A DNA stretch of 64,000 nucleotides from positions 144,146 through 208,145 of the IMG/VR virus record IMGVR_UViG_3300020186_000013. One strand, 5' to 3'. Below are positions 1 to 64,000 of this stretch, piece after piece; the stretch's first letter is position 1, and the number at the start of each line of letters is the position of its first letter. The translations under genes were made by a program, and so were the position numbers. Under the pieces are notes generated by a model. The model was not told where the DNA came from. It did no database searches and saw only the letters and a list, made by a program, of their open reading frames with translations.

Positions 1-1627
1 CTGCGTTCGTAAGTGGTAGTGCTTGAGTGAGCATCCGAGACGCCATAGCGACCCGTTGCCCTTTGACCATGCTCTTGAGCGGGACCATGTTGCCCAGGGG
101 CGAGAAGGCATTCTCAAAGTGGGGCAACTCGAATTGGACTTCGTTGCGTGGGACATATGCGATCTTGCCTCCCTTCATGACCGGGATACGTTTCGCGGTC
201 GACGCCAGTCCGCCGGGGAACGCGATCGCCGCCTCGGCCAGGTCCTGGGGGCTCTTCCAACCAAGCCTACCCGTCCTAACGTCCCGGAACTCGGAGTACA
301 TGCGACCGTCGCCGCCTTTTCGTGCCCCCCGAGCCATGTTCAGGTCGATGCCAACGCGGAAACTCTCGGGCGTCCGCAAGGGGTCCATGAACCCCATATG
401 ACCGGGCTGCACGCTCCGGGCGTCGTCGGGAACCGACTCCATCGACGGGATGCCGCCTTCACCCAGGCGGGTGATCCGGCTCTGCTTGTCGAACACCTCG
501 GCAGGGTTGATCTCTTCGATCGCCTGGCCCAGGCCAGAGCCCAGGAGCGTCTGCTCGATTTGCCGGGTCAGTGCCCCTGACGGCATGTCTTTCAGGTGTC
601 CCTTCATGCTCATCTTGTGAAACAGCATCTTCTGGACGCGACCGTGGTCGCGGGCCACCCGCTCGGAGATCAGGTCCTCGGGACCCAGCACGGTCTGGAA
701 GTGCGGGGCGTCCCGGTCGTCGACTTCGTCCTCGCCCCGACTGACGGCCAAGAGCTTCTTGGTTGCCGCCAGGATGGTGTCCTTATTCATCCGGGTGTGG
801 GGGTGTTTGAGCGTGTACTTGGTGACCTCGGGGTCGACCTCCATGTCCTCGAACTTCTTGACCAGGGCCAGGCGACGGTGCTGCTCGTCTGGGTTGTCCC
901 GGTCGACCTTACTCAGAATCTTGTTCTGGAGCTTGGTCAGTACCCCGCCCTCAGACTTGAGCATATTGCTCTGGTACAGCTCGGACCCCCAGTGCTCATA
1001 CAGCTCTCGGTCGGTCGTACCCATCGCCTTCAGGAGCGGCAGCAACGGCATCTCAGCTTGGCCGATCTTGATCTTGAACACGCCCTTGGCCGGATCGAGC
1101 AGGTAACGGTGGGAGACGCCCTTGCCGGGCAGGATGTTGGCGTGGGACTCCAGCTCACCGTTGTCCTTGCGACGGGTGAAGACACCGGGCATGAGCCGCT
1201 GCTGGTGGTTCAAAGTGTAATCGTTACCGCCGTGGACAAACGTGCCCATGTTCGTCAAGTGAGGGACGCGGGCGATAACCTGCTCACGGCGATCGACGAG
1301 AGCACCCGTGGCGTTGTCGGTCAACTCCCACGTGCCCTTCATGCGGCGGGCCAGGGTGCCGCCAGTCAGGAGGGCTTGCTTCCGTTGGTCGATACTGAAG
1401 TGGTCAGGGTCGATGTACTCCGGACTGTGGAGCCGGAGAGTGTGCCGGACGTTGGAAACCGGCTGAATGCCCTGAGCCGCCTTCAGGACGTTGCCGTAGA
1501 TGTTCTGCCGCGTCTTGACGTGGTCGCCAAAGTCGCGGATGTGGGACTCCGGAAGCACGGGCGGCGGTGGCGGCGTGCTGCCGGGCAGGAGGGACGGACC
1601 CTTATCGGGGATGAGACTGTCAGGCAT
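1..1627 (-). CDS. rpoB: Phage-encoded DNA-directed RNA polymerase beta-like subunit, N-terminal ~540 aa (runs off window start)
   Basis: Manually translated open minus frame from ATG 1627 (MPDSLIPDKG...) to base 1 with no stop. It contains RpoB-like blocks VPHLTNMGTFVHGGNDYTLNHQQRLMPGVF, INPAEVFDKQSRITRLGEGG...ARSVQPGHMGFMDPLRTPESFRVG and SPLGNMVPLKSMVKGQRVAMASRMLTQALPL. Confidence 0.9.
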   Translation of the reverse strand, partial: MPDSLIPDKGPSLLPGSTPPPPPVLPESHIRDFGDHVKTRQNIYGNVLKAAQGIQPVSNVRHTLRLHSPEYIDPDHFSIDQRKQALLTGGTLARRMKGTWELTDNATGALVDRREQVIARVPHLTNMGTFVHGGNDYTLNHQQRLMPGVFTRRKDNGELESHANILPGKGVSHRYLLDPAKGVFKIKIGQAEMPLLPLLKAMGTTDRELYEHWGSELYQSNMLKSEGGVLTKLQNKILSKVDRDNPDEQHRRLALVKKFEDMEVDPEVTKYTLKHPHTRMNKDTILAATKKLLAVSRGEDEVDDRDAPHFQTVLGPEDLISERVARDHGRVQKMLFHKMSMKGHLKDMPSGALTRQIEQTLLGSGLGQAIEEINPAEVFDKQSRITRLGEGGIPSMESVPDDARSVQPGHMGFMDPLRTPESFRVGIDLNMARGARKGGDGRMYSEFRDVRTGRLGWKSPQDLAEAAIAFPGGLASTAKRIPVMKGGKIAYVPRNEVQFELPHFENAFSPLGNMVPLKSMVKGQRVAMASRMLTQALPLTNA

Positions 1628-1645
1628 TCCGTTGCCCCTAACGAG

Positions 1646-2743
1646 TTACGCGACCGGCTGTTGGTCCGCCGACGAGTGGGCGATCGGCTCCGGTGTGGCG
1701 AAGATCTCGGTCGGGGATTGGTTGAACTTGCGACGGTCGCGACGCTGGAGGGCCTTCTGCAAGACAGCCGAACGGCTTCGCTTCCGCATCTTGTCGTACA
1801 CGACGGCCCCAGTCAGCAGGCTCGACAGACCGGCGTACATGCCGTACCCGCCCATGGCCTGGCCGAGGACGTTAGAACTTCCCTGGCCGAGATAGTCGGA
1901 TAGAGCAGCCTGTTTCTCGACGAAAGCGTCATACAGCCGATCAAGGGCCTCGTCGAGGGCCTTCTTCTCGCCCCACTTGTGACCGCAAGAGTTGCACGCC
2001 CCGCTGTACGGGTCACCCTCCATGCTCGCACCGCATTTCGGGCAGTCCTCGCCCTTGAACGTGTGGTCGCCGGCAGACTTGGCCACGGCCTTGGGCTTGT
2101 CGTACTGCGATAGCAGAGCGTCGTGGAACTCCTGGCGGGCCGAATCGAGGGCCTGCTCGCGTTCCGTCTTGCGACGACTTTCCATCACCGCGTCGACGCC
2201 CTTCCAGCCGAGGCCCAGACCGCCAAGACCGCCGGCCAGCATCGACAGACCGTACCACGGGATGCCGCCCTTGGTCGTCGCGTCACCGCCGAGTAACCAC
2301 GGGACCGGGGTGGCCTCCTTGTCCATGGCTGCCTTCCTCTTCGGCACGTCCTCGTCTTCTTCCTCGGCCGGGATCGGCAGGGGCAGCATCGCCGACCCCG
2401 CCGTACTCCGTGCCCCGGCCATGTTCTGGCGAAGCATGTGGTGCAAGCCGACCGCCCCTCGGGCACCGGCCCCGACGCCGAGGCCGATCCCGAGGATCTT
2501 GCCGACGTCGCCCATCGCGGACTCCCGCAACGCCGTGTTCTTGGCCTCGCTTATGGCCTGGCTGATCACGAGCTGCTGGGGGGTCGGGGCCGAGCCAGTG
2601 AGCGAGTCCAAGGCCCCACGGCCCAGGTCGACGACGGGCTTGGCGGCGGCTCCGATGGCGTCGCCCACGGCCCCGAGGAAGCCCTCTTTTTGCATCTCCT
2701 CGCGGACCTTACTGAGCACCGACTGGCAGGTTAGGCTGTCCAT
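1646..2743 (-). CDS. Gly/Ala-rich K-x-A-motif protein with hydrophobic GxxxG helices and an inserted CxxC...CxxC Zn ribbon; putative virion internal protein
   Basis: 365-aa ORF; motifs MQKEG-FLGAVG, MDKEA, AKSAG, EKKA, EKQAA; glycine-zipper helices; CPKC...CNSC. Virion role is inference. Confidence 0.6.
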   Translation of the reverse strand: MDSLTCQSVLSKVREEMQKEGFLGAVGDAIGAAAKPVVDLGRGALDSLTGSAPTPQQLVISQAISEAKNTALRESAMGDVGKILGIGLGVGAGARGAVGLHHMLRQNMAGARSTAGSAMLPLPIPAEEEDEDVPKRKAAMDKEATPVPWLLGGDATTKGGIPWYGLSMLAGGLGGLGLGWKGVDAVMESRRKTEREQALDSARQEFHDALLSQYDKPKAVAKSAGDHTFKGEDCPKCGASMEGDPYSGACNSCGHKWGEKKALDEALDRLYDAFVEKQAALSDYLGQGSSNVLGQAMGGYGMYAGLSSLLTGAVVYDKMRKRSRSAVLQKALQRRDRRKFNQSPTEIFATPEPIAHSSADQQPVA

Positions 2744-3110
2744 TGACCAACTCCATTTGTCCGGCCGTCATGAACGGTGCCCGGTTACCGTCTTCCATGA
2801 AGTATTCGACCCACTCGACGTAGACCATTATCTGGGCGGCGTCGTACTGCCGCTTAATGTGGATGCACTGGAACCACCCGTTGGCGATCCCGTCGAGTAC
2901 CTCCAAATACTTCTTATTCTGGTCCGGGTCGGTCGTGTCGAAGTGACCGTTGTGAGGGTCGGCCACCTTGACGGTCTTGTCTTCCCACTCGTCTGAAGTA
3001 TACATCGGGGACGATTGGCCGCGAAACGGCATGCCGTCCTCGGTCGCCCGCCCCCAGTGCACCTTCTGGCCGTTGTGCTCCGTTCGGTTGCTGAACTTGA
3101 TCAGGCTCAT
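2709..3110 (-). CDS. Hypothetical protein (133 aa)
   Basis: ORF with coding-like codon usage in a continuous minus-strand run. Confidence 0.7.
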   Translation of the reverse strand: MSLIKFSNRTEHNGQKVHWGRATEDGMPFRGQSSPMYTSDEWEDKTVKVADPHNGHFDTTDPDQNKKYLEVLDGIANGWFQCIHIKRQYDAAQIMVYVEWVEYFMEDGNRAPFMTAGQMELVNGQPNLPVGAQ

Positions 3111-3119
3111 CTGACGTCC

Positions 3120-3512
3120 TTACAGGAACATCCGCCCGCCACGACTCTGCTTAGCCTGCTGCAACCGCCGAATCGCCTGCTGCCGGCGGACCTTGGCAGC
3201 TTCGGTACGGTAGGTGTCGATGACCTCGCGGTCCTTGATGTCGGCGACGTCCTTGTCGGTCACGTCCGTGGCCTTGGCCAAACCGGCCCCGGCGATGCCG
3301 CCCAGGATCGGCGGGGCGGCAAGGGCCAGAGGCACCCCGACGCTGCCGACGAGCTGCGTCAACGCCGTGGCGGCGTCACCGACGGCCCCGAACAACGCGA
3401 GCTTGTCCATCGCGGCCTTGACCGCCCCCGCCATTTGTTGGGCGGTCATCCCGTGCTCGACGCACCGGGCCACGAACCCGACCTTGAATGCTTCCCGTGC
3501 AGTCAGTGGCAT
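3120..3512 (-). CDS. Small K-x-A-motif protein with shared 'FVARC..HGMT.QQM..AV' leader and a glycine-rich hydrophobic helix
   Basis: AAGGAGG SD upstream; MPLTAREAFKVGFVARCVEHGMTAQQMAGAVKAAMDKLA-LFGAVG. Confidence 0.7.
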   Translation of the reverse strand: MPLTAREAFKVGFVARCVEHGMTAQQMAGAVKAAMDKLALFGAVGDAATALTQLVGSVGVPLALAAPPILGGIAGAGLAKATDVTDKDVADIKDREVIDTYRTEAAKVRRQQAIRRLQQAKQSRGGRMFL

Positions 3513-3560
3513 TTGGCCGTCCTCCTTGACAGCTAAGAAAAGGATCTCACCCCTGAATAG

Positions 3561-3758
3561 CTACCGGACCATCACGGGGCCGGCAGACACCGCACCGAAC
3601 AACACCAATCCCAGGATTAGCACGCAGAACCACGGGATCAGACAATAGACGCCAAAGTTCAGTCCGTTGAATGCGGCCCCTCGTGGTTCACGAAGCCTGC
3701 ACCCAGCAGGCAGCCAGAACATCATCAGTACGACCCAAATGATGACCCAAATCGTCAT
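3561..3758 (-). CDS. Small two-TM membrane protein
   Basis: AAGGA SD before ATG 3758; two hydrophobic stretches (IWVIIWVVLMMFW; CLIPWFCVLILGLVLFGAV). Confidence 0.65.
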   Translation of the reverse strand: MTIWVIIWVVLMMFWLPAGCRLREPRGAAFNGLNFGVYCLIPWFCVLILGLVLFGAVSAGPVMVR

Positions 3759-3781
3759 AGCGTTCCTTCGGAGCGGTAAGG

Positions 3782-4174
3782 TCACATGATCCCGTTTCCG
3801 CCGGAAACGCAGACCGTCGTCGGCTGCCGGCGACGGAGGTCGCGGCAGGCCGAAGCGTCGTCCGGCATGCCCTGCTCCTGGGCCTTCCGAGCGATGTACG
3901 CCGCTTTGTCGGTAATGTTCTGCATGTAGCTCTTGAGATCGGCGTCGGCACCACGACCGGGCGTGTCCGCCGAGTTACCAAGCATCTGGCTCAAGGCCAG
4001 CGTGTGCCGCAAGAACTCGCGAACGGACAGCGTCTCGTACGAGTTGTCGAGGGAGTCTTCGCAATGGATCAAGCCCCGGTCCGCCCAGAAGCGAACCGAG
4101 CGGTTGATGCCTTCCTTGGTCTTGCCCTGAATGATCAAGACGTCGTGACCGAAGGTGCCAATCTCGATGGTCAT
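3782..4174 (-). CDS. Hypothetical protein (130 aa)
   Basis: AGGAG SD; coding-like ORF. Confidence 0.7.
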   Translation of the reverse strand: MTIEIGTFGHDVLIIQGKTKEGINRSVRFWADRGLIHCEDSLDNSYETLSVREFLRHTLALSQMLGNSADTPGRGADADLKSYMQNITDKAAYIARKAQEQGMPDDASACRDLRRRQPTTVCVSGGNGIM

Positions 4175-4301
4175 CCCTGACTCCTAGAAACCAGAATCTA
4201 ACTCAGAACTCGCCCAGCAGGATCTTGCGACGGACGACCGGGTCGAGCGGCAGGAGTGCCAGACCGAACCCGGTGTCGATGATCTCGTAGTCCGCACCCC
4301 T

Positions 4302-4727
4302 TCAGTAGGGTGTGAACGTCGGCGTCGCGTCCGCCGTCGCGGACGGCTTGGCGACCAGCATGCCGGTCAGTGCATCATAAGCCTGGCCGATGATTGCCGG
4401 AAGGGCACGCTCGATGGCAGGCCCGATGAACGTGTTGAAGATGAACGGGTGGCCGATCGCCGTCGCCAGGTAGCTCTGGATCGACTGCTTGTAAAACGCC
4501 ATCGTTGCGTCGATGACGATTTGCCTTCGGTCCTCGGGCGACGCACCGACAACCTGCCCAGCCAAGTTGGTAACGGAACCGATGAACTTCGTCAGGATGC
4601 CGACCCAGTCGACAGCCGGAAGGACCGTCCCCGGTTCCGTCACGAACATGGGCACGGTGGAACCGTAGTGAATCAGAGCCTTGTCGATCTCGGGTTGCAA
4701 CTGCGTGTACAGCGGGGTCACCATCAT
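4302..4727 (-). CDS. Hypothetical protein (141 aa), amphipathic helical
   Basis: AGGAG SD before ATG 4727; the longer track ORF overlaps the upstream gene. Confidence 0.7.
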   Translation of the reverse strand: MMVTPLYTQLQPEIDKALIHYGSTVPMFVTEPGTVLPAVDWVGILTKFIGSVTNLAGQVVGASPEDRRQIVIDATMAFYKQSIQSYLATAIGHPFIFNTFIGPAIERALPAIIGQAYDALTGMLVAKPSATADATPTFTPY

Positions 4728-4735
4728 GGGATCTC

Positions 4736-5875
4736 CTAGTGAAACAGTTTCGGCACAACTGACCCGATGAGGCCGAGAGCGGCGACACCCTTGCCGATTT
4801 GGCTGAAGGTGTAGGGCGTGCCGACCACCTGGTTTAGCACCGCTCCGACCCAAGCCCCAGTAAGGTAATCTTTCCCCGCGTTCATTGCTAGTTGACCTAG
4901 CTGCCCGCCCGTGACGTGTCCGGGACTGCTCCGCTCGTCAGGCAGTTGCTGGGCCGCGTACATGGCCCCCATCGTCGTCGCGGCGAGGTCCGGTGACGCC
5001 CCCGACTCCCACAGCGTCTGACCGAGGGCGTTGATGTTGACGTCGTACGGCGTGCGGTGCCGATGGTCGCCGCCGCCGAACATGTCCCCGAACGCCCGCT
5101 TTACAAACGAGTCGCAAGCACCCTTGTAAGCATCGCCCACCTGTGGGGCGAGCAGGTGCTTGTTCGAGAACTCTTGGCTGTACTCTTCGGTCTGTGGGCG
5201 GCTGGTGCCGGCGAGTCGGCTTTCCAGGAGACTCGGCCGATCGAACTTAGGCGAGTCCGACAGCTGCTCGATCGGTGGGGTATCCAGCGGGTGCGGGTCG
5301 AGGAGGGAGTGGCCGGTCGCATGATTGGCGTACGCCCAGGCAGCACCGGGAGCCGCACCCGCCAGAGCACCGAGAATGGCTCCCGTCCGCTTCAATTTCT
5401 TGCCGTACTTGTGCGGCATTAACGCTTCAGCCAGAGAGCCAACACCATAACCAAGACCACCGCCCACCAATCCGGTCGTAAGCATCGCAGCCAAAGGACT
5501 CGGGGCGTTAGGGATTCCACCGGGGTAGGTTCCTGGGAAGAAGTTGAGGAGTTCACCGGCCCGCCGCAGCGTCTCGCTGTAGGCGACCTTGACCCAATCG
5601 CCACCCGTGGCCTCATCCCGAGTCAGGTAAGTCTCCCGCACGTGATCGGCACCGACCGCCCGCTCGGCGGCACGCTTACACCGCAGGGCATCAGGCCGAT
5701 GGAAGTCGATAGACGTACGCGGGAACAGGGCGACCTGATCGCGGTCCGGGCTATAGAAGTAATCGACGGGGTACTTGGTGAAGATCGACGCTGCCGCCTG
5801 CTTCACGTCCCAGCACGGTGCCGCCGTCTTCACGACCCAGGCATCCAGGCGGGGGATCACGTCTTCCCAATCCAT
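4736..5875 (-). CDS. Gly-zipper K-x-A-motif protein (putative virion internal protein)
   Basis: 379 aa; VKTAA, VKQAAA, VKRA-FGDMFGGG; TGLVGGGLGYGVG and GAILGALAGAAPGAAW helices. Confidence 0.65.
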   Translation of the reverse strand: MDWEDVIPRLDAWVVKTAAPCWDVKQAAASIFTKYPVDYFYSPDRDQVALFPRTSIDFHRPDALRCKRAAERAVGADHVRETYLTRDEATGGDWVKVAYSETLRRAGELLNFFPGTYPGGIPNAPSPLAAMLTTGLVGGGLGYGVGSLAEALMPHKYGKKLKRTGAILGALAGAAPGAAWAYANHATGHSLLDPHPLDTPPIEQLSDSPKFDRPSLLESRLAGTSRPQTEEYSQEFSNKHLLAPQVGDAYKGACDSFVKRAFGDMFGGGDHRHRTPYDVNINALGQTLWESGASPDLAATTMGAMYAAQQLPDERSSPGHVTGGQLGQLAMNAGKDYLTGAWVGAVLNQVVGTPYTFSQIGKGVAALGLIGSVVPKLFH

Positions 5876-5893
5876 GGGCAGGGCTCCAATGCG

Positions 5894-5922
5894 AAGAGGT
5901 CGGGGTTGACCCCCGACCTCTT
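5894..5922. terminator. 12-bp perfect inverted repeat between nrdJ and the next gene (terminator or processing hairpin)
   Basis: AAGAGGTCGGGG-TTGAC-CCCCGACCTCTT; a TTGAGC-N18-TATGAT promoter-like string lies just upstream on the minus strand. Confidence 0.5.
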
Positions 5923-5958
5923 ATCATACTCGGTTTCCGTCTGCGGGCTCAACCGGTA

Positions 5959-8286
5959 CTACAGCTCACACTTGTCCCCGCTGCACGCATACGTCCGAGA
6001 ACCCGTGGTGGTGTCGACCTCCTCGTACCGTGGCAGCTTCGCCCAGTCGATGACCGGGAACTTCGCAGCCAGCTCGTTGTACTGCTCCTCGGTGACCACC
6101 TCGTTGGGAGCCGCCTTGTAGCTGCCGTTGTCCCACGGCAGGAAGGAGATGCCCGTAATCTCGTCGAAGTGCTCCCACACCCACGTGCCAACCGCAGGCC
6201 ACTCATGGTCCTTGACGTAGATCGTCACCGAGCAAGAGTGATCCGCCCAGTGCCGTTTCCACAGCAACCAGTTCTCCAGCTGCTGCATGGCCGTCACGTC
6301 TTCGCGGAGGGTGCAGCCCTCGGGGTTCTTCTTGATCCACGAGAACGCGACCAGGGACGGGTCTTCGGGGGCCACCTCCCACGGCACGCCCGACTCCTTG
6401 AGGAACTTGCACATCGGGGTGTGCATCGACTCGCGGGTCCGACGGATCTGGTGGCGACCGAACCGTGGCGACAGACCCGAGCCGCAGTCGAAGAACACGG
6501 CCGAGTCGCCGCTGGGCTTCACGGTGGTGTCGGCTGCCGACCGGTTGATGCCGAACCGTTTGGCCAGCATCTCGTTCGTCTCGGTCACGATCTGCTTGAG
6601 GGCCGTCAGCAGTTCCTCGCGACCGGGAGCACCCGGCTGGAGCAGCGGACAGTCCGCGTGGCCGGTGATGTCGACGCCGAGCAGCCGCTCCTCGTCGCAG
6701 TTCTTCTTCCAGTCCTTGCGGATGTACTGGAAGTTGGTGCAGCACGACTGGAGGGTGCCGAAGTAGGTCGCCGCCCGCACCTTCTCCATCAGCGTTTCCT
6801 TCGTGTCCTCCCGGCGGGCAACGGCGATCGAGAGGTTGCAGAACTGGAACGGCCGGAGCACGATTTCCGCACACGGGTTGCATCCGAACTTCCAGTTCTT
6901 GCGGCGGGCCGGGCGGTGTTTGCGGCACGCCTCGCGGTTGAAGATGCCCCGCTCCCCGGACTTCGACTTCACGAGGGCCAGCCACTCGTCCATGAAGTCC
7001 TCGACCGGGGGCTTCTCGTTGTACGCGGCCGAGTTGTTGGCCATCGACAGGAAATCCCGATCACGCCACCACTCGCCATGCTTGGCGTGCCGCATGTTGC
7101 GGCTGTTCAGGTCGGAGATGGAGATGCAGGACGCACGCCGTACGCCGCCCACCTGGACGATCTTGCCGATCATGCAGCAGATGCAGTGGACATCGTAATC
7201 CGACAGGCGGCGACCCTGAGCCGCCAAGATGACGCCACGCACGAACGTCAGGAGCTGGACGAGGGATTCCGGACCTGACGCCCGCCCACCCTTGGTAATC
7301 AGGCGTGTGCCCGCCTTCCGCACGTCGTTCGTGTCGAACTCCACGTCCTCGCCCGAGAACCACTTTGTGATCCCGAACAGCAAGGCGTCGCACCACCCCT
7401 CGGTGGAATCCTTGACCTTGTACTTGTACTTCTTGGCGTGCTTGCCCTTCCCCTGCCGCTTGACGCGGGGGAGATCGTCAACGTAGTCGGTCTCGACCGA
7501 GAAGCCGCCGCCGGTGCCCTGCATGAGGATGTAGAGCAACTCGGCAAACGAGAAGAGATCCTTGATCGGGTGGTAGGCACAGTTGTAGGCACCGACGTGG
7601 CACCGTTCGAGGGCAGGACCGGCCATCTGCACGACACGCATCGCGGGGCTGGACTTCAGCTCGAACATCATCTTGCGGAGCCAGACGACCTCCTCGGACT
7701 TGAGGTGGCCGAACTGCGGGATGGTGCCGAACCAGTCGAAGACGCGGTTGTTGCACTCTTGCCACGTCTCGCGGCGGTTGTCCTTCTCACGCCACCGGGA
7801 GAACTTGGAAAGGAACTGGTAATACTGGAGCGGGCTGGGGAAGTGCTGGGCGTCTTCGGTGATCGCCTCAGTAACGTGGGCCGGGATCGGCCGTTCCTCG
7901 CGAGTCTTACGACGCTCCTCGCGGTAAAGCGTGTAGTGCTCGGCAGCTTCGGCCAAGCCGTCCGCCCACAACTGAGTAATGACGGCCCGCTGCACCTCTT
8001 CGATCGTCATCGCCGACACGCTCTGGGCGGCGAAGTAATTCACGACTCTGACGGTGACGGCCTCGACCGTGTCGTGCGAGTCGTCAGGCGTGACGTTGAG
8101 TCCGTTTTGAAAGCAGCGGGTGACGGCGTGGCGAATCTTGGTACAGTCGAACGGCTCGGTGCGGCCGTCGCGTTTGGTGACCTTCCAGTCCTGGGACAAA
8201 ACTTCCGGGGTGAGCGTCTTGCCGTTAGCGTCCTGACGGCTCTGGTAATTACGACGCGACGACGCACTTGCAACGCCATGACTCAT
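5959..8286 (-). CDS. nrdJ: Class II (adenosylcobalamin-dependent) ribonucleotide reductase with N-terminal ATP cone
   Basis: VTKRDGRTEPFDCTKIRHAV ATP cone; GGVRRASCIS, GCNPCAEIVLRPFQFCNLS, TTVKPSG; C-terminal ACSGDKCEL CxxxxC; GGAGG SD before ATG 8286. Confidence 0.95.
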   Translation of the reverse strand: MSHGVASASSRRNYQSRQDANGKTLTPEVLSQDWKVTKRDGRTEPFDCTKIRHAVTRCFQNGLNVTPDDSHDTVEAVTVRVVNYFAAQSVSAMTIEEVQRAVITQLWADGLAEAAEHYTLYREERRKTREERPIPAHVTEAITEDAQHFPSPLQYYQFLSKFSRWREKDNRRETWQECNNRVFDWFGTIPQFGHLKSEEVVWLRKMMFELKSSPAMRVVQMAGPALERCHVGAYNCAYHPIKDLFSFAELLYILMQGTGGGFSVETDYVDDLPRVKRQGKGKHAKKYKYKVKDSTEGWCDALLFGITKWFSGEDVEFDTNDVRKAGTRLITKGGRASGPESLVQLLTFVRGVILAAQGRRLSDYDVHCICCMIGKIVQVGGVRRASCISISDLNSRNMRHAKHGEWWRDRDFLSMANNSAAYNEKPPVEDFMDEWLALVKSKSGERGIFNREACRKHRPARRKNWKFGCNPCAEIVLRPFQFCNLSIAVARREDTKETLMEKVRAATYFGTLQSCCTNFQYIRKDWKKNCDEERLLGVDITGHADCPLLQPGAPGREELLTALKQIVTETNEMLAKRFGINRSAADTTVKPSGDSAVFFDCGSGLSPRFGRHQIRRTRESMHTPMCKFLKESGVPWEVAPEDPSLVAFSWIKKNPEGCTLREDVTAMQQLENWLLWKRHWADHSCSVTIYVKDHEWPAVGTWVWEHFDEITGISFLPWDNGSYKAAPNEVVTEEQYNELAAKFPVIDWAKLPRYEEVDTTTGSRTYACSGDKCEL

Positions 8287-8385
8287 GGCATCTTCCTCCG
8301 ACAAATTGGGGATGGGAACAAAACACCAGTGCCGACCTGTCCCGCGATTCCTTCCGGACAGACCTACCGCACCCGCATCCTCGAC

Positions 8386-8838
8386 CTACTTCAGCCAGAC
8401 CGTACCCCGCACGGGGTCGACGGCGTATGACGCAGGTTCGTCGGGTGGCGGCAGGTTGAACACACGCAACAGAACGTGGTTCCCGGCGAACGACCCTTGG
8501 ATCAAGACCTCGGGACCGTCCATATCACCATTGTAGAGAGTGGGTGCAGACCAACCCACTTTCTCGACCACCGACATCGCCGACAAAATGCGGGTCACAT
8601 CGAGGCAAAAGCCGGACACGCAGCGGTGCCCGTCGTTGGCCCCGCCCCGCCATTCGTTGGGCGTGGGGAACACGGAAACCATCCAACCAGGAAACGAGTT
8701 ATGAGGGTTGGTCGGCTCCCACAGACGATACCCCAAGGGGCCGATAAAGCCCAGAGGGGTCATGGCTGAGAGGACGGTCTCGACCAGGGCGTCCACCCAC
8801 TTGGGGGGCTCGCAGGTGTGGATCTCGAACACACTCAC
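8386..8838 (-). CDS. Hypothetical protein (150 aa)
   Basis: Coding-like ORF. Confidence 0.7.
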   Translation of the reverse strand: MSVFEIHTCEPPKWVDALVETVLSAMTPLGFIGPLGYRLWEPTNPHNSFPGWMVSVFPTPNEWRGGANDGHRCVSGFCLDVTRILSAMSVVEKVGWSAPTLYNGDMDGPEVLIQGSFAGNHVLLRVFNLPPPDEPASYAVDPVRGTVWLK

Positions 8839-8851
8839 GGCGTACTCACGG

Positions 8852-10372
8852 TTACTCGGAGCTTCCCTGCCCCTGGACTTTTTGTTTCTTGTGCCTACGG
8901 GCCGTACTCAAAATCGACGGACCGAACTCACCAAGTCGGACACCGTTGAACGCCCGGTTGTCCCAGTACACATCGGCCATGACCTTGCCGCTGGAACCAG
9001 GAGGCTGGTCGGGGTTCTCGTTGATGTGGTCAAAGGGGATGCCATGCTCCTCCATCCACGTCTCGATCAACTTCGGGTTGTTGCGAACCGTGAAGATGAT
9101 AATCCGAACGCCCGCTTCGTGTAAGAGCTTCATCCACTTCTTCGCCCCGCGACGGGGCAGACCGATGAAGTCCGGGTCATGCGGCTGCTTCTCCTCGGCC
9201 AGCGTCCCGTCGAGGTCAACGGCCACCGAGAACCGGCGTTCCTTGTAGTCGGCAGCCGTCTTGTCGGCGTAGTGGTTGATGACCTTGACGGACGGATCAG
9301 ACCGCCACCGGGGAAGGTACGCCTTGTAGATCTGAGTGCCGACCTTGGCCTTGGCCACCCGCTGCTTCCGCCACTCAAGCTCGTCGAGGCCCATGGCCTT
9401 CGGGTTGTACTTGCTACTCGACCGGTCGCGGGTCAATCGCTGCTCGACGAGGCGATCAAGCGGCGTGTCGATGAGGTGCCGCTCGTGGGCCTTGCGCAAC
9501 TCAGGATCACCGTGCATGAGCTGCACGCCCTCAATGATCGACGGCACCTTGGCCTTCCGGATCGCATCCTCAACGAGCTTGCGGTTGTTCAAGCGACGCA
9601 TGGCGTTCTTCTCTTCGGGGTCGAGGTGAGACACCTCCATGCCCTTCCACTGCTTCCACAACGGGTGGGCGTCGAGTGATACATGAGGCATCTTGTTTTC
9701 GCCCGACAACTTCTTGGCGTAGGTCGTCTTGCCTGCCCCCGAGAAACCTGTGACGAGGATGTGCTTCAAAGCTGGCGGCAGCCCCTTCAGGTGCTTGAGC
9801 ACCTCCATACGCTTCGCGTTCGCTGCCACCAGCGTCGGACTCAGGCCGTCCTGCTTCGACATGGCCATGGCTTCGTCAATGTCGTAAAGTCCCACGCCCT
9901 TGCGGGACACCGGCTCAACCAGCTTGTTACCGTGGGGCTCGCCCAGATCGCCGACGAAGTAGTGCGTCCGGGAACCCCGGTAGGTCTTGGCCCGCTCGGC
10001 CTGCTTTTTTCCGCTGTAGGGCGGCGACCAGTCCAACTCGTGCGGGTCGAATGGAAGAGGTCGGGGGTTGTGGACGTGGTATCCGCTTTCTTCCGCGAAC
10101 TCGCGGACCGCAGCCGTCGCCGGGTCTTCACCAGGGTCGATGCCGCCACCGAACGTCAGGAAGTTGCCAGCGTCAGCGAGACCCCCGAAGATTTTGCCGT
10201 CCTTCATGGCAAACATCTCGGCACGATCGCGGTACGGCTTCGGGTTGCTTTCTTGCGTGACGCCAGGCAGACTGGTACTCAGAGCCGCCAACGCAGCCTT
10301 CGTCAGGCTGAGGCGGTCTTCCGGGACCCGTGGGGCCAGAATCCGCAAGATCGGATCTTCGGACTCAAACAT
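8852..10372 (-). CDS. Nudix hydrolase - P-loop kinase - HAD phosphatase triple fusion (C-terminal two-thirds is PNKP-like in architecture)
   Basis: Nudix box GGGIDPGEDPATAAVREFAEESG; Walker A GFSGAGKT; HAD motif I VAVDLDGTLA, FTVR, and ADVYWDNRA. Confidence 0.85.
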   Translation of the reverse strand: MFESEDPILRILAPRVPEDRLSLTKAALAALSTSLPGVTQESNPKPYRDRAEMFAMKDGKIFGGLADAGNFLTFGGGIDPGEDPATAAVREFAEESGYHVHNPRPLPFDPHELDWSPPYSGKKQAERAKTYRGSRTHYFVGDLGEPHGNKLVEPVSRKGVGLYDIDEAMAMSKQDGLSPTLVAANAKRMEVLKHLKGLPPALKHILVTGFSGAGKTTYAKKLSGENKMPHVSLDAHPLWKQWKGMEVSHLDPEEKNAMRRLNNRKLVEDAIRKAKVPSIIEGVQLMHGDPELRKAHERHLIDTPLDRLVEQRLTRDRSSSKYNPKAMGLDELEWRKQRVAKAKVGTQIYKAYLPRWRSDPSVKVINHYADKTAADYKERRFSVAVDLDGTLAEEKQPHDPDFIGLPRRGAKKWMKLLHEAGVRIIIFTVRNNPKLIETWMEEHGIPFDHINENPDQPPGSSGKVMADVYWDNRAFNGVRLGEFGPSILSTARRHKKQKVQGQGSSE

Positions 10373-10401
10373 TGACTTGTCCCCTTTTGGGGTGATAAGC
10401 T
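10372..10401 (+). promoter_or_regulatory. Possible sigma70-like promoter for csrA
   Basis: TTGACT-N18-TAAGCT with a TG extended -10, upstream of the only plus-strand gene. Confidence 0.35.
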
Positions 10402-10443
10402 AACCACGCCTCGGAAACGCTGACAACTCGAAAGGAGTCGATC

Positions 10444-10638
10444 ATGCTCGTACTTTCACGCAAGGCCGGCGAGAAGATCCACATTGGCGACAACATCGTG
10501 TTGACCATCGTCGAGGTTCGCGGCAACAAGGTTCGCCTCGGCCTCGTGGCCCCGGCCGACGTTGCCGTGCACCGCGAAGAGGTCTTCGAGGCGATCAAGG
10601 CGTCGCAGGCGAACGCAGAGGTCGCGGCCCGGAGCTAG
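10444..10638 (+). CDS. csrA: Carbon storage regulator CsrA/RsmA
   Basis: MLVLSRKAGEKIHIGDNIVLTIVEVRGNKVRLGLVAPADVAVHREEV is a canonical CsrA sequence; AAGGAG SD. Confidence 0.95.
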   Translation: MLVLSRKAGEKIHIGDNIVLTIVEVRGNKVRLGLVAPADVAVHREEVFEAIKASQANAEVAARS

Positions 10639-11186
10639 TCCGAGTCCGCCTTGCGGGTGCCGTTGCGACCGAGAACGCCGCGACGGCGAACCGCACACGT
10701 GATGTGGAAGTCGTACTCGCCCCCTTTGGGGCGAGACGACAGCCCGTAAGACCGCCGCAGCTTCTGAAGTTCCGGTGAGTGGATCGTTGTAAACCACACC
10801 TTCTCCACGCCCGGCCACCCGTCAGGCTCCACTTCCTTCAGCCTCCCCAGCGTGTACGTGAACTGCTTGCCACGCTCCGTGATCTTGTCGACGCCGCCGA
10901 TCTCCTCGACCTCTTCCTTGCGGATGACCGAGATGTGAGCGTTGAACGGCTGGTCGCCGTGGCCCGGCGGCAACTCGACGCCCGGCTCCCTCATAGACTT
11001 GAAGATGCCTCGCACCATGGCGTTGGGCACGGTGAGCATGATCCAGCCGCCGGGCGTCGCGTAGAGCGTCCCCGCCAGGTTGTACACCGGGACAGGGACA
11101 CCAGCCTCCTTGACAAACCGCTGGCCCAGGATGAAAGCAACCCGCTGGTGCACAGCGGGGCCGTTCGACACAGATAGCAGCGACAC
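10635..11186 (-). CDS. 2H phosphoesterase-family protein
   Basis: Two H-x-S/T motifs (AHISVI, FHITCA) about 85 aa apart; N-terminal leader ends in FVKEAG. Confidence 0.7.
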   Translation of the reverse strand: MSLLSVSNGPAVHQRVAFILGQRFVKEAGVPVPVYNLAGTLYATPGGWIMLTVPNAMVRGIFKSMREPGVELPPGHGDQPFNAHISVIRKEEVEEIGGVDKITERGKQFTYTLGRLKEVEPDGWPGVEKVWFTTIHSPELQKLRRSYGLSSRPKGGEYDFHITCAVRRRGVLGRNGTRKADSD

Positions 11187-11195
11187 GGTAGCCTC

Positions 11196-11636
11196 CTACT
11201 TAACGGTCGGCACGACGGTGAAGTACAACGTGAGGGCGGCGATGACGGCGGTGACGATCATACCGAGTACGCCCGCGACGATCTGCCCCCGTGACACGAT
11301 CTTGGCCGTGTTCATGCCGTTGAAGTGTTTGTTGAGCTGGGTGATTCCGGTGGCAAGGTTGGCCAGGCTGTGCTGGATGAGGATGTGCTCAGTCTCAAGG
11401 TGGGACATCCGCTGCATGAGGGACGGCTGGCCGTTGCCGTCGCGGACGATTACCAACAGACTGGCGATGCTGTCATTAAGGGTGATCTGACTCTGTTGCA
11501 TCTGACCCACGCACGCCGCCATCTTCACCTCGGCCGAGTGTGCGTCACGAAGGTCCTCCCGGAGTTGATCGACCGAGACCGTGAGCGTCTCCATGCCGGC
11601 GGTCAGTTTGATGATGGACTGTTCGGTAGCGTTCAT
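11196..11636 (-). CDS. Coiled-coil protein with C-terminal TM helix (holin/XhlA-like topology)
   Basis: Heptad-rich N-terminus; GQIVAGVLGMIVTAVIAALTLYF hydrophobic tail. Confidence 0.55.
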   Translation of the reverse strand: MNATEQSIIKLTAGMETLTVSVDQLREDLRDAHSAEVKMAACVGQMQQSQITLNDSIASLLVIVRDGNGQPSLMQRMSHLETEHILIQHSLANLATGITQLNKHFNGMNTAKIVSRGQIVAGVLGMIVTAVIAALTLYFTVVPTVK

Positions 11637-11918
11637 CTGCAACTCCGTTTGCAGTTCGGGGCGAAGAGAGTGTCGTCGGCCGTGCTTGCCTCCCAGGATC
11701 GCCCACTCTGGGTCCAACGCCTCACCTCTTGCGAGGCTGGGCAACACGGTGGCTTAGCGGCGTTCCACCGATACCTCCAGGCACCCGGCCTTTCCGCCAC
11801 GGTGCCCTTACCTCGGGTTTACGGCAGTCCCTGCCAACCCACGCTTACCTGCCGACGCCAGCAGCAAGGCAAGCACGACCGACGACACCCGCATTATCAA
11901 GGCAATCGTGCTTCAAAA

Positions 11919-12203
11919 TCAAGCCGGAGGAGCTTTGCGGGCAGGCACAGACACTCGGTGACCGGTGAACTCGCGGGCCTTGTGATATTTCCGGCCACAC
12001 TCGCAGCGGGCACTGAGTGTCGCCAGGGCACGATCGACACTCTGCTGCGTGTGGCTCCAAACGGGGCCTACGACCGTTTCCGCCCACTGACACTGCACGT
12101 ACACGCAGATTTGTTTGACCTTCTTCTCGTTTAGAGCTGACGCGAAGTGCACCGAAGCGGGGGCGACGAACTTGGACTTCTTCCGTGGTCGAAGGGGTGG
12201 CAT
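11919..12203 (-). CDS. Hypothetical basic protein with Cys/His residues
   Basis: AGGAG SD; VQCQW...RCECGRKYH. Confidence 0.55.
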   Translation of the reverse strand: MPPLRPRKKSKFVAPASVHFASALNEKKVKQICVYVQCQWAETVVGPVWSHTQQSVDRALATLSARCECGRKYHKAREFTGHRVSVPARKAPPA

Positions 12204-12216
12204 TATTTCCTCCGTG

Positions 12217-12426
12217 TTAGCCGTTAATGTCGTCGAGCGGCTTACCCTCTATGGCTCGGTTGTAGCCCCGACGCCACGCTCCGCGACGTTGCCGTTGTAC
12301 GCCCTGGCCGATCTTGTACGGTTGATCGTTACGACCGGCCAGGGCGTCTTCGTACCCTCGACGGTAGCACGAGAAGAGATGCTTCTGCCAGCGAAACTTG
12401 GCGTCGCGTGGGTGTACCTTGGACAT
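12217..12426 (-). CDS. Ribosome modulation factor (Rmf)-like protein
   Basis: YRRGYEDALAGR..QPY.....QRRGAWRRGY resembles the Rmf pattern RGYQAG..GR...CPY....R..WLGGW. Confidence 0.55.
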   Translation of the reverse strand: MSKVHPRDAKFRWQKHLFSCYRRGYEDALAGRNDQPYKIGQGVQRQRRGAWRRGYNRAIEGKPLDDING

Positions 12427-12444
12427 TGGCGGTGCCTATGAAAA

Positions 12445-12479
12445 TTGACCGGCCGGGTAGTCATTACCCGGCCGGTCAA
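12445..12479 (-). terminator. Rho-independent terminator
   Basis: 15-bp perfect IR TTGACCGGCCGGGTA/TACCCGGCCGGTCAA followed by TTTT on the minus strand. Confidence 0.7.
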
Positions 12480-12521
12480 CCTGGTGTCCTCCGTCCCCGG
12501 AGGACTTGATCGGACGGGGAT

Positions 12522-12830
12522 TTACTTCGCCTTCTTGGCCTTCTTCCCCTCGTCCGTGATCTGATAGATCTTGTGGATGCTACTGGTCTCCGGATCGCTG
12601 CTCTCACCCGTCACGGACAACCACCCCTTCTTCGTGCAAGACTCGACCGTCTCGCGGTCGGCCTTGGCACCAGCGACGGCCGTTCCCTTCGCCGTCTCAA
12701 CCGTGGTAGCCGACTTGGGCTTACCGTCCTTGGTCACAGTCCGAACACTGATCCGTCGTCCGCCGGCAATCACGTCCAAGATCGCCTTCTGCTTTGGTGT
12801 CGGTTTGGACACCTTCACTGTCGTCGCCAC
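12522..12830 (-). CDS. Small basic winged-helix-like DNA-binding protein
   Basis: GGAGG SD before GTG 12830; PTPKQKAILDVI...KKGWL...YQITDEGKKA. Confidence 0.55.
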   Translation of the reverse strand: MATTVKVSKPTPKQKAILDVIAGGRRISVRTVTKDGKPKSATTVETAKGTAVAGAKADRETVESCTKKGWLSVTGESSDPETSSIHKIYQITDEGKKAKKAK

Positions 12831-12930
12831 GCTATCCTCCATCAGTTGTAACACGTCGCAGCGGACACGCCAAGTGTCCGCGTAAACAAAGCGAGGGCGA
12901 TCGTACACCGCCCCGCCGATCCGTTGAAGC

Positions 12931-14721
12931 TCAGTCGTCTTCTTTTTTCAGTTTGATGATCTTACGCGGCAGTCGCTCCATCTTCTTGTGGAACGCCTCA
13001 CGGGCCTTTTCCTTCCGCTCTTCGATCGCCTTCTTGTGGGCCTTATCGCTCATCGCCTCCTTGAGTGACTCCGACAACGGGGCCGCGACCGGGGTGACGC
13101 TGCTGCCGCCGACGTACTGCTGGGGCGTGGCCACGTGGGTGACCTTGATGGGGGTCGTCGAGAAGACCACATTCGCCAGGAAGGACGTCAGCAGGACAGA
13201 CGAGTGCTCGCTCAGTGGGGCCTTCTCGTCGAGGAAGTCCCGGAAGTTCTTGCCGATCTCCTCGACGACCTGTTCCGCTTCGTAGTGGGTCTTGCCCGGC
13301 ACCACGCAGCACCGCGTCAACTGAGCCAGGTACGCAAAGTTCTTCTTGAGCAGCGGCAGCAGGAAGGCCACCTGAGCCCGGATCTTGTCGTAAGTGTCGA
13401 GCTGCTCGGCCACCTTCTTCGCTGCCTCAATGATCTTGGCAGGGTCCTCAGACGGCGGCGGACCCTTGGGCAGCGTCCGCGTCTCGGGCACCCCCGCGAA
13501 CAGGAACGCCATCAGATCGTCCGGCATGTCGGCCTTGTCGATCAGCTTCTCGGCAAAGCGCTTCTTAATCCACGGCGACACGATGAACTTCTCCGGCGGC
13601 TTGACCGTGGTCATCGTCACCGGCTTGGCGGGCGGGTTCTTCAACTCCTCCGTGCTCTTGGCGTGCGTCTTCGACATCGTCAGAGCCTCGGTCAGCGTGA
13701 CGCCCATGGTCGAGCAAATGGCACTGAGGTGCTTCTTCTCTTCATCGGTCAACGCGGCAATGGTCGCCGCGACGAGTCCGCCCATGTCCGCAGGCACGTG
13801 GTACGAGGACGGGATCACAGGCCCCAGTGCGATCTCGGGCTCCTCGGTGCTCGGGGGCAGCTTCAGCTTGTTCTTCTCGGCCCACTTCTGGACCTCGGTG
13901 CTAAACTTGACGGGCGTGACCTGGTTGTGGGCACCCGGCACCAGCCGCATCAGCTGGTCGGTCATGATGACCAGGTTGTACTCCAGGGACTGCTTCTCCT
14001 TGGGCGTCTCGGCCTTGTCGCGTGCCGAGTACAGCTTGGCGATGCCGTCTTGCAGATACTTCTGCTTCTTGGCCCGAGCTTCGAGGGACATGTCGACGAC
14101 GGCTTGCGGCTCCTTGCCAGCCTTGCGACTGGTCAGCTCGACCGTGAACGCCGCTGCCCACTCCTGGTTGACGCGACAGCCGCACGGGTTGAGAGTGTAC
14201 GTAAGAACCGGAATCTGCTCGATCATCGGCGACCCGGAGTCGATGTCGATCTGCCCGTTGGGCAGGGGGTACGCCTCCTTGCCGCCGTCGAGACAGCGGA
14301 CACGCTGGCAGCAACTCGGGCAAGTAATGTGGGGCTTCTGGGCCAACGCCTTCTCGTCGGCGATCGAATCAAACAGCATGTGGTCTGGCCTCTTCCCGCC
14401 GACGTACCTCTTTTTGACCCCGCCCTCCCTGTGTGGGTCATTCCCAGGTCCCGACCGGCCGGAGTAGATGTCTTCGCGGTCGTCCAGCCCGCCGGTCGCT
14501 TTGGCCCCGTAGCCAACGTCCTGCTTCATGGCGGTGGGCGATTCACTAGGTACTATTGTAAGTTCGTGACTTGCTTTCTGGCACTCCATGCCCCCGGCGA
14601 CGGCGAGGAGGTAGGAGTCGTAGGCGTCATCGGCGGGCTTCCTGCCCTCGGTCACCGTCGCGATCTTGGCGAGCATGGACGCCCGGAGATTCTGGAACTT
14701 GGCGGCGGACTGTGAAAGCAT
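12931..14721 (-). CDS. Hypothetical protein (~596 aa) with Cys cluster
   Basis: GGAGG SD before ATG 14721; CPSCCQRVRC...PCGC. Confidence 0.75.
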   Translation of the reverse strand: MLSQSAAKFQNLRASMLAKIATVTEGRKPADDAYDSYLLAVAGGMECQKASHELTIVPSESPTAMKQDVGYGAKATGGLDDREDIYSGRSGPGNDPHREGGVKKRYVGGKRPDHMLFDSIADEKALAQKPHITCPSCCQRVRCLDGGKEAYPLPNGQIDIDSGSPMIEQIPVLTYTLNPCGCRVNQEWAAAFTVELTSRKAGKEPQAVVDMSLEARAKKQKYLQDGIAKLYSARDKAETPKEKQSLEYNLVIMTDQLMRLVPGAHNQVTPVKFSTEVQKWAEKNKLKLPPSTEEPEIALGPVIPSSYHVPADMGGLVAATIAALTDEEKKHLSAICSTMGVTLTEALTMSKTHAKSTEELKNPPAKPVTMTTVKPPEKFIVSPWIKKRFAEKLIDKADMPDDLMAFLFAGVPETRTLPKGPPPSEDPAKIIEAAKKVAEQLDTYDKIRAQVAFLLPLLKKNFAYLAQLTRCCVVPGKTHYEAEQVVEEIGKNFRDFLDEKAPLSEHSSVLLTSFLANVVFSTTPIKVTHVATPQQYVGGSSVTPVAAPLSESLKEAMSDKAHKKAIEERKEKAREAFHKKMERLPRKIIKLKKEDD

Positions 14722-14776
14722 GAGGGGCCTCCCTTTCGGTGGCCCCTCAGTTAGAAACCAGCTTCTAGGAGCCGCG

Positions 14777-15163
14777 TCACTCCACCTTATCGTCTTCGTC
14801 ATCCTGCGTCAGGGCCAACATGGGGATGATCGCCATCGCGAGCTGGAAGAAGATCTTGATGATCGCCATGATCCCGTCCTTGTGGGCAGCCCACCACGTG
14901 GCCAGACGACCCTTGCCGGTCGGAGGCGGGGGCACCTCCTCCAGCATCTTGAGCAGCTGTGGCTGCTTGGCGATCTCCGCGTTGGCCGCTTCGTCCGTCG
15001 CCTGGGCCACGGCCCGCCGAGCCTGCCGTCGGGAGATCTGCTCTTTCTCGACGAGGTCATTGACGGCCCCACGTCGACCCATCAGCATCAGAATGCCGCG
15101 AGCCGGGGCACCGGGTACGTCCAGGAGGTTCAGGGCCATCGGGTCTGCTTCTTCCACGATCAC
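14777..15163 (-). CDS. Hypothetical protein with C-terminal hydrophobic helix
   Basis: GIMAIIKIFFQLAMAIIPML followed by an acidic tail. Confidence 0.7.
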   Translation of the reverse strand: MIVEEADPMALNLLDVPGAPARGILMLMGRRGAVNDLVEKEQISRRQARRAVAQATDEAANAEIAKQPQLLKMLEEVPPPPTGKGRLATWWAAHKDGIMAIIKIFFQLAMAIIPMLALTQDDEDDKVE

Positions 15164-15648
15164 TCCTTGGTTGCGGTAAAGTGCTCTTCGAGTGCAGCCT
15201 TAGCGGCTGCCTCCTGCTGATCGACCTCGGCGAGGGCGGCGACGAACCGCTCCTCGTACTGTTCCTGACGGACGATCTTAGTGTCGACCATGAGTTTGAC
15301 GAGGGCAAGGATGTTGGCGGACGTCGACCGGTAGTGGTCCTTGAGCCGCTTGACCTCGTCGCGGGTCAGGGCCTGTTCGTCGGCAACCGGCTCGTCGGTC
15401 TTGCCCACAGGGACGTTGGCGGCTTGCAAGAGTCGGAGGGCGTCAGCGACGTACGAGTAGCAGCCGATCATCTTGACGACGCCGGTCTTGGCGTCCTTGA
15501 GCGGATAGGACGCAGCCAGACACGGGTAGTGCTGTGGGCCGTTGCCCCAGCCCACCGCGTGGGGGTCGACGCCGACGCCCGAGGCCAACGTCTTGCGGTA
15601 GTTGTCCCAGTCGTCGGCGTTGTTCAGGAGCGTCCAGTTCGTCGCCAT
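15160..15648 (-). CDS. Hypothetical protein (162 aa)
   Basis: Coding-like ORF with stop/start overlap to its neighbour. Confidence 0.7.
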   Translation of the reverse strand: MATNWTLLNNADDWDNYRKTLASGVGVDPHAVGWGNGPQHYPCLAASYPLKDAKTGVVKMIGCYSYVADALRLLQAANVPVGKTDEPVADEQALTRDEVKRLKDHYRSTSANILALVKLMVDTKIVRQEQYEERFVAALAEVDQQEAAAKAALEEHFTATKE

Positions 15649-15649
15649 C

Positions 15650-15877
15650 TCATACCTTCTGGTTTCGCACAGCCCACGCGGCGATGCCCGCCTTGGTGAG
15701 GCTCAGCTTCTTGCGGACGCGGGCGGCGTACGTGCGGACAGTTTCGTACCCAAGGTCCAGCTCGTCAGCGATGTGCTGGTAAGTCTTCCCTTCGGCGATC
15801 CCTCGCACCACGGCCAGCTCGCGATCCGACAGTTCCTTGTCGGAAGCCACATCGTTCTCCAATAGAGCTGCCATCAT
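15650..15877 (-). CDS. Stand-alone LuxR/GerE-type HTH regulator
   Basis: LSDRELAVVRGIAEGKTYQHIADELDLGYETVRTYAARVRKKL; ATGA coupling to the upstream GT gene. Confidence 0.85.
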   Translation of the reverse strand: MMAALLENDVASDKELSDRELAVVRGIAEGKTYQHIADELDLGYETVRTYAARVRKKLSLTKAGIAAWAVRNQKV

Positions 15878-16761
15878 TGGGAAAGTAACTCCGTAACCCG
15901 CTCCACCTTGTCGTTCGGCTCGCCGACCGGGTAAAGGTCGTCGGGCCACGGCCGGTTCGGGGACGCCTCGTAGGCGATGGCGTCGGAACCGCTGATGGTG
16001 AGTGTGGGTGCATCCCAACGGTAATGAAATGCGAGGAGTTCGTCAATCTTGGCCTTACGGTCTGAGGCCATGATCCAGTCCCGCTTCCGGGCGTTGGGGG
16101 CAGCCGTTGCGATCTGCCGGTGCTGCTCATACCCGCGACCGTTGTCGCCCCGGACGCCGACGATGTGGTGGAACGGCAAACCAGGCACCGTCGCCAGGCG
16201 GACCCGGCTTTCGCCCAGCTTCCGCACCAGGTCGACCAGAGGCTGCTCGCGGTTGCTGTACGAGACCTCGGGCCACAGTTCCCTGCGGCCCATGAGCGTC
16301 GAGATGGCCCCCCGCTCCTCGGGGTGACCGGTGGGGTTCTGGTAGTTGACGAAGAACAGCTCGTGCGAGTCATAGAAGTAGTAGAGGCTGTCCTCCAACA
16401 TCGTCATCGCCTCGGGTACGGTCAGCTGCCGCTTCATCTGGTCCCGGAGACGGTACTCGTGGTTCTGGTTGTCGTCGTCCCAGATCGCCAGGTACTCGCC
16501 GTAGGACATCGCCATCGCGTGCACGACGCCCTCGCACCCGACTCGGACCGATCGCTTATAGACACGGATCTTCACGTCGTGGGGGAGGTTCATGTACATC
16601 CACGACCGAATACCGTCCACGTAGGAGGCGTCGTTGGCGACGATCACCAACTCCTTGTTGGCATAGGACTGACCCTGGAAGTTCAGGATCGCCCGCTGGA
16701 GCAAGCCCCAGCGGTCGGGCTTGCTGACGCACATGCAGCTCACAAGAGGCTCGTCGGACAT
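15874..16761 (-). CDS. Glycosyltransferase, GT2-like
   Basis: PLVSCMCVS...AILNFQGQSYANKELVIVAND...GEYLAIWDDD. Confidence 0.8.
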   Translation of the reverse strand: MSDEPLVSCMCVSKPDRWGLLQRAILNFQGQSYANKELVIVANDASYVDGIRSWMYMNLPHDVKIRVYKRSVRVGCEGVVHAMAMSYGEYLAIWDDDNQNHEYRLRDQMKRQLTVPEAMTMLEDSLYYFYDSHELFFVNYQNPTGHPEERGAISTLMGRRELWPEVSYSNREQPLVDLVRKLGESRVRLATVPGLPFHHIVGVRGDNGRGYEQHRQIATAAPNARKRDWIMASDRKAKIDELLAFHYRWDAPTLTISGSDAIAYEASPNRPWPDDLYPVGEPNDKVERVTELLSQ

Positions 16762-16770
16762 GTCCACTCC

Positions 16771-17355
16771 CTATGCGACCCCGCTGACGACCAGCGAGTC
16801 GGCCATGTGTTTCGTCTCTTCACTCTCCCGGAGGTCCAGGGCTTCGATGGAGTTGACCCGAACCATGCGGGAATTGCGAGAGCACTTTGTCCAGTTCGCC
16901 GTCCGGTGAGCAATGATCCCGTCGACCCGAACGTCCACGTCACAAAGGTCGAACTTGCTGACCCCCATGTCGACGTACGCCTGCTTACGGAGCGTGGTAA
17001 CGGCGAGGTCCACCTTGGTGTGCTTCAAGTGCTCCAGACACTCCTCGGCCCGGATCAGGTCCATGAACGGCGTGCAGGCGTTGATGAGGACGGCCGATGC
17101 GTGCTTGCCTTGGCGGGCATGGCCGGCCAAGATCTCGTCCCACTTCGAGTCGTCCTTCTCAGGGAGGGAGACGAACAGGTTGGCGTCGAGGAGTTCCTGG
17201 CACTGGGGGAGGTACTTCTCGAACGTCACGCAGGCGACGCGGCCAACGCCACGGACCTCGGAGATCTTCTTGAAAACTCTCTCCACGACAGGGAGGGAGC
17301 CGAGCCAGGTGAAGACGACGGGGTCAAGGGCAAGGACGCAGGCGAGGGTCGACAT
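16771..17355 (-). CDS. Divergent acylneuraminate cytidylyltransferase (NeuA)-like protein
   Basis: VLINACTPF...AEECLEHL...DLAVT and RVNSIEALDL resemble NeuA LQPTSP...ai.ll...dsvvs and DIDT..D; the N-terminal PARGGSK motif is absent. Confidence 0.4.
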   Translation of the reverse strand: MSTLACVLALDPVVFTWLGSLPVVERVFKKISEVRGVGRVACVTFEKYLPQCQELLDANLFVSLPEKDDSKWDEILAGHARQGKHASAVLINACTPFMDLIRAEECLEHLKHTKVDLAVTTLRKQAYVDMGVSKFDLCDVDVRVDGIIAHRTANWTKCSRNSRMVRVNSIEALDLRESEETKHMADSLVVSGVA

Positions 17356-17357
17356 TA

Positions 17358-18014
17358 TTACTCCATTGATTTCGGGGGAGGTGGTCGCGGTCGGGGCGGC
17401 TTACTTTCTTTAGGCCGATCCCGTTCGCGTCGCTCGATTTTGCCGTTCACGTGGTAGACGGTCGAGGCCCCGTCTTCGTTCAACACAACAAGTCTGTCTG
17501 CGGCGGTGAAGGTGATGACCAGGCCCTTGGGAATGTCTACAACGCCGTCGTCGAGTACCACCAGTTGGCCCAGCCCCTCCTTCTGCGTGACGACCGGCGT
17601 CGACGAGCGTCGCAACCGCTCCCCGATCCGTTTGTTCAGTTCTCTCTCGTCGGGCAAGGCGGCTTGCGTGCGGTCAACCAACTCCTGTCGGCCGTCGGGG
17701 CCGTCGAGGTAACTGGTCCCATCGGGGTTGACGACAACGGAGTAGCCCGGTGCCCCCGCGATCAGGGTGCGGCGAGGCTGAGGTTTCAAATCGTCCCGGA
17801 CTTCCCGTGGCATTGACGCCACGGGCAAGGACAGGGCGAAGGGTGCGGTGGTTCGAGGCTCGGGAATCCGTTCCCTCGGTGGCTGTCGCGGCTCGGGCGT
17901 CCGTTCGGCGTCGGGCAACCCCACGACCAGTAGGGTGACCATCCCGCCGAGACCGCCCGAGATCAGCACGCCGCAGAAAAGAACGGTCCAGAGGTTGGAC
18001 CGTTTACGCCTCAT
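17358..18014 (-). CDS. Membrane-anchored hypothetical protein
   Basis: N-terminal TM (LWTVLFCGVLISGGLGGMVTLLVVGL) followed by a Pro-rich linker. Confidence 0.7.
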   Translation of the reverse strand: MRRKRSNLWTVLFCGVLISGGLGGMVTLLVVGLPDAERTPEPRQPPRERIPEPRTTAPFALSLPVASMPREVRDDLKPQPRRTLIAGAPGYSVVVNPDGTSYLDGPDGRQELVDRTQAALPDERELNKRIGERLRRSSTPVVTQKEGLGQLVVLDDGVVDIPKGLVITFTAADRLVVLNEDGASTVYHVNGKIERRERDRPKESKPPRPRPPPPKSME

Positions 18015-18811
18015 TAGAAGAGATCCTCCGCAGCGAGGTGCTGCCGAACGATGCTGGGGCCGGACTTGAGCAGCTCATCGTAGTTGATGATCCGCTCCTG
18101 CATGGAGCGGTTCCGCAAGCGGCGGATGTTGGGACGCGGGATGCGACGCGGTGACAGGTCGAGGAACTCGAACACCCGCTGCATCTCACTCTCGAAGTGC
18201 AGAGTCAGATCCTTGTACCGGACGAGGAGCTGGTCCTCGCTGCTGGCCTGGACCTTGGCCCGTGTCGACTCCCAGTCCCACACGAAGGCCGTCAGCTCAG
18301 CCGAGTCAAGGCGAATCGCTGAAGGGCGGACGTGGGACAGAGGTTCGCCGCCGCCGACGAACCACCGCTGGGTCTTCTCGGCCTGCTTCTTCGACACGAA
18401 ACAAGCAATCGGGTTACGGAGGACGTGGACGACACAGAAGTCGCCCTCGTGCGTCCGCTGCTTGAACAGGTCGTACAGCTCGTACTGTCGCACCGCCGCG
18501 TACGGGGTACGGACGCCGATCACCCGTTCGTCGTGGAGCGGGTTGTCGAACACCTGGTTGGCCAGGTAGCGGTTAGGATTGGTCTCGGGCGTGAACCACT
18601 CGGGCAGCCGAGCGGGGTCCCGCGTCGGGCCGAAGTATTCCTCGTGGGACGCCCGACGGATCGCCTCACTCGGGTTGAACAGGTTAAGGTGGCAAACCGC
18701 CTCCCCAAGCTGATTGATGACGCCCTGAACAACCGCCGCACCGCTCCGCACCTCGCCGACCAGGGCGAAGTTGAGGACAGTCGCCGGTCGTTTGGACGAA
18801 GACGCTGACAT
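18014..18811 (-). CDS. Stf0-like sulfotransferase-fold protein
   Basis: FALVGEVRSGAA..., VVHVLRNPIACFVSKKQAEKTQRW, VRYKDL....ESEMQRVFEFLDL. Confidence 0.7.
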   Translation of the reverse strand: MSASSSKRPATVLNFALVGEVRSGAAVVQGVINQLGEAVCHLNLFNPSEAIRRASHEEYFGPTRDPARLPEWFTPETNPNRYLANQVFDNPLHDERVIGVRTPYAAVRQYELYDLFKQRTHEGDFCVVHVLRNPIACFVSKKQAEKTQRWFVGGGEPLSHVRPSAIRLDSAELTAFVWDWESTRAKVQASSEDQLLVRYKDLTLHFESEMQRVFEFLDLSPRRIPRPNIRRLRNRSMQERIINYDELLKSGPSIVRQHLAAEDLF

Positions 18812-18889
18812 GGCACTTAACATCCTTCAAATCTCCGTGAAGGTAGTGGACTCGCCCTGGCATACTAGCCGTGGCAGTTGATACAAAAC

Positions 18890-20050
18890 TCAGACGACAG
18901 GTGCAGTCCTTACACCCGTCACGAGATCCGTCTCGTCCACAACCCTCTTGGTCGCCTTCAACCCCAATCCGTAGGTGTCGCACAACGCGGTCAGGTACGC
19001 CACGTCCGCGTCCCCGAACCCGCAGTAACCCTTGTACTCGGGACCGCCGAAGGCCCCCATGAACTCCTCCTGGGGCCGTCGGTTGCGGTCGTAGTAGAAC
19101 CCGACCGACAGCATGTGGGCCGGCAGCACGTCGCCGACGAGCACGCCCACGGCCGGGACCGGTGCGTTGTCGATGACGACCCGCTTGTGAGCGGAGTGCT
19201 TCTTCCAGAACTCGGTCAGCTCGTCGTCGGCGTCCTCGTCGTACCGCTGGTGACTCCGCACGTGGAGCATCGTCGTGCTAATCCCGTTTTCGTCCTCGTG
19301 CAGGAAGATCGTCGACGTCTTGATGTTGATGCGGACCTGCCGCTTGAGCATCGTCGTCAGCGAGTCCGTGCGGAGGGCCATCTGGTACATGAGCCGCATC
19401 GGGTGCGAGTTCTCATCGTCCTCCCAGTTGGCGATGTAGTCCCCCGTGGCGATCTTGAGCCCCTCGTTTCGCATCGCCCCGTAGCCCATGAGTGGCACAC
19501 GGTGCTCGGTAATCTCGGGGTGGTCCCACGGCACCACGATCGTCGGCAGGGACACCTCCTTCGTGACGCCGTTTGCGTCCGTGGTGGTGACGACCTCGGG
19601 CACCGGGTCGATGCCGTTGATAATGATGAGTTGCTTGCGGGGGTAGACCTGCTTGAGGAAGCAGGTGACGGCCTGCCGGGCGTGGTTCACCCGACGCGGG
19701 TCCTTGATGACCATCAGGGCCGTGACCATCGGCTGCCGCACCGACGGGGGCGGCAGGTTCGCCCGAGGTGAGGCAGCCACCGTTGGAACTGGCCGCTCGG
19801 TGAGGGCAGCCACACGCGGGACCACGGCGGACTCTTCGGGCAGCGACTCGACCTGGGTGACCCGTCGCTCAGACTTCGGGGCATCCGGTATTGACGATGA
19901 GGCCATGATCGTGCCGGGCTTGATGGCCGGGACGACCCCCAGTCTCTCCTGCTCCTTCTTCTTCTCCAGCATCGCCGCGAGTTGTTCAGAACTCATGGCC
20001 TGCAAAAAGGCTTCCATGGGCAGACGTGCGGTCGCTTGAGACGTAGACAT
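18890..20050 (-). CDS. Glycosyltransferase, GT2-like, with low-complexity N-terminus
   Basis: PMVTALMV...AVTCFLKQVYPRKQLIIIN...YGAMRNEGLKIATGDYIANWEDDE. Confidence 0.75.
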   Translation of the reverse strand: MSTSQATARLPMEAFLQAMSSEQLAAMLEKKKEQERLGVVPAIKPGTIMASSSIPDAPKSERRVTQVESLPEESAVVPRVAALTERPVPTVAASPRANLPPPSVRQPMVTALMVIKDPRRVNHARQAVTCFLKQVYPRKQLIIINGIDPVPEVVTTTDANGVTKEVSLPTIVVPWDHPEITEHRVPLMGYGAMRNEGLKIATGDYIANWEDDENSHPMRLMYQMALRTDSLTTMLKRQVRINIKTSTIFLHEDENGISTTMLHVRSHQRYDEDADDELTEFWKKHSAHKRVVIDNAPVPAVGVLVGDVLPAHMLSVGFYYDRNRRPQEEFMGAFGGPEYKGYCGFGDADVAYLTALCDTYGLGLKATKRVVDETDLVTGVRTAPVV

Positions 20051-20200
20051 CTTGTCTCCGACAGGGATGACTCACCAAACAGTTGATTGGGCAACATTAC
20101 CCGAAAAGGGGACACCCGGCAAGCGAAGTTGGCCTGATAAGTGCGTTAAGCCCTCATTTGAGAGCTCAACCAACGGCTTAACGCAAAAACGCACGAGAGC

Positions 20201-20878
20201 TTACGCCTCGGCGGATTTCGGCATTTCCACTGGGAACTCACAAAAACCAGGCGAAACGCGAGGCTCACGAGGCACACCCTCCTCATCGGCGTACACGGCC
20301 TTGGCAGCGTCCACGTCGAGTTGAGCACTGTACTTCTCCCAAGCGAGAACCTTGGCCTCCATTTCGGGTGACAACATGGTCTCACCGGGTTCGACGGCGA
20401 TGTCAACCTGCGGCAGCTTCTGCTTACACTGACGCACAGCGTAAACGTCATGTCCGGAGACGAGGGGCTCGGGGTGGTGGGTAGTGTCGACCGTGATGTC
20501 GCCGCCCATCGCTTTTTCGAGCCTGGTCACGGGCCGAGCGTGGATGCTCGCGTCACCATCGTCTTTCTTGTAGGACACGACCATCGGCCCCACTTCCACG
20601 CCGTGAACGAGTGTGGAACTGTGTCCCGCGTCAGCCTGCTTGACGGCGTACTGCATCGCCTGCTGGAGGCCGAAGTGCGGGTTGTGGATGGTCGCAATGC
20701 CGTCCCGCACCATGGGCTTAGGCTCGGCCTCTTCGAGGTCGTGCGGCAGTTGCACTGGCACCCGCTCGACAGTCGGCAACTCGGGCACGCGGAGCAGCCC
20801 CAACGTGCGGTAGACCGCCAGCACGCACAGCACCGCCAAGCACAGCAAGATCCCGGTAAGGATCACGGTAACGTCCAT
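20201..20878 (-). CDS. Membrane-anchored hypothetical protein
   Basis: GGAG SD; N-terminal hydrophobic helix VILTGILLCLAVLCVLAVY. Confidence 0.7.
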   Translation of the reverse strand: MDVTVILTGILLCLAVLCVLAVYRTLGLLRVPELPTVERVPVQLPHDLEEAEPKPMVRDGIATIHNPHFGLQQAMQYAVKQADAGHSSTLVHGVEVGPMVVSYKKDDGDASIHARPVTRLEKAMGGDITVDTTHHPEPLVSGHDVYAVRQCKQKLPQVDIAVEPGETMLSPEMEAKVLAWEKYSAQLDVDAAKAVYADEEGVPREPRVSPGFCEFPVEMPKSAEA

Positions 20879-20904
20879 ATGCGACTCCAATGGGTAAAAG
20901 AAAG

Positions 20905-20931
20905 AACGGCCCCAGCTTAGCTGGAGCCGTT
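20905..20931 (-). terminator. Probable rho-independent terminator
   Basis: AACGGC-CCCAGC-TTA-GCTGGA-GCCGTT near-perfect hairpin followed by CTTTCTTTT on the minus strand. Confidence 0.55.
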
Positions 20932-21050
20932 CGTGTGGTCGAGTCAGGTGAGGACAAAAGACAACGAGTCTATCTCGGCCGTCATTCCCAGTGGTGTAAC
21001 TTAGGGTTTTCGTGACAGTAACCGAGAATCCTCACCTGACCCTTATCGGG

Positions 21051-21923
21051 TCACACCTTTACGGTGCGGGCGATGGCTTGTCGCGTCTCGGACAGGCCGT
21101 TCTTCGCCGCCGGTGTGTTGGTGAGGCACTCCAAGATCTGCCACTCCTCGGGGGTCGGTGGCGGGTCGAACGTGCGGAGGTGAGTGGTCACCTGGTCCCA
21201 AACCTTCCATTGGCCCTGGAGGTCGGCGATCGGGATCGTGCACTTGGACGTCGGTCCGAAGGCCACGTCGGACTCGACGATGCGGATACGAGGGGGCTCG
21301 GCCATGACTGCCTTCCATTCTTGGGTGTTGGGGTTGCACCCGTTCGCCACGTAGTCCTTCACCGCCCGGATCTGGTTCTCCCAGTAGGCGATGAACTCGG
21401 CTGCGGCCTCGGGTGTGGCGGACGCCATGCGGCGGCTGGCAGGGGTGTCGTCGGAGCAGCCGCCGTACGGCGACCGGAGGAAGAAGATGGTCTCCTGGGT
21501 CTTGTCGGGCCAGCACTCGGTGTCGAAGCCGACTTCCCGGAACGTGTCCTTGACGATCTTCTTACCGGGGCAGCCCTCGACCGCGATGCTCGTTATCTCG
21601 TCCGGCACAGTGGTAGTCTCCAGGCACTTTTGGTGGGCGAACTCTTCGCCGTAGTTGAACACGAACACGCCCTTAGCCTGATACGATCCTCGGCAAACCC
21701 GACAGACGTTGAGGAGCTGAGCCTCCTTGACGCTGAGTGTGCCGGTCATCCTCGCCAGGCACGCGGCACGAAGCTCTTTCATCTTCGCACGCATGTGGGC
21801 CAGCTGGTCCTCGTGCGTGTGGTACGCCGCACGAAGCCACTTCAGGGCTTCCTTGTCGCCGTACTTGAGCACTCGCTCGATCTGCTCGTTGGCCTGCTTG
21901 ATCTCTTCGTCTGTGCGTGGCAT
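21051..21923 (-). CDS. Hypothetical protein (290 aa)
   Basis: Coding-like ORF; CRVC...HQKC metal-binding-like motif. Confidence 0.7.
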   Translation of the reverse strand: MPRTDEEIKQANEQIERVLKYGDKEALKWLRAAYHTHEDQLAHMRAKMKELRAACLARMTGTLSVKEAQLLNVCRVCRGSYQAKGVFVFNYGEEFAHQKCLETTTVPDEITSIAVEGCPGKKIVKDTFREVGFDTECWPDKTQETIFFLRSPYGGCSDDTPASRRMASATPEAAAEFIAYWENQIRAVKDYVANGCNPNTQEWKAVMAEPPRIRIVESDVAFGPTSKCTIPIADLQGQWKVWDQVTTHLRTFDPPPTPEEWQILECLTNTPAAKNGLSETRQAIARTVKV

Positions 21924-21931
21924 GGAGTTGA

Positions 21932-22005
21932 ACCCACCGGCGGGACTCGAACCCGCATAATCCCGCTTAGAAGGCGGTCGCTCTACGCGATTGAGCTACG
22001 GGAGG
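21932..22005 (-). tRNA. tRNA-Arg(UCU)
   Basis: Cloverleaf: GCTC/GAGC D stem, anticodon loop CTTCTAA, T arm GCGGG-TTCGAGT-CCCGC; no encoded CCA. Confidence 0.9.
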
Positions 22006-22009
22006 ATAG

Positions 22010-22081
22010 TCGGGGTGGCAGGACTCGAACCTGCGACTTCATGGTTATGAGCCATGCGAGCTGCCTCTGCTCTACACCCCA
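22010..22081 (-). tRNA. tRNA-Met(CAU), initiator-like
   Basis: TGGGGTG/CACCCCG acceptor stem with U1.G72; GAGC/GCTC D stem (A11:U24); CATGG-CTCATAA-CCATG; GCAGG-TTCGAGT-CCTGC. Confidence 0.9.
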
Positions 22082-22207
22082 ATAGTACGTCTGCTGCATC
22101 CAAGGACTACAGCAGACGCCCTGTGGCCACGCTGGCGATCCTTCGCCACCGCGACAGCGGAGAATCTACCCAAGGCGGTAGACCCGCACAAGTCCAAAAG
22201 CCAGTTT

Positions 22208-22441
22208 CTACACCTTCATCGCGACCTTCTTCGCTTCCTTGATCATCGCGTCGATGACGGTGTCTAGCCGCTTGTGCAAGTTGCACCGCAGACGCGGGTG
22301 GTCGATCACGGTCGGCGTCATCGACATCACCTGGGACGACTCGACGTCGGAGCACTTCTCAGCCCGCCCGTCGAACGTGACCACGTACACCTCGCACTTG
22401 ACTAGGACCGTTGCCATTTTGATTTCGTCGGCGTTGAGCAT
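22208..22441 (-). CDS. Small hypothetical protein
   Basis: Coding-like ORF from ATG 22441. Confidence 0.55.
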   Translation of the reverse strand: MLNADEIKMATVLVKCEVYVVTFDGRAEKCSDVESSQVMSMTPTVIDHPRLRCNLHKRLDTVIDAMIKEAKKVAMKV

Positions 22442-22446
22442 GGTGA

Positions 22447-23232
22447 CTACTTCTCTGGTGTGATCGACTCCTTTGCTAATGTAGGCCCGCTGACGTGTTC
22501 CAACCACACCTGATACACCGCCAAGACGGTTGCCAGCCGAACGCCGGGCCGATTGTTGAAGTACGTGTAGTCGTCGTGGTGGGCCGGGTTCCACCGGCTG
22601 TTCTGCAACGCCCCGCCGTCCTGGGTGCCGTGGCCGATGTGGTGTACGACGCTGCCGCAGTCCGTAGTCTCGTCCGTAAATAGCTGCATGTCCCGAAACA
22701 GCGACGACAGGAAGTAGGCAGCGAAGTAGTTGCCGTCGGTGACGTTACGGACGTGCTCGGTCTCACGGAACACGGACCGGAAGAACTCGGGCGTCACCCG
22801 CAGCCAGTCGAGGTCGACGACGCCAAAGTTGAACCAGTTGGGCCAGTAGTCATCACCGCCGTGGTTGCCCATCCACGTGCCCGCGTGCTTGCCCCTGTTG
22901 CTTAACTCGGACACGAACCGACACACTTCTCGCTTATCGAGCAAGACCATGTCGTCGTGCATGAGTAAGGCGTACCTGGCATCGCTCTTGATGGCCGCTG
23001 CGAGGCCCAGCAGGTTGCCCATGACGTGGTGCAGGTTGACCTGCGTCCACAGGTGGGTGTTAAGGCTGTCCGCTTCCTTGGTCGGCGGGCCGTTGGACCC
23101 GAGCGGGTCGTTGTCGACCACGATCGTCTGCATCGACCCGCACGTGGACTTGAGGGCCAGGTCCAGGTACTTGCGGCCAGGCTTGTACTCCCCGGCCGCG
23201 ACGATCACTACTGCCATCTCATCCCACGTCAT
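22447..23232 (-). CDS. GT-A-fold (GT2-like) protein
   Basis: VVIVAA...IVVDND...GLAAAIKSDARYALLMHDDMVLL. Confidence 0.6.
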   Translation of the reverse strand: MTWDEMAVVIVAAGEYKPGRKYLDLALKSTCGSMQTIVVDNDPLGSNGPPTKEADSLNTHLWTQVNLHHVMGNLLGLAAAIKSDARYALLMHDDMVLLDKREVCRFVSELSNRGKHAGTWMGNHGGDDYWPNWFNFGVVDLDWLRVTPEFFRSVFRETEHVRNVTDGNYFAAYFLSSLFRDMQLFTDETTDCGSVVHHIGHGTQDGGALQNSRWNPAHHDDYTYFNNRPGVRLATVLAVYQVWLEHVSGPTLAKESITPEK

Positions 23233-23968
23233 CCGGCACCTCGACGGTCATGTCACGCATGTACTTCCGACTCTTGACCCCGGCATAGGGGTCCCACACA
23301 GAGCCGAAGTCGATCAAGGACAGCCGCTGCCCCGCCCAGGCGTGCATCTCATGGATCAGGAGCTTGGCGGGCATGCCTGCCGAGAACGACACCACGCTCC
23401 CCACGGGTAGCGACTCGGTCGCCGCCTTGACCTCACGCAGCAGGTGGTCGCGGGAGATGTAGCTGTTCTTCGGGGGGACGGTGATGAACTCCCGGTAGCC
23501 CAGGAACTTCTTCAGGCGGGAGAGGTGCGGAGGACCAACCATCACCAGGGGCACGGACCGCAGGGCTTCGAGCATCGGGCCGAACGTCCTCGCCTGGGAG
23601 GCGTTGTGGAACACGTCGGCGTCGATCCAGTCGAGCACGTTCAGGTAGTTCTGGTCGATCCAGGATTCGATGCGGCCGTCGAACACGCGGCGGGCAAGGC
23701 CCTGGAGGCCGAGCACATAGGGCGGCTTGGCCAGCAGGACGTTCTTCAGTTCGGCACCCATCTGCGGGAAGTACCGGTGGCCGTCGCAGTTCTGGCCACG
23801 GTCCCGGCCGAAGACGGAGTACCATTCTCCGTCGCCCCACCGGCTGAAGGTCACCGGCTGCCGTGCTACAACCTTCGCCACAAACTCTTCCAGCGGTCGT
23901 TCCTTGACCTGCATGAGTATCACCTGATGAGGGGCCACTGGGGGCTTGACGGCCTGAGCCGCATCCAT
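23219..23968 (-). CDS. GT-D-fold glycosyltransferase (DUF1792-like)
   Basis: PVTFSRWGDGEW signature; SFSAGMPAKLL and LIDFGSVWD; the true start may be ATG 23914. Confidence 0.7.
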   Translation of the reverse strand: MDAAQAVKPPVAPHQVILMQVKERPLEEFVAKVVARQPVTFSRWGDGEWYSVFGRDRGQNCDGHRYFPQMGAELKNVLLAKPPYVLGLQGLARRVFDGRIESWIDQNYLNVLDWIDADVFHNASQARTFGPMLEALRSVPLVMVGPPHLSRLKKFLGYREFITVPPKNSYISRDHLLREVKAATESLPVGSVVSFSAGMPAKLLIHEMHAWAGQRLSLIDFGSVWDPYAGVKSRKYMRDMTVEVPDDVG

Positions 23969-24621
23969 TGCCCCATTTTACCCCACTCCGGCATCTGGTG
24001 CAGAGCAGGAGCCTGTCGCACCCGCGTGATCCGGGTCAGCGTCCGCACGATCAGGTGCGGATATGCGGCCTTGATGACGTCGATCCCGCCCTGCTCCCGG
24101 TCGAGGACCGCGATCACCGCCGACGGGAAGACACGCTCGCTCCGCTCCAGCTTCTGGAGGGCCTGGATCGTCGAGCCGCCCGTGGTGATCACGTCCTCCA
24201 GGAGGACGCAGGCGTTGGTCCGCTTGTTCTCCGTCTTGAACTCCACGCCCGAGTACGCCGACCCGCGAACGAGTGCGTCCTCGCCGTCCACCGAGCGAGC
24301 CGTGCCGTGAGCCTTGGCCTCCATGCGAACGATGAGGGCGGGCAGCAACTGCCCGTACTCCCACGCCACCTGTGACACGCCCGACGCCAAGGGCACCGCC
24401 CCGACGGCCACACCGGCGAAGCAGTCGATGTCGTGCACGCCCGCCAGGGCCTCGCGGCACGTCGCCACCATCAAAGCTCGACCGGCACACGGGTGCAGCA
24501 ACGCCGTCTTGACGTCGATGTACTCGGTCGACTTCAGGCCCGACGCCAGGGTGAAGTCGCCCGTCTTATAGGAGTAGTGCTTCAACAGGGCGTCGATGAG
24601 GGTGCGTTCGTCTTCCGTCAT
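23920..24621 (-). CDS. pyrE: Orotate phosphoribosyltransferase
   Basis: GDFTLASGLKSTEYIDVK, GVAVGAVPLA, VRMEAKAHG, PRPP-binding VLLEDVITTGGS; GGAG SD. Confidence 0.9.
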   Translation of the reverse strand: MTEDERTLIDALLKHYSYKTGDFTLASGLKSTEYIDVKTALLHPCAGRALMVATCREALAGVHDIDCFAGVAVGAVPLASGVSQVAWEYGQLLPALIVRMEAKAHGTARSVDGEDALVRGSAYSGVEFKTENKRTNACVLLEDVITTGGSTIQALQKLERSERVFPSAVIAVLDREQGGIDVIKAAYPHLIVRTLTRITRVRQAPALHQMPEWGKMGQWMRLRPSSPQWPLIR

Positions 24622-24650
24622 GGCGTCTCCACAGTGAGTAAGTGGGTGAT

Positions 24651-25043
24651 TCATTGCGGGATGGGGAGGTGGGCGTAGGCAAACCCCTTGACACCGGCCT
24701 CGGCCAGCACCCGCTGGGTCTGCTCGGTTTCCGCCCACTCCTTGGGTGGGTCGGAGACACCGGCGTCCACGTCCTGCCGCGTTATCACGTTCGCGGCCAG
24801 TTCGAGGCTACGCCGGAACCTGGCGACCAGCTCGTCAATGGTGCCGATCCACACGTCGTGTAGGACGTTGATCGTCTTCTCGCAGGCATCGGTGTCGGTG
24901 TCCTTCAGCGAGCAGAGCTTGACCTCCACCTTCCGACTGCACGACTGCGTAATCAGGATCTTGTCCTTCAGCGGGAACAGACTGGCACCGCCCCCCATGC
25001 AGAACCGGGTGGTGTCGATGTTTGGTTTCTTCGCGGGCTCCAC
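24651..25043 (-). CDS. Hypothetical protein (130 aa)
   Basis: Coding-like ORF. Confidence 0.65.
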   Translation of the reverse strand: MEPAKKPNIDTTRFCMGGGASLFPLKDKILITQSCSRKVEVKLCSLKDTDTDACEKTINVLHDVWIGTIDELVARFRRSLELAANVITRQDVDAGVSDPPKEWAETEQTQRVLAEAGVKGFAYAHLPIPQ

Positions 25044-25051
25044 GGGAACTC

Positions 25052-25282
25052 CTACTCGGCTCGGGTAATGATGACGTCGCAGTCGTCGGCCTCGATCAAG
25101 ACGTCATTCACGGGGATAAGAAGTCCGAGGTGGGCTTGCACGCCGAAGGCCGTCGCCTCGAACTTCACGGACTGGATCGGATGGGCGATGGGGACGCCGT
25201 TGAGTTCGATCGTCGCCTTGCCGTCCTTGATGACGAGCTTGAACGAGTCTGCCACGGCGTCTCTCCAGGGGGTGTCAGTCAT
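25052..25282 (-). CDS. Small hypothetical protein
   Basis: Coding-like ORF. Confidence 0.6.
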   Translation of the reverse strand: MTDTPWRDAVADSFKLVIKDGKATIELNGVPIAHPIQSVKFEATAFGVQAHLGLLIPVNDVLIEADDCDVIITRAE

Positions 25283-25652
25283 TGCTGCGTTCAACGTAGA
25301 CGGCGAGGATGTCGTCCTCGCGGACGATGATGGTGTTCTCGCAGCCGGGGACTTCCACGCCCGCGTACCGGGTGTACAGGACGTGCTGGCCGGTCTTCAC
25401 CGCGATCGGCTTGACCGTCCCATCGGCCAGCGTGCGGCCGGGGCCAATCACGAGGACAGTGCCCATCGACGGCTTGTCCCGAGCCCGATCCGGCAGCAGG
25501 ATGCCGCCGGGCGTCTTCGTGACGGCCTCATCGGTCAGGATAACCACGCGATCGTCCAGCGGGTCCACGAACGGTTCCTTCTTCTTGACCGGAGAGTCGG
25601 CCGTCTTGGGCGTCTTTTCCAACTCGTGTTTAAGATCGAACGTCTTGGCCAT
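25275..25652 (-). CDS. groES: Co-chaperonin GroES with N-terminal extension
   Basis: PLDDRVVI...KTPGGILLPDRARDKPSMGTVLVIGPG...VKTGQHVLYTRYAG...IVREDDILAV. Confidence 0.95.
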   Translation of the reverse strand: MAKTFDLKHELEKTPKTADSPVKKKEPFVDPLDDRVVILTDEAVTKTPGGILLPDRARDKPSMGTVLVIGPGRTLADGTVKPIAVKTGQHVLYTRYAGVEVPGCENTIIVREDDILAVYVERSND

Positions 25653-25694
25653 GTTGCACCCGAGGTTGGTTGGTGCGTCCCTGCGAAACGAAGT

Positions 25695-25732
25695 CGGCTA
25701 CCGTGCCTTCCAGTGTCGGAGCATGGTAGCCG
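25695..25732. terminator. Hairpin between the membrane-protein gene and groES
   Basis: CGGCTACCGTGC...GCATGGTAGCCG 12-bp stem (one G.U) in the intergenic region. Confidence 0.4.
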
Positions 25733-25753
25733 GTGATATTCATAACGGCCAGA

Positions 25754-26353
25754 TCACTTGTCCTTCATGTCCATGGTCAGCTCGATCTCCTTCTCAACCG
25801 TCATCTTCTCTTGGAGCTTTGCCTGCTCCTCCCTCATCAGCTTGCGTTCGACCTCGTAGTCGAGCGGCTCCATCGTCGCGACGGCCGCGTTGCGTGCGTC
25901 CCAGCCCCTCTTCATCCCCCGGTACTCGGTGTTAAGTGCCTCCCAGTTCTTTCGGAGAGCGTCAAGGTCCGCCGATGTGCCCGTGAACAACTGGGGCGGC
26001 GTCACGATCAAGGTCAGCATCCGGTTGGTCTCTTCGACCAGCGGGACGAGGTCGTCCGGCGTCTCCAGCCACTTCTTGTGGTCCGCGACGAACACGGCCA
26101 GCATCTCGGTGTTCTTGTTCACCGCAGCCACCAACTCGTCTTCTTCCTCGTCCTCGACAGCCGGAGGCGTTTCCACGACCGGCCAGCCCCAGAACAAGGC
26201 CGTCACGCTGTCGGTCAGCAGCCGCAGCAGGCTGTGGACGAAGATGCACCCGAGGATCGTGAGCACGAAGCCCGCGACGATGACGATGCAACTGAACAAC
26301 ATCTGCGTCGAGGCGTTCCACTTGGAGAACGCCTCCATCCATTGGTCCTGCAT
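25754..26353 (-). CDS. N-terminal TM plus coiled-coil hypothetical protein
   Basis: MLFSCIVIVAGFVLTILGCIFV hydrophobic helix; GGAGAG SD. Confidence 0.7.
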   Translation of the reverse strand: MQDQWMEAFSKWNASTQMLFSCIVIVAGFVLTILGCIFVHSLLRLLTDSVTALFWGWPVVETPPAVEDEEEDELVAAVNKNTEMLAVFVADHKKWLETPDDLVPLVEETNRMLTLIVTPPQLFTGTSADLDALRKNWEALNTEYRGMKRGWDARNAAVATMEPLDYEVERKLMREEQAKLQEKMTVEKEIELTMDMKDK

Positions 26354-26418
26354 TACGCTCTCCGGGGGTTCAAAGGCGGTCCACAATCTTGACGGGTTTG
26401 TCGGTGTCGACGGCACGG

Positions 26419-26904
26419 TCAAAACATCACGCGGTAGCGGGGACCACGGAGGATGTAGAGGTTCTGGGGCAACGTCGCGAACGGCATGCTGATGCTGACG
26501 ACGTCGATCGTGTATCGCTTCTGCAACCACCACTGGAACCCGCGACGGAGGATCTCGTGGGCGACGGTACGCTTGGCCCGGTCCAGAGCCGACTCCCTGG
26601 CCACGAAGGAGCCGCCCGTCATCTGCGTGCGAATCGCGTCCCTGAACGTCTCCCGCAGCAAGTCCTTGTCGCCCACCAGCCGCAGGGCCGCAGCTACCTT
26701 CGGCTCTTCCCACTCGTCGAACCGGTCGGCAAGCACCATCGCCGAGAACTCCAGCTTGCCGTCCCACAGCTTAGCCAGCTCCTCGCCCACCCACGGGTCG
26801 TCGGCCCACATCGGGGCAATCGGCTGGTCGAGTACGTACCCCGCGAGAGCTGCATCAAGTGTGCGTTGCACGGCCGCGACCGTAGTCTCCACTTCGGTGC
26901 TCAT
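26419..26904 (-). CDS. Hypothetical protein with a degenerate TIGR02996-like segment
   Basis: AMVLADRFDEWEEPKVAAALR resembles the L(I/V)YADWLEExG..raefiR pattern. Confidence 0.55.
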   Translation of the reverse strand: MSTEVETTVAAVQRTLDAALAGYVLDQPIAPMWADDPWVGEELAKLWDGKLEFSAMVLADRFDEWEEPKVAAALRLVGDKDLLRETFRDAIRTQMTGGSFVARESALDRAKRTVAHEILRRGFQWWLQKRYTIDVVSISMPFATLPQNLYILRGPRYRVMF

Positions 26905-26906
26905 GG

Positions 26907-27269
26907 TCACTCCGGCTTCTTCGTGGGGTGGGGGTACGTCCGGGCGTGGATCTTGTCGGCCCAGTCGGCCGCATCCTTGCGGACATCGGGGTTGCGAGAC
27001 TTCCAGTCGCCTAGGTGCCCAATCCACAGGTGGTGAGTCGGGCACAGGGTGACGAAGTTGTCGCGTTCGAGTTCCTTGCTCGGGTCCCAGCTGACGGGCA
27101 TGACGTGGTGAACTTCGACGTTCTCGCGGTTGCCGCAGGCGGCACACCTCGGGTTGTCCTTCAACCAAGCCGCCCGGTACGACGGCCACTTGCCCGACCG
27201 GGCGACCAGCAACTCGATCTGGGGCCGCGTTGGTCCCAGGCCGACGACACGCAAGAGAAGTCCGATCAT
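26907..27269 (-). CDS. HNH endonuclease
   Basis: PRCAACG...VEVHHVMP...DNFVTLCPTHH. Confidence 0.9.
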   Translation of the reverse strand: MIGLLLRVVGLGPTRPQIELLVARSGKWPSYRAAWLKDNPRCAACGNRENVEVHHVMPVSWDPSKELERDNFVTLCPTHHLWIGHLGDWKSRNPDVRKDAADWADKIHARTYPHPTKKPE

Positions 27270-27295
27270 GGTAACCTTCCGTGGTTATCGCCCAC

Positions 27296-27667
27296 TCACC
27301 GCACGAAGATGTGCATGTAGCGGCGTCCGTCCCGTCCCAAGGCCCAGGCCGCTCCCGCAAAGCGGTAGCGGTCGTAGGTACAGCAGGCACCCCAGCCGAG
27401 GTGCGGTGGCCATGCGGCACAACCAGCGGCGGACGCCGATGTGCTGACAGGCAAGGCCGTGAAATCGTTGGCGGTGTGGCCCTGGATCAGTCGGGCGGCT
27501 CGGAAGTCGGCGATGTTCTTGGCCCCCGCCGTCAGGTTGGGGTCCTCGATAAACGGCGGGAGGCCACGTGCGGCCCGTGCGGCGTTGACCTCTGCAAGGG
27601 CGTCGTCGGCGGCGAGGCTGATCGACGCGGTCACCACGCACACGATGAGGGTAGCGATCCAACGCAT
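27296..27667 (-). CDS. Secreted CAP/SCP-like domain protein (divergent)
   Basis: Signal peptide MRWIATLIVCVVTASISLA; ALAEVNAARAARGLPPF..DPNLTAGA. Confidence 0.65.
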   Translation of the reverse strand: MRWIATLIVCVVTASISLAADDALAEVNAARAARGLPPFIEDPNLTAGAKNIADFRAARLIQGHTANDFTALPVSTSASAAGCAAWPPHLGWGACCTYDRYRFAGAAWALGRDGRRYMHIFVR

Positions 27668-27680
27668 TCTTCGTCTCCTG

Positions 27681-28853
27681 TCACTCGGGAACAGGTGGCC
27701 TCGGCCGAGGGAACACGTCGTTCTTCTCATGCGGCATCGGGGCCACCTCCACTTGCCTGAACTCAGCCTTCTTACCGGGGATGAGTCCACGCTTAATGGC
27801 TTCTTCCTCGCTGATCCGTTCGAGGCCACGCTTCTTCAGCTCCTCGTCGGACAGCTTCTCCAGCTCCTTCGGGTCGAGGGAGTTGGCGAGCGGCATCCGC
27901 ATTGCCTTCAGCATCCACTCCGCTTCACTCACCTTCTTGGTAGTGCCGTCGAGCAAGAATAGCAAGAACTGCCCGTCCCGCAAGGGCACGGCCAACCTCA
28001 CCTGGTGGAGGTCCTGGGCCTTGTATACCACACCGCCGTCAGACGCCCGACGGATACATATCGGCTCGCCCGTGGGATCGAAGCCCGAAGCGTTCATGAA
28101 CACGACCAGGGGGAAGTCGGTGTCCTTAATCAGGGCCTTGTACGGGGCAAGACGATCGGGCTGCTGAGCGTTGTCCTCGGCCGTGATGTAGGCGGCGGCG
28201 AGACCGTCGGCCGGGACCTCGGTGCCGTTGACGTAGGTGTACCGCACCAGGCCGTGCCGCTGGTCGAAGTCGACCGTGATCTTAGGCTCCTCCTCGAATG
28301 GCTGCACCTTCCAGGTGGCCATCGACGTCTGGCCGGAGATCTTGTCGTACAGCGGGGAGCCGAGACGTTTGTCCCGGAAGAAGAACGCCAGCAGGATAAT
28401 GACGGGCACGGACAACAACCACCGCAGCCAACGCGGCCACTTCTTGGGCTCGGGCAGGCCGAGTTCCTTGACCACTTCCTTCGCGGCCCCCGCGACCTCT
28501 TCGGGAGTCTTGGGGTTGTAATAGTTGGGCTTCTTCTTGTCGTCAGGCACGTCCGTGTCCTCCTCAAAGCTGGTTTCTACATCCCTGTACCGGCTCGCAA
28601 GCACCGAGACCACGCGGTCCGACCGGCCGAGGGCGATCACGACATCGTTGTACCCGAGAGCCCCCTGCACGGTCCCGATCTGGGCGTGGATCAGGTCCAG
28701 TTCAGCGTCCGACGGCGGCGGGTCGAGGAACGTCAACGCTGGACCGATCGACGGCCAGTCCTCGCGGCCCAACTCGAAAATGTCATACGGCAGACCGTTG
28801 ACGACTACCGAATAGCAGGTGATGACGATACGCCCGGCGATGCTGTCGTGCAT
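27681..28853 (-). CDS. Membrane-anchored hypothetical protein (possible internal GTG start near 28550)
   Basis: TM WLLSVPVIILLAFFF; strong internal GAGGAGG SD before VPDDKKK. Confidence 0.65.
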   Translation of the reverse strand: MHDSIAGRIVITCYSVVVNGLPYDIFELGREDWPSIGPALTFLDPPPSDAELDLIHAQIGTVQGALGYNDVVIALGRSDRVVSVLASRYRDVETSFEEDTDVPDDKKKPNYYNPKTPEEVAGAAKEVVKELGLPEPKKWPRWLRWLLSVPVIILLAFFFRDKRLGSPLYDKISGQTSMATWKVQPFEEEPKITVDFDQRHGLVRYTYVNGTEVPADGLAAAYITAEDNAQQPDRLAPYKALIKDTDFPLVVFMNASGFDPTGEPICIRRASDGGVVYKAQDLHQVRLAVPLRDGQFLLFLLDGTTKKVSEAEWMLKAMRMPLANSLDPKELEKLSDEELKKRGLERISEEEAIKRGLIPGKKAEFRQVEVAPMPHEKNDVFPRPRPPVPE

Positions 28854-29743
28854 TCGGCTAACTCCTTGCCGAGGGTCTCGCGAACTTCAATGTTCTTGGC
28901 CCACGCCGCCAGCAGGATGCGGGGATCGACCCCGAGCTTCCTCGCCTCGTGGATCAGGCTGTTGATGTCCTTGGGCAGACACGCACCGCCGAAGCCGAGT
29001 TCGCCGTCGTGGCCCGGCACGTCCCAGTGGGTGTCGCCCATCCGACTGTCAAGACACGCCACACTGATCGTCCGGGCGTAGTTGATCTGCGTCGCATCAC
29101 AGATCTGGCGGATCTCGTTGGCGAAGGCGACCTTGGTAGCGAAGAAGGCGTTGGTCGCCATCTTCACCATCTCCATGACCTTGGCCTCGTCGACGCAGAT
29201 GGCGGCAAACGGGAACGCCTTGGAGTAGATGGTCTTGGCCGTCCTCATTCCCTCATCGAGCATGCCGCCCAGAAGAACGTGCTTCTGGTCGAGGAACTCC
29301 TTGACAGCAGTCTTGGCCGAGGAAAACTCAGGGTTGAACACCACGTCCAAGTTGCGGTACTTGGCGTTCAGGGCGTCCGTCGTGCCCGGCGGCACGGTCG
29401 ACTTCAGGAGAACAGTGCGTCGTGCGGTCGGCAGGCTGTGGGCGTTCAACTGGGCACAGACCTTGTGCACGATCGACGTGTCACAGCTGCCGTCCGGGTT
29501 CATGGACGTCGGGACGCACACGAAGACCGGGCCGTGCCGCAGAACGGCCATCATGTCCCCGACCGACGGGAACTCAGACTTCGTGGGGTCGGTGTCGTAC
29601 CGATACAGGCGGTAGTGGCCGTAAAACCCCGCCGCCACCGCGTACCCAATGATGCCGTACCCAACGATACCGAGCATGGTGTGCCGCCGCTGAATCTCAT
29701 AAGTCGCGGAGAAGTCCTTCGTCCAGCCGGGGAAACTGTCCAC
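28805..29743 (-). CDS. ugd: UDP-glucose/GDP-mannose dehydrogenase family, short form lacking the C-terminal domain
   Basis: GIVGYGIIG, FVCVPT, KSTVPPGTT, FNPEF, EMVKMATNAFFATKVAFANEI, catalytic GFGGACLPKD. Confidence 0.9.
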   Translation of the reverse strand: MDSFPGWTKDFSATYEIQRRHTMLGIVGYGIIGYAVAAGFYGHYRLYRYDTDPTKSEFPSVGDMMAVLRHGPVFVCVPTSMNPDGSCDTSIVHKVCAQLNAHSLPTARRTVLLKSTVPPGTTDALNAKYRNLDVVFNPEFSSAKTAVKEFLDQKHVLLGGMLDEGMRTAKTIYSKAFPFAAICVDEAKVMEMVKMATNAFFATKVAFANEIRQICDATQINYARTISVACLDSRMGDTHWDVPGHDGELGFGGACLPKDINSLIHEARKLGVDPRILLAAWAKNIEVRETLGKELAECTTASPGVSSSPAIR

Positions 29744-29752
29744 GATGATCTC

Positions 29753-30157
29753 CTAGCTATCCGCCCGCAAGACGTTGAGGGCGTCTTCAATGTGAAACGC
29801 CGCCTGTTTCGACTTGGCGTCGGTCTGCTCCCGCGACCGTGTACGGTCGAGCAGGATGGCTAACAGGGCCTCGTCGGTGAGGCCGTGGGTGCCCTCAGAC
29901 CGGAACTCCAGCACCGTCTGGGACAGCGATTCATCCGAGCTCAAGTGGGACGGCTGGGCACACGGCTTGGGTGGGGTGTCAGGGCCGCTTGGCGGGGCGT
30001 CCGGGTTGCCCGGCTTGTCGTCGGTGCTGAGCCTGGGCACCGACACGCGATACGTGCCAGGCTGTAACGCCTCGACCGTGACGTGCTCGTTGTCACCGCG
30101 ACCAACGCGGTGAGTAGTGATCTCGCGGGCGAGCCAGCAGGCTTCGGGAGCGACCAT
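29753..30157 (-). CDS. Tad1/Acb2-like nucleotide-signal sponge candidate
   Basis: VLEF....THGLTDEALLAILLDR...AAFHIEDALNVL resembles, from memory, the Tad1 core HGVIDSDLLEIVRDR...ALTHVEEALMW. Confidence 0.5.
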   Translation of the reverse strand: MVAPEACWLAREITTHRVGRGDNEHVTVEALQPGTYRVSVPRLSTDDKPGNPDAPPSGPDTPPKPCAQPSHLSSDESLSQTVLEFRSEGTHGLTDEALLAILLDRTRSREQTDAKSKQAAFHIEDALNVLRADS

Positions 30158-30208
30158 GTTGTTCCTCCAGGGGTGACAGGTGGGCAGAGAAAAGGATACT
30201 CAACCCGG

Positions 30209-31012
30209 TCACGAACCGCCAGCCGGACGCTGCTGCGGCTGTCCCGGCTCTCCAGGGGCGTGGCAGTGGACAACGTCACCGGGCTTGAACAATTGCCAGA
30301 CGTAGCAGGGCCGCAGGCTGCCCACAAGGTACTGCTTGTACCAATCCCGCCAATGGATGCAATCGCCCTCGTGACCGGGGTACTGCAACATCGCCTCTCC
30401 CCCATTCTTCACCTTACGCTCGAACTGGGCATAGCTGCGGAGCGGGTAGTGGTGCATCTCCAATGCCGGACTCGTGACGACGTCGCCGGTAAGCCCCTCG
30501 ACGGCGTGCAACCCCTGGGCCACGTGGACGAACATCGACGGCCGGTGGATCACACGCGGGTGGTTGTCCTGGAGCACGCAGAACGGGAAGTCCTTCGGGT
30601 CGAACGGACCAACTCGGTCGGGCTCACCCTGCACGGGCTTGTGAATCCACGTCCGACCCCGGTCGAGGAAGACCGTAGACACGTTCGCGGGCACGGTCTC
30701 CAGGTAGGAGAGGTGCCCCCAGAACTCGTCGGCGTCCAGGTGCATGACCCAGTCGGGCTTGTACCTCTGGGCGATGTACTTCGCCAGCCCCGTGATCCAC
30801 TTCGACTGCTCGTAGGTGTGGTTGGGTTGATCGAACACGTCGAGGACATGGGGCCACTTCCACTGCAACTCGTCGAGCAACTCCCTGGTCCCGTCCGTGC
30901 TGCCGTTGTCCATGATGACGAAGCCGTCCACCCCGCGTTCGTGGTGGTGGCGGATATTGGCCTCGACGATCTCGACCTCGTCCCGGACGAGGAGGGTGGC
31001 GACGATCTTCAT
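30209..31012 (-). CDS. Glycosyltransferase GT2 (Glyco_tranf_2_4-like)
   Basis: VRDEVEIVEANIRHH...GVDGFVIMDNGSTDGT...DWVMHLDADEFW. Confidence 0.85.
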   Translation of the reverse strand: MKIVATLLVRDEVEIVEANIRHHHERGVDGFVIMDNGSTDGTRELLDELQWKWPHVLDVFDQPNHTYEQSKWITGLAKYIAQRYKPDWVMHLDADEFWGHLSYLETVPANVSTVFLDRGRTWIHKPVQGEPDRVGPFDPKDFPFCVLQDNHPRVIHRPSMFVHVAQGLHAVEGLTGDVVTSPALEMHHYPLRSYAQFERKVKNGGEAMLQYPGHEGDCIHWRDWYKQYLVGSLRPCYVWQLFKPGDVVHCHAPGEPGQPQQRPAGGS

Positions 31013-31341
31013 TGGTTCAGCTTGCCTTCTGGGCCGGGAGGCTTGTTGCAGTTTTCGAGTGCCGCCTTCAAAAAGTCGGCCGACGTCTTCTCGTTGTCGA
31101 CGATGCGGAACTGCTTCTTCACCTCGCAGAAGAACGCTTCGGCACTGGCCGTGTCGGACGCACCCAGGTGCATCCACTTCGCCTGCCACACCTTCCAGTC
31201 CAGAAAGAACGTGTGGATGAGAGCATGGGCCTCGAATGACGCCAATGTGAACTGCTGGTCGTGGTCGGCGTGCTTCGCCTTCGGGGGCATGTCCTTACCG
31301 GCGACCGGCGGGTACAAAGCGTACGGGTTCGTCGAACTCAC
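31009..31341 (-). CDS. Hypothetical protein (110 aa)
   Basis: Coding-like ORF coupled to both neighbours. Confidence 0.65.
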   Translation of the reverse strand: MSSTNPYALYPPVAGKDMPPKAKHADHDQQFTLASFEAHALIHTFFLDWKVWQAKWMHLGASDTASAEAFFCEVKKQFRIVDNEKTSADFLKAALENCNKPPGPEGKLNQ

Positions 31342-32243
31342 GTCGACTCCTTCGCAAGGCGTGCGACGCGGTCCCGCAGGTACTCGACCGAGTCGTGGAC
31401 GGTGAGGGTCTCCCAGCCCGGACAGCCAGGGCCGACGATCGCGGTCACCAGGAACGGATCAGACGTCATGCAGGCTCGTAGCATGAGCCGCTGCCACGGC
31501 CGGTCGTGGCTATCGAGGACGAGCTTCAGCTTGTAGTCCGGCACGGCCAGTCGCTTCTCGGCAGCACGAGCTTCGATCGCGACCTGTCGCAGGCCCTTCT
31601 TGTGCAGCTCCTTCATCCGCTCGAACGACTGCTGTTGCCGATTGGCGGGCAGACCGACGCCGAACCAGTTCTGCCGCACCTCGCCGAAGTGCGTCACGCG
31701 GAAACCGAGATCGACCCAACGGGCCTTGGGCCACTTCTCCAGGAACTCCACGTCGTAGTTGCCGGCGTGGGAGTGCCACGTGTCGAACATCGGCCAGCAC
31801 TGGCACGCCGGATCATTGGCGTTCCACATCTGGAAATACCCGTACGGCCACGGGTCGTGGTCGACAATCAGCTTGCCCTTCTCGTCATACCGGCGGGCAC
31901 CGGCGATCGTGCCGGGCTTGAAGTTCTTCTCGGCGATCTTCCGCCAGTTGGTCTGAGGCATGATGTCGGAGTCGAAGTGCAGGACGTGGGCGTGGGGGTC
32001 CATCGCGGCGTAGGCGACGTTAAGGGCGGCACCCTTGTTGAATGCGGCACCGAACTTGCCGAAGACGTCCGTGGTCACCACCCGGATTCGACGGTACTTA
32101 TTGCACACGTCGATGACGGTCTTATCCTCGGGCTTGGTCACCACCGTTAGGCTGTCGAGGGTGTCCATCCAGATCGGGAGGGACTGCCGCAGGTAGTTGG
32201 CGTAGACGGGGCCGACGCAACACGTGAAGGCATCAATTTCCAT
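31338..32243 (-). CDS. GT-A-fold glycosyltransferase
   Basis: FNKGAALNVAY...VLHFDSDIMP; PYGYFQMW; YDVEF. Confidence 0.75.
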   Translation of the reverse strand: MEIDAFTCCVGPVYANYLRQSLPIWMDTLDSLTVVTKPEDKTVIDVCNKYRRIRVVTTDVFGKFGAAFNKGAALNVAYAAMDPHAHVLHFDSDIMPQTNWRKIAEKNFKPGTIAGARRYDEKGKLIVDHDPWPYGYFQMWNANDPACQCWPMFDTWHSHAGNYDVEFLEKWPKARWVDLGFRVTHFGEVRQNWFGVGLPANRQQQSFERMKELHKKGLRQVAIEARAAEKRLAVPDYKLKLVLDSHDRPWQRLMLRACMTSDPFLVTAIVGPGCPGWETLTVHDSVEYLRDRVARLAKEST

Positions 32244-32925
32244 TGGGCTTCCTGGCAACGCAGTACAAGAAGTTTTCGTGCTCGACGACCTTCTTCATAA
32301 CGATCTTGACGTCCTCAAACCCCAACCGCGTCAGCACGTAGCGGAGGGAGTCGGCGGTGTAGAACCACAGGTGGTCGGGGTTCGTCAAGTCCGTATCGTC
32401 GGGCACGATAAGATACAGCGGACGGCCCGGTGCGAGCAACCGGTACATCTCTCGCAGGGCTCCCGGCGAGTCCGGCATATGCTCGGCGGCGTGAGCACAC
32501 AGCACCAACTGGGCCTGCCCGGTGGCTGCCGCCTCCAACTCCTCGAAGCACCGGTTCTCCATGTGCACGTGGTGGTTGTCCCGCATCCACTGAGCCGCCC
32601 ACGGGTCGGGCTCGAAGCCGACGTAGCTGTAGCCAAGCGACTTCAGGTGACTCACGTACGGGCTAACCCCCGTGCCGATCTCAACGGCCATGCCGCCGCC
32701 CGGCGGGGCGGGCGGCAGCTTACCGAGGGCACCCGTCAACTCTTCAAGGTACTTGCCCGGACAGAACGTCCCGTTGACCAGCGAACCCAAGCTCTCGTAA
32801 TACACCTGTCCCCCCGACGGGTGGTCCCGCCGGTACTGAACATGGTGGGCACACTTCTTCACCGACTTGGTCGCGTACCAAGTCGGGTCGGGAGTAGTGA
32901 CGCAGCCGCAGGGGTGCTTGGTCAT
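32233..32925 (-). CDS. Class I SAM-dependent methyltransferase with N-terminal Cys/His motif
   Basis: VEIGTGVS, YVGFEPD, LVLCAHAAEHMPDSPGALREMYRLLAPG..LYLIVPD. Confidence 0.85.
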   Translation of the reverse strand: MTKHPCGCVTTPDPTWYATKSVKKCAHHVQYRRDHPSGGQVYYESLGSLVNGTFCPGKYLEELTGALGKLPPAPPGGGMAVEIGTGVSPYVSHLKSLGYSYVGFEPDPWAAQWMRDNHHVHMENRCFEELEAAATGQAQLVLCAHAAEHMPDSPGALREMYRLLAPGRPLYLIVPDDTDLTNPDHLWFYTADSLRYVLTRLGFEDVKIVMKKVVEHENFLYCVARKPNGN

Positions 32926-33866
32926 TTGATTGCCGAGTTCTCGATGTAGTTCGTGACCAACTTCAACGTCTTCGCGGCCGGTGCCGTGTCGAGGGTGATG
33001 AGTTCCACCCGGCGGTTCTTGTCCTTGGGCTTGTAGATGCCCGCGTGGGTCTGGCTGACCTCCTCGAACTCGCCGTCGCAGGCCAGTTGCCCGAACCGTC
33101 GCAGAGGAACACCGCACCGGTGACAGTGAAACTTCACCTGCTTGGCAAACGCCTCGATGCTGGAACGCCACCACCCCTCCACGATCGGCACGCCCAGGTC
33201 GGGCCACTCAGGGTCATCGGCGTGCAACATCGCCTGGGCACCCATGATCTCGCACAGGTAACCCCGCAGGCCCCGGCCCGGCACGGCACAGATCATGGCC
33301 GACCAGTTCTGGTTGACGTCGCAGTTGGCGATCATCTCCCACCGCTTGCCCTCGTCGGGCTCGACGTCCATCATCGCCACGAACGGCGGCGAGTGCCGGG
33401 AGTCCGTGTCGTGGCCCTTGAGCTGCTTGCGACACTCCGGCCAGTCCCGGTAGAACTCGTCGTACGCAACCTGGTCCATGTGGACGTTCAGGTTGCTGAC
33501 CTCGGGGTTGAACGTGATGCGGGCAGCCTTGCCCTTCCCGAACAGCTTGTTGCACCACAGCCCGCACTGCTCCTGGGGGATGTGCTTGCGGAGGATGGTG
33601 CACAGCTCCTCGAACTTCGGGTGCATCGCCGGGTTGCCGCCGAAGATGCCCACGACCCCGAAGTAGTCCTTGAGGCTGACCACGGCCTGCTCGAACTCCT
33701 CGGTGGTGATGTAGACGTTCTTGCCGCCGAGGTTGCTCCCCTGCGTACAGCCGAAGCACTGCTTGTCGCAGGCACGGGTGATGTGGATCTGGAGGATGCC
33801 GTTACGCCAGCACTTCCGCTTCATGCTGGGCGTCACCATCTTCGCCAAGGCTTCCTGCTCGGTCAT
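32922..33866 (-). CDS. Radical SAM enzyme
   Basis: IHITRACDKQCFGC (CxxxCxxC); GIFGGNPAMHPKF; Cys-rich C-terminus (LCE...CHRCG). Confidence 0.85.
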   Translation of the reverse strand: MTEQEALAKMVTPSMKRKCWRNGILQIHITRACDKQCFGCTQGSNLGGKNVYITTEEFEQAVVSLKDYFGVVGIFGGNPAMHPKFEELCTILRKHIPQEQCGLWCNKLFGKGKAARITFNPEVSNLNVHMDQVAYDEFYRDWPECRKQLKGHDTDSRHSPPFVAMMDVEPDEGKRWEMIANCDVNQNWSAMICAVPGRGLRGYLCEIMGAQAMLHADDPEWPDLGVPIVEGWWRSSIEAFAKQVKFHCHRCGVPLRRFGQLACDGEFEEVSQTHAGIYKPKDKNRRVELITLDTAPAAKTLKLVTNYIENSAIK

Positions 33867-33885
33867 GTCTCACTCCGTTGAGGGT

Positions 33886-34500
33886 TCAGTAATCCGCCGT
33901 CGGTCGAACGTACGACGGCGGCGGGTCGGCGGACTTTGGGTAGAACAGCTTATCCTGTTCGTGCATGACCCGGAAGACCGCTCGGATGGCGTCGACCGGG
34001 ACGCCGTCGTACACCATCACGATCGCCACCCGTCGGGACACCCGGCGGTACTCGGCGTACGACCGCGTGTCGTTGTACAGCACGCACGTCAGCGGCACGT
34101 GCTTCCAGTACCGGGTCTGCTCCAGGTAAGGCTTGAACGTCGCCGAGGCCCACCGGAACACGAAGGTCGACTTCTCGTCGTAGCACTTCTTCTCGACGTT
34201 GTACCACAGGGCGTCGATGTAGGGGAAGTCCGCGAACTCCGCGTCGACCAGGGCCTCGGCCGTCAGCCACCGCCTCCCGTTGAGCCGGTTGATGACGCAG
34301 ACCGCCCGCATCCGCACCTCGGCGTCCTCGCTAGTCGCCGCCGCGTGCTTGAGCTTGGCGACCACCGCCTCGCCCCGGTACATCAGGTCGGCCGTCGCCC
34401 GCTCGCGGACGCGGTACTCCTTGTCGCCCAGTTCGACAATCAGGCGGTCGACAGGGTCTACGTGGATGGCCAGCACTACGGCCAAGATGAAACCGATCAT
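33886..34500 (-). CDS. Signal-peptide protein with a planctomycete-type HEAT-like repeat
   Basis: MIGFILAVVLA; LIVELGDKEYRVRERATADL...SEDAEVRMRA. Confidence 0.65.
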   Translation of the reverse strand: MIGFILAVVLAIHVDPVDRLIVELGDKEYRVRERATADLMYRGEAVVAKLKHAAATSEDAEVRMRAVCVINRLNGRRWLTAEALVDAEFADFPYIDALWYNVEKKCYDEKSTFVFRWASATFKPYLEQTRYWKHVPLTCVLYNDTRSYAEYRRVSRRVAIVMVYDGVPVDAIRAVFRVMHEQDKLFYPKSADPPPSYVRPTADY

Positions 34501-34513
34501 TGGCGGTCCTCCG

Positions 34514-34981
34514 TTACACACCTTTCACTCCCCGAGGATGCAGTATGCGGTGCACCCGCTTGAGCTGTTTAACCATCTTCGGGATCTCGTGTTGCTCTAG
34601 GGTGACCCGTCCTTGCGTCACACTACTGGTGTAAGTCACAGCCCAATCAGCCCGTGGCATACTCTTGTTCGGGACCGTACCGTCGTACAGCGTTGCCAGC
34701 AGCTTGTCGATGAACGCGGCGATGGCTTGACCACTACCGTCACCCACAGTGAAGCGGACCCACGCAGAATCGCGTTCTCGGTCCCAACCAGGAAACCTCT
34801 CGCCTTTCTTCGGTCTGAGCATTTCCGCCATGGTCGGTGTTCGCGTGCCCTGACAGGAGTAGAGAGTGGCGACCTCTGGGAACAACAACAGAGCTTTAAC
34901 CAGAGGGGCAATCAACACGTCGACAGGGGATCGTACGGTGACCAGGATAGTCGGGTGTTCTTTCTTCACAACGACTCGCAT
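34514..34981 (-). CDS. Hypothetical phage protein (VD..IAPLV..L...V.TLYSCQG motif)
   Basis: Coding-like ORF. Confidence 0.6.
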   Translation of the reverse strand: MRVVVKKEHPTILVTVRSPVDVLIAPLVKALLLFPEVATLYSCQGTRTPTMAEMLRPKKGERFPGWDRERDSAWVRFTVGDGSGQAIAAFIDKLLATLYDGTVPNKSMPRADWAVTYTSSVTQGRVTLEQHEIPKMVKQLKRVHRILHPRGVKGV

Positions 34982-34990
34982 GGTGTGGTC

Positions 34991-35782
34991 TCAGGAGATT
35001 GGTCCGCCGTTGCGGACGATGATCTTCGGGTCTGCCTTCGTCTGCTCCAGGAGCTTCCTGTTCTGGGGGATGCGATTGATCTGCATCTGGCACTTCGGGT
35101 GGTCCATGTGGTAGACCGTCGGGTCGGTGAGCACCCGGTAGCGGACGCCCGCCCGGAAGCACCGCAGGCCGAACTCCTGGTCCTCGGCACCCGAGCCAAG
35201 CATCTCCTCCCACATGCCGCCGACGGACTTGGCGATTGCAGTGGGTAAACCCAGGTGGCACGTCCACAGGTAGCCCTGGATCTCCCACTTGTTATCCCGC
35301 ACCAGCTCGGCCATCCGCCGCTGGTGCTTGGCCTCGTGCCGCTGCTCGGGCCGAGCCGGGACCAACCGCTTGATGTCGGCCAGGTGCCGGTCGGTGAGCT
35401 GCTTGACAACTTCGAGGGCCACGAACCGACGGAAGCCAATGACGCCACCGTTGCCCCCGACGGTCGCGTGGCGGGCCACCAGGTCAGCCGGGCACAGGCA
35501 ATCGTCGTCGACGATAAGCAGGCGAGGTGCCTCGGAGTGCTTGATGCCGACATTGCGGGTCGCGGCGGCTCCGCACGGCTGGTGGCCGGGCTCGCGAGTC
35601 CAGTGGTGCTGGATGCGGAGCCGGTTCTTGAAGCGTTCGACGAGTTCAATCGTACTTGTGTCGCCGCCGTCGTTTACCACATGAACCTGGAAGTCCTTCT
35701 CCGACTGGAGGGCTAGGCTCTTGAGAGTCTTCTCCAGATAGAAGTTCTTCTTGTGCGTCGCGATGACCACGGAGACCTTCAT
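34991..35782 (-). CDS. Glycosyltransferase GT2 with GT7C-like C-terminus
   Basis: VSVVIATH...LALQSEKDFQVHVVNDGG...AAATRNVGIK...LLIVDDDCL; GAEDQEFGLR. Confidence 0.9.
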   Translation of the reverse strand: MKVSVVIATHKKNFYLEKTLKSLALQSEKDFQVHVVNDGGDTSTIELVERFKNRLRIQHHWTREPGHQPCGAAATRNVGIKHSEAPRLLIVDDDCLCPADLVARHATVGGNGGVIGFRRFVALEVVKQLTDRHLADIKRLVPARPEQRHEAKHQRRMAELVRDNKWEIQGYLWTCHLGLPTAIAKSVGGMWEEMLGSGAEDQEFGLRCFRAGVRYRVLTDPTVYHMDHPKCQMQINRIPQNRKLLEQTKADPKIIVRNGGPIS

Positions 35783-35957
35783 AGCCGACCTTCTTGTAGC
35801 CCAACGCCTTGGCGACGTTGAGGACGTCGATGAACGACGGGAACCGCACCTTCTTCTCGACCATGAAGCGTCGCACCGCCTGCATGAACTCGATCTCGTC
35901 GGGCGTGTACTCCGAGCCGACGGAGGTCTTGCTCAGCCCGTGGTTGGCGTCCGCCAT
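35646..35957 (-). CDS. Small planctomycete-like conserved protein (Y..DE.EFM.A......RFPS..DVL......GY); the 3' tail overlaps the next gene
   Basis: EYTPDEIEFMQAVRRFMVEKKVRFPSFIDVLNVAKALGYKKV; family recalled from planctomycete genomes, not searched. Confidence 0.55.
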   Translation of the reverse strand: MADANHGLSKTSVGSEYTPDEIEFMQAVRRFMVEKKVRFPSFIDVLNVAKALGYKKVGYEGLRGHRDAQEELLSGEDSQEPSPPVGEGLPGSCGKRRRRHKYD

Positions 35958-36517
35958 CACGCCCTCCAGCGAGTGACCCCGCCAGCCGTGTGCGTGAACG
36001 TCGAGGTGACCCCGCTGGCCAACTGCATCGACGACGGCGGCTGCCCAAAGACGACGCACCAGTAGATCCACCCCTTGGCCGACACGGCAACCCCAAATCC
36101 AACATTCCAGTAGGCGGGGTTGAGAATGTTGTTGCGGTGCGGCGGTGAACCGATCCAGTCCCGGAACACGGACGCGGGCGTCGTCTGCCCGGCGGCGATG
36201 TTCTCGCCGCACGAGCGGTACAGGTAGCCCGCCGTTGCAATGCGGTCGCTGACCACCGGCTCGCCCGGCAACTGGTGCGACATGCGGTCGGCCTTGGCCA
36301 TCGCGTCAGCGTGGACCTGGGCTGCCGTGCACAGCTTGCCGTTGAGCAACAGGATCGAGACGCGGCGTTCCGCCCGGTAGTCGTTGTGGAGAATGAGCAG
36401 CTTCGCCGCCGTCTCGTTGGCCGAGGGCGGTTGAGTCGGCCACGGGTTGGTGTTGGGAGGCAGTGGCTCGGGTCGCTTGCCGAAGAGAACCCAGGCAAAC
36501 CACTCACGCCACGTCAT
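35957..36517 (-). CDS. CAP (SCP/YkwD) domain protein
   Basis: HNDYRA...LCTAAQVHADAM...MSH...GENIAAGQ...WIGSPPHRNNILN...VGFG. Confidence 0.9.
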   Translation of the reverse strand: MTWREWFAWVLFGKRPEPLPPNTNPWPTQPPSANETAAKLLILHNDYRAERRVSILLLNGKLCTAAQVHADAMAKADRMSHQLPGEPVVSDRIATAGYLYRSCGENIAAGQTTPASVFRDWIGSPPHRNNILNPAYWNVGFGVAVSAKGWIYWCVVFGQPPSSMQLASGVTSTFTHTAGGVTRWRA

Positions 36518-36551
36518 GCTGTTGTCCACGTTCGCCTCCTTGCGAGTTAGA

Positions 36552-36902
36552 TCAGCAACTCTTGAACTCTCCGTCGACGAGGTGCCCGTGCCAGCCGCAG
36601 CAGCCTTTGCACAGGATCGACGGAGACAGCGTTAGCGTGGAAGGATCTTCCAGTGACCCCTTCACGGCGTCCCAGCTCGGCGGGGGCTCGGGCTTGGGGT
36701 GCCCGACAATAATCCCGCCCACGTCGCCGCACCCAGGACAGGCGAAGGTGAGGAAGCCCCCACGACCCTGGTCGGGGTGACCCTCGCACGACCCCGGCTC
36801 GGCGTACCGCTGAGCCATCAGATCCTTCTCGGGATCGTCGTCGGGTGACTTGACGACGATCGCCCTGACAGTTCGTTTCACGTCGACGAGCGGACGTTCC
36901 AT
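36552..36902 (-). CDS. DUF6527-like Cys/His protein
   Basis: FACPGCG...TLTLSPSILC..CCGWHGHLVDG. Confidence 0.6.
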   Translation of the reverse strand: MERPLVDVKRTVRAIVVKSPDDDPEKDLMAQRYAEPGSCEGHPDQGRGGFLTFACPGCGDVGGIIVGHPKPEPPPSWDAVKGSLEDPSTLTLSPSILCKGCCGWHGHLVDGEFKSC

Positions 36903-36940
36903 GTCAACTCCTTATGGGAACCAGAGTCACGGCCAGCTCC

Positions 36941-37720
36941 TTATAGGCCGGTCACCCACTTCAGCCAGAACTTGCACTGGCTAAAGTGTAGGACGATCGT
37001 CTCGGGCTCGCGGGCGTGCCACTTAGCCACCTCCGTGTCGAGCCAGGTGTGCATGTCGGTGGAGGCCGGGTCGTCCGTCCCGACGATCCGGTTCCACCCC
37101 GGACGGTCAAGGACGCGGTGGCCGTAGTCCCGCTTCCGCAGTGCCCAGATCAACGCCCCTTCGTCCTGCCACGTCACCAGCTGCCTCGCCCGGCCGACCG
37201 TGCCCTCGTGGCACATCCGCGTCCACTGCATGAGGAGGTCGGCGTCACGATCAGGGTCGAGACCAACCACGCCGTTGTTGGGCGGGTAGGGGATCTCGTG
37301 CAGGACGGGGAACAGCTCGTACAGTGAGGGGTCATTAGGTAGCGGGTAGGCCGTGTCGTACGTGTGACGCACCGCAAACGACCCGTTAGCCGCCAATTCA
37401 TCCAGGATCGCGTCTAAGGGCCTCAAAATGACGCAATCGGCATCCAGCCACAAACACTGGTCGAGGCCGCTGTAGGCCATCCAGACGGGCTTGTTCCAGA
37501 TCTGCCACAATTCATGCCCCACAGGAACCGCCAGGAGGCAGTCGTGGGGCTTGGGCTTCACGGTCACGCCACGGCGTCGCAGCCACTCTCCCTGGGTATC
37601 CGTCAGGCCGAGGTCGGTTACAACGACCGAGGTTGCAGGCGAGTTACCCGCAAGGGAGGTGACCAGGCACTGGAGCGGCCGGAAGTATTCCGAGTCGGCC
37701 GCTGTCACGACACCACGCAT
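36941..37720 (-). CDS. GT-A-fold glycosyltransferase (GT8 / nucleotide-diphospho-sugar transferase-like)
   Basis: VVVTDLGLT, WNKPVW, CLWLDADCVILRPLD, PNNGVVG, WQDEGALIW. Confidence 0.75.
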   Translation of the reverse strand: MRGVVTAADSEYFRPLQCLVTSLAGNSPATSVVVTDLGLTDTQGEWLRRRGVTVKPKPHDCLLAVPVGHELWQIWNKPVWMAYSGLDQCLWLDADCVILRPLDAILDELAANGSFAVRHTYDTAYPLPNDPSLYELFPVLHEIPYPPNNGVVGLDPDRDADLLMQWTRMCHEGTVGRARQLVTWQDEGALIWALRKRDYGHRVLDRPGWNRIVGTDDPASTDMHTWLDTEVAKWHAREPETIVLHFSQCKFWLKWVTGL

Positions 37721-37745
37721 GGGTACTCACTCCTAAAACCGGAAT

Positions 37746-38306
37746 CTAGATGTCGACGACCCAGCACGACCCCTTGACCGTCCGGTTGGGGAGCAGCTCG
37801 TCGACGGCCTTGATCACGCCGGGGTCCTCGGGCCGGTAGTCGTGGCCGCACAGCCAACCGCCGGACTTGACCTTGGGCATCCACGCCAGGATGTCGGCCT
37901 TGACGAAATCGTAGGTGTGGTCGCCGTCGATGAACACAACATCCTGGGAGCCGTCCGCGAATGTCGCTGCGGCTTGCACGCTAGAGAGCTGCATGGGGTG
38001 CACGTGCGAGCCGACGCCACCCTTAATCATGTTGTTGATAAACGCCGGGCACATGTCGCCGGGGATGTCGATCCCCCACGGGGCACTGTTGGTGGCCATG
38101 ATCCCGGTCCACGTGTCCACAGCGTAGATGGTGGGCTGCTTGCCGAGGTTGATGATCTCGACGGCCAAGAAGGCGGCACTGCGGCCGAGCCACGAGCCGA
38201 CCTCGACGACGCTGCCGTTGGCGGGCACCCGCCGGGCGATCTCCCGGTAGAGGTCGAACAGCGGGCCGTCCGAGAAACCCGGAATGGTCTCGAAGAAATG
38301 GTTCAT
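37746..38306 (-). CDS. Class I SAM methyltransferase (Methyltransf_24-like)
   Basis: VVEVGSWLGRS, VDTW, DVVFIDGDHTYDFVKADILAWMPKVKSGGWLCGHDY. Confidence 0.9.
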   Translation of the reverse strand: MNHFFETIPGFSDGPLFDLYREIARRVPANGSVVEVGSWLGRSAAFLAVEIINLGKQPTIYAVDTWTGIMATNSAPWGIDIPGDMCPAFINNMIKGGVGSHVHPMQLSSVQAAATFADGSQDVVFIDGDHTYDFVKADILAWMPKVKSGGWLCGHDYRPEDPGVIKAVDELLPNRTVKGSCWVVDI

Positions 38307-39424
38307 TAGTTTGAGATCCCCTCGAAAGTAACACACGCCTTCTCGCCGCCCAGCGGGATGTGGTGCTTCAACCAAATGCGGAGTTCGAGACCGATCGCAG
38401 AGTCCAGTTCCATGACCGACGTCGTCTGCCCGTACGAGAACCGGAACTGCATGCGTTGCTGCGTGATCCCCCGGCCGTTCGCCCCGACGATCACCGGGCA
38501 CAAGGGGAACGACCCCTGCGTGTAGTTGATCAGGTCGTCCGCATTCTTGAAATACTGCCGCGTCCCCGGCACTTCGAGCTTCGGCCCGGCAGGCTGCCCC
38601 AGTGCCTGCGGGTAGATGAACGCGGCCGTGATGATCGAGTCGTCGAACGACAGGTCCACGGAGATGTTCATCTCGAACGCCGTCAGCGTGAGCACCTTAC
38701 CGGCAGCCGGGGCGGCGATGAACGTGCTGCCGGAGTCCGCCGGGCTGTAGTGGTAGTCGCACGCGATCGCCAAGCCGTTCGCCGGGGCGGTGAAGAACGT
38801 GATGGTCCCGGCCGCGTAGTCGATCGTGTAGTCGCCGCCCGTGGCCATGCCGTACTCGCGTTCCGTCTTGACCACGCCGTCGACTCGGACCACGGGGACG
38901 TACGAGCCGTCGTCCGGGGTGAAGATGTAGTCCTCGTCCGAGATCTTGCCATGGCTCAGGTCGATGACGAACGGGTGATCCAGGTTGAACGTGACCGTGG
39001 AACCGTCTCCGGTTCCAACGGCCTCACCGCTGACCTCGACAGACTCCGTGAACCACGTCGTCTTGTCCGTGAAGTCCTGGGAGAAGACCATCGCCCGCGT
39101 GCCCACCGATACGGGCTTCTGCCAGACGAACTGCGGCGTCTCGAACGAGACCGACTGGATGTCGCCGGGCGTGGGCGTGTTGTCGTGGGCCGCGATCAAG
39201 CCGCCCTTGGGGTGCCCGGCTACGTCGTTATCGAGGATCGTCTTGTCGCCAGACGGGAGGGCATCCCTGAACAGCACAAGTACGTCGTCGCCACTCGTCC
39301 CGACGCTGTCGAGGGCGATGGAGATGGCCGATGCCCGGATCTCGGCGTCGAACTTCGACGGGTTGATCGCCCCGTCGGGGAAGTCATCGGCGATCGAGTA
39401 CGTGTACGTGGTTGGCGTGGGCAT
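38306..39424 (-). CDS. Probable virion/tail-associated structural protein
   Basis: GTGDGSTVTFNL and DYTIDYAAGTITFFTAPANGLAIACDY, a beta motif typical of tail/baseplate proteins. Confidence 0.55.
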   Translation of the reverse strand: MPTPTTYTYSIADDFPDGAINPSKFDAEIRASAISIALDSVGTSGDDVLVLFRDALPSGDKTILDNDVAGHPKGGLIAAHDNTPTPGDIQSVSFETPQFVWQKPVSVGTRAMVFSQDFTDKTTWFTESVEVSGEAVGTGDGSTVTFNLDHPFVIDLSHGKISDEDYIFTPDDGSYVPVVRVDGVVKTEREYGMATGGDYTIDYAAGTITFFTAPANGLAIACDYHYSPADSGSTFIAAPAAGKVLTLTAFEMNISVDLSFDDSIITAAFIYPQALGQPAGPKLEVPGTRQYFKNADDLINYTQGSFPLCPVIVGANGRGITQQRMQFRFSYGQTTSVMELDSAIGLELRIWLKHHIPLGGEKACVTFEGISN

Positions 39425-39978
39425 TAGTTAGTGACCTCCTGAACCAGCAAGGCTGCGTGCTCCTCAAGCGGTGCACCCGTGACCGGTCGAATCTGTCCGG
39501 TGTTCGCAGACACCTTCCACTGGATCTTGACGGTGTGACTACCGGCCGAGACGCTTGGGATGCGAAGCACCATGGCCCCGGAATCGGCGATGCTCGCCCC
39601 AGGCGGGCGGACCATGGCCCCCATGTACGACGTGCCGTCAAACAGGACACTGAAGCTGATCGCCCGGTTAGCACTTGAGTTGCTGGCACTGAACGTGAAC
39701 CAGATCAACAGGTCGCAGGCACCTGTGGTGAGCGTAAGGGTCACGCCGGTCAGGTCCGTGAACGTCGTCGACGTCGTCGTGGTGTCTGACGTTATCCGAA
39801 CGAACGCGGTCTGTATCGCGAGACTGAGGTTGCCGCCGTACTGCTGCCACTTGGAGTTGACGGCGTCGTAAACGTACGTCTTCCCGGTAGCCGAGTCGTG
39901 GTACGTCTGGCCCCCGACCGGTGAACCGGGGGCAGACGTACGCGACACCTCGTTGGTCGTACCGAGTTGCTTCGGCAT
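39424..39978 (-). CDS. Tail-fibre-associated protein
   Basis: SAPGSPVGGQTYHDSATGKTYVYD..NSKW; Thr-rich beta domain. Confidence 0.55.
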   Translation of the reverse strand: MPKQLGTTNEVSRTSAPGSPVGGQTYHDSATGKTYVYDAVNSKWQQYGGNLSLAIQTAFVRITSDTTTTSTTFTDLTGVTLTLTTGACDLLIWFTFSASNSSANRAISFSVLFDGTSYMGAMVRPPGASIADSGAMVLRIPSVSAGSHTVKIQWKVSANTGQIRPVTGAPLEEHAALLVQEVTN

Positions 39979-39991
39979 CTCTCACCCCCGG

Positions 39992-41269
39992 TTAGCCGAT
40001 CACAACAACGCGGTACTGGTTGGTCGTCGGTGCCACGGCGAACGTGACGTCGACGTTGTTGGCGTCCGTCACGACCCAGTCGGTGATCACGCCCGCACCG
40101 CCCGACACCGTGAACACCTGCACGATCACGTCCGTGGTGCCCAGTGCGTGGTTGACGGTGATCGTCGTGAGTGAGCCGTTGCCCACGCTGGCGGCGAACT
40201 TACCCGTGGCACCGAGGTTCGTGCGGGCACCGGCAGCCGTACCCGAGCCCGTGCCACCCCGAGTAACAGCGAGGTTGGCCTCACTCGACAGCGTGCCCGA
40301 GCCGTTGTTGATGACGACGTGGTCGGCCGTACCGTTGGCGATCTTGGTCCGAGCGATGGCTGCGGCCGTGGCGACCTCGGCGTTGGTCACGCCGAGGGCC
40401 TTGATGGAGAACGTGTTGCCCGTCAGCGTCAGCGAGACCTCGTCCGCGACGTAGGACGTGCCGGACGAGAACGTGATGAAGGTCAGCCCGTCCGTGCCCA
40501 CCACCGCCGAGCCGGTGTCGTTGGTGCAGACGAACGCCTTGTCGGCGTTGACCGTGCCCTTCTGGACCCAGAACGCGACCGACGCGGCGTCCGAGCCCGT
40601 GGGGAGGTCCGTCGCACGGGTCCAGGCACCCGCAGCGGCGACGTAGACGCCATCCTGCGACCCGGTCGACTGGCCGGTCGCCGCAACCCGCTCACCCGCC
40701 GAGACCGTGTAGCCGTCGATCGTGAGCAGGCCCGTGAGGGCGATGTTGGTCGTGGCGATGACGACGACGGGCTGGAGCCACTTGGTGCCGTTGATCAGGT
40801 TGTCGACATAGCTCTTGGTGACCGCGTCCGTGGCGTTGGTCACCGTGCCCGAGAGCGTCACACCCGACGAGCTGCCCGAGCCCGCGAAGGTGCCAATGCC
40901 CGCCGCGAAGTTGCCCGAACCGTCCCGGAGCACGATCGTCGAGGCCGTGTTCAAGGCGGTGGCGGCTGCGAGCTTGGTGAAGTCCGAGGACGACATGTAG
41001 CCGTTCTGGGAACCACTCGAAGCCTGCACCGTCAGGATCGGGGCGAGTGACGTGCCCGAGTTGGTGATCGGGGCCGTGACCGAGGTGCCCGTCGCCCAGA
41101 TGTCGTCGAGGCGGACCCAGCGGGAGCTGTTCCACAGGCGGAAGTAGCCGAGCACTGTGTCGTAGTAGATCTGGCCGACCACCGGCGAGCCGGGGGCCGA
41201 GGCCAGGTTCTGGACGCGAGCGTTTTGCAGCTCGTTCTGGTTCAGGTTGATGTTGTTGAGGAACAGCAT
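39992..41269 (-). CDS. Tail-fibre-like structural protein
   Basis: FLNNINLNQNELQNARVQNLASAPGSPVVGQIYYDT; DAVTKSYVD; ATTNIALTGLLTIDG; GVYVAAAGAWTRATD; ARTNLG. Confidence 0.7.
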   Translation of the reverse strand: MLFLNNINLNQNELQNARVQNLASAPGSPVVGQIYYDTVLGYFRLWNSSRWVRLDDIWATGTSVTAPITNSGTSLAPILTVQASSGSQNGYMSSSDFTKLAAATALNTASTIVLRDGSGNFAAGIGTFAGSGSSSGVTLSGTVTNATDAVTKSYVDNLINGTKWLQPVVVIATTNIALTGLLTIDGYTVSAGERVAATGQSTGSQDGVYVAAAGAWTRATDLPTGSDAASVAFWVQKGTVNADKAFVCTNDTGSAVVGTDGLTFITFSSGTSYVADEVSLTLTGNTFSIKALGVTNAEVATAAAIARTKIANGTADHVVINNGSGTLSSEANLAVTRGGTGSGTAAGARTNLGATGKFAASVGNGSLTTITVNHALGTTDVIVQVFTVSGGAGVITDWVVTDANNVDVTFAVAPTTNQYRVVVIG

Positions 41270-41296
41270 GCGAAAAGCCTCCGTGCTTTCGAGAAG

Positions 41297-41644
41297 TTAG
41301 TTGATGTAAGCCTTACCACCGAACGCCGCCGAGAACGTCACCGTGAGCTGGGCGTTGCTCACGTACCGCACCTCCCCGAAGACGAGCGTCCCGGCACTGT
41401 CGACGACGGAGACGGATGGGAATCTACCCAAATTGTGGTTCACGGTCCATACCGCCGCCGGGACGGCCTGCGTGTGGATGTACGAGACGTTGCCCCCGCC
41501 GCCACTCGCAACCAACGCGATCAGGTTGGCCAGGTTGAGCTGCGACGCATCGCCGTCGCCGGGCCTGTCCGTAGCGATGGAGACCTGCGTCGTATCGACG
41601 GTGTTGACATCGGGTAGGTCGCGGATTCGCGTCGCCTTGGCCAT
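41297..41644 (-). CDS. Small tail-associated beta protein
   Basis: YIHTQAVPAAVWTVNHNLGRFPSVSVVDSAG...LTVTFSAAFGGKAYIN; the same motif type ends the 39992 protein. Confidence 0.65.
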   Translation of the reverse strand: MAKATRIRDLPDVNTVDTTQVSIATDRPGDGDASQLNLANLIALVASGGGGNVSYIHTQAVPAAVWTVNHNLGRFPSVSVVDSAGTLVFGEVRYVSNAQLTVTFSAAFGGKAYIN

Positions 41645-41656
41645 TTCGTCCCTCGG

Positions 41657-44600
41657 TTAGGAGTGGCCCTCGCCCGTCAGACCCTGAGCGGCTTGACGGG
41701 CTTTGTTAGTCTGGTGATGGAGTTCATCGCGTGCGGGTGCTTGACCGCCAGTGAGCTTGTTCCAAGCGTCGGAGATGGCTCCGGGGTTCTGCTGGATGCG
41801 GGGATAAGCCGCCAAGCCCGCACCACCCGCCATTATCAGCGGGTTACCAGTCAGCATCCCGAGCCCGCCGAGACCCATACCGCCCAACGCCATTCCCCGC
41901 TGCCCGCCCGTCATGTTCTCGGTGTCGTACCCCAGAGCTTTCAAGAACGGGTTACCGACGTTACCCACCCGCTGGCCGATCTGGTACCGGATCTCCTGGG
42001 TCGGGTCGAACTGGCCCTCCTCGTTGAGGAAGCCACGCTCGTGCATGTACTTGTCCGCGTCCCGTGCTATGTTCGCCTGCAACGTCGGGTAGTCCTGCTC
42101 GATGAAGGTCTTCTTCAGGTCGTTGATCTTGTTGTCGACGTCGCCGGCGACCTGGTCATGCAGAGAACCATAGGCCGTTCCGCCCAAAGCAGCAGCCCCC
42201 GTCCCGAGCGTCAACCCCTGCCCCGCCCGGAAGCCGAGCTTCCTGGCCCCGGACAAACCGGCGGCACCGCTCTGGTATGCACCTTTGCCCCACAGGAAGT
42301 GCCCGGCACGACTAAACGGGTCCATGACGCCCTGACCCATCCGCGTCATCGCGTTCGACGGAGCCTCCAGGGCGGTCGTGACACCCCGACTCAGCATGCT
42401 AGGTTCCACGGGCGTCGTCCCCGCCGCTCGTGCCGCTGCGTTCGTCCGAACCAAAGACGAGTTGCGTGCAGCAGCGACGTTGCCCCCCAGGCCAGTCATC
42501 AAACCGGCTCGACTCAGGCGACGGCTCCACTTCTCAGGGTCGTTCGGGTCACCGTTACCTGTCATGTCGCCGAGCTGGTCCATGCCGAACCCGATATTGG
42601 TCCCGGCAAACGACTGAGCCAACGGACGCCACAGCGTCTGACCCGTCGCCGAGTTGCGGAATCCTCGGTTGCCCATCAACGCACCGCCGGCAATGCCCAG
42701 CGGATTGATCCTCCAACTTCGCCAGCCGCCCTCGGGTTGGCCAGTGGCCGGGTCAATCCCCGGACTACCAAGGGTGAAACTACCCTCCCCGCCGCCCATC
42801 GCGTTGGCCGTCATGTTGCCTTGCAAGCCACCGAAGGTCATCTGCATGCCACTACCGGACATGTTCGCCCGCGTTCGACCGGCGGCAGTCGCCGCACGGG
42901 GGAGCGTGGCAGCCTCGGTGATGTTGAGACCCGAGTTGTCTTTACCGTGTGTTGCCGGACGCGGAGACACGATCTTCGGACCCATACCCGGCGTCGGAGC
43001 ACCCCGTGTGCCGGTCCGCATCAAGGGCTTGGTCGACGACGCACCAGGACGGACCAGTCCGCCCAGCCACTTCGCACCCGACACCAGGGTCTCCTTGCTG
43101 GGCCAGACGGCGTCCTTCTCGAACGCCTGCTTCTGCCCGAACATGCTGCCTAGGCCCTGGGCCATCTGCTGCCCGCCCATCATCGACCAACCCGACGGGG
43201 CGTACTGCGACGCCAGCTGCTGAGCCGACCCGGCAGCCTGCTCATTGGCCACCTCGGACGTTGCCTTCATCGACTTCGGACCGGTGATGGACATCGGCGG
43301 CGGGGCCAGCGACGCCGCCCCGGTATTCTTGTTGACGCTGACCTCACCCATCCCCTGCGGGTGTGTCGCCTGAGCCACCTGGGTCTTCTGACTCACCTGA
43401 TTCTTGCCCGTCGGCAGCGTACCGGGGGACGGAGCGGTCGGTGCGGTCTTGGGCTTCTCCTGCTTGCCGCCCACCATCTTGTCGAAGCTGTCGAGGAACG
43501 CGAGCTTCTTGAGGCCGGCAGCAAGCTCAGCGTGCACCTGAAGGCCGTAGTTGGTCCCGACCCGGTCCACGGCGGACTTGATCTGCGACAGACCGAGGCC
43601 CTTCTGACGACAGTGGTCAAAGAACGACTCGGCGAACGGCGTCATGTCCATGCCGCCTTTGTCGAACCCAGGTAGTCGCGGCCCGGTGTACGGGACCGGA
43701 GGAACAGGTTGTTGCTGCCCGAAGTTGGCAGGCAGACGCGACCCGGTGTACGGGACCGGAGGAACAGGTTGTTGCTGCCCGAAGTTGGCAGGCAGACGCG
43801 ACCCGGTATACGCCGGCACAACGTGCTGTGGCACCGGCTTAGCCTGGGGCATCGGCTGGGCCTGCGGTTGTGGCTGGGCCTGCGGTTGTGGCTGCTGGGC
43901 GGCGTTGGTGACCGGTGCCGCTAACTGCGGAGCAATGTTGCCGACGACGCCAGCCGTTTCAGATGGAGGGGCTTGCGTGGGATCGGCCAGAGCGTTCTGA
44001 ATTTGGCTAGAAAGTTGCCCGCCCAGGGTGAACTTGTTGACGTATCCGAGCCCACGGTATAAGGGGTACTTCTCTTCGTTCTGCTGAGCGTTGTACGCGG
44101 CATTGCCGATCGCGTACGGCAATTTGTTGCTCACATCATCAATGTTGGTCGGGTTCGACTTCGCCAGGGCCATCGCCCCACCAGCCCCCAAAAGTCCAGC
44201 ACCGGTAACACCCGCAGCCTGGGTCACTCCACCCATGGTCTTGTCGAAGCCCTTGAGACCATACCCGACAGCCTGTTGCCCTCGACCGAGAACGGCCCGC
44301 CCGCCACCCTGAGCCACGTTCGCGGCACCACGGGTAAGCATGCTGTTCTGGATCGGCTGAGTGAACGGCCGAGTCAGGGGCGTCGACAGGGTGTTCTTTA
44401 CGGTCTTGACGGCCTGCACAAGCGGGTGAGCCAAGCGGTTGGTGTCGAGAGCGTGGACGCCTCGGCTCAACATCGACACACCAGGGACGCCATCCATCAT
44501 GCCCGGCAACTGGTGGGTCTGGGCCAACTGCTCCTTGGTCGCCCCCGCCGCAACCCGAGACTGCATATCGGCCCGGTTCATGAGAGGCTTGACAGTCCGG

Positions 44601-46924
44601 GAGTCGAACAGCTTGGTGCCTTGGAGCTTGCCGCCCTGGCCGTAGCCGCCCATGGTCTTGGCAAACCCGGCTGCCCCGCGTCCCATTAAGCCGCCAACAC
44701 CACGAACAAGGGCACCAAAGTACGCTCGTTTCTCAAGGTCCTTCCGCTGACAGTGGTCGAAGAACGCTTTAGCGGCTGGAGTCATATCACTTCCCCCCTT
44801 GGCGAGTCCCGGCACTGTCGGCACGTGTGGTCGGATGAACCCAGGAACTTCCTGTCGGGCCGCGTCCTGTTGCTGTTGAAGCCGCTGCACCGCCCCTTGG
44901 CGAGCGTCGTCGATCGCCTTGTTGCCTGCTTGCTGCACGGAGTCGGCAGTCTCGTTGCCTACCTGTCGAGCGGAATTGGCCCACGCCTGCCCGCTCGTCG
45001 TGCGACCTAGCATTTGGTTGATGATCACCTGCTTGGCCACGGACTGCTTGGCCGCTTCTTGTTGCTGCCGAATACGCTGCATCGCTTCCTGCCGAGCAGT
45101 GTCGAGAGCCTCGCCACCCGCCTGCTGTGCGGACGAGGCCAGCGTCTGTACGCTCTTCTGAGCTATCCTCCCCTGTTCCTGGGCCATCAGCCGAGACGCC
45201 TCCTGGGCCGACATCCCTCCGCTCACCCTCTGAGCCCACGCCTTCGCAGCCGGGTGCGACATAGCCCCAGCAGCTTCCGGCGACTCGGCCACAGCCTTGA
45301 GGTTGAATTTCGGCTGAGCCGCAGCCAAACGAGGGTACAGGTTGGCTGCGGCGGTCATCTTGGCCGCGTCTTGCGGCGACTTCCAGGTCGACCAATTCAG
45401 CATGTCGGACACGGCGGGCACGTCGAGGGCACCCTGCACCCTGTTGCTTTTCATCGCAGCAGCCACCAGCGGCTCAGCCCTGGCGGCGTTGTTGTCCCCG
45501 ATCGCGTTGCCGAGGTGCGTGCGAACCGAGCGGTTCTGGAGCTCCTGCAACGCCTCGGGCGGGTAGTATTCGTGGCCGGTCCTCGTCGGCAGGCCGTGCT
45601 CATGGAACTGATTCTTCGAGAACGTCTGCGATCGGGCGATCGGGCTAACAGCCCGGAGCAGCCGCTGGCCCGTCGGGCTGTTGACGTTGGCCTCATAGTT
45701 CTGCTGGAGGGCTGGCAGCCGCTTGCGGACTTCCTCCTCCATGATCTGCTCGGTCGGGGCCGGCGTATAGTCGGCAAGGTTGCGGATCACCCCCTGCATG
45801 ATGTTGCCGCCCGCCGTGAAGTTGCCGATCCGCTTCATCACGTTGTTGACCGGGTTCTCGTTCGCCTGCACCATGCTGTTGTGGGCGGCGTTGCCGACGG
45901 TATACGGGAAGTTCCGCTTCCCCGCAGCCCGACCAACCTCGGCAATGTCGGACTTGTCCGTCAAGCTGTCCCATATCGCGGGGAGCGGATTGTCCCGTAA
46001 CTTGGCAATCTCGCCGTTCGGGTCCACCGTGTTGTACGGGTCAACGGCTCTCGTGAACCTCTGGAGGTTGTTAGCCGGGGCGTGCCACAAGGCATTCACC
46101 CCGCTGCCGAGGGCCACGCCCGCACCACCGAAGCCGACGATCTTGGTCGCAGCCCCGAGAGCCTTGTCGGCCCCCATGAGACCGTACCCGCCCGCCTGCT
46201 GTGCCCGACCCAGGATCGCCTTGCCTCCACCCTGGGCCACGTTCGTAGCACCACGGGCGAGCAGATTGTTCTGGATCGGGGTCGTGAGTGGGCGAGTTAA
46301 GGGCGTACCCAGCAGGTTCTTGGTCACGTTGGCCGCGTGCATGAACGGGTGCGTGAACCGGTTGCGGTCGAGGTAATTGAGAGCCTTGTTGGTCACCCCA
46401 ACACCAGGGATGCGGGACCAATTGCCTGGTAGCTCATGGGTCGCAGCGAGTTGCTCGCGAGTCTGCCCCGCCGCCAAGCGGGCGTTCATCCCCGGTCGAC
46501 GCAGGAACGGCTTCACCGTCGTCGAGTTGAACATGGTCTCGCCACGGAGGTTGCCCCCCTGACCAAAACCAGCGAGGTCCCGCACGTACGCCTTGCCGCC
46601 GTGGACCTGGGCGTCGCCCACGGCCTTCGCACCCGACCGGGCCACCTGGTTGACCTTGTCCGCCGCCTGGAAGGGTGCCTTCACCACGGCCTTGGTGCCC
46701 TGCCCGAACATCCGGGCCGCAGGACGGCCAATGCCGTTGAACAGGCCCACAGCACCACGGCCAAGGGCACCGAAGACGGCCTCCTTCTCCAGCCCCTCAT
46801 TCAGCTCGGCGTACACCTGCTCGCCGAAACGAAGGCCCACGCCGTCAACAGCCTCTTTGATCTGTTGCGGCGTGAGTCCCTTGTCACGGCAGCGGGCGAA
46901 GAATGCCTCGGCAAACGGCGTCAT
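41657..46924 (-). CDS. 1756-aa modular Gly/Ala/Gln-rich K-x-A polyprotein (putative virion internal/ejection protein)
   Basis: GAGG SD before ATG 46924; three MTP-leader modules; internal duplication of ~200 aa; many GxxxG helices. Confidence 0.75.
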   Translation of the reverse strand: MTPFAEAFFARCRDKGLTPQQIKEAVDGVGLRFGEQVYAELNEGLEKEAVFGALGRGAVGLFNGIGRPAARMFGQGTKAVVKAPFQAADKVNQVARSGAKAVGDAQVHGGKAYVRDLAGFGQGGNLRGETMFNSTTVKPFLRRPGMNARLAAGQTREQLAATHELPGNWSRIPGVGVTNKALNYLDRNRFTHPFMHAANVTKNLLGTPLTRPLTTPIQNNLLARGATNVAQGGGKAILGRAQQAGGYGLMGADKALGAATKIVGFGGAGVALGSGVNALWHAPANNLQRFTRAVDPYNTVDPNGEIAKLRDNPLPAIWDSLTDKSDIAEVGRAAGKRNFPYTVGNAAHNSMVQANENPVNNVMKRIGNFTAGGNIMQGVIRNLADYTPAPTEQIMEEEVRKRLPALQQNYEANVNSPTGQRLLRAVSPIARSQTFSKNQFHEHGLPTRTGHEYYPPEALQELQNRSVRTHLGNAIGDNNAARAEPLVAAAMKSNRVQGALDVPAVSDMLNWSTWKSPQDAAKMTAAANLYPRLAAAQPKFNLKAVAESPEAAGAMSHPAAKAWAQRVSGGMSAQEASRLMAQEQGRIAQKSVQTLASSAQQAGGEALDTARQEAMQRIRQQQEAAKQSVAKQVIINQMLGRTTSGQAWANSARQVGNETADSVQQAGNKAIDDARQGAVQRLQQQQDAARQEVPGFIRPHVPTVPGLAKGGSDMTPAAKAFFDHCQRKDLEKRAYFGALVRGVGGLMGRGAAGFAKTMGGYGQGGKLQGTKLFDSRTVKPLMNRADMQSRVAAGATKEQLAQTHQLPGMMDGVPGVSMLSRGVHALDTNRLAHPLVQAVKTVKNTLSTPLTRPFTQPIQNSMLTRGAANVAQGGGRAVLGRGQQAVGYGLKGFDKTMGGVTQAAGVTGAGLLGAGGAMALAKSNPTNIDDVSNKLPYAIGNAAYNAQQNEEKYPLYRGLGYVNKFTLGGQLSSQIQNALADPTQAPPSETAGVVGNIAPQLAAPVTNAAQQPQPQAQPQPQAQPMPQAKPVPQHVVPAYTGSRLPANFGQQQPVPPVPYTGSRLPANFGQQQPVPPVPYTGPRLPGFDKGGMDMTPFAESFFDHCRQKGLGLSQIKSAVDRVGTNYGLQVHAELAAGLKKLAFLDSFDKMVGGKQEKPKTAPTAPSPGTLPTGKNQVSQKTQVAQATHPQGMGEVSVNKNTGAASLAPPPMSITGPKSMKATSEVANEQAAGSAQQLASQYAPSGWSMMGGQQMAQGLGSMFGQKQAFEKDAVWPSKETLVSGAKWLGGLVRPGASSTKPLMRTGTRGAPTPGMGPKIVSPRPATHGKDNSGLNITEAATLPRAATAAGRTRANMSGSGMQMTFGGLQGNMTANAMGGGEGSFTLGSPGIDPATGQPEGGWRSWRINPLGIAGGALMGNRGFRNSATGQTLWRPLAQSFAGTNIGFGMDQLGDMTGNGDPNDPEKWSRRLSRAGLMTGLGGNVAAARNSSLVRTNAAARAAGTTPVEPSMLSRGVTTALEAPSNAMTRMGQGVMDPFSRAGHFLWGKGAYQSGAAGLSGARKLGFRAGQGLTLGTGAAALGGTAYGSLHDQVAGDVDNKINDLKKTFIEQDYPTLQANIARDADKYMHERGFLNEEGQFDPTQEIRYQIGQRVGNVGNPFLKALGYDTENMTGGQRGMALGGMGLGGLGMLTGNPLIMAGGAGLAAYPRIQQNPGAISDAWNKLTGGQAPARDELHHQTNKARQAAQGLTGEGHS
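43682..43812. repeat. In-frame 60-bp tandem repeat (two identical copies plus a partial) encoding YTGSRLPANFGQQQPVPPVP
   Basis: Lines 43681 and 43741 are identical after their first base. Confidence 0.95.
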
Positions 46925-46932
46925 GTCCGTCC

Positions 46933-49122
46933 TCACGCAAGTCGACTGAGTATCGCACCCTCGGCGATGAAGTTGGCGATGTCGAGGTCAACGGCGTCCT
47001 TCTCGGCCACGGGAGGGTCGTACGCGGCCTCGTCGGCACGGCGTCGCTTGGCGTCTATGGTCTTCTTGAACAGGCCCTCGTCGCCGCCGCAGGCGTACCA
47101 GTCGTCCATCCCCTCCTTGGAATGGAGGCCGTGCATCCCGCCCGCCATGATCCCGGCGGCACCCATGGTCGTGTCACGGTTGAGATCGTTGTTCACCACA
47201 GAGTCTGCGAGGTAGTCGTGCCTGTTGGCCCCCTTGGGAGACCGCCGCATGATCTCCTCCAGGTCCTCGTTGTTGGCCTTGCGGCTCAGGTACGCCAACG
47301 CACCCGTGATGCCCGCACCACCGAGACCGCCGATGGCTGCTCCCGTGCCGCCGCCAAGGTGAGCACCCAGGGCCGCACCGCCGAGACCGCCGAGGATGCC
47401 GGCACCAACGCCCTGCTTGGCCGGGGAGGCCATCATCTCGGGAATGGGCGTGGCATAGCTCTGGAAGATCTTGGGCAGCAGCCGGGACTTACCCTGGTCG
47501 ATCTGAGCCGTCTCGTCGGCGTCGAACTCCCGTGCGGACTTGTGCCGGCCCTTGAACGGGTTCGGCTCCTCCTTGGGCTTCTTCTTCAGGTAGTCGCCCA
47601 CTGAGGCCCACGCCTCCTGGCCCTGCATGTAGTGGTCGGGCTTGTGCTGGTACGACAGGTGCGTCCCCTCGCCCGTCGCCGTCACGGCCTTGCCCTTGTT
47701 GTCTTGGGCTGCGGACTTGAGCAGGAGCACGATCGCCCGGATGTCGAAGCTCCGCTTGTTAATCTCGTTGGCAGCGACGTCCTTGACGCCGGCCTGCTTG
47801 AGGATACCGGCCTCCTTGAGCAGCTGCCGGATCACGGTCACCCGGTCGGACGCCTGCTTCTTCTTGGCCAGGTGCTCTTCGACCTCACGGTCAGACTTCT
47901 CATCGGCCGACTCCATCTTGTCGCCAATGACAGGAGTCGCAGCGTGGTAACCCGCCACACCGCCGAGCCCGCCACCGGCAAGGCTGCCGAGGAACGTCGC
48001 AAGCGGCCCGCCACCCATGTGGTGCGACAGCAGGGCACCCGACGCTGAACCAAGACCAACACCGGCACCCGTGGAGATGCCACGGGCAGCACCGCGTGCG
48101 GCACCCATCGCCATCCGGCCCTTGGCGTGGCCGTAGCCTGCCCCGGCCACGCCACCGATACCGGCACCCTGCAATGCACCGCTGATGCCCGATCCCGCCG
48201 CGTAGCCGAGGGCCGCACCCAGGGGCATCTCGGCCTGCTTGTCTAGAATCTGGCTTTTAGATCCGCCGTCGGACGCCTCGGCCATCATGCCCATTCCCAT
48301 GCTGTCGTTCTTCAGGTCCTCCCGAGCGGCAGCCTGACCGACCGGACGACGGTTCTTCATGTTGAGCAGCCGCATCACGCCGTGGCGGATGTTCTGGCGG
48401 CGGTGCACCGGCGGCGGTGGCGGCGGGTCCTGCGGCGAGGTGCCAGGAACCGGCTGTCCGGGAGGCGGCTGGCCCGGTGCCACCGGCTGTCCGGGCATCG
48501 GGGGAGGCGGCATCGGTGGTTGGCCGGGGGGAGCACCCGGAGGGGGAGCCATGCCCGGAGGAGCACCCGGAGGGGGAGCCATGCCCGGAGGAGCACCCGG
48601 AGGGGGAGCCATGCCCGGAGGAGCACCAGGCGGCGGACCGGCCATCGGAGGACCAGCTGGAGGCGGTGCCAGGCCCGCAGCCTTTTTACTAAAAGCGGAT
48701 TTCTCGGCGAAAAGGGGTCGCCCGGTGTCGAGGGCCGTCCCAGGGTTCGTCGCCGTGGGTGGGTTAGGTCGGAGCGTGCGTACATTCCGGCTCTTGGCCT
48801 TGGAAGAACGCACCGGTCCCCCGTTGGGAACCGACTGAGCGGCCTTCATCTGACCCACAATCCGGGCCACCGCATCCCGAATGCCCTTTCCTGCCGCCCC
48901 GCTCGCCTGCTTCTGGGCCTGCTGGGCCGCAGCCTGAATGCCGCCGACCGTTGCGTTCGGTTGGGGGCGTGCGGCGATAGACTTGATGGGGTTGTTCTGG
49001 GCAGGCTTGCCCGCACCGGAGAGCATCTTGCTCAGGCCCATGCCCGGAAGACCGCCCATTCCCGACTGCTGCCCGCCGAGGACGATAGGACTCGGCTGAG
49101 CACCAAGAGCTTGCTTGTTCAC
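46933..49122 (-). CDS. 729-aa low-complexity K-x-A-motif protein with Pro-rich repeats and glycine zippers
   Basis: GGAGG SD before GTG; about a dozen K-x-A sites by eye (NKQA, QKQA, EKSA, KKAA, DKQA, KKQA, LKEA, LKQA, LKSA, HKSA, EKDA). Confidence 0.75.
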   Translation of the reverse strand: MNKQALGAQPSPIVLGGQQSGMGGLPGMGLSKMLSGAGKPAQNNPIKSIAARPQPNATVGGIQAAAQQAQKQASGAAGKGIRDAVARIVGQMKAAQSVPNGGPVRSSKAKSRNVRTLRPNPPTATNPGTALDTGRPLFAEKSAFSKKAAGLAPPPAGPPMAGPPPGAPPGMAPPPGAPPGMAPPPGAPPGMAPPPGAPPGQPPMPPPPMPGQPVAPGQPPPGQPVPGTSPQDPPPPPPVHRRQNIRHGVMRLLNMKNRRPVGQAAAREDLKNDSMGMGMMAEASDGGSKSQILDKQAEMPLGAALGYAAGSGISGALQGAGIGGVAGAGYGHAKGRMAMGAARGAARGISTGAGVGLGSASGALLSHHMGGGPLATFLGSLAGGGLGGVAGYHAATPVIGDKMESADEKSDREVEEHLAKKKQASDRVTVIRQLLKEAGILKQAGVKDVAANEINKRSFDIRAIVLLLKSAAQDNKGKAVTATGEGTHLSYQHKPDHYMQGQEAWASVGDYLKKKPKEEPNPFKGRHKSAREFDADETAQIDQGKSRLLPKIFQSYATPIPEMMASPAKQGVGAGILGGLGGAALGAHLGGGTGAAIGGLGGAGITGALAYLSRKANNEDLEEIMRRSPKGANRHDYLADSVVNNDLNRDTTMGAAGIMAGGMHGLHSKEGMDDWYACGGDEGLFKKTIDAKRRRADEAAYDPPVAEKDAVDLDIANFIAEGAILSRLA
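48531..48630. repeat. In-frame 30-bp tandem repeat x3 (GAPPGMAPPP)
   Basis: agggggagccatgcccggaggagcacccgg repeated. Confidence 0.95.
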
Positions 49123-49155
49123 TGTTCGCCCTCCGTGGCGTGGTCTTTTTCTTAG

Positions 49156-49202
49156 CCGTCAGGCACAGGTGGATTGTACCTGACGGTGGTTTGGTGTGAC
49201 AG
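49156..49202 (-). promoter_or_regulatory. Hairpin containing a TACAAT -10-like box upstream of the large K-x-A gene pair
   Basis: CCGTCAGG...CCTGACGG 8-bp IR; CTGTCA-N18-TACAAT on the minus strand. Confidence 0.4.
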
Positions 49203-49207
49203 AGGGA

Positions 49208-49531
49208 TCATCCGTGTGCGAACAGGTGCCCGCCAAGGAACGCCATGAACAGCACCAGCCCCCAGTACGTCCGTATCAGCCAGCAGATACCTAGGGTGGC
49301 GAACACTCCACCCACAACCAGTGCCGGTTGCTCCTCCGTGGCCGTCCACACCTGCCGACTGATCGTGGGCTGGTTGAGAGCCCACACCAGGTAGATGTCG
49401 TAGAGGATCGCCAGCACGGTAATGAGGAGCGTGATACCGGCGAGCAGGGGCTGGTTACGCAGCACCCAATCACTGGTGCATCGGTAGCGGCCACGTGGCT
49501 TGTCGGTGCGGGTGCAGTATTCGGGCGTCAT
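49208..49531 (-). CDS. Small multi-TM membrane protein
   Basis: GGAGG SD; two to three hydrophobic helices. Confidence 0.7.
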   Translation of the reverse strand: MTPEYCTRTDKPRGRYRCTSDWVLRNQPLLAGITLLITVLAILYDIYLVWALNQPTISRQVWTATEEQPALVVGGVFATLGICWLIRTYWGLVLFMAFLGGHLFAHG

Positions 49532-49589
49532 ACGACCTCCTTGTCGTTGTGATGTGTACGCCCCGACTATACCACGCACACTGAAGCGA

Positions 49590-50168
49590 CTACGACTTCT
49601 TCTTCTTGTAGTACGACTTGCGTGGCGGCAAAGGTTTCGGCGGCGACCTACCCGCAAACCGATTTTTCTTCGCAATCGCGGCTTCGCCCTGACGTTCCGC
49701 CTGGGCCACCGCACGTGCAACGGCCTGGGCCACCGCACGTGCAACGGTCTGGGACACTTCTCGATTAAGCTCGGCACGACACCGATAACAACGCTTCGAG
49801 AAGGTCTCATCCAATCCCGCCAGTGACACGCCGGGATGTTGTCTGAAAAACTCCTCGGCACACCCAGCAGCACTCGCGTCGGTGAAAACAGGCTTATTGC
49901 ACTTTACGCACTTACGGGGGAGCAGGTGCAGTACCGCGTGGTGCGTCGGGCACACGACAATGAGTTCATGGTCACGCTCATCCCCTATATGGGCGTACGT
50001 CAAGTGGTGCACCTGCAAGCACCGCGTGGTCCGACAACGTCCGATCCCGACAAGATAAGAGTCGTACTGACACCGGTTCCTCGCACGAAACAAGGCGGCT
50101 TTCTTCTTCTTGGCCCACGCATCACTCAGCAAGTAGGCCGGGTAGTCGAACTTGGTTTTTACGGTCAC
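49590..50168 (-). CDS. HNH endonuclease
   Basis: YPAYLLSDAWAKKK..AL.RARNRC...LQVHHLTYAHIGDE.DHELIVVCPTHH; 24-bp repeat (AVARAVAQ) at 49701-49748. Confidence 0.85.
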   Translation of the reverse strand: MTVKTKFDYPAYLLSDAWAKKKKAALFRARNRCQYDSYLVGIGRCRTTRCLQVHHLTYAHIGDERDHELIVVCPTHHAVLHLLPRKCVKCNKPVFTDASAAGCAEEFFRQHPGVSLAGLDETFSKRCYRCRAELNREVSQTVARAVAQAVARAVAQAERQGEAAIAKKNRFAGRSPPKPLPPRKSYYKKKKS

Positions 50169-50221
50169 GGGCAAGACTCCAAGTAAGGGTCTAGCCGTCC
50201 TTAGCGAAACGTGACGTCCTG

Positions 50222-50707
50222 TCAGACAGTACACGGCGTCGTCGAAGCACACCGGTTGGCACCGTGCTCGTGTGCGTCCACGCCGCCCTGCATCTTCATC
50301 TCGCACCTCTGGCTCCCGCAGGACGGGAAGTACACGCGGTTCAAGTACAGCTTGGTCATGTCCTTGCCGCACACGAAGCACGCACGGGGCTTGGGCTGGT
50401 GCAGTGCGTAGGGCGGGTCGCACGGCCTGGCCGTCCAGAAGTGCTCCCTAAGCGTCTCGTAGGGGAGCACCACGATGTCAGAGTCCGTACGCCTGTCGAA
50501 CTCCCGAGCAAAGTGCGTCATCACCACCACACACGGGAACACCGCGTGCTCGGGGTCGGCCGGGCAGTGACGGGTGACGTGGGTGTGGTTGGGGGGCGTG
50601 CCGTCGGGGAACACGTCCAGTGCTGCGAGCAACTCCTTTGAGGTGTTGCAGACGATGATCTTGCGGGAAACGACGTGCATCCTGTCCTCCGTGTCGATGT
50701 CGGGCAT
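50222..50707 (-). CDS. Hypothetical protein with C-terminal CxxC...CxxxxC
   Basis: ACFVCG...SCGSQRC; GGAG SD. Confidence 0.65.
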   Translation of the reverse strand: MPDIDTEDRMHVVSRKIIVCNTSKELLAALDVFPDGTPPNHTHVTRHCPADPEHAVFPCVVVMTHFAREFDRRTDSDIVVLPYETLREHFWTARPCDPPYALHQPKPRACFVCGKDMTKLYLNRVYFPSCGSQRCEMKMQGGVDAHEHGANRCASTTPCTV

Positions 50708-50709
50708 GG

Positions 50710-50913
50710 TCATTTCTTGTTGGCTAACAGTGGGATGTCGGTGACTAGCTTCTTACCGCAGAACATGCAGTACCTGACGGGGATGGACTTCTCCTGCCCC
50801 ATGTGCCACCCTGGCGTCTTCACGTCCTTGTCATTCCGGCACGGGACCAACCAGATGATGTGGTGCTTGACGTCGGGGCAGCAGGTCGGGTGGTCGAATC
50901 GGTCGGGGGTCAT
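50710..50913 (-). CDS. Small Cys-rich hypothetical protein
   Basis: TCC...YCMFCG; TAATG coupling. Confidence 0.65.
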   Translation of the reverse strand: MTPDRFDHPTCCPDVKHHIIWLVPCRNDKDVKTPGWHMGQEKSIPVRYCMFCGKKLVTDIPLLANKK

Positions 50914-51098
50914 TACTTGCGGTCCTCCTCGTTGAGAATGGCGAAGCCGACTGTCTCGTACGCAAAGATCGACAGCGGGAAGTGCTCCCGCTTCACGTAC
51001 ATGGTAGTCTCCGTGAGCGTGGTGACCGGTCACGGGGACAAGTCCAGCTCGTCGATCGGGTGCGTGTCGTGCATCGCCTGCGAATAGTTGTAGTTCAC
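50913..51098 (-). pseudogene. 62-codon frame with an in-frame TGA at codon 23 (pseudogene, readthrough, or two mini-ORFs)
   Basis: VNYNYSQAMHDTHPIDELDLSP*PVTTLTETTMYVKREHFPLSIFAYETVGFAILNEEDRK*; coupled to both neighbours. Confidence 0.45.
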
Positions 51099-51316
51099 TC
51101 TTTGCGGTACTCCTCGGTCTTGCCCGCCGCCATGCAGTCGAAGTACCGGGAGCAATTACCCAGGAACTTCTCCTTGGGTAGCAGCTTGGGGTCGTACGGG
51201 ATGCCTAAGAGTACACCGATCTCGCGGTACACGTCCAGCCAGCAGACGTCGTCGAACTCCTGGGCCAGCATCTTGCGGCACGCGGCCTCAAGGGCTTGGT
51301 GGTCAACAGTCATCAT
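51095..51316 (-). CDS. Small hypothetical protein
   Basis: AAGGAG SD; coding-like. Confidence 0.7.
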   Translation of the reverse strand: MMTVDHQALEAACRKMLAQEFDDVCWLDVYREIGVLLGIPYDPKLLPKEKFLGNCSRYFDCMAAGKTEEYRKE

Positions 51317-51326
51317 GGACTCCTTG

Positions 51327-52355
51327 TTAGCCGAGTCGCTTGGTGGGCGACTCCTCTTTGATGATTAACGTCATCTCCCGCACGGATAAGAGCATCGACA
51401 CGCCACACTCGACCCTGGTTACAACCTGAGTAATGATAGGGTGCCGTCGACTCACGTCGTCGAACAGGTCTTCCAGCACGCCCATCGCCACGGTGCCGTA
51501 CAGGCTCTTGTTGGCACACCTGACGGCCGCGTTGACGCAAGTCGGAATGACGGCGTCCCGCTCGTACCCCCAACCGTACTCCGACGTGAACGGGGTCAGG
51601 GTGACACGGGCTCGCGTCAGCTCGTCGATGCCGGCCAGGTGCAGGGCGAACTCTTCAGCCGTCGTTAGCGTGTCCTTGATCAACCCCGCTGAGTGTGCAA
51701 AGGTCTGACTGAACACCGCATCGACCAGCTCGTGAACGATATCTCGGGGCGGCAACCGGTCACTACTGATGCAGTCTTGAAACTGCTTACGCTGCTCCGG
51801 CGACAACTTGATAACGTCCGGCAGCCTGTTCATGATCGTTATCGCCGAGCGGACCAAGCTGGCCAAAAACTGCGGACTACGGATGGTGATGAGCCGGCGA
51901 GTAGGCAGAGCGGACTTGTACCTCTCCGGGTCGTATACCCAACTCAGCCTCCGGACCATCTCGATGACGAACAGCCGCTTGACCCACTCGGGTTTAACGT
52001 CCGCCAGCTCGTTGTCGATGATCTGGAGAGGATCATCGAGGTCGTTCAGCTCGGCACCGGTGCTACGACGTTGCTCGGAGTCCATGACCCATTCCCGCAC
52101 CTCGACGGCCTTGTCCCCGCCGTCGAGGTCCAACGACCGGAGCCGGCGGCGGGCCTTCGCCCACCACCTGACCCGAGCCTCGGCGTGGAACCGGCTCTGT
52201 TCGGCCAGGAGGTCGGCGTACACCAGCAGGGGCGTGTCGTCGTCGGGGCTGTCACGCACGGCCTGCCGCATGCCGATCTCGGTGTCGGTGCGGATGAATC
52301 CGTCGGCCAGCATGCCCTGACGCTTCATGCCGGACTTCTTGTCGTACGTGTTCAT
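51327..52355 (-). CDS. TIGR02996-like domain protein
   Basis: AVRDSPDDDTPLLVYADLLAEQ matches the Gemmata-type TIGR02996 pattern P.DD..RL.YADWL.E. Confidence 0.7.
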   Translation of the reverse strand: MNTYDKKSGMKRQGMLADGFIRTDTEIGMRQAVRDSPDDDTPLLVYADLLAEQSRFHAEARVRWWAKARRRLRSLDLDGGDKAVEVREWVMDSEQRRSTGAELNDLDDPLQIIDNELADVKPEWVKRLFVIEMVRRLSWVYDPERYKSALPTRRLITIRSPQFLASLVRSAITIMNRLPDVIKLSPEQRKQFQDCISSDRLPPRDIVHELVDAVFSQTFAHSAGLIKDTLTTAEEFALHLAGIDELTRARVTLTPFTSEYGWGYERDAVIPTCVNAAVRCANKSLYGTVAMGVLEDLFDDVSRRHPIITQVVTRVECGVSMLLSVREMTLIIKEESPTKRLG

Positions 52356-52433
52356 ACGAGTCTCCAGAAACGAACAAGCGGAGGGGGTATATTACCCACT
52401 CCGCTCGAAATCAGGCAGTCCACGCAAGTGGTA

Positions 52434-54293
52434 TTACTTGCGGCCGAGCTGACTGCCGCCGAGCCCGCCCATCGCCGCACCACCCGCCCCCAACAAACCC
52501 GGCAGGTAGCCCACGAGCTTACGCAGGAAGCCGGCCCTGCCGCCACCACCACCGCCAAGGTTCAAGGCGGCACGCGGCCCGCCATGCACGCCAGACCCGC
52601 CTCCCATCTTACCGGCAGGGAACGGTTGATTCTTGGTCAACAAGCCTGCCCGCCGGGCCGTCGGGTTGGGCATCGGCTTGGGCGGTGCCATCATGGTCTT
52701 TCCGAGACCATAACCGGCACCGCCGGCAGCGATACTGCCAATCATCGCACCCGGTGCATTCATGTCGTCGCCCATCTTCTGGAACATGTGGCCCGCATCC
52801 TTCATCGGCCCCATCATGCTCGCCGAGCCCTTCGTGTCGCCGCAGTCCTCGTTGGCCCGCTTGTGGGCATAGTTCGTCGCGGCCTTGCACAGCTCGTGGG
52901 CCAGGATGCCCCGTGCCTCGCCGTGCAGGTGAGGGAAGGCGACCTTGATGGCCTTGGTCAGCTGGTTGCCCGACACGATCTCAGCCTGGAGGCGTCGAAC
53001 AGCCCCACGCTTCTCCAGTGGCATGAGACGCACCACCTCATTGAGGTAGCCGTCCATGCAGTCCCGTGCGACCTTGACCTGGTACTTGGCCACCTTAGTG
53101 AGGATGACCCGCTTGACGGCCCGCTGAAGTTGATTGTCCGAGGCTTGCTTCTTCTTCTTGCGACCCTTGACAGCCTTGTACGCACCGTACCCGAGTGCAC
53201 CGGCACCAAGGGCGGCAGCCAGGGGGCCGAGCAGCCCCATGCCGCGACCCGGAGCCGCCTTGGCGGCGGGCACACCCTCACCCGTTGGGGTGGACGTCAG
53301 GCCCTCGGCCGGCTTCGGCACAATACCGCTCTGGCTCTGGCCCGACAGCTTGGCAGTGATGTCGCCAAGCGATTTGGGCAGAAAGCCCGATGCTCCGCTC
53401 AACTCACGCGGAGGAGGGGCCAGTGCGGGCGAGTTGCCGAGGAACCCGTCCACGGGCTCGGGCTTCTGGGGGAGCATTCCGCTGAGCCGGGACAACGCCC
53501 CACGCTGCGGGCCGGCAAGACTCTCGGGCCGACTCGGAATCAGCCCGGTCAGTTCGTCACCGGCCGTCTTGCCCTCTCGCTTCTTGCGGGTCATGCGGTG
53601 GCCGAGGTACGCACCGCCGCCGATCAGACCCGTGGCGAGCAGGGCCTGCATGGCCGGAGACATCCCGCCCCCGCCGCCAGCGGCAGCAGCACCACCAGCG
53701 GCGGGATCACCGGCTGGGTTACCCGCATTGGGCGTGGCCGCATCGGCCGGGTCGGGCTTGGACACGGAGACGTCGGACGGCGGTCCGCCGAGATCCAGGC
53801 CGGCTCCAGGGGCAGGCGTGGCAGCTGGACCGCCCTTACCCTTGAAGGGGACACTCAAGATGCCCGCCCCAGCACCGCCGAGAATCCCTAACGAACCGAG
53901 CCCGACCCCGAGCTTGTTCCTGGCCAACCAGCTGGCCGGCACCGGAGGGGCAGCGAGCTTCACCAGCTCATTGAACGCCTGGGGGTCCGCGTAAGCATTC
54001 TTGCAGAACGCCGCCAAGGGCATCCGGCAGACGCCCGCCAGGTGCTGAATCTCGTCGCGATTGAGGCCGCTGTCGGCGGCGAGCTTGTTGACGTATGGTG
54101 CCTCGGCAGCCGCAGCGGCCAGGGCGGCGATCTTGCTCATCGAAACCTCCGTGTTTGAAGAAGCGGACTTCTCGTCGTTACCGACGCGATCGGGTAGGGC
54201 CTTGATGTTCGGGGTGTGGTCGGCCCACCGCTTGGCCGTTGCCGGCTTTTGCGAAAACATCCAGCGTTGCTGGGCCTTGGACTTGAAAGGCAC
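52434..54293 (-). CDS. 619-aa Gly/Ala/Pro-rich K-x-A-motif protein with an N-terminal PFKSKAQ module
   Basis: GGAGG SD before GTG 54293; EKSA, SKIA, NKLA, VKLA, GKTA, KKQA, CKAA, HKRA; five glycine-zipper helices. Confidence 0.75.
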   Translation of the reverse strand: MPFKSKAQQRWMFSQKPATAKRWADHTPNIKALPDRVGNDEKSASSNTEVSMSKIAALAAAAAEAPYVNKLAADSGLNRDEIQHLAGVCRMPLAAFCKNAYADPQAFNELVKLAAPPVPASWLARNKLGVGLGSLGILGGAGAGILSVPFKGKGGPAATPAPGAGLDLGGPPSDVSVSKPDPADAATPNAGNPAGDPAAGGAAAAGGGGGMSPAMQALLATGLIGGGAYLGHRMTRKKREGKTAGDELTGLIPSRPESLAGPQRGALSRLSGMLPQKPEPVDGFLGNSPALAPPPRELSGASGFLPKSLGDITAKLSGQSQSGIVPKPAEGLTSTPTGEGVPAAKAAPGRGMGLLGPLAAALGAGALGYGAYKAVKGRKKKKQASDNQLQRAVKRVILTKVAKYQVKVARDCMDGYLNEVVRLMPLEKRGAVRRLQAEIVSGNQLTKAIKVAFPHLHGEARGILAHELCKAATNYAHKRANEDCGDTKGSASMMGPMKDAGHMFQKMGDDMNAPGAMIGSIAAGGAGYGLGKTMMAPPKPMPNPTARRAGLLTKNQPFPAGKMGGGSGVHGGPRAALNLGGGGGGRAGFLRKLVGYLPGLLGAGGAAMGGLGGSQLGRK

Positions 54294-54348
54294 GGGCACC
54301 CCTCCATGGATGTCCTTATGTTCGCAACTTCCGGCACCAAACACAAGC

Positions 54349-54372
54349 CGGCGTGGGGACGGCCCCACGCCG
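54349..54372 (-). terminator. Probable terminator hairpin
   Basis: CGGCGTGGGG-ACGG-CCCCACGCCG perfect 10-bp stem; GCTTGTGTTT follows on the minus strand. Confidence 0.55.
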
Positions 54373-54395
54373 ATCTAGAAACTGGAATCTACGTC

Positions 54396-55193
54396 TCAGC
54401 CCGCCGGAGCATCGAACCCACCGACCAGCTCACCCGGCTTAGCTTCCGCCGCCTTCTTGGCCCGCCGCTCGTCGATGAGCTGTTGCACATTGGGCGGGAC
54501 CGGGGGCTTGATGCACGCATGGATCAGTCGCATGTACTTGCCCATGAACGCCTTCATGGGCTCACTGTGGGGATGGCCGTCCTCCCGCCTGCCGGGGATG
54601 ACCTGACGGACGATCCCCTTCATGAGTTCGACGAACGGCCCATCGCCGCCATGGTTGTCCCCGAACTTGGCGTACAGGCCGTCAAGGCCGTCAGTCAGCA
54701 CCATGTTGACGAGCTGCTTCACCTGGTTGGCGAGCAACGTGCACACAATGCCGTCCGTGAAACCCTGACCCTCAACGATCTCGACCGGCGTGTGGATCAT
54801 GACGGGCAGGATCGTGCCGTCGTCCCACTCCAGCATGTATAGGAGCTTGGTCGAGGCCAGTGTTCGCTTGGGCATGGCCCGCGTTGCGGTGACAATGGCG
54901 TTCCACACCGGAGCCAACGCCTGCACGGCACTCGGTGAATGGCTCAGAGCCTCGATGTAGGTGAATACCTCGGGATGCAGCTTCAGCCGGGTCTGCATCT
55001 CGTCGGTGTCGATTGAGACGACATGCCCTTGCAACCACCCCAGGAACGCCTCGGGGTTGATGACGTGCCGGTGGACGTCGGGAACTTCCTCGTCCTTGCA
55101 GTAAGCATCGAAAAAGTGCGTCAACGCCAGGGTCACCTGACGGTCCCGCTCAGGACTCGGCTGACTGAAGTCCATTTCGTCGCTACTCGGCAC
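54396..55193 (-). CDS. Hypothetical protein (265 aa)
   Basis: Coding-like ORF. Confidence 0.7.
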   Translation of the reverse strand: MPSSDEMDFSQPSPERDRQVTLALTHFFDAYCKDEEVPDVHRHVINPEAFLGWLQGHVVSIDTDEMQTRLKLHPEVFTYIEALSHSPSAVQALAPVWNAIVTATRAMPKRTLASTKLLYMLEWDDGTILPVMIHTPVEIVEGQGFTDGIVCTLLANQVKQLVNMVLTDGLDGLYAKFGDNHGGDGPFVELMKGIVRQVIPGRREDGHPHSEPMKAFMGKYMRLIHACIKPPVPPNVQQLIDERRAKKAAEAKPGELVGGFDAPAG

Positions 55194-55539
55194 GGTCGCA
55201 CTCCCTCTGGGAAGGCCAATCCGGGTTGCCGGCCTTCTCGTACTTCAGCTCGTTGGGGGTTAAGACACGCATGCCCAACATGCGGGCCAGTTTGTGCAGG
55301 TCCTCGGTCTCGTAGACGGCGTACTGCTGCTTGTGGGCGAACATGCCCTCGCGGCCGAACCGGTCATCCACGAAGAGCTTGCCGTGGTCGTCGCTCTCGG
55401 GCAGGCAGTCCGCTTCGAGCCAGTCCACGCCGCACGGACCGCCGTGCACGAACAGACCGGACGAGTAGCACGGCTTCCACTGGGAGTAGACCGTGCCCTC
55501 GGGCATGCTCATCAGTTCGTCGCGGGAGACGATTCGCAT
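55183..55539 (-). CDS. Hypothetical phage protein (MRIVSRDELMSMPEGTVY)
   Basis: TGATG coupling; coding-like. Confidence 0.7.
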   Translation of the reverse strand: MRIVSRDELMSMPEGTVYSQWKPCYSSGLFVHGGPCGVDWLEADCLPESDDHGKLFVDDRFGREGMFAHKQQYAVYETEDLHKLARMLGMRVLTPNELKYEKAGNPDWPSQRECDRAE

Positions 55540-55925
55540 CAGATGATCCGGAGTTCTTCGGACTTCTTGACGCCGTCCATGCCGGGCTGGGATTCGCCGG
55601 TGGTCACGTGCACCGCCCCGGAGTCCTGCATGGTGCCCGCCACCTTGCTGCTCGGGCTGATCGTGCACCGCACGTGGTTAGACAGCTGGAACCCGTGGTT
55701 GCTGTCCACGGGAAAGAACTGCACGGGGCGGTTCTTATCGAGGTACGCCACAGCGAACTTAATGAAGTCGTTCGCGGACGGCGGCTTGGCGTTCTTGTCC
55801 GGCTTGATGCCGTGCTTCATGCGGGCCTCGTCCACGTACGCCTGGAACTCCTTAGTAAGGAGGGCGATGAGGTGGGGTAGGTCCTCGGTGGCCGGGTTTG
55901 TGTGGTAGATCGAGTCGCCAAACAT
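55539..55925 (-). CDS. Hypothetical protein (128 aa)
   Basis: Coding-like from ATG 55925. Confidence 0.65.
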   Translation of the reverse strand: MFGDSIYHTNPATEDLPHLIALLTKEFQAYVDEARMKHGIKPDKNAKPPSANDFIKFAVAYLDKNRPVQFFPVDSNHGFQLSNHVRCTISPSSKVAGTMQDSGAVHVTTGESQPGMDGVKKSEELRII

Positions 55926-55965
55926 CCTGTTCGCCCTGGTTCGTGGTTGGTAGTGTCTGCGGCCT

Positions 55966-56280
55966 TCAGCCCTTCTTCGGCTTCTTCGGGTGCATCGCCG
56001 GATACGCGAGCGGAACCACCTCGACCTCATCCATCAGTGCCGCGATGGACTTCTCCATGGACGAGAGGGGCGGCGGGTTGTCCTTGATCCGCTTCGACCG
56101 CTGGGCCAGCTTCGCCTGAAGGATGGCGATGTGGCCCTCCATCTCGGACTTCAGGAACGCGACGATCTGTTCGTCGGTCCAGTCGTTGCGGGCGACGTTA
56201 GGGGAGTGCAAGTTACTGCACTCTCCGTCCGCCCAGCTGATGTGCACCATCAGCGAGATCTGACAGAGGTCGGGTTCCAT
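55966..56280 (-). CDS. Hypothetical protein (104 aa)
   Basis: TAATG coupling to the tubulin gene. Confidence 0.65.
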   Translation of the reverse strand: MEPDLCQISLMVHISWADGECSNLHSPNVARNDWTDEQIVAFLKSEMEGHIAILQAKLAQRSKRIKDNPPPLSSMEKSIAALMDEVEVVPLAYPAMHPKKPKKG

Positions 56281-57620
56281 TAGTCCTGTACACCCAAGAA
56301 AGAGGCCACGCCTTTGGGGCTCGACGCGGTGTCGAGCATGCCCTTCTTCCCGAGTTCGGCCAGCCGGTCGAGTGGCGGGTCAAGCTCGGAAATCATCGTG
56401 TAGCACTGTAGCCCAGGCTCGGCACCCAAGTAAAGGCCACGGTGGATGACGGTGGGCACCTTCTTGCTGTACGCCGACCCGATCAAGCGGTCGAGCTGCG
56501 TGAACCCGGCGTCGAAGTAGTCGAGGCTGAGACTGTCAAGCACGTCCTGGCTGCCCACAAACAGGCACGCCGCCTTCTTGCCCCGCTTGAGATCGACCGT
56601 GGCCAGGACGTTGTTGGTCAAGTCCTCGCGGATGCGAGTCGAGATGTCCGCCGGGGTGTTGATCGACTCCACAGGTATGTCGGCCGCACCGAGTACCACC
56701 ACGCCGCCGTCGAGGAGCTGGGCGAACTCCGCACGGTCGAACGTGATGAACTCGCTGTGCACGGCGGCGAGCTGGTTGAACAAGTGGAACAGCTGACTCA
56801 CGGTCTCGTTGGCCGTGGCGTGCAGGCGGGTCATGCCCGGCTTGTACAGCTCATGGATGCGGGCGTTGTCGATGATCAGCATCGGGCTGACCTTCATGTC
56901 CAGGAGGGTCTTGAACGTCTGCACAGCATTCTTCGACACCTGCTGCCCCTCGGTCGTCGGCGGCAACGACACGATACAACCAACCCTCGGGGGCTTGCCC
57001 TTGCTCTCCATGTACTTGCGGGCCAGGTCGACCAGAATCGGCGTCGTGCCGCTGCCAGTCCCACCACCCAGCCCAACACAGATCAGAGCGTAGTCCGGCG
57101 AATTGCCCCACGACCGTGTCATGAGGTCCCACACTTCCTCCTCACGCCCGCGAAGGCTGTTGGCAGCGAAGATGGGGTCCTTGGCGGCACCACCCACGGC
57201 CAGGTTGAGCTTGGGGATGGGCTCGGCGATACCCGCGAAGTCCATATCGGTCGTGTTCATCACCGCCACGCGGCGGTAGCCAAGCTGGTAGAAGGCGTTG
57301 GCGATGCGACTGCCGCCTTGGCCGGTGCCCAGGAACGCCATGTTGAAGGCCACGTCGTAACCGAACTCATCGTTGACCACGACCTGCTTGACGGCCTGCT
57401 GGCGGGACGAGGGGCTCAGCGACTTGGCCACGTTGGTCGGCGTCGGGCTGCCCGCACGCGGCGGAATCATGACCTTGGGGGCGATGGCACCCGTCGCCGG
57501 GGCCATAACCTTCGGGGCGACGCTCCGGGTCACCACCGGCTTGTTGCCCACGGCCTTGCCCGCAGCGGCTGCCTGCTCGGCGACCTTCTGCATTTCCTCT
57601 TCCGTCGGTTTCTCAGCCAC
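56280..57620 (-). CDS. Tubulin/FtsZ-superfamily GTPase (PhuZ/TubZ/CetZ-like) with low-complexity N-terminal extension; alternative start 57695
   Basis: FLGTGQGGSRIANAF, VMNTTDMD, GGAAKD, signature GLGGGTGSG, IIDN, T7-like loop TFDRAEF; AGGAGG SD before GTG 57620. Confidence 0.9.
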   Translation of the reverse strand: MAEKPTEEEMQKVAEQAAAAGKAVGNKPVVTRSVAPKVMAPATGAIAPKVMIPPRAGSPTPTNVAKSLSPSSRQQAVKQVVVNDEFGYDVAFNMAFLGTGQGGSRIANAFYQLGYRRVAVMNTTDMDFAGIAEPIPKLNLAVGGAAKDPIFAANSLRGREEEVWDLMTRSWGNSPDYALICVGLGGGTGSGTTPILVDLARKYMESKGKPPRVGCIVSLPPTTEGQQVSKNAVQTFKTLLDMKVSPMLIIDNARIHELYKPGMTRLHATANETVSQLFHLFNQLAAVHSEFITFDRAEFAQLLDGGVVVLGAADIPVESINTPADISTRIREDLTNNVLATVDLKRGKKAACLFVGSQDVLDSLSLDYFDAGFTQLDRLIGSAYSKKVPTVIHRGLYLGAEPGLQCYTMISELDPPLDRLAELGKKGMLDTASSPKGVASFLGVQD

Positions 57621-57727
57621 CACATCCTCCTTGTTGGCGGGCGATGGAGGACCTTTTGGGAAATCCCGCCAGCCCATCTCGCCGTTCCGCATCATGGTGA
57701 TTCGTTCCTCTCCGAAGAGGCAGTAGA

Positions 57728-58792
57728 CTACCCACCCACGCCCCAAATGGTCAACCACAGGTCGGCGAATGCTTTGCGGTTGACAGATAAAGGCCAGTCG
57801 CCCGACTGGAGGCGAAACAACTTGGTCTTGTCCGTCAGGGCGGCGATCGCGGTGGTGAGGAACTGCACGCTGCTGGGTGCGGCCACGGGTGCCTGCATCC
57901 AATTGGCCCCTAACTCGCACGGCACCAAGACGCCGTTGTAGTTGTTGGTGATGAGTTCTGAGAACGGAGCCACGTCGTACGTGATCACGGGCAGACCGCA
58001 GGCGTGTGCCCGCGTCGCGACGAGGCCGAAGTCTGCCCTCACGGACGGGATCAGGCACCAATCGTGCGTCTGCATCACATGCGTCTGCTCAACCATGGAT
58101 GTCGGATAAAGCACCATCAGCCGCCCCTGCCACACAGCCACCAAGCCCTGAATCCGTCCCCGATCTCGCTTCGACCAAGTCTTGGTGCACATAAGCGTCA
58201 CGCGGCTGTGCTCGACCTGTTCGAGGAGCTGATTGACAATCCGCAGTGTCATCAGCCCGCACTCGTCGATACAGTGCGTGTCGCACGCCACCAAGAGCTT
58301 AACCCCGCCGCTGCCACTCAGACCCTCGTGCGGTGTCAACGTAAGACCGGAGTCCCACCGGCCCCACGTCAGTACCTTGTCGTCGGGCACCTTATCCTTG
58401 AAGATGTGTGTCCGCACCAGGTGGTGACACAGCTTGGTCGGGCACACGATAGTGTCGAAGCCACCGGCTACGAACCCCTTGGCGTCAAGTGTCAAATGGT
58501 GCCAGGACGGGACTAAGATGTGCTTGGCCTTGTCCGACACGAGTGTTGCCATGTCGTGGTACTCTTCGTCGCACACGAACCACACACAACGGGAAGCGGT
58601 ACGAACGGCCAAGTACAGGCCGTTGTCCCGGCCGCTGACAACGTGCTTGTCCCAGTACGGGTGAATGCCTTGCTCGTGCACGCCCAAGGCAACGAGCTTA
58701 ACGTCAATGCCGGCGGCGACACCGAGGTCGGCCAGGCGGATCGCCGCCATAGTGACCTCGTTACGACCGTAGGGGGTCAGGATGGTGATCAT
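57728..58792 (-). CDS. GT4-like (GT-B) glycosyltransferase with divergent catalytic motif
   Basis: LIPSVRADFGLVATRAHACGLPVITYDVAPFSELI....NGVLV. Confidence 0.75.
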   Translation of the reverse strand: MITILTPYGRNEVTMAAIRLADLGVAAGIDVKLVALGVHEQGIHPYWDKHVVSGRDNGLYLAVRTASRCVWFVCDEEYHDMATLVSDKAKHILVPSWHHLTLDAKGFVAGGFDTIVCPTKLCHHLVRTHIFKDKVPDDKVLTWGRWDSGLTLTPHEGLSGSGGVKLLVACDTHCIDECGLMTLRIVNQLLEQVEHSRVTLMCTKTWSKRDRGRIQGLVAVWQGRLMVLYPTSMVEQTHVMQTHDWCLIPSVRADFGLVATRAHACGLPVITYDVAPFSELITNNYNGVLVPCELGANWMQAPVAAPSSVQFLTTAIAALTDKTKLFRLQSGDWPLSVNRKAFADLWLTIWGVGG

Positions 58793-59466
58793 CGGCCGTC
58801 TCCGTGATTAGTGTGCTTGTGAAACACGAAGTACGGCGAGTTGTCCCGGCAACCCAATAGCTCGCCCCACGGCGTGCCGAACTTCCACGAGGTGTAGGGA
58901 AAGCTGATCTGATCCCGCAGGCTGTGCTTCTGGATCTGATCCCACCAGAACGTGCTGAACTCGACCACGTCGGGATAGTTGTGTCGGACGAGGCAGGCGG
59001 TCTCGGCCAGGCCGTAGGACGGCGGGAACCCGTTGAACTTGTACTCACTGACTTGCTTCTGCATCACCTCGACCGAGTCCTTGCGGAACTTGGTGCACGC
59101 CACGAACTCGGAGTACGCACAGTTGCGATGTGGGTGCTTGAACGTGGCGATCTCACGCGGCCCGGTGATTGAGTCGAGGATAGTCGAGATGGGCGTGCGT
59201 GACTGGAGGCAGGCGTCGATCCAAACCCAGCAGTCGTAGTCCGGGAGCAGCTCGTGCACCATCACCTTATGGTAGCGGGCGGTGCGTCGCGAGCTGCCGG
59301 GGTGCCGCCAAGCTAAGGGGCGGGCTTGCCACGGGGCAGGGAACCCGTGGTCGTGGTCCGTGAACACGAAGTGGTCGACCCCGACCTCTTCACGCCACTC
59401 GTACAGCGGGGACCTGAGCCGATCTGTGATCGAGCCAAACAGTCCCGTGTATACCGCTACACGCAT
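58789..59466 (-). CDS. DUF616 (TOD1/MUCI70-like) glycosyltransferase-domain protein
   Basis: VYTGLFGS.TD, FVFTD, ARYHK, WVWIDA, FKHPHRNCAYSE, ETACLVR, RDQISFPY. Confidence 0.85.
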   Translation of the reverse strand: MRVAVYTGLFGSITDRLRSPLYEWREEVGVDHFVFTDHDHGFPAPWQARPLAWRHPGSSRRTARYHKVMVHELLPDYDCWVWIDACLQSRTPISTILDSITGPREIATFKHPHRNCAYSEFVACTKFRKDSVEVMQKQVSEYKFNGFPPSYGLAETACLVRHNYPDVVEFSTFWWDQIQKHSLRDQISFPYTSWKFGTPWGELLGCRDNSPYFVFHKHTNHGDGR

Positions 59467-59496
59467 GGCAGACCTTCTTCCTTGAAGGGGTGTGAA

Positions 59497-60249
59497 TTAG
59501 GGACGTGGCAGCGAGTTGTCCTCTTTCTCGTTGGCGGGGGTAACAAACGACTTCACCATACACAGCACTGTCGGGTTCACGGCACGCAAGCGGCGATACG
59601 CCCCCGCACGCCCGGCCTCGGACATTGTCACCACCTCGGCCGCGATTTCCTTAGCGATCGCCAGGAGGTGCCGGACACCTACTTCCTCCCGGCCGTGGGC
59701 AATCTTGCTCAACCGGTCCAGCAAGTCCTTTCGTACCAGGTTCCAACCTGTCTCCAGGTCGCTAACCTTATCGTCCTTGGCAGGCATACCCAAGTCCAGC
59801 ATCACGGCAACGCCGTCGATCACCATCATGCCCTCGCCGACACACACGGTCTGCGACACCGTGTCGCCCTCAGCAGCGGTGAGCGTCTGGAACCGGGCCT
59901 TGATCGGGGCCTGCTTCGTTTGCTCCCGGATGGCGTCTTCGAGGACCTTTTCATTCCGCTCCCTGTGCCCCATCTTGCGTGGCGGCTCTTCCTTCTTTGT
60001 CGGAGGCTCGGGCAACTTGGCGGGCCGTTCGGGGGCCACGGCGGGCGTCCAGTGCGTCCACCGCATCGTGTCCGGGGCACACATGTCGCCGAACGTGTAG
60101 TTGTACTTGGTCGCGAGCAAGTTGCCGGTCGATGGGTAGTCATGCACGATCGAACGCACGCGGACGAGGTCAATCTCCCCGTGCCGGGAGATCGCCCAGT
60201 AGTACCCCGGATACTTCGGCTCGTCGGTGGACCAGACAGTCGCAGACAT
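59497..60249 (-). CDS. Hypothetical protein (250 aa)
   Basis: TGATG coupling; coding-like. Confidence 0.7.
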   Translation of the reverse strand: MSATVWSTDEPKYPGYYWAISRHGEIDLVRVRSIVHDYPSTGNLLATKYNYTFGDMCAPDTMRWTHWTPAVAPERPAKLPEPPTKKEEPPRKMGHRERNEKVLEDAIREQTKQAPIKARFQTLTAAEGDTVSQTVCVGEGMMVIDGVAVMLDLGMPAKDDKVSDLETGWNLVRKDLLDRLSKIAHGREEVGVRHLLAIAKEIAAEVVTMSEAGRAGAYRRLRAVNPTVLCMVKSFVTPANEKEDNSLPRP

Positions 60250-61061
60250 CACGTCACCTTTCGGAACCACTTGCCCCGCTTGTACCGCTCTCCTCGGGTA
60301 GCAGCACGGTAGTGAAATACAAACGAGCCGGGCACCACGGCGGTCTTGAGACCCGCCTTGTGCCACCGTCCTTGCAGCTCGTCCTCGTTGAGAGTCATCA
60401 GCGGGGTCGGGTTGGGTCGACCCTTACTGTTCCACGGGTTGGAGGGCTTGAACACGTGCTCCTTGTCGAACGCATTCTGCCACCACACGACCGTCTTGGC
60501 CATCATGCAGAAGCCGTTGACCGACGAGAGCACCACGTTGTTAAAGTGCCTCTTGTAGAGAATCTCCGCGATGCCGTCCAGGTACTCGGGACTGTCGTTG
60601 AGGTGGTAGCCCAGCAGGTACTTGTCGACCTCCTGACGTCCCTCGGCCGTGATACCGGGGGCGTTCGACACGGGGCCGACCAGAGCGTAGCCCTTGTCGA
60701 GCCAGTGGACCAGGGACGTCGTCCACCCCCTAGTGAACAGCACGTCACTGTTCGTGCAGCAGGCGAACTCGAAGTTGAGTAGGCGAGCCGCCCGCAGACC
60801 CTCGTTCCAGGACCGGGTTAGCCCGCCATTGTCGGGAAAGCCGAGGTACATGAAGCGGGTCTGGTACTCCTTGGCGACCTCGGCCAGAAGCGGGTGCGGT
60901 CCGTTCTCGTTGTACTTGTAGCGGTCGAGCATCTCGGGGCTGGCGTCGTCAACGACCATTACGGCGGCGTCGGGCGTCGTCCGGAAGAGGGACTCGCACG
61001 CCGCCGCCGCATAGTCGAACTGCCCGTAGGTCGGGATGATGACCAGGAATCTGGGTTGCAT
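60249..61061 (-). CDS. Glycosyltransferase GT2
   Basis: VIIPTY...VMVVDDAS...NGGLTRSWNEGL...CCTNSDVLFT..W...GPVSN...VNGFCMM...FVFHY. Confidence 0.9.
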   Translation of the reverse strand: MQPRFLVIIPTYGQFDYAAAACESLFRTTPDAAVMVVDDASPEMLDRYKYNENGPHPLLAEVAKEYQTRFMYLGFPDNGGLTRSWNEGLRAARLLNFEFACCTNSDVLFTRGWTTSLVHWLDKGYALVGPVSNAPGITAEGRQEVDKYLLGYHLNDSPEYLDGIAEILYKRHFNNVVLSSVNGFCMMAKTVVWWQNAFDKEHVFKPSNPWNSKGRPNPTPLMTLNEDELQGRWHKAGLKTAVVPGSFVFHYRAATRGERYKRGKWFRKVT

Positions 61062-63010
61062 CACTGACCTCCACCCCCGCCGCCCTGCTGCATCTGGGCC
61101 ATGGCCTGGTTACCCGCCTGGCTCTTTGTGTCCCGACGGATCTGGTCCATGCGGGCGGTGACCAGGCTATGCAGAACCTGGTTACCCTGCTTGAGCTTAC
61201 GAAGCTCAATGTCCTTCTCGCCCTCGGGCCTCCCAAGCAAACCCTGAGCAATCGTGTCTGCCGCCGCCATCATGTCCTGCGGAGTCTGGGGAACATTCGG
61301 CGACAGCTGCTGCATGTACTGCGTGACAGGACCAGCCATGCTTCCTTGCATAGCAGTAGCAGCGTCAGGGGCGGCACCACCAGGAGCACCACCGCCGCCT
61401 CCACCGCCAGCACCGCCGGGAGGAGGACCGCCACCAGCACCAGCAGACCCGCCTCCCTGAGCAGGAGGCTGACCTTTTGCAATTTGTTGTGCAAAGCCCG
61501 CTTGCTCCATTTCTTCCTGAGTGCGGCTCTGGATCTCGGACTGAGTCCGGGACTCCTCGGCCATTTGCTTCTGCTCTTGAATCCAGTCGTACCCCAGGGC
61601 CGACAGGGCACTGGTCCCCGACAGCTGCTGACTCATCATGAGCTGGAGGGCCGACATCTGCTTCTGCATGTCGTCGGCGATGGTGACCCGCTTCAGGATC
61701 GCGTCCACCGTCTCCCACGACAGGATCTGACCGACCTGCTTGACAATCCACTGGAGGGCCGAGTTGCAGTCGTGCACCAGGTGGTGCCACGTGCTCTCGA
61801 ACAGCCGCAGGGCCACCGGGGCCGTCTGAAGCTGGAGGGAGCCCTTGTACAGTTCCACAGGCGTGCCGGCGTCATTGAGCAGGGTCTCCATGCCCTGATC
61901 CATCAGCTCACGCGGGGCGAGCTGGTTGGCCTCGGCCCCGAGCATCTGGTAGTTGACGGGGAACGGCAGCACCTGCCACGACGCAGGATCGCGGCGGCGA
62001 CGCTTGATCATCGACTGGACCTGGCCCCGGAAGTCGCCGCCGTTGTACATCATCAGCGGATCTTGGGCGATGCCACCCGTCGAACTGCTGCCCTGGCGGG
62101 CACCCGGTGTGATGAGGCGGAACGGAATGACGTAGTCGAGGGCAATGGCCTCGTTGAAGCGGTGCAAGACCTGGACGTACCAGATCTGGCGGAAGTTCGA
62201 GATGATCCGGGGGATACCCCAGCCCCGGTTGAGCACGCCCGCGAGGGTCGGCTCTTTCATGTGGTAGATGGTGTCGTCGTTAAATCGGAACAGTTGGTTC
62301 TTGTGAATGGCGTCCAAGACCTGCTTGGGCACCCGTTCAAGATGGAACAGGTTGCCCTGGCGGACGGCTCGCTTGTACTCCTCGGGGATACGCCAGAGGT
62401 AGTGACATTCGTGCGTGTACGGGTCATGGAGGAGTTCGATCTCGTGCGGGTTCCACCGCTTGACCTTGATCTTGGTCTCTTCGTCATCGGCCTTGTCGTC
62501 GATCCGCCACTTGCCCCGGTAGCCGCCGCCCACCTTGCACTGCGGGCACGTGGCCGTGAAGTCCGGCATGTTGAAGGCGAACCCGAACGCGGCGTTCTCC
62601 ATCACCACCTTGAGCGGGTAATGGGCACCGCACTTGGGGCACCCCAGGAACCGCTTGAAAGGCACGATGACCGAGCTGAACGAGTTGCCGTAGCACATCC
62701 GGTCGCGGAGGAGGTTCTGCAACACCGTCATGATGTCGAGGGTGTCGTCGAGGAAGCCATCCCACTTCTTCTTCTCGTCGTCACTGACGTTGCGGATCTC
62801 CACGTCCGTGAGGAAGTAGGAGATGATCCGCTCCATCGCCATCCGGTAGGTGCCGAAGATCGAGTAGATGTACTCGCACCAGTACAGTGCGTTCCGCATC
62901 GTACCGGGGACGGCGAGAGACGAGACGTCGAGGAAGGGATCTGGGAACTGTTCGCCGCCTCCCACGCCGGAGAAGCGAGCGAACTGACCGCGAAGTGTAG
63001 CAGATCCCAT
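61061..63010 (-). CDS. Probable portal protein with Zn-ribbon insertion
   Basis: Portal-like pattern: RDRMCYGNSF, RWNPHEI, IYHMKEP....GWGIPRI, EAIA...IPFRL, QVLPFPVNYQMLG; helical Gln/Gly-rich C-terminal tail; CPKC...CPQC insert. Confidence 0.65.
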   Translation of the reverse strand: MGSATLRGQFARFSGVGGGEQFPDPFLDVSSLAVPGTMRNALYWCEYIYSIFGTYRMAMERIISYFLTDVEIRNVSDDEKKKWDGFLDDTLDIMTVLQNLLRDRMCYGNSFSSVIVPFKRFLGCPKCGAHYPLKVVMENAAFGFAFNMPDFTATCPQCKVGGGYRGKWRIDDKADDEETKIKVKRWNPHEIELLHDPYTHECHYLWRIPEEYKRAVRQGNLFHLERVPKQVLDAIHKNQLFRFNDDTIYHMKEPTLAGVLNRGWGIPRIISNFRQIWYVQVLHRFNEAIALDYVIPFRLITPGARQGSSSTGGIAQDPLMMYNGGDFRGQVQSMIKRRRRDPASWQVLPFPVNYQMLGAEANQLAPRELMDQGMETLLNDAGTPVELYKGSLQLQTAPVALRLFESTWHHLVHDCNSALQWIVKQVGQILSWETVDAILKRVTIADDMQKQMSALQLMMSQQLSGTSALSALGYDWIQEQKQMAEESRTQSEIQSRTQEEMEQAGFAQQIAKGQPPAQGGGSAGAGGGPPPGGAGGGGGGGAPGGAAPDAATAMQGSMAGPVTQYMQQLSPNVPQTPQDMMAAADTIAQGLLGRPEGEKDIELRKLKQGNQVLHSLVTARMDQIRRDTKSQAGNQAMAQMQQGGGGGGQ

Positions 63011-63049
63011 TGAAGGACCTCCATGTCCGTGTTGTGATCTGCCCGAGGC

Positions 63050-63220
63050 TTACTGCTTTGGCGTCTCAGCGGCCTTCTCGGCCATCTTGCTCAGCGTGTC
63101 GTGGCCGCACCCCTGGTGCACGTGGCCGCACTTCTGATCCGCCGGCTGGTCGGCAGCCTTCTTCTCGTCGGGCTTGGGTGCTTCGCCCTCGCCCGAGCAA
63201 ACTCCAGTCTTCTCCATCAT
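63050..63220 (-). CDS. 56-aa protein not in the ORF track (MMEKTGVCSGEGEAPKPDEKKAADQPADQKCGHVHQGCGHDTLSKMAEKAAETPKQ)
   Basis: GAGGAG SD; manually translated; immediately upstream of the portal gene. Confidence 0.7.
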   Translation of the reverse strand: MMEKTGVCSGEGEAPKPDEKKAADQPADQKCGHVHQGCGHDTLSKMAEKAAETPKQ

Positions 63221-63247
63221 AACCTGCTCCTCTGTGTACGGACTACA

Positions 63248-64000
63248 TCACTTCACGTCTTCGTAGTCCAGGGTCTCGACGTCGTGCTTGACCAACACAA
63301 CGTGGTCGAACACGCCTTGAGGGTACGAGAAACCCATCGAAGACACAACGAAGGTCTTCTTCAGGTGCGGAACGTGCAGCTTGATCTGCTTGATGTCGAG
63401 ATCCGGCGGCTCGTACTGCTGGCCGTCCTCGTACCGCGTGTCGTACACCAGGGCGATGCAGTTCTTGCTCTCGATCACGTCGTGGTAGAACGCCGACTGC
63501 TTGCCCGTCTCGGGAAACTCGAAGAACACCCGGCGGCGGGCCTTGAGACCGATCGGACCGGTGATGTACGGCAGACCGAGAGTCTCGAAGCCGACAATAA
63601 TCCCGTCCCGGTGATCGTCCGCCAGTTCGTCGAGGTGCTGGTCGCGATCGCGGCTGCGGTCATCGTCGTCGCGGCGGTGATCGCGGGCCGCACGGACCGA
63701 GTCCTCAAAAACTGGCTTCTGAGAGTCGGCAGCGTACGGGTTATCATCGCCGACCTTCCTGCGAATGACCGACTTCGCCGGAGCCATACGAGGGCGTGGG
63801 TCAGCCGGACGGGTCGACAGCTCAGGCGACGGGCGGGACTCGTGAGATTGTCGCGGGGCCTGCTCGACGGCCCCGACCCGCTGGTTGAGCGTCTGCATGC
63901 CCTGGGCCAACTGCGACAACAACGCGACCAGGTTGGGGTCGGTTTGTGGCGGCGACGGCGGGGCGTACTGCGGCGGCGGTGCATACTGCGGCGGGGGCGG
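63248..64000 (-). CDS. Hypothetical protein, 5' partial (enters from the right edge), with PPPQYA repeats
   Basis: Open frame continues past the track start at 63922 to the window end. Confidence 0.7.
   Translation of the reverse strand, partial: PPPPQYAPPPQYAPPSPPQTDPNLVALLSQLAQGMQTLNQRVGAVEQAPRQSHESRPSPELSTRPADPRPRMAPAKSVIRRKVGDDNPYAADSQKPVFEDSVRAARDHRRDDDDRSRDRDQHLDELADDHRDGIIVGFETLGLPYITGPIGLKARRRVFFEFPETGKQSAFYHDVIESKNCIALVYDTRYEDGQQYEPPDLDIKQIKLHVPHLKKTFVVSSMGFSYPQGVFDHVVLVKHDVETLDYEDVK

What the first reader, a model, noticed from the sequence alone, without database searches (positions are those of the whole stretch)
15874..61061. Very large glycan-building arsenal translationally coupled to virion genes
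Seen: about 11 glycosyltransferase-like genes of several folds (GT2-like x7, GT-D, GT8-like, GT4-like, DUF616), plus Ugd, a Stf0-like sulfotransferase, a NeuA-like protein, two methyltransferases and a radical SAM enzyme. One GT2 is coupled by overlap to the portal stop (61061), and a methyltransferase is coupled (TAATG at 38306) to the tail-gene run. Established: some phages glycosylate capsids/tails or DNA, or remodel host surface glycans. Inference: late-expressed synthesis of a complex sulfated/methylated glycan on the virion or host envelope, at a giant-virus-like scale.
Basis: partly seen in the sequence, partly recalled or inferred. Interest (0 to 1): 0.65.

Follow-up and report, generated by a model that had tools for sequence, protein, structure and literature searches.

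The report
Layered glycosylation gene set in jumbo phage
A 208-kb phage from microbial mats carries at least ten sugar-transferring enzymes plus sulfate- and methyl-adding enzymes; the core of the set sits next to the portal gene in a whole clade of related phages, so it most likely decorates the virus particle itself rather than the host surface.

Summary
I could support 10 of the 11 proposed glycosyltransferase (GT) genes. Also supported are the sulfotransferase, both methyltransferases, the radical SAM enzyme and both overlap junctions.

Not confirmed:
- The "NeuA-like" gene (16771-17355).
- One "GT2-like" gene (22447-23232).
- Most of the "tail-gene run".

"Ugd" is a short form without the UDP-binding domain. 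Start/stop overlap is common in this genome (29% of junctions), so it says little about timing.

The new result is comparative. The window is the end of a 208-kb jumbo phage whose virion-type RNA polymerase genes and portal resemble those of Salmonella phage Arash. It also encodes a TubZ-like tubulin.
- The order portal, GT2, DUF616, GT4, tubulin is collinear in 14 metagenomic loci (about 10 distinct phages, GC 44-69%).
- GT-D, the sulfotransferase, further GT2s and the radical SAM-methyltransferase-GT-A group recur in a subclade. The rest has no homolog in the syntenic relatives.
- Homologous methyltransferase/GT-D/DUF616 cassettes lie inside the head-gene modules of unrelated small phages. 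A methyltransferase plus DUF616-type GT pair lies there in cultured Cellulophaga phages.
- No flippase or polymerase, sugar-nucleotide pathway, or hydroxymethyl-pyrimidine gene was found.

Best reading (about 0.5): cytoplasmic glycosylation of virion proteins, tailored by methylation and sulfation. This is a new variant of a known kind.

The parts
61061..62965 (-). Portal homolog (634 aa); anchor of the conserved block
   Evidence: 25-28% identity over 76% to Arash gp204 'portal protein' and Vibrio phage proteins. Arash gp204 was found in virions by MS. 35-78% identical homologs in 38 metagenome loci. No Pfam/PHROG/PDB-profile hit.
60249..61061 (-). GT2 glycosyltransferase; its start overlaps the portal stop
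   Evidence: PF00535 40.5 bits, above cut-off. TGATG/GTGA overlap. 40-47% identical homolog starting 63-179 nt after the portal in 13 of 14 relatives with portal identity of 54% or more (797 nt in one).
59497..60270 (-). Unknown 257-aa ORF inserted between GT2 and DUF616
   Evidence: No Pfam or NCBIfam family. No homolog in any relative locus.
58789..59466 (-). DUF616 / TOD1_MUCI70 glycosyltransferase-like protein
   Evidence: PF04765 56.8 bits. Present in 11 of 14 clade loci and in 23 of 60 viral loci that carry GT-D. Homologs in Cellulophaga phages and Synechococcus phage S-SCSM1 are annotated glycosyltransferase.
57728..58792 (-). GT4 (GT-B fold) glycosyltransferase
   Evidence: Glycos_transf_1 36.5 bits and Glyco_trans_1_4 35.8 bits. 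Present in 11 of 14 clade loci. In G001 a GT4 follows the portal after an 11-nt gap.
56280..57695 (-). TubZ/PhuZ-like tubulin; conserved neighbour of the GT trio, not itself a glycan enzyme
   Evidence: Pfam Tubulin 42.7 bits. PDB hits RepX 4ei7 (1.8e-10), FtsZ, 3zid. 51-61% identity in relatives.
38306..41644 (-). Fibre / distal-tail-like virion gene cluster (41297-41644, 39992-41269, 39424-39978, 38306-39424)
   Evidence: phrog_2647 head decoration 2e-36 plus tail fiber and virion structural PHROGs. 88 phage records annotated tail fiber / head decoration / virion protein. DUF2460 31.8 bits and a weak TIGR02217 distal tail protein hit. Thr/Ser-rich.
37746..38306 (-). Methyltransf_24 SAM methyltransferase; TAATG overlap with the last fibre-cluster gene
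   Evidence: PF13578 75 bits. Junction. Homologs next to GT-D and DUF616 in 9 viral loci and in head modules.
36941..37720 (-). GT8-like retaining GT-A glycosyltransferase
   Evidence: 9-sequence family with invariant W-L-D-A-D and a C-terminal His. Profile hits only GT8 chains. AF2 pLDDT 86. Foldseek hits glycogenin, LgtC, UGGT, WbbM at E about 1e-9. Viral analogs in giant viruses and S-SCSM1.
34991..35782 (-). GT2 glycosyltransferase (EpsD-like)
   Evidence: PF00535 48.9 bits. NCBIfam EpsD 87 bits, below the equivalog cut-off. 38% homolog in relative L022.
32922..33866 (-). Radical SAM enzyme of no defined subfamily
   Evidence: PF04055 31 bits. Cx3Cx2C motif. 66% identical in L020. Only core-region matches in NCBIfam and none in PDB.
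32233..32925 (-). Methyltransf_23 SAM methyltransferase; 4-nt overlap with the radical SAM gene
   Evidence: PF13489 63 bits. 52% identical in L020. Junction.
31338..32243 (-). GT-A fold (GT2-like) glycosyltransferase of a virus-dominated family
   Evidence: ESM Atlas feature score 0.97; TM 0.55-0.62 to PF00535 clusters. 58% identical in L020. No Pfam hit.
30209..31012 (-). Glyco_tranf_2_4 glycosyltransferase
   Evidence: PF13704 52 bits. DAD motif. No homolog in relatives.
28805..29743 (-). Short nucleotide-sugar dehydrogenase-like protein (N and central domains, no UDP-binding domain)
   Evidence: PF00984 79 bits and PF03721 52 bits. TIGR03026 159 bits, profile positions 78-304 of 413. PF03720 absent. 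GxGxxG and catalytic Cys motifs present. 274-275-aa short homologs next to GT-D in other phages.
23219..23968 (-). GT-D-like glycosyltransferase
   Evidence: 76 homologs, several with PF22882. Profile hits GalT1 DUF1792 4phr (8e-4) and 5v4a. 60 viral loci. 42-55% identical in clade relatives.
22447..23232 (-). Candidate GT2-like ORF, unconfirmed
   Evidence: Motif resemblance only; H-D-D invariant in 3 sequences. Two relatives in the big search. hhalign probability 5.6%. No PDB hit.
18890..20017 (-). GT2-like glycosyltransferase, paralog of 15874-16767
   Evidence: PF00535 19 bits, below cut-off. blastp E 1e-6 to 15874. Homologs in L024, L065, L104.
18014..18811 (-). PAPS-type sulfotransferase (Stf0-like), flanked by gaps with terminator-like hairpins
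   Evidence: Sulfotransfer_3 29 bits and Sulfotransfer_1 24.7 bits, above cut-offs. RSG and RNP..S motifs shared with L020 and L024 homologs. 34-42% identical in L020, L024, L065. Hairpins.
16771..17355 (-). Candidate 'NeuA-like' ORF, unconfirmed
   Evidence: No Pfam, PHROG or NCBIfam hit. PF02348 absent. AF2 pLDDT 38. No relevant PDB hit.
15874..16767 (-). GT2 glycosyltransferase, followed by a GerE-type HTH gene
   Evidence: PF00535 31 bits. DDD motif. 32-35% homologs in L024 and L104, each followed by GerE.

Best explanation
WHAT THE WINDOW IS. It is the last 64 kb of a jumbo phage of about 208-215 kb from microbial mats. The phage belongs to a widespread uncultivated clade. Its virion-type multisubunit RNA polymerase genes and portal resemble those of Salmonella phage Arash, and it encodes a TubZ-like tubulin.

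THE GLYCOSYLATION SET HAS THREE TIERS.
1. Clade-wide core next to the portal gene: GT2, DUF616 and GT4, with GT-D in the same block in some relatives.
2. Subclade modules: GT-D, sulfotransferase and two GT2 paralogs; and GT2, radical SAM, Methyltransf_23 and a GT-A enzyme.
3. Genes with no homolog in the syntenic relatives: GT8-like, Glyco_tranf_2_4, short UGDH-like, and possibly two more.

PROPOSED MECHANISM.
- Shown: the enzymes are soluble, and the phage has no flippase, no polymerase and no sugar-nucleotide pathway of its own.
- Inferred: the enzymes draw on host NDP-sugars, PAPS and SAM. They build an oligosaccharide in the cytoplasm directly on phage-encoded structural proteins (head and/or the Thr/Ser-rich fibres) and cap it by O-methylation and sulfation. 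Mycobacteriophages do this with methyltransferase + GT cassettes, and giant viruses do it for capsids and fibrils.
- Inferred: the glycan would shield or tune the particle surface (adsorption, stickiness in the mat matrix, protection).
For: ENZYME IDENTITIES.

CONSERVATION WITH THE PORTAL. Of 19 loci with at least 3.5 kb downstream of a homologous portal, all 14 with portal identity of 54% or more carry the GT2 homolog. It starts 63-179 nt after the portal in 13 of them and 797 nt after it in one. 11 carry DUF616, 11 carry GT4 and 12 carry the tubulin, all in the same order. GC ranges from 44 to 69%. L063 and L064 also have GT-D in this block. In G001 (portal about 50% identical) a GT4 follows the portal after an 11-nt gap although G001 has no GT2 at all. 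A function kept across hosts this different argues for a phage-encoded or universal acceptor.

INDEPENDENT ASSOCIATION WITH HEAD GENES.
- L123/L095: TerL, portal-size protein, protease, HK97 capsid, two Methyltransf_24, GT-D, DUF616, GT2-like, head-closure protein, tail tube.
- The same cassette lies before the head-closure and tail tube genes in L069, L075 and L071.
- L088, L090 and L099 have TerL, DUF616, GT-D, portal, with the capsid gene after the portal in L088 and L099.
- Cultured Cellulophaga phage phi12:1 has portal, head morphogenesis, a PF13578 methyltransferase, a DUF616-type GT, protease, capsid.

PRECEDENT. In cluster O mycobacteriophages three tandem GTs downstream of an O-methyltransferase modify capsid and tail tube (PMC11600133 and PMC12619734, both citing Freeman 2023).

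FAMILY HINTS. The solved GT-D founder enzyme (4phr) and several GT8-fold hits (glycogenin, UGGT, the Skp1 glycosyltransferase) act on protein-linked glycans by my own knowledge of those entries.

NOTHING FOR EXPORT OR PRECURSORS. No polytopic membrane protein genome-wide. No PF01370, PF00483 or PF02348.

NEIGHBOURS. The fibre cluster lies directly upstream of, and overlaps, the Methyltransf_24 gene, which the GT8-like gene follows.
Against: - There is no direct evidence of any glycan on any protein, and no expression data.
- Gene adjacency in a genome with 221 of 227 genes on one strand is weak evidence.
- The tier 2 and tier 3 genes are interspersed with unrelated genes (GroES, PyrE-like, HNH, tRNAs, CAP-domain proteins). 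Some are flanked by terminator-like hairpins, so they need not act in one pathway.
- A bacterial homolog of the GT-D gene sits in an ordinary surface-polysaccharide cluster.
- The best NCBIfam resemblances of the GT2 and GT4 genes are to EPS/thiol-sugar enzymes.
- Several nearby proteins have signal-peptide-like N-termini, which points to the envelope.
- The portal assignment rests on 25-28% identity to an MS-detected, similarity-annotated protein, with no profile hit to solved portals.
- Acceptor sites were not identified.
Confidence: 0.5

Rival explanations
1. Host envelope remodelling. The transferases act on host undecaprenyl-linked or lipid-linked intermediates and change LPS, EPS or capsule during infection. 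The effect would be superinfection exclusion, blocking of re-adsorption, or altered mat matrix, as proposed for the 'LPS'/capsular polysaccharide clusters of jumbo cyanophages.
For: - Iyer et al. 2021 (PMC7824862, section 3.4.10) describe jumbo-phage clusters with several GT families, sugar-modifying enzymes and O-methyltransferases, and propose this function.
- The GT-D homolog on a bacterial-looking 337-kb contig lies in a polysaccharide cluster.
- GT2 34991 is EpsD-like.
- Tier 3 genes differ between relatives, as expected for host-specific diversification.
- Signal-peptide-like N-termini and CAP-domain proteins occur in the region.
- Low-GC jumbo contig L124 has a similar 8-gene cluster that includes an epimerase.
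Against: - No Wzx/Wzy/ABC transporter, no polytopic membrane protein, no membrane-embedded synthase-type GT2, and no Gtr-type genes.
- The core trio is conserved in order next to the portal across phages with GC 44-69%. This is hard to reconcile with host-specific glycans.
- Homologous cassettes sit inside head modules of small phages.
- There are no sugar-nucleotide synthesis genes, which the cyanophage clusters have.
Confidence: 0.2
2. No single pathway. The set is an accumulation of independently acquired accessory (moron-like) genes in a hypervariable region between the portal and the RNA polymerase genes. Some are active on different targets and some are decaying (short UGDH, the unconfirmed ORFs).
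For: - The 49-kb stretch 11.7-61 kb has almost no homologs in the complete relative G001, which has a non-homologous stretch of about 62 kb in the same place.
- The genes are mixed with GroES, PyrE-like, HNH, tRNAs, CAP-domain and TIGR02996 proteins.
- Gaps of 170-200 nt, some with strong terminator-like hairpins, separate 21051, 20201, 18890 and 18014.
- 59497-60270 is an insertion into the conserved trio.
- UGDH lacks a domain.
Against: - Large parts are collinear and 35-66% identical in other jumbo phages (L020, L024, L065, L104).
- Catalytic motifs are intact.
- The short UGDH form is itself conserved next to GT-D in unrelated phages.
- The methyltransferase/GT-D/DUF616 combination recurs as a unit.
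Confidence: 0.15
3. DNA hypermodification. The conserved transferases glycosylate a modified base in phage DNA to evade restriction, as in T-even phages and the multi-sugar DNA glycans reported by Pyle et al. 2024.
For: - Conservation across hosts is equally well explained by phage DNA as acceptor.
- Phage GTs that modify DNA are an established kind (cited in PMC12619734).
- A PyrE-like gene, and in relatives DHO dehydrogenase, lie nearby.
- About 7 kb of the genome is missing from the record searched.
Against: - No thymidylate-synthase-type hydroxymethylase (PF00303) and no TET/JBP dioxygenase (PF12851) in the 208 kb.
- The families present (GT-D, GT8-like, DUF616, GT2) and the sulfo/methyl tailoring are not those known from DNA glycosylation (my own knowledge).
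- The homologous cassettes sit between capsid and head-closure genes in small phages.
Confidence: 0.08

Closest known systems
Mycobacteriophage virion glycosylation cassettes (Che8, Corndog/cluster O, Myrna; Freeman et al. 2023, as cited in PMC11600133 and PMC12619734)
   Same: - A SAM methyltransferase plus several tandem glycosyltransferases is encoded by the phage.
- The enzymes are soluble.
- The proposed acceptors are capsid and tail proteins.
- The genes are associated with structural genes.
   Different: - This set is much larger: 10 GT-fold genes in the window and 13 genome-wide.
- The families differ: GT-D, DUF616, GT8-like and GT4.
- It includes a sulfotransferase, a radical SAM enzyme and a short UGDH.
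- It occurs in a jumbo phage with its own RNA polymerase.
- Glycosylation is not demonstrated here.
- The GT-D-like gene has no tblastn match in any cultured phage record, mycobacteriophages included. Homology of the other GTs to the mycobacteriophage enzymes was not tested.
'LPS' / capsular polysaccharide modification clusters of jumbo cyanophages (P-SSM2, S-SSM6a; Iyer et al. 2021, PMC7824862)
   Same: - Many paralogous GTs of several families plus O-methyltransferases occur in a jumbo phage.
- Gene content varies between relatives.
- DUF616 and GT8-fold homologs occur in Synechococcus phage S-SCSM1.
   Different: - The cyanophage clusters carry sugar kinases, nucleotidyltransferases, epimerases and isomerases. 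None of the three searched for (PF01370, PF00483, PF02348) was found here.
- Here the core is fixed next to the portal across a clade.
- The function proposed for the cyanophage clusters (host surface) is itself untested.
Giant-virus glycosylation machineries (chlorovirus capsid glycans, Mimivirus fibril glycans; my own knowledge)
   Same: - The virus encodes multi-GT sets that decorate capsid or fibres independently of host glycosylation machinery.
- The GT8-like model has close structural analogs in EhV-86, Klosneuvirus, Hyperionvirus, Tetraselmis virus and Mimivirus-like genomes.
   Different: - Giant viruses also encode the sugar-nucleotide pathways.
- Their hosts are eukaryotic.
- No sequence-level kinship was shown beyond shared folds.
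GT-D fold family (DUF1792 of Streptococcus parasanguinis GalT1/dGT1; PDB 4phr, 5v4a)
   Same: - The R-W-G-D-G-E type N-terminal motif.
- Profile-level similarity (E 8e-4 and 0.03).
- PF22882 is carried by several homologs.
   Different: - Identity is very low.
- PF08759 itself does not hit.
- The phage family is distinct, with 60 loci in IMG/VR and none in cultured phages at E 1e-5.

Membership tests
GT2 (Pfam PF00535 clan, GT-A fold inverting transferases) | Profile match above the curated cut-off, and a DxD-type metal/nucleotide motif | tested here: met
   Met for 15874, 30209 (PF13704), 34991 and 60249. 18890 is below cut-off but is a paralog of 15874. 31338 is supported only by ESM features and structure. 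22447 fails every test.
GT8 (retaining GT-A: LgtC, glycogenin) | GT-A fold with a DxD motif and a C-terminal His...K.W motif; profile or structural match to GT8 members | tested here: met
   PF01501 does not hit the gene directly. One homolog carries it. The profile's top 16 PDB hits are all GT8. Foldseek E about 1e-9 to glycogenin, LgtC and UGGT; invariant WLDAD and His245. This is fold-level membership; the CAZy family was not assigned.
GT-D fold (DUF1792 / PF22882 GT-D-like) | Profile match to GT-D models or to solved GT-D structures | tested here: met
   PF08759 gives no hit. PF22882 is carried by several homologs. The family profile hits 4phr (8e-4) and 5v4a (0.03). A structure of this protein itself was not predicted.
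GT4 (GT-B fold, Glycos_transf_1) | C-terminal nucleotide-sugar binding domain profile above cut-off | tested here: met
   36.5 and 35.8 bits, above cut-offs. Only the C-terminal region matches; the N-terminal acceptor domain has no match.
PAPS-dependent sulfotransferases (Sulfotransfer_1/3, Stf0-like) | Profile above cut-off, with the 5'-PSB and 3'-PB PAPS-binding motifs | tested here: met
   29 and 24.7 bits, above cut-offs. RSG and RNP..S motifs are conserved in three phage homologs. The motif assignment is by my reading, not by structure. It is not an Stf0 equivalog (17.7 bits against 400).
UDP-glucose 6-dehydrogenase (Ugd/UGDH) | Three domains: NAD-binding N, central catalytic/dimerisation, and C-terminal UDP-sugar binding (PF03720) | tested here: not met
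   The N and central domains and the catalytic Cys motif are present. The C domain is absent from the protein and from all six frames of the genome. TIGR03026 scores 159 bits, below its 189.8 cut-off. It should not be filed as Ugd; it is a short UGDH-like family conserved in phages.
CMP-sugar synthetase (NeuA/KdsB, PF02348) | Profile match to the cytidylyltransferase family | tested here: not met
   No hit genome-wide at E of 1 or less. 16771-17355 has no hit in Pfam, PHROG, NCBIfam or PDB. The model is unusable.
Phage virion glycosylation system (mycobacteriophage type) | Phage-encoded methyltransferase + GT cassette associated with structural genes | tested here: met
   Portal-linked GT trio. 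Methyltransf_24 and the GT8-like gene follow the fibre genes. Homologous cassettes lie inside head modules.
Phage virion glycosylation system (mycobacteriophage type) | Glycans covalently attached to capsid/tail proteins, lost when the GT genes are deleted | not testable with these tools
   This needs virions and mass spectrometry. No isolate exists for this phage.
Jumbo-cyanophage LPS/capsular polysaccharide clusters | GTs together with sugar-nucleotide synthesis and modification enzymes (kinase, nucleotidyltransferase, epimerase/dehydratase) | tested here: not met
   PF01370, PF00483 and PF02348 are absent from the 208 kb. Caveat: about 7 kb of the genome was not searched.
DNA glycosylation systems (T-even type, TET-dependent type) | A route to a hydroxymethyl-pyrimidine acceptor (TS-like hydroxymethylase or TET/JBP dioxygenase) | tested here: not met
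   PF00303 and PF12851 are absent. The same 7-kb caveat applies.

The most novel reading that the evidence does not exclude
A widespread, undescribed clade of jumbo phages of about 190-235 kb keeps a portal-linked glycosylation core (GT2, DUF616, GT4, GT-D). The clade has a virion-type RNA polymerase and a TubZ-like tubulin. The related methyltransferase/GT-D/DUF616 cassette is a pan-phage 'head glycosylation module', found from 39-kb Cellulophaga siphophages to jumbo phages. Virion protein glycosylation, here extended to methylated and sulfated glycans, would then be common in environmental phages rather than a peculiarity of mycobacteriophages.
Probability: 0.35. Interest if true: 0.78.

Novelty: new variant of a known kind. 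Interest (0 to 1): 0.6.

Why it matters
If the reading holds, glycosylated virions are not a mycobacteriophage oddity. They would be a recurrent, modular trait of environmental phages. A recognisable gene cassette (Methyltransf_24, GT-D, DUF616, GT2-like) could then be used to predict the trait from sequence.

A sulfated and methylated coat on a phage particle would affect several things:
- adsorption and diffusion through polysaccharide-rich mats;
- recognition by hosts and grazers;
- the behaviour of phages used in therapy, since antibody recognition was altered in the mycobacteriophage case.

The cultured Cellulophaga phages that carry the Methyltransf_24 plus DUF616-type GT pair make the idea directly testable. 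The short UGDH-like family and the virus-dominated GT-D and GT-A families are also uncharacterised enzyme families with conserved partners.

Tried and rejected
SEARCHES THAT FOUND NOTHING OR WERE UNINFORMATIVE
- Megablast of both halves of the region against 50,697 phage records: no match.
- PHROGs for ten unknown ORFs and most 'virion' ORFs: nothing.
- NCBIfam for ten unknown ORFs: nothing useful.
- The 1755-aa protein as tape measure: no Pfam, PHROG or phage tblastn support. It is a Gly/Ala/Gln-rich protein with three internal copies of an N-terminal module.
- 51327-52355 as capsid protein: rejected. It carries a TIGR02996 domain.
- The sulfotransferase, DUF616 and UGDH-like genes as single-protein queries for related loci: only the same phage, or nothing.
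- ESM Atlas for 27681-28853: poor model, no lead.
- Single-sequence AF2 of 16771-17355: unusable.
- hhalign of the 22447 family against the phage's own GT2 alignment: probability 5.6%.
- Portal family profile against PDB sequences: only low-complexity hits.
- K-mer search for a shared promoter motif in 77 intergenic regions: nothing convincing. The sigma-70 scan is not informative for a phage with its own RNA polymerase, and counts were at shuffle level.
- The genome search on the NCBI contig behind L020: the record is not held.
- The Freeman 2023 paper is not in the library, so it is cited through papers that summarise it.

TOOLS NOT USED
- Complex prediction, because I do not claim that any particular pair of proteins binds.

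IDEAS CONSIDERED AND REJECTED
- Assembly chimera with host DNA. Composition is uniform, the strand is the same throughout, relatives are collinear, and independent runs hold the region.
- The UGDH C-domain being encoded in the overlapping downstream ORF or in another frame: no PF03720 signal in six frames. Homologs of the downstream ORF exist in phages without UGDH.

OTHER REMARKS
- Only genetic code 11 was used.

Full report
WHAT THE WINDOW IS

The window is G000:C1:144146-208145, the last 64 kb of a 208,145-bp IMG/VR viral contig (CheckV 93%). The same phage also exists as a 215,452-bp contig. About 7 kb of that contig is missing from the record I could search.

The DNA is 60-67% G+C throughout. 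By a codon-usage gene call, 221 of 227 genes lie on one strand. No cultured phage matches at the DNA level.

Relation to known phages:
- The protein at 61061-62965 is 25-28% identical to Vibrio phage proteins and to Salmonella phage Arash gp204. Arash gp204 is annotated portal and was detected in Arash virions by mass spectrometry.
- Three genes, including the one that runs into the window at 2-1627, are homologs of the Arash virion RNA polymerase beta and beta' subunits.
- 56280-57695 is a TubZ/PhuZ-like tubulin.

The region 28000-37900 is held by at least seven microbial-mat metagenome runs. Contigs from independent runs cover 30000-35900 with only four base differences and no rearrangement. 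The sequence is therefore real, and the gene order is not an assembly artefact.

CHECKING THE OBSERVATION

Above the Pfam cut-offs:
- GT2 at 15874-16767, 34991-35782 and 60249-61061.
- Glyco_tranf_2_4 at 30209-31012.
- GT4 at 57728-58792.
- DUF616/TOD1_MUCI70 at 58789-59466.
- Sulfotransferase at 18014-18811.
- Methyltransf_24 at 37746-38306 and Methyltransf_23 at 32233-32925.
- Radical SAM at 32922-33866.

Supported by other routes:
- 18890-20017 is below the GT2 cut-off. It is a paralog of 15874-16767 and is conserved in relatives.
- 31338-32243 has no Pfam hit. It is a GT-A/GT2-like protein by ESM Atlas features (0.97) and structure (TM 0.55-0.62).
- 36941-37720 is GT8-like. Its family has an invariant WLDAD motif and a C-terminal His. 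Its profile's top 16 PDB hits are all GT8 chains. An AF2 model with pLDDT 86 matches glycogenin, LgtC, the UGGT catalytic domain and WbbM at E about 1e-9.
- 23219-23968 is GT-D-like. It has 76 homologs, several carrying PF22882, and the family profile hits the GT-D founder structures 4phr and 5v4a.

That makes ten supported GT-fold genes.

The eleventh, 22447-23232, has GT-A-like motifs only. It has two relatives among 1.8 billion representative proteins, and no profile support.

The 'NeuA-like' 16771-17355 has no support at all.

'Ugd' (28805-29743) has the Rossmann motif and the catalytic cysteine motif but no UDP-binding C-terminal domain. That domain is absent from all six frames of the genome.

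Outside the window, at 72.8-77.2 kb of the contig, lie three more: a GT9-like protein, a 514-aa GT2 and a PF22882 GT-D-like protein. The genome total is 13 supported GT-fold genes.

JUNCTIONS AND NEIGHBOURS

But 62 of 214 same-strand junctions in this genome overlap, 37 of them by 1 or 4 nt. Overlap here is the house style, not a sign of special coupling.

The set is also not one operon. Gaps of 170-200 nt, some with strong terminator-like hairpins on the coding strand, separate 21051, 20201, 18890 and 18014. The glycan genes are interspersed with GroES, a PyrE-like phosphoribosyltransferase, an HNH endonuclease, two tRNAs and CAP-domain proteins.

Of the 'tail-gene run', only 38306-41644 is supported as virion genes:
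- Three Thr/Ser-rich fibre-like proteins with PHROG head-decoration / tail-fibre hits and 88 phage homologs annotated as such.
- A DUF2460/TIGR02217 distal-tail-like protein.

The 1755-aa, 729-aa and 619-aa proteins are Gly/Ala/Pro-rich low-complexity proteins with no tape-measure or capsid signal. 51327-52355 carries a TIGR02996 domain.

COMPARATIVE RESULT 1: THE VARIABLE REGION

The closest complete IMG/VR relative, G001 (193,694 bp, terminal repeats, portal about 50% identical), shares 56 of 227 proteins in long collinear blocks. It has almost no homolog for window 11.7-61 kb and no PF00535 hit at all. In more distant relatives (L003, Arash) the portal is followed within a few kb by the RNA polymerase genes. 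The G000/G001 lineage has therefore expanded the portal-to-polymerase interval by 60-75 kb of accessory genes.

COMPARATIVE RESULT 2: A CLADE-WIDE PORTAL-LINKED CORE

A scan of JGI metagenomes with a portal alignment returned 38 loci, with portal identity 35-78% and contigs up to 235 kb. I looked at the 19 loci with at least 3.5 kb downstream of the portal:
- All 14 with portal identity of 54% or more carry a homolog of the GT2 (40-47% identical). It starts 63-179 nt after the portal in 13 of them and 797 nt after it in one.
- 11 carry DUF616, 11 carry GT4 and 12 carry the tubulin, always in the same order.
- Homologs of 55539, 54396 and 52434 follow in the same order in most of them.
- G+C of these loci ranges from 44 to 69%.
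- Some loci are the same phage seen twice, so I count about ten distinct phages.
- In L063 and L064 the GT-D gene lies in this block too.
- In G001 a GT4 follows the portal after an 11-nt gap.
- The unknown ORF 59497-60270 has no counterpart anywhere and is an insertion into the trio.

COMPARATIVE RESULT 3: SUBCLADE MODULES

- A 231.5-kb NCBI contig (GCA_902731665.1; L020/L022) is collinear with window 10.4-35.8 kb. It shares GT2 34991 (38%), radical SAM (66%), Methyltransf_23 (52%), GT-A 31338 (58%), GroES, PyrE-like, GT-D (55%), sulfotransferase (42%), GerE and CsrA-like.
- A 220-kb contig (L024), a 202-kb contig (L104) and L065 share GT-D and one or both GT2 paralogs (18890, 15874). L024 and L065 also share the sulfotransferase. 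L065 also shares Methyltransf_24 and the CAP protein.
- The GT8-like gene, Glyco_tranf_2_4, the short UGDH, 22447 and 16771 have no homologs in these relatives.

The set is thus layered: a clade core, subclade modules and local additions.

COMPARATIVE RESULT 4: THE SAME CASSETTE IN HEAD MODULES OF UNRELATED PHAGES

A GT-D family alignment found 60 IMG/VR loci. 23 of them also carry a DUF616 homolog, 15 a UGDH-like homolog and 9 the Methyltransf_24 homolog within 10 kb.
- In a 50-kb contig (L123 = L095) the precomputed Pfam annotation reads: small terminase, TerL, an 863-aa protein, S78 protease, HK97 capsid, a 285-aa protein, two Methyltransf_24, GT-D, TOD1_MUCI70, a GT2-like protein, a 215-aa protein, head-closure protein, tail completion, tail tube.
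- L069, L075 and L071 have the same cassette before the head-closure and tail tube genes. L088, L090 and L099 have TerL, DUF616, GT-D, portal, with the capsid gene following the portal in L088 and L099.
- Cultured Cellulophaga phage phi12:1 has portal, head morphogenesis protein, a PF13578 methyltransferase (annotated as a DNA methyltransferase), a DUF616-type glycosyltransferase, prohead protease and major capsid protein.
- The short UGDH form recurs as 274-275-aa ORFs immediately upstream of GT-D in low-GC phage contigs. One is a 192-kb contig with an eight-gene glycan cluster. The short form is therefore a conserved viral form, not debris.

WHAT IS ABSENT

- A hydropathy scan finds no polytopic membrane protein anywhere in the genome. 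That means no flippase, polymerase, ligase or synthase-type GT2.
- Six-frame family searches find none of the following: epimerase/dehydratase (PF01370), sugar-1-P nucleotidyltransferase (PF00483), CMP-sugar synthetase (PF02348), thymidylate-synthase-type hydroxymethylase (PF00303), TET/JBP (PF12851).
- These absences hold for 208 of about 215 kb, and they rest on a loose first-pass filter.

INTERPRETATION

Shown:
- The enzyme families.
- The layering of the set.
- Conservation of the core next to the portal across phages of very different base composition.
- The repeated placement of homologous cassettes inside head modules.

Inferred:
- Hosts this different are unlikely to share a surface glycan, and the phage brings nothing for export. 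The acceptor of at least the core enzymes is therefore probably phage-encoded.
- The only experimentally established phage system with this gene logic is virion glycosylation in mycobacteriophages. There an O-methyltransferase followed by tandem glycosyltransferases modifies capsid and tail tube (PMC11600133 and PMC12619734, citing Freeman 2023).
- I therefore favour cytoplasmic glycosylation of virion proteins, using host NDP-sugars, PAPS and SAM, with methyl and sulfate caps (confidence about 0.5).

Rivals:
- Host envelope remodelling, as proposed for jumbo-cyanophage clusters by Iyer et al. 2021, remains plausible, especially for the local additions (0.2).
- A heterogeneous collection of accessory genes without a common pathway (0.15).
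- DNA glycosylation (0.08).

'Late expression' is untested.

NOVELTY

Large GT clusters in jumbo phages, virion glycosylation cassettes in mycobacteriophages and isolated phage sulfotransferases are all on record. The kind is therefore known.

What I did not find described in the papers I searched:
- The portal-linked GT2-DUF616-GT4 core of this clade.
- The methyltransferase/GT-D/DUF616 head-module cassette across unrelated phages.
- The short UGDH-like family.
- The combination with a conserved sulfotransferase.

My literature search was limited. I rate the finding a new variant of a known kind, with interest 0.6.

Noticed in passing
window 56280-57695 (-): TubZ/PhuZ-like tubulin gene (Pfam Tubulin 42.7 bits; best PDB hits RepX 4ei7, FtsZ and 3zid, a chain titled tubulin/FtsZ GTPase). 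It is conserved at 51-61% identity directly after the portal-linked GTs in 12 relatives. With the phage RNA polymerase genes it raises the question whether this clade builds a phage nucleus or spindle. No chimallin search was done.
   Followed up: partly
window 2-1627 (-) and contig 134.5-145.8 kb: Split homologs of the Arash virion RNA polymerase beta (gp206) and beta' (gp216) subunits. In Arash these are the most abundant virion proteins by MS. In distant relatives the portal is followed within about 3 kb by these genes; here 59 kb of accessory genes lie in between.
   Followed up: partly
window 51327-52355 (-): Protein with a TIGR02996 domain (32 bits, above cut-off). By my own knowledge this domain type is typical of Gemmata/Planctomycetota and Myxococcota. 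It is a possible host hint for a phage with 63% GC from microbial mats.
   Followed up: partly
window 28805-29743 (-); L087:9208-10032, L089:9205-10032, L091:5614-6441, L124:10001-10825: A short UGDH-like family (NAD-binding and central catalytic domains, catalytic Cys kept, UDP-binding domain missing). It recurs directly upstream of GT-D-like genes in unrelated low-GC phage contigs. How it binds a substrate is unexplained.
   Followed up: partly
L123 (=L095) 8848-12050; L069, L075, L071; L088, L090, L099; L125 (Cellulophaga phage phi12:1) 8483-10155: A Methyltransf_24 / GT-D / DUF616 / GT2-like cassette lies inside the head-morphogenesis modules of small tailed phages. In the Cellulophaga phages the PF13578 methyltransferase is annotated 'DNA methyltransferase', which is probably a mis-annotation.
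   Followed up: partly
contig G000:C1:72810-77235 (outside the window; L017:810-5235): A second glycan cluster: a GT9-like 667-aa protein (with a paralogous 262-aa protein at 7255-8043), a 514-aa GT2 (114 bits) and a PF22882 GT-D-like 304-aa protein.
   Followed up: partly
window 41657-46924, 46933-49122, 52434-54293, 3120-3512 (-): Three large Gly/Ala/Pro/Gln-rich low-complexity proteins. The 1755-aa one holds three copies of an N-terminal module of about 30 aa that also opens the 130-aa protein at 3120-3512. 52434 has partial homologs next to the tubulin block in relatives. Function unknown; possible glycan acceptors, but that is pure speculation.
   Followed up: no
window 26419-26904 (-) and contig 120895-121833: The last 25 residues of the 161-aa protein are 88% identical to residues 85-108 of a highly conserved 312-aa core protein (61% identical in G001). 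The same short motif hits G001 and L020. It may be a shared targeting or interaction peptide, or a recombination scar.
   Followed up: no
window 35957-36529 and 27296-27667 (-): CAP/SCP/PR-1 domain proteins (71 bits; the second is weak). 27296-27667 has an N-terminal hydrophobic segment in the hydropathy scan. Homologs of 35957 occur in relatives L065 and L067. Secreted CAP proteins are unusual in phages.
   Followed up: no
window 21932-22081 (-): tRNA-Arg(TCT) and tRNA-Met(CAT) sit in the 284-nt gap in the middle of the glycan gene region.
   Followed up: no
window 15650-15862, 10444-10638(+), 25275-25652, 23920-24621, 26907-27269, 36552-36902: Further neighbours:
- A GerE/LuxR-type HTH gene follows the 15874-type GT2 in L024 and L104; L020 has the GerE gene without the GT2.
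- A CsrA-like gene lies on the opposite strand (67% identical in L020).
- GroES.
- A PyrE-like orotate phosphoribosyltransferase (87 bits, below the equivalog cut-off).
- An HNH endonuclease.
- DUF6527.
   Followed up: partly
window 20904-20932, 18894-18922, 17982-18004, 54348-54373 (-): Strong terminator-like hairpins (9-13 pairs followed by a T-run) on the coding strand. They lie in the intergenic gaps around the sulfotransferase and neighbouring genes, and after 54396-55175. They suggest several separate transcription units.
   Followed up: no
L025:1-5965: The 215,452-bp contig of the same phage extends about 7 kb beyond the end of the record searched.
   Followed up: no

What the first reader, a model, noticed from the sequence alone, without database searches (positions are those of the whole stretch)
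26419..52355. Multiple planctomycete-type genes point to a Gemmata-like host
Seen: a TIGR02996-like motif (51327; degenerate copy in 26419), a HEAT-like LGD.EYRVRERAT..L...DAEVR.RA repeat with a signal peptide (33886), a small EFM.A...RFPS..DVL...GY protein (35646-35957), two CAP proteins, and high GC. Established: TIGR02996 was defined from a Gemmata obscuriglobus paralog expansion and also occurs in myxobacteria. Inference: a jumbo phage of Planctomycetota, a phylum whose phages are poorly characterised.
Basis: partly seen in the sequence, partly recalled or inferred. Interest (0 to 1): 0.6.

Follow-up and report, generated by a model that had tools for sequence, protein, structure and literature searches.

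The report
Jumbo phage with planctomycete-type genes
The window is the last 64 kb of a roughly 208-215 kb uncultivated phage from microbial mats, and several of its genes have relatives almost only in Planctomycetia, so the host is very probably a planctomycete of the Gemmataceae or Isosphaeraceae, although no direct host link was found.

Summary

- **What the DNA is:** the window is G000:C1:144146-208145 of a 208,145-bp IMG/VR virus record. It is 62.5% GC, rated 93% complete by CheckV, and nearly all genes lie on the minus strand.
- **TIGR02996:** the protein at 51327-52355 has a TIGR02996 domain over the curated cut-off. The "degenerate copy" at 26419 is not supported.
- **Small protein (35646-35957):** its 58-residue core is genuinely coding. 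Relatives occur in 93/101 Gemmataceae, 78/81 Isosphaeraceae, 35/201 evenly sampled Planctomycetota and 0/151 Myxococcota genomes.
- **HEAT-like module (33886-34500):** it matches 65/101 Gemmataceae, 27/81 Isosphaeraceae and 0/151 Myxococcota genomes.
- **TIGR02996 prevalence:** 89/101 Gemmataceae, 16/81 Isosphaeraceae, 5/201 Planctomycetota and 5/201 Myxococcota genomes. One Armatimonadota MAG also has a single weak copy.
- **Other genes:** CAP, CsrA and GroES lean towards planctomycetes but are not diagnostic.
- **What failed to resolve anything:** the GroES tree, tetranucleotide usage, the tRNAs and a prophage search.

Myxococcota is effectively refuted as the host. "Gemmata-like" is favoured over Isosphaeraceae but is not established. 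I rate this a new member of a known kind, of moderate interest.

The parts
51327..52355 (-). 342-aa protein with an N-terminal TIGR02996 domain (aa 29-56 = window 52188-52271). The rest is an orphan.
   Evidence: NCBIfam E 7.7e-8, 32 bits > 29.05; 34.8 bits, single copy in the genome. No Pfam family. No full-length relative among 5.8 billion proteins apart from itself.
33886..34500 (-). 204-aa protein: N-terminal hydrophobic anchor or signal, then a HEAT-like helix pair (about aa 11-80, window 34261-34470), then a C-terminal part with no relatives found.
   Evidence: Translation. HEAT_2 E 0.0078, below cut-off. The module matches 65/101 Gemmataceae (best E 3.7e-9), 27/81 Isosphaeraceae and 0/151 Myxococcota genomes; it gives one weak hit in Novipirellula and none in 4 genomes of other phyla.
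35646..35957 (-). Small protein. The conserved 58-aa core is 35783-35957. The 45-codon tail overlaps the GT2 gene start by 137 nt in another frame.
   Evidence: GC3 0.98 in the core. Relatives in 93/101 Gemmataceae, 78/81 Isosphaeraceae, 35/201 Planctomycetota and 0/151 Myxococcota genomes, and in 0/5 genomes of other phyla. Alignment A2 has 11 invariant columns. No Pfam family. AF2 model of two helices, core pLDDT about 91. No indel in independent assemblies.
35957..36529 (-). CAP (cysteine-rich secretory protein family) domain protein.
   Evidence: PF00188 E 1.8e-19. 39-41% identity to Gemmataceae and Isosphaeraceae copies, against 30% to Sorangium.
27296..27667 (-). Possible second CAP-like protein (weak).
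   Evidence: PF00188 E 0.0059, 17.9 bits, below the 21.1 cut-off.
26419..26904 (-). 161-aa protein of unknown function.
   Evidence: No NCBIfam hit. No similarity to the TIGR02996 region of the protein at 51327-52355. Gene limits from codon statistics.
25275..25652 (-). GroES (Cpn10) with a 28-aa N-terminal extension.
   Evidence: PF00166 E 2.5e-23. The six hits that carry an organism name are all Planctomycetota, Gemmatales or Gemmataceae, at 50-54% identity. The tree is unresolved.
10444..10638 (+). CsrA.
   Evidence: PF02599 E 2.2e-24. 56-65% identity to the 3-10 CsrA paralogues of four planctomycete genomes; none found in Sorangium.
23920..24738 (-).
   Evidence: PF00156 at 24-25 bits, below the 26.3 cut-off.
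21932..22081 (-). tRNA-Arg(TCT) and tRNA-Met(CAT).
   Evidence: ARAGORN. About 80% identity to tRNAs of planctomycete and Sorangium genomes alike.
30209..35782 (-). Glycan and modification cassette around the planctomycete-type genes: GT2 (30209-31012), methyltransferase (32233-32925), radical SAM (32922-33866), GT2 (34991-35782). A further methyltransferase lies at 37746-38306.
   Evidence: Pfam.
38306..39424 (-). DUF2460 tail protein.
   Evidence: PF09343 E 1.2e-7. 50% identity to huge phage LR756511 and 46% to IMGVR_UViG_3300028840_008153. 0/101 Gemmataceae genomes.
41657..46924 (-). 1755-aa protein upstream of the tail genes. It looks like a tape measure by size and position only.
   Evidence: ORF and codon statistics. 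No family found. The role is an inference.

Best explanation
The region is part of the genome of a large, uncultivated tailed phage from microbial mats, about 208-215 kb. Its host is most likely a member of class Planctomycetia: Gemmataceae is the likelier family, and Isosphaeraceae is not excluded.

Shown:
- Between tail genes and a glycosyltransferase/methyltransferase cassette, the phage carries genes whose only detectable cellular relatives are planctomycete families.
- These are a copy of a small two-helix protein that is nearly universal in Gemmataceae and Isosphaeraceae, a membrane-anchored or secreted protein with the HEAT-like N-terminal module that heads many large Gemmataceae proteins, and a protein with the TIGR02996 domain that is expanded in Gemmataceae.
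- It also carries CAP, CsrA and GroES genes nearest to planctomycete versions.

Inferred:
- These genes were captured from, or co-evolved with, a planctomycete host.
- They act during infection as accessory genes: a regulator or mimic of the host small protein, CsrA for post-transcriptional control, GroES for folding, and envelope-directed CAP, HEAT-like and glycan-modifying proteins.
- None of these roles was tested.
For: - **Virus record:** 208,145 bp and 93% complete. A 215,452-bp contig carries the same small protein at 100% identity.
- **Habitat:** seven public runs labelled microbial mat metagenome hold at least 88% of the sampled words of window 30001-40000.
- **Small protein core:** 93/101 Gemmataceae genomes (best 52% identity, E 5.5e-10); 78/81 Isosphaeraceae (best 49%, E 4.7e-12); 35/201 evenly drawn Planctomycetota; 0/151 Myxococcota; 0/5 genomes of five other phyla.
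- **HEAT-like module:** 65/101, 27/81 and 0/151 in the same three groups.
- **TIGR02996 over cut-off:** 89/101 Gemmataceae, often 10 to more than 60 copies each; 16/81 Isosphaeraceae; 5/201 Planctomycetota; 5/201 Myxococcota.
- **GroES:** the six hits that carry an organism name are all planctomycetes.
- **CAP:** 39-41% identity to planctomycete copies against 30% to Sorangium.
- **CsrA:** 56-65% identity in four planctomycete genomes and no hit in Sorangium.
- **Atlas, searched without regard to phylum:** the nearest clusters for both unexplained proteins are 'commonest Planctomycetota', as leads only.
Against: - There is no direct link. No CRISPR spacer search was possible, and a tail-protein search found no related prophage in 101 Gemmataceae genomes.
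- The GroES maximum-likelihood tree puts the phage on a long branch joined to an unresolved backbone.
- tRNAs are about 80% identical to planctomycete and myxobacterial ones alike.
- Tetranucleotide correlation peaks at 0.75-0.79 in both families.
- The phage's TIGR02996 match is weak at 32-35 bits. A similar single copy occurs in an Armatimonadota MAG and a sub-threshold one in the 42% GC huge phage LR756511.
- The closest relatives of the small protein (61% and 54%) sit on short contigs that look phage-like or mobile. The gene may therefore travel among phages rather than come straight from the host.
- Only Myxococcota and five single genomes of other phyla served as negative controls.
Confidence: 0.78

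Rival explanations
1. The host is an Isosphaeraceae member, for example an Isosphaera-like mat organism, rather than a Gemmataceae member.
For: The small protein matches 78/81 Isosphaeraceae genomes, generally with better E-values than in Gemmataceae: best 4.7e-12 against 5.5e-10. The best genome-contig GroES hit and the best CAP hit are Isosphaeraceae. Sampled Isosphaeraceae regions have GC 0.58-0.70, which brackets the phage's 0.625. The source is microbial mat.
Against: TIGR02996 occurs in 20% of Isosphaeraceae genomes against 88% of Gemmataceae, with far lower copy numbers. The HEAT-like module occurs in 33% against 64%, with weaker matches. The three highest tetranucleotide correlations are Gemmataceae genomes, though only by a small margin.
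Confidence: 0.3
2. The host is a myxobacterium; TIGR02996 also occurs there.
For: TIGR02996 is over the cut-off in 5/201 Myxococcota genomes, two of them with expansions of 22 and 9 copies. Myxococcota are high in GC.
Against: The small protein was found in 0/151 and the HEAT-like module in 0/151 Myxococcota genomes. Sorangium has no CsrA hit. CAP is only 30% identical. The phage's TIGR02996 region aligns better to Gemmataceae copies (E 6e-6) than to the two expanded myxobacterial genomes (E 4e-4 and 3e-3).
Confidence: 0.03
3. The host belongs to another phylum that was not sampled, for example Verrucomicrobiota or another PVC lineage. On this reading the planctomycete-type genes reached the phage through phage-to-phage exchange.
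For: The closest small-protein relatives lie on contigs that look phage-like. The related tail gene occurs in a 42% GC huge phage of unknown host. Controls outside Planctomycetota and Myxococcota were only five genomes.
Against: Several unrelated genes point the same way. Searches made without regard to phylum (the names of the GroES hits; the Atlas clusters) also return Planctomycetota.
Confidence: 0.12
4. The DNA is not a phage but a planctomycete plasmid or genomic island.
For: It holds many cellular-type genes: glycosyltransferases, CsrA, GroES, a TubZ/RepX-like tubulin, and an RNA polymerase beta'-like gene.
Against: It is an IMG/VR virus record with a CheckV estimate of 93%. It has a DUF2460 tail protein, a gp6-like baseplate wedge, helicases and an SbcC-like nuclease. 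Nearly all genes lie on one strand. It shares genes with two other virus records. The tail gene was not found in 101 Gemmataceae genomes.
Confidence: 0.04

Closest known systems
Putative 'Gemmata phage BHS' (MF098554, 26,950-bp hot-spring metavirome contig; PMC5707555)
   Same: An uncultivated phage sequence assigned to a Gemmata-like host only from the planctomycete affinity of its genes. That paper states that no isolated Gemmata phage was available.
   Different: It is a 27-kb fragment, against a genome of about 208 kb here. The two were not compared directly: an 8-kb blastn of the window against the phage collection found only a short match to a Curtobacterium phage.
Huge phage LR756511.1 = SR-VP_PHAGE_COMPLETE_CIR-CU-CL_42_23 (595,163 bp; Al-Shayeb et al. 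2020, PMC7162821)
   Same: Its DUF2460 tail protein is 50% identical over 72% of the length, and three further genes are shared within 40 kb. It has a sub-threshold TIGR02996-like hit.
   Different: Its GC is about 41-42% against 62.5%. It is about three times larger. It has no small-protein homologue. The paper's gene-taxonomy profile is mostly unknown: Proteobacteria 4%, Planctomycetes 2%.
IMGVR_UViG_3300028840_008153 (163,142 bp)
   Same: Its GC is similar (60.5% in the 20 kb read). At least seven genes are shared at 25-46% identity within those 20 kb.
   Different: It is a distant relative. Neither TIGR02996 nor the small protein was found in it. IMG/VR classes it as a provirus, 78% complete.
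TIGR02996 (rpt_mate_G_obs) domain proteins of Gemmataceae
   Same: The same short N-terminal domain, over the curated cut-off.
   Different: The phage copy scores 32-35 bits against 60-90 bits in Gemmataceae, and covers profile positions 5-32 of 45. No relative was found for the rest of the protein.

Membership tests
TIGR02996 domain-containing protein | HMM score at or above the curated cut-off (29.05 bits) | tested here: met
   32 bits and 34.8 bits for 51327-52355. No hit for 26419-26904.
TIGR02996 domain-containing protein | The domain is followed by repeat modules (its name, from my own recollection, is 'repeat-companion domain') | tested here: not met
   No Pfam family in the remaining 286 residues and no full-length relative. 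The recalled definition itself was not checked.
Jumbo phage (genome of 200 kb or more) | Viral genome of at least 200 kb | tested here: met
   A 208,145-bp virus record, 93% complete, and a 215,452-bp contig of the same phage.
Jumbo phage (genome of 200 kb or more) | Virion hallmark genes (major capsid, portal, terminase) | tested here: inconclusive
   Found: a DUF2460 tail protein and a gp6-like baseplate wedge. Among the roughly 40 proteins scanned with PHROGs or Pfam, none was recognised as capsid, portal or terminase. Most of the genome was not scanned.
Phage of Planctomycetota (host assignment) | Genes shared specifically with the host lineage | tested here: met
   The small protein, the HEAT-like module and TIGR02996 show planctomycete-restricted or enriched prevalence.
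Phage of Planctomycetota (host assignment) | CRISPR spacer of the host matching the phage | not testable with these tools
   No spacer database is on hand. blastn of 20 kb against 5 genomes gave only GroES, tRNA and short matches.
Phage of Planctomycetota (host assignment) | Related prophage in host genomes | tested here: not met
   The DUF2460 tail protein was found in 0/101 Gemmataceae genomes at E <= 1e-5. Isosphaeraceae were not searched with it.
Phage of Planctomycetota (host assignment) | Oligonucleotide usage closest to the host lineage | tested here: inconclusive
   Top tetranucleotide correlations are 0.75-0.79 in both Gemmataceae and Isosphaeraceae, 0.58 for Sorangium and 0.37 for the second myxobacterium. 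Medians are 0.52 and 0.56 for the two planctomycete families.
HEAT repeat (PF13646) | Score at or above Pfam's gathering threshold (27.7 bits) | tested here: not met
   16.9 bits, E 0.0078. A Gemmataceae protein with the same module reaches 21.2 bits. The module is HEAT-like, not a certified member.
CAP / SCP (PF00188) | Score at or above the gathering threshold (21.1 bits) | tested here: met
   71.2 bits for 35957-36529. Only 17.9 bits for 27296-27667, which does not meet it.

The most novel reading that the evidence does not exclude
This would be a jumbo phage of Planctomycetia, which I recall as a lineage that divides without FtsZ. On this reading it brings its own TubZ/RepX-like tubulin and an RNA polymerase beta'-like subunit, and carries a trimmed copy of a small two-helix protein that is nearly universal in Gemmataceae and Isosphaeraceae and has no described family. 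The phage copy, and closer copies on other contigs that look phage-like, would then be a recurrent phage-borne mimic or antagonist of an unstudied core planctomycete regulator.
Probability: 0.2. Interest if true: 0.65.

Novelty: new member of a known kind. Interest (0 to 1): 0.42.

Why it matters
A 2017 paper reported that no Gemmata phage had been isolated, and a literature search here turned up few reports of planctomycete phages. A nearly complete genome of about 210 kb with a well-argued planctomycete host gives three things.

- A concrete target for isolation attempts and for spacer or linkage studies in mat communities.
- A catalogue of accessory genes: CsrA, GroES, CAP, a large glycan-modification set, and a tubulin.
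- A pointer to an uncharacterised small protein family that is close to universal in two planctomycete families and has been picked up by phages.

The work also shows that a single weak TIGR02996 hit is not a reliable host marker by itself.

Tried and rejected
- **Full-length relatives of the TIGR02996 protein:** only the protein itself was found.
- **Word-index search with the 103-aa small ORF:** nothing, not even the protein itself. The search admits only proteins of 0.55-1.75 times the query length, so a longer gene call on record could have been missed.
- **GroES as a single query against genome contigs:** no relative.
- **GroES tree from 80 named genomes:** the phage and its 73% relative P0007 sit on a branch of 1.46 changes per column attached to an unresolved backbone, so there is no placement.
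- **CsrA against 1.84 billion representatives:** two-domain CsrA proteins top the list. The best single-domain hits (65-74% identity) carry no organism names. One hit looked up lies on unnamed cellular metagenome contigs.
- **tRNA and 20-kb blastn against five genomes:** not discriminating.
- **Tetranucleotide correlation with 50 genomes:** not discriminating between the two families.
- **Prophage search with the tail protein:** 0/101 Gemmataceae genomes.
- **PHROGs on the proteins at 52434-62965:** only a glycosyltransferase was recognised.
- **Fold search of the small-protein model:** no match at E <= 0.001. The weak top rows are helix-loop-helix pieces of histone-fold proteins at E above 1, which I do not count as evidence.
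- **Relation to nucleus-forming phiKZ-like phages:** I considered this because of the tubulin and the RNA polymerase gene. The polymerase gene is nearest to Salmonella phage Arash and to cellular beta', and the tubulin has no match in the phage collection. I did not pursue it.

Full report
**What the DNA is**

The window is G000:C1:144146-208145, the last 64 kb of a single 208,145-bp IMG/VR virus record. The record is linear and CheckV rates it 93% complete. GC is 62.5% and even along the window.

A codon-usage gene caller of my own gives about 236 genes, nearly all on the minus strand. Two tRNAs, Arg-TCT and Met, lie at 21932-22081.

Eleven public runs hold at least part of window 30001-40000. 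Ten are labelled microbial mat metagenome, and seven of those hold at least 88% of its sampled words. A 215,452-bp metagenome contig carries the same small protein at 100% identity. The phage collection holds no close DNA relative.

- **TIGR02996:** the 342-aa protein at 51327-52355 has a TIGR02996 domain at aa 29-56. It scores E 7.7e-8 and 32 bits against a cut-off of 29.05, and 34.8 bits in the six-frame search. It is the only copy in the genome. The rest of the protein has no Pfam family and no relative among 5.8 billion proteins.
- **The claimed second copy at 26419:** not supported. No hit appears even at E <= 1, and there is no pairwise similarity. The ORF given (26419-27420) is over-extended: the coding part is 26419-26904, and an HNH endonuclease gene fills 26907-27269.
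- **The protein at 33886-34500:** it begins with a hydrophobic stretch followed by the quoted helix pair. HEAT_2 stays below threshold.
- **The small ORF at 35646-35957:** it is truly coding in its first 58 codons (GC3 0.98, GC2 0.34). Its 45-codon tail overlaps the GT2 gene start in another frame. Contigs from three other samples show the same sequence with three substitutions and no indel.
- **CAP proteins:** one is solid (35957-36529) and one is weak (27296-27667).
- **Genes named for checking:** CsrA (10444-10638) and GroES (25275-25652) are clear. "PyrE" is a sub-threshold phosphoribosyltransferase-like gene at 23920-24738.

**How far the marker genes are lineage-specific**

The genome-contig scan with a GroES alignment gave me named genomes and so handles: a Gemmataceae MAG, a Fimbriiglobus, an Isosphaeraceae MAG, Sorangium and Novipirellula. 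From these I sampled whole families and phyla in six frames.

| Marker | Gemmataceae | Isosphaeraceae | Planctomycetota (even sample) | Myxococcota |
|---|---|---|---|---|
| TIGR02996 over cut-off | 89/101, often 10 to more than 60 copies | 16/81, mostly 1-5 copies | 5/201 | 5/201, two with expansions of 22 and 9 |
| Small-protein core, E <= 1e-3 | 93/101 (best 52% identity, E 5.5e-10) | 78/81 (best 49%, E 4.7e-12; generally stronger) | 35/201 | 0/151 |
| HEAT-like module, E <= 1e-4 | 65/101, several copies per genome (best E 3.7e-9) | 27/81 (best E 9e-7) | not tested | 0/151 |

- **TIGR02996 controls:** none of the 14 control genomes has a match over the cut-off. Among five genomes of other phyla, an Armatimonadota MAG has one copy at 30.3 bits.
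- **Small-protein controls:** it was found in 0/5 genomes of five other phyla.
- **HEAT-like module:** in most matches whose position I checked it sits at the N-terminus of proteins of 400-1100 residues. It gave no hit in four genomes of other phyla and one weak hit in Novipirellula.
- **Host versions of the small protein:** they carry an Arg-rich N-terminal part, and then the same conserved core ending in a GY(R/K)K motif.
- **Family status of the small protein:** it has no Pfam model.

**Genes that support the host call less specifically**

- **GroES:** the word-index search returned 123 GroES proteins. The six that carry an organism name are all Planctomycetota, Gemmatales or Gemmataceae, at 50-54% identity.
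- **CAP:** 41% and 39% identical to Isosphaeraceae and Gemmataceae copies, against 30% in Sorangium.
- **CsrA:** 56-65% identical to the 3-10 paralogues found in each of four planctomycete genomes. No hit in Sorangium.
- **Atlas:** it covers all phyla, and for both unexplained proteins it lists nearest clusters whose commonest phylum is Planctomycetota. Scores are below 0.9, so these are leads only.

**What did not help**

- The GroES maximum-likelihood tree leaves the phage on a long branch at an unresolved backbone.
- The tRNAs are about 80% identical to several phyla.
- Tetranucleotide correlations peak at 0.75-0.79 in both planctomycete families.
- The tail protein has no relative in 101 Gemmataceae genomes.
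- The CsrA representative search gave unnamed hits.

**Conclusion on the host**

Three unrelated genes have planctomycete-restricted or strongly enriched relatives, and four more lean the same way. Two of the markers were not found in any of 151 myxobacterial genomes.

I put the probability of a Planctomycetia host at about 0.8. Within that class, TIGR02996 and the HEAT-like module favour Gemmataceae, and the small protein slightly favours Isosphaeraceae. "Gemmata-like" is therefore the likelier reading (about 0.45-0.5 overall) but is not shown.

All of this is gene-sharing evidence. No spacer, integration site or physical link was obtained. The closest relatives of the small protein (61% and 54%) lie on short contigs that look phage-like or mobile, so part of the signal may pass between phages of the same host range.

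**How it probably works (inference)**

These genes look like accessory genes used during infection.

- The trimmed small protein is modelled as two helices with a core pLDDT of about 91. It may mimic or compete with the host's own near-universal copy.
- CsrA and GroES would reshape translation and folding.
- The anchored HEAT-like protein, the CAP protein and the surrounding glycosyltransferases, methyltransferases, radical SAM enzyme and sulfotransferase would act on the envelope or on glycans.

None of this was tested.

**Relation to what is known**

- A 27-kb "Gemmata phage BHS" contig was assigned its host in the same indirect way. That paper notes that no Gemmata phage had been isolated.
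- The tail protein links this phage distantly to the 595-kb huge phage LR756511, which has about 42% GC and an unknown host.
- It is also linked to a 163-kb IMG/VR record of similar GC.

I rate this a new member of a known kind: an uncultivated jumbo phage with a gene-content host prediction.

Noticed in passing
window 56280-57695 (-): A 471-aa protein has a Tubulin/FtsZ GTPase domain (PF00091, E 5.1e-11, over the cut-off). Its nearest solved relative is the TubZ-like plasmid protein RepX (4ei7, E 1.8e-10). It has no match in 50,697 phage records.
   Followed up: partly
G000:C1:140507-142255 (L166:16507-18255, -), outside the window: An RNA polymerase beta/beta'-like protein (phrog_25354, E 6.5e-57). 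The best phage match is Salmonella phage Arash at 31%, and it also matches cellular beta'. It is not phiKZ-like.
   Followed up: partly
window 15874-20017, 30209-38306, 57728-59466: An unusually large glycan and modification gene set for a phage: at least five or six glycosyltransferases (GT2 and GT4), a sulfotransferase (18014-18823), two methyltransferases and a radical SAM enzyme.
   Followed up: no
window 35646-35782: The small planctomycete-type ORF runs 137 nt into the GT2 gene in another frame. Its tail looks like off-frame sequence, and three independent assemblies show no indel there. Why there is no earlier stop is unexplained.
   Followed up: partly
L169 (Ga0335069_10337640) and L170 (Ga0070733_10046895): The closest relatives of the small protein (61% and 54% identity) lie on short metagenome contigs beside ORFs that look phage-like. 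Like the phage copy, they lack the Arg-rich N-terminal part of the host proteins.
   Followed up: partly
window 5959-8286, 8852-10372, 10635-11186: A class II (B12-type) ribonucleotide reductase with an ATP cone, a NUDIX plus AAA-kinase-like fusion, and a 2H phosphoesterase lie next to the CsrA gene.
   Followed up: no
LR756511.1 (L098; W01:C1:192748-192852): The 595-kb huge phage shares the DUF2460 tail protein at 50% identity and three other genes. It has a sub-threshold TIGR02996-like hit (23.2 bits) although its GC is about 42%.
   Followed up: partly
G588 (Armatimonadota MAG, C188:23303-23404): A single TIGR02996 match at 30.3 bits outside Planctomycetota and Myxococcota. Lone weak copies of this domain are therefore not lineage-diagnostic.
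   Followed up: no
(CsrA): Two-domain (tandem) CsrA proteins top the global search with the phage CsrA. The four planctomycete genomes searched hold 3-10 CsrA paralogues each.
   Followed up: no
window 36552-36902 and 26907-27269: A DUF6527 protein and an HNH endonuclease lie among the planctomycete-type genes.
   Followed up: no
L168 (Ga0163151_10000037, 215,452 bp): A contig about 7 kb longer than the record studied here carries the same small protein at 100% identity and a GroES at 99%. It may hold the missing end of the genome.
   Followed up: no
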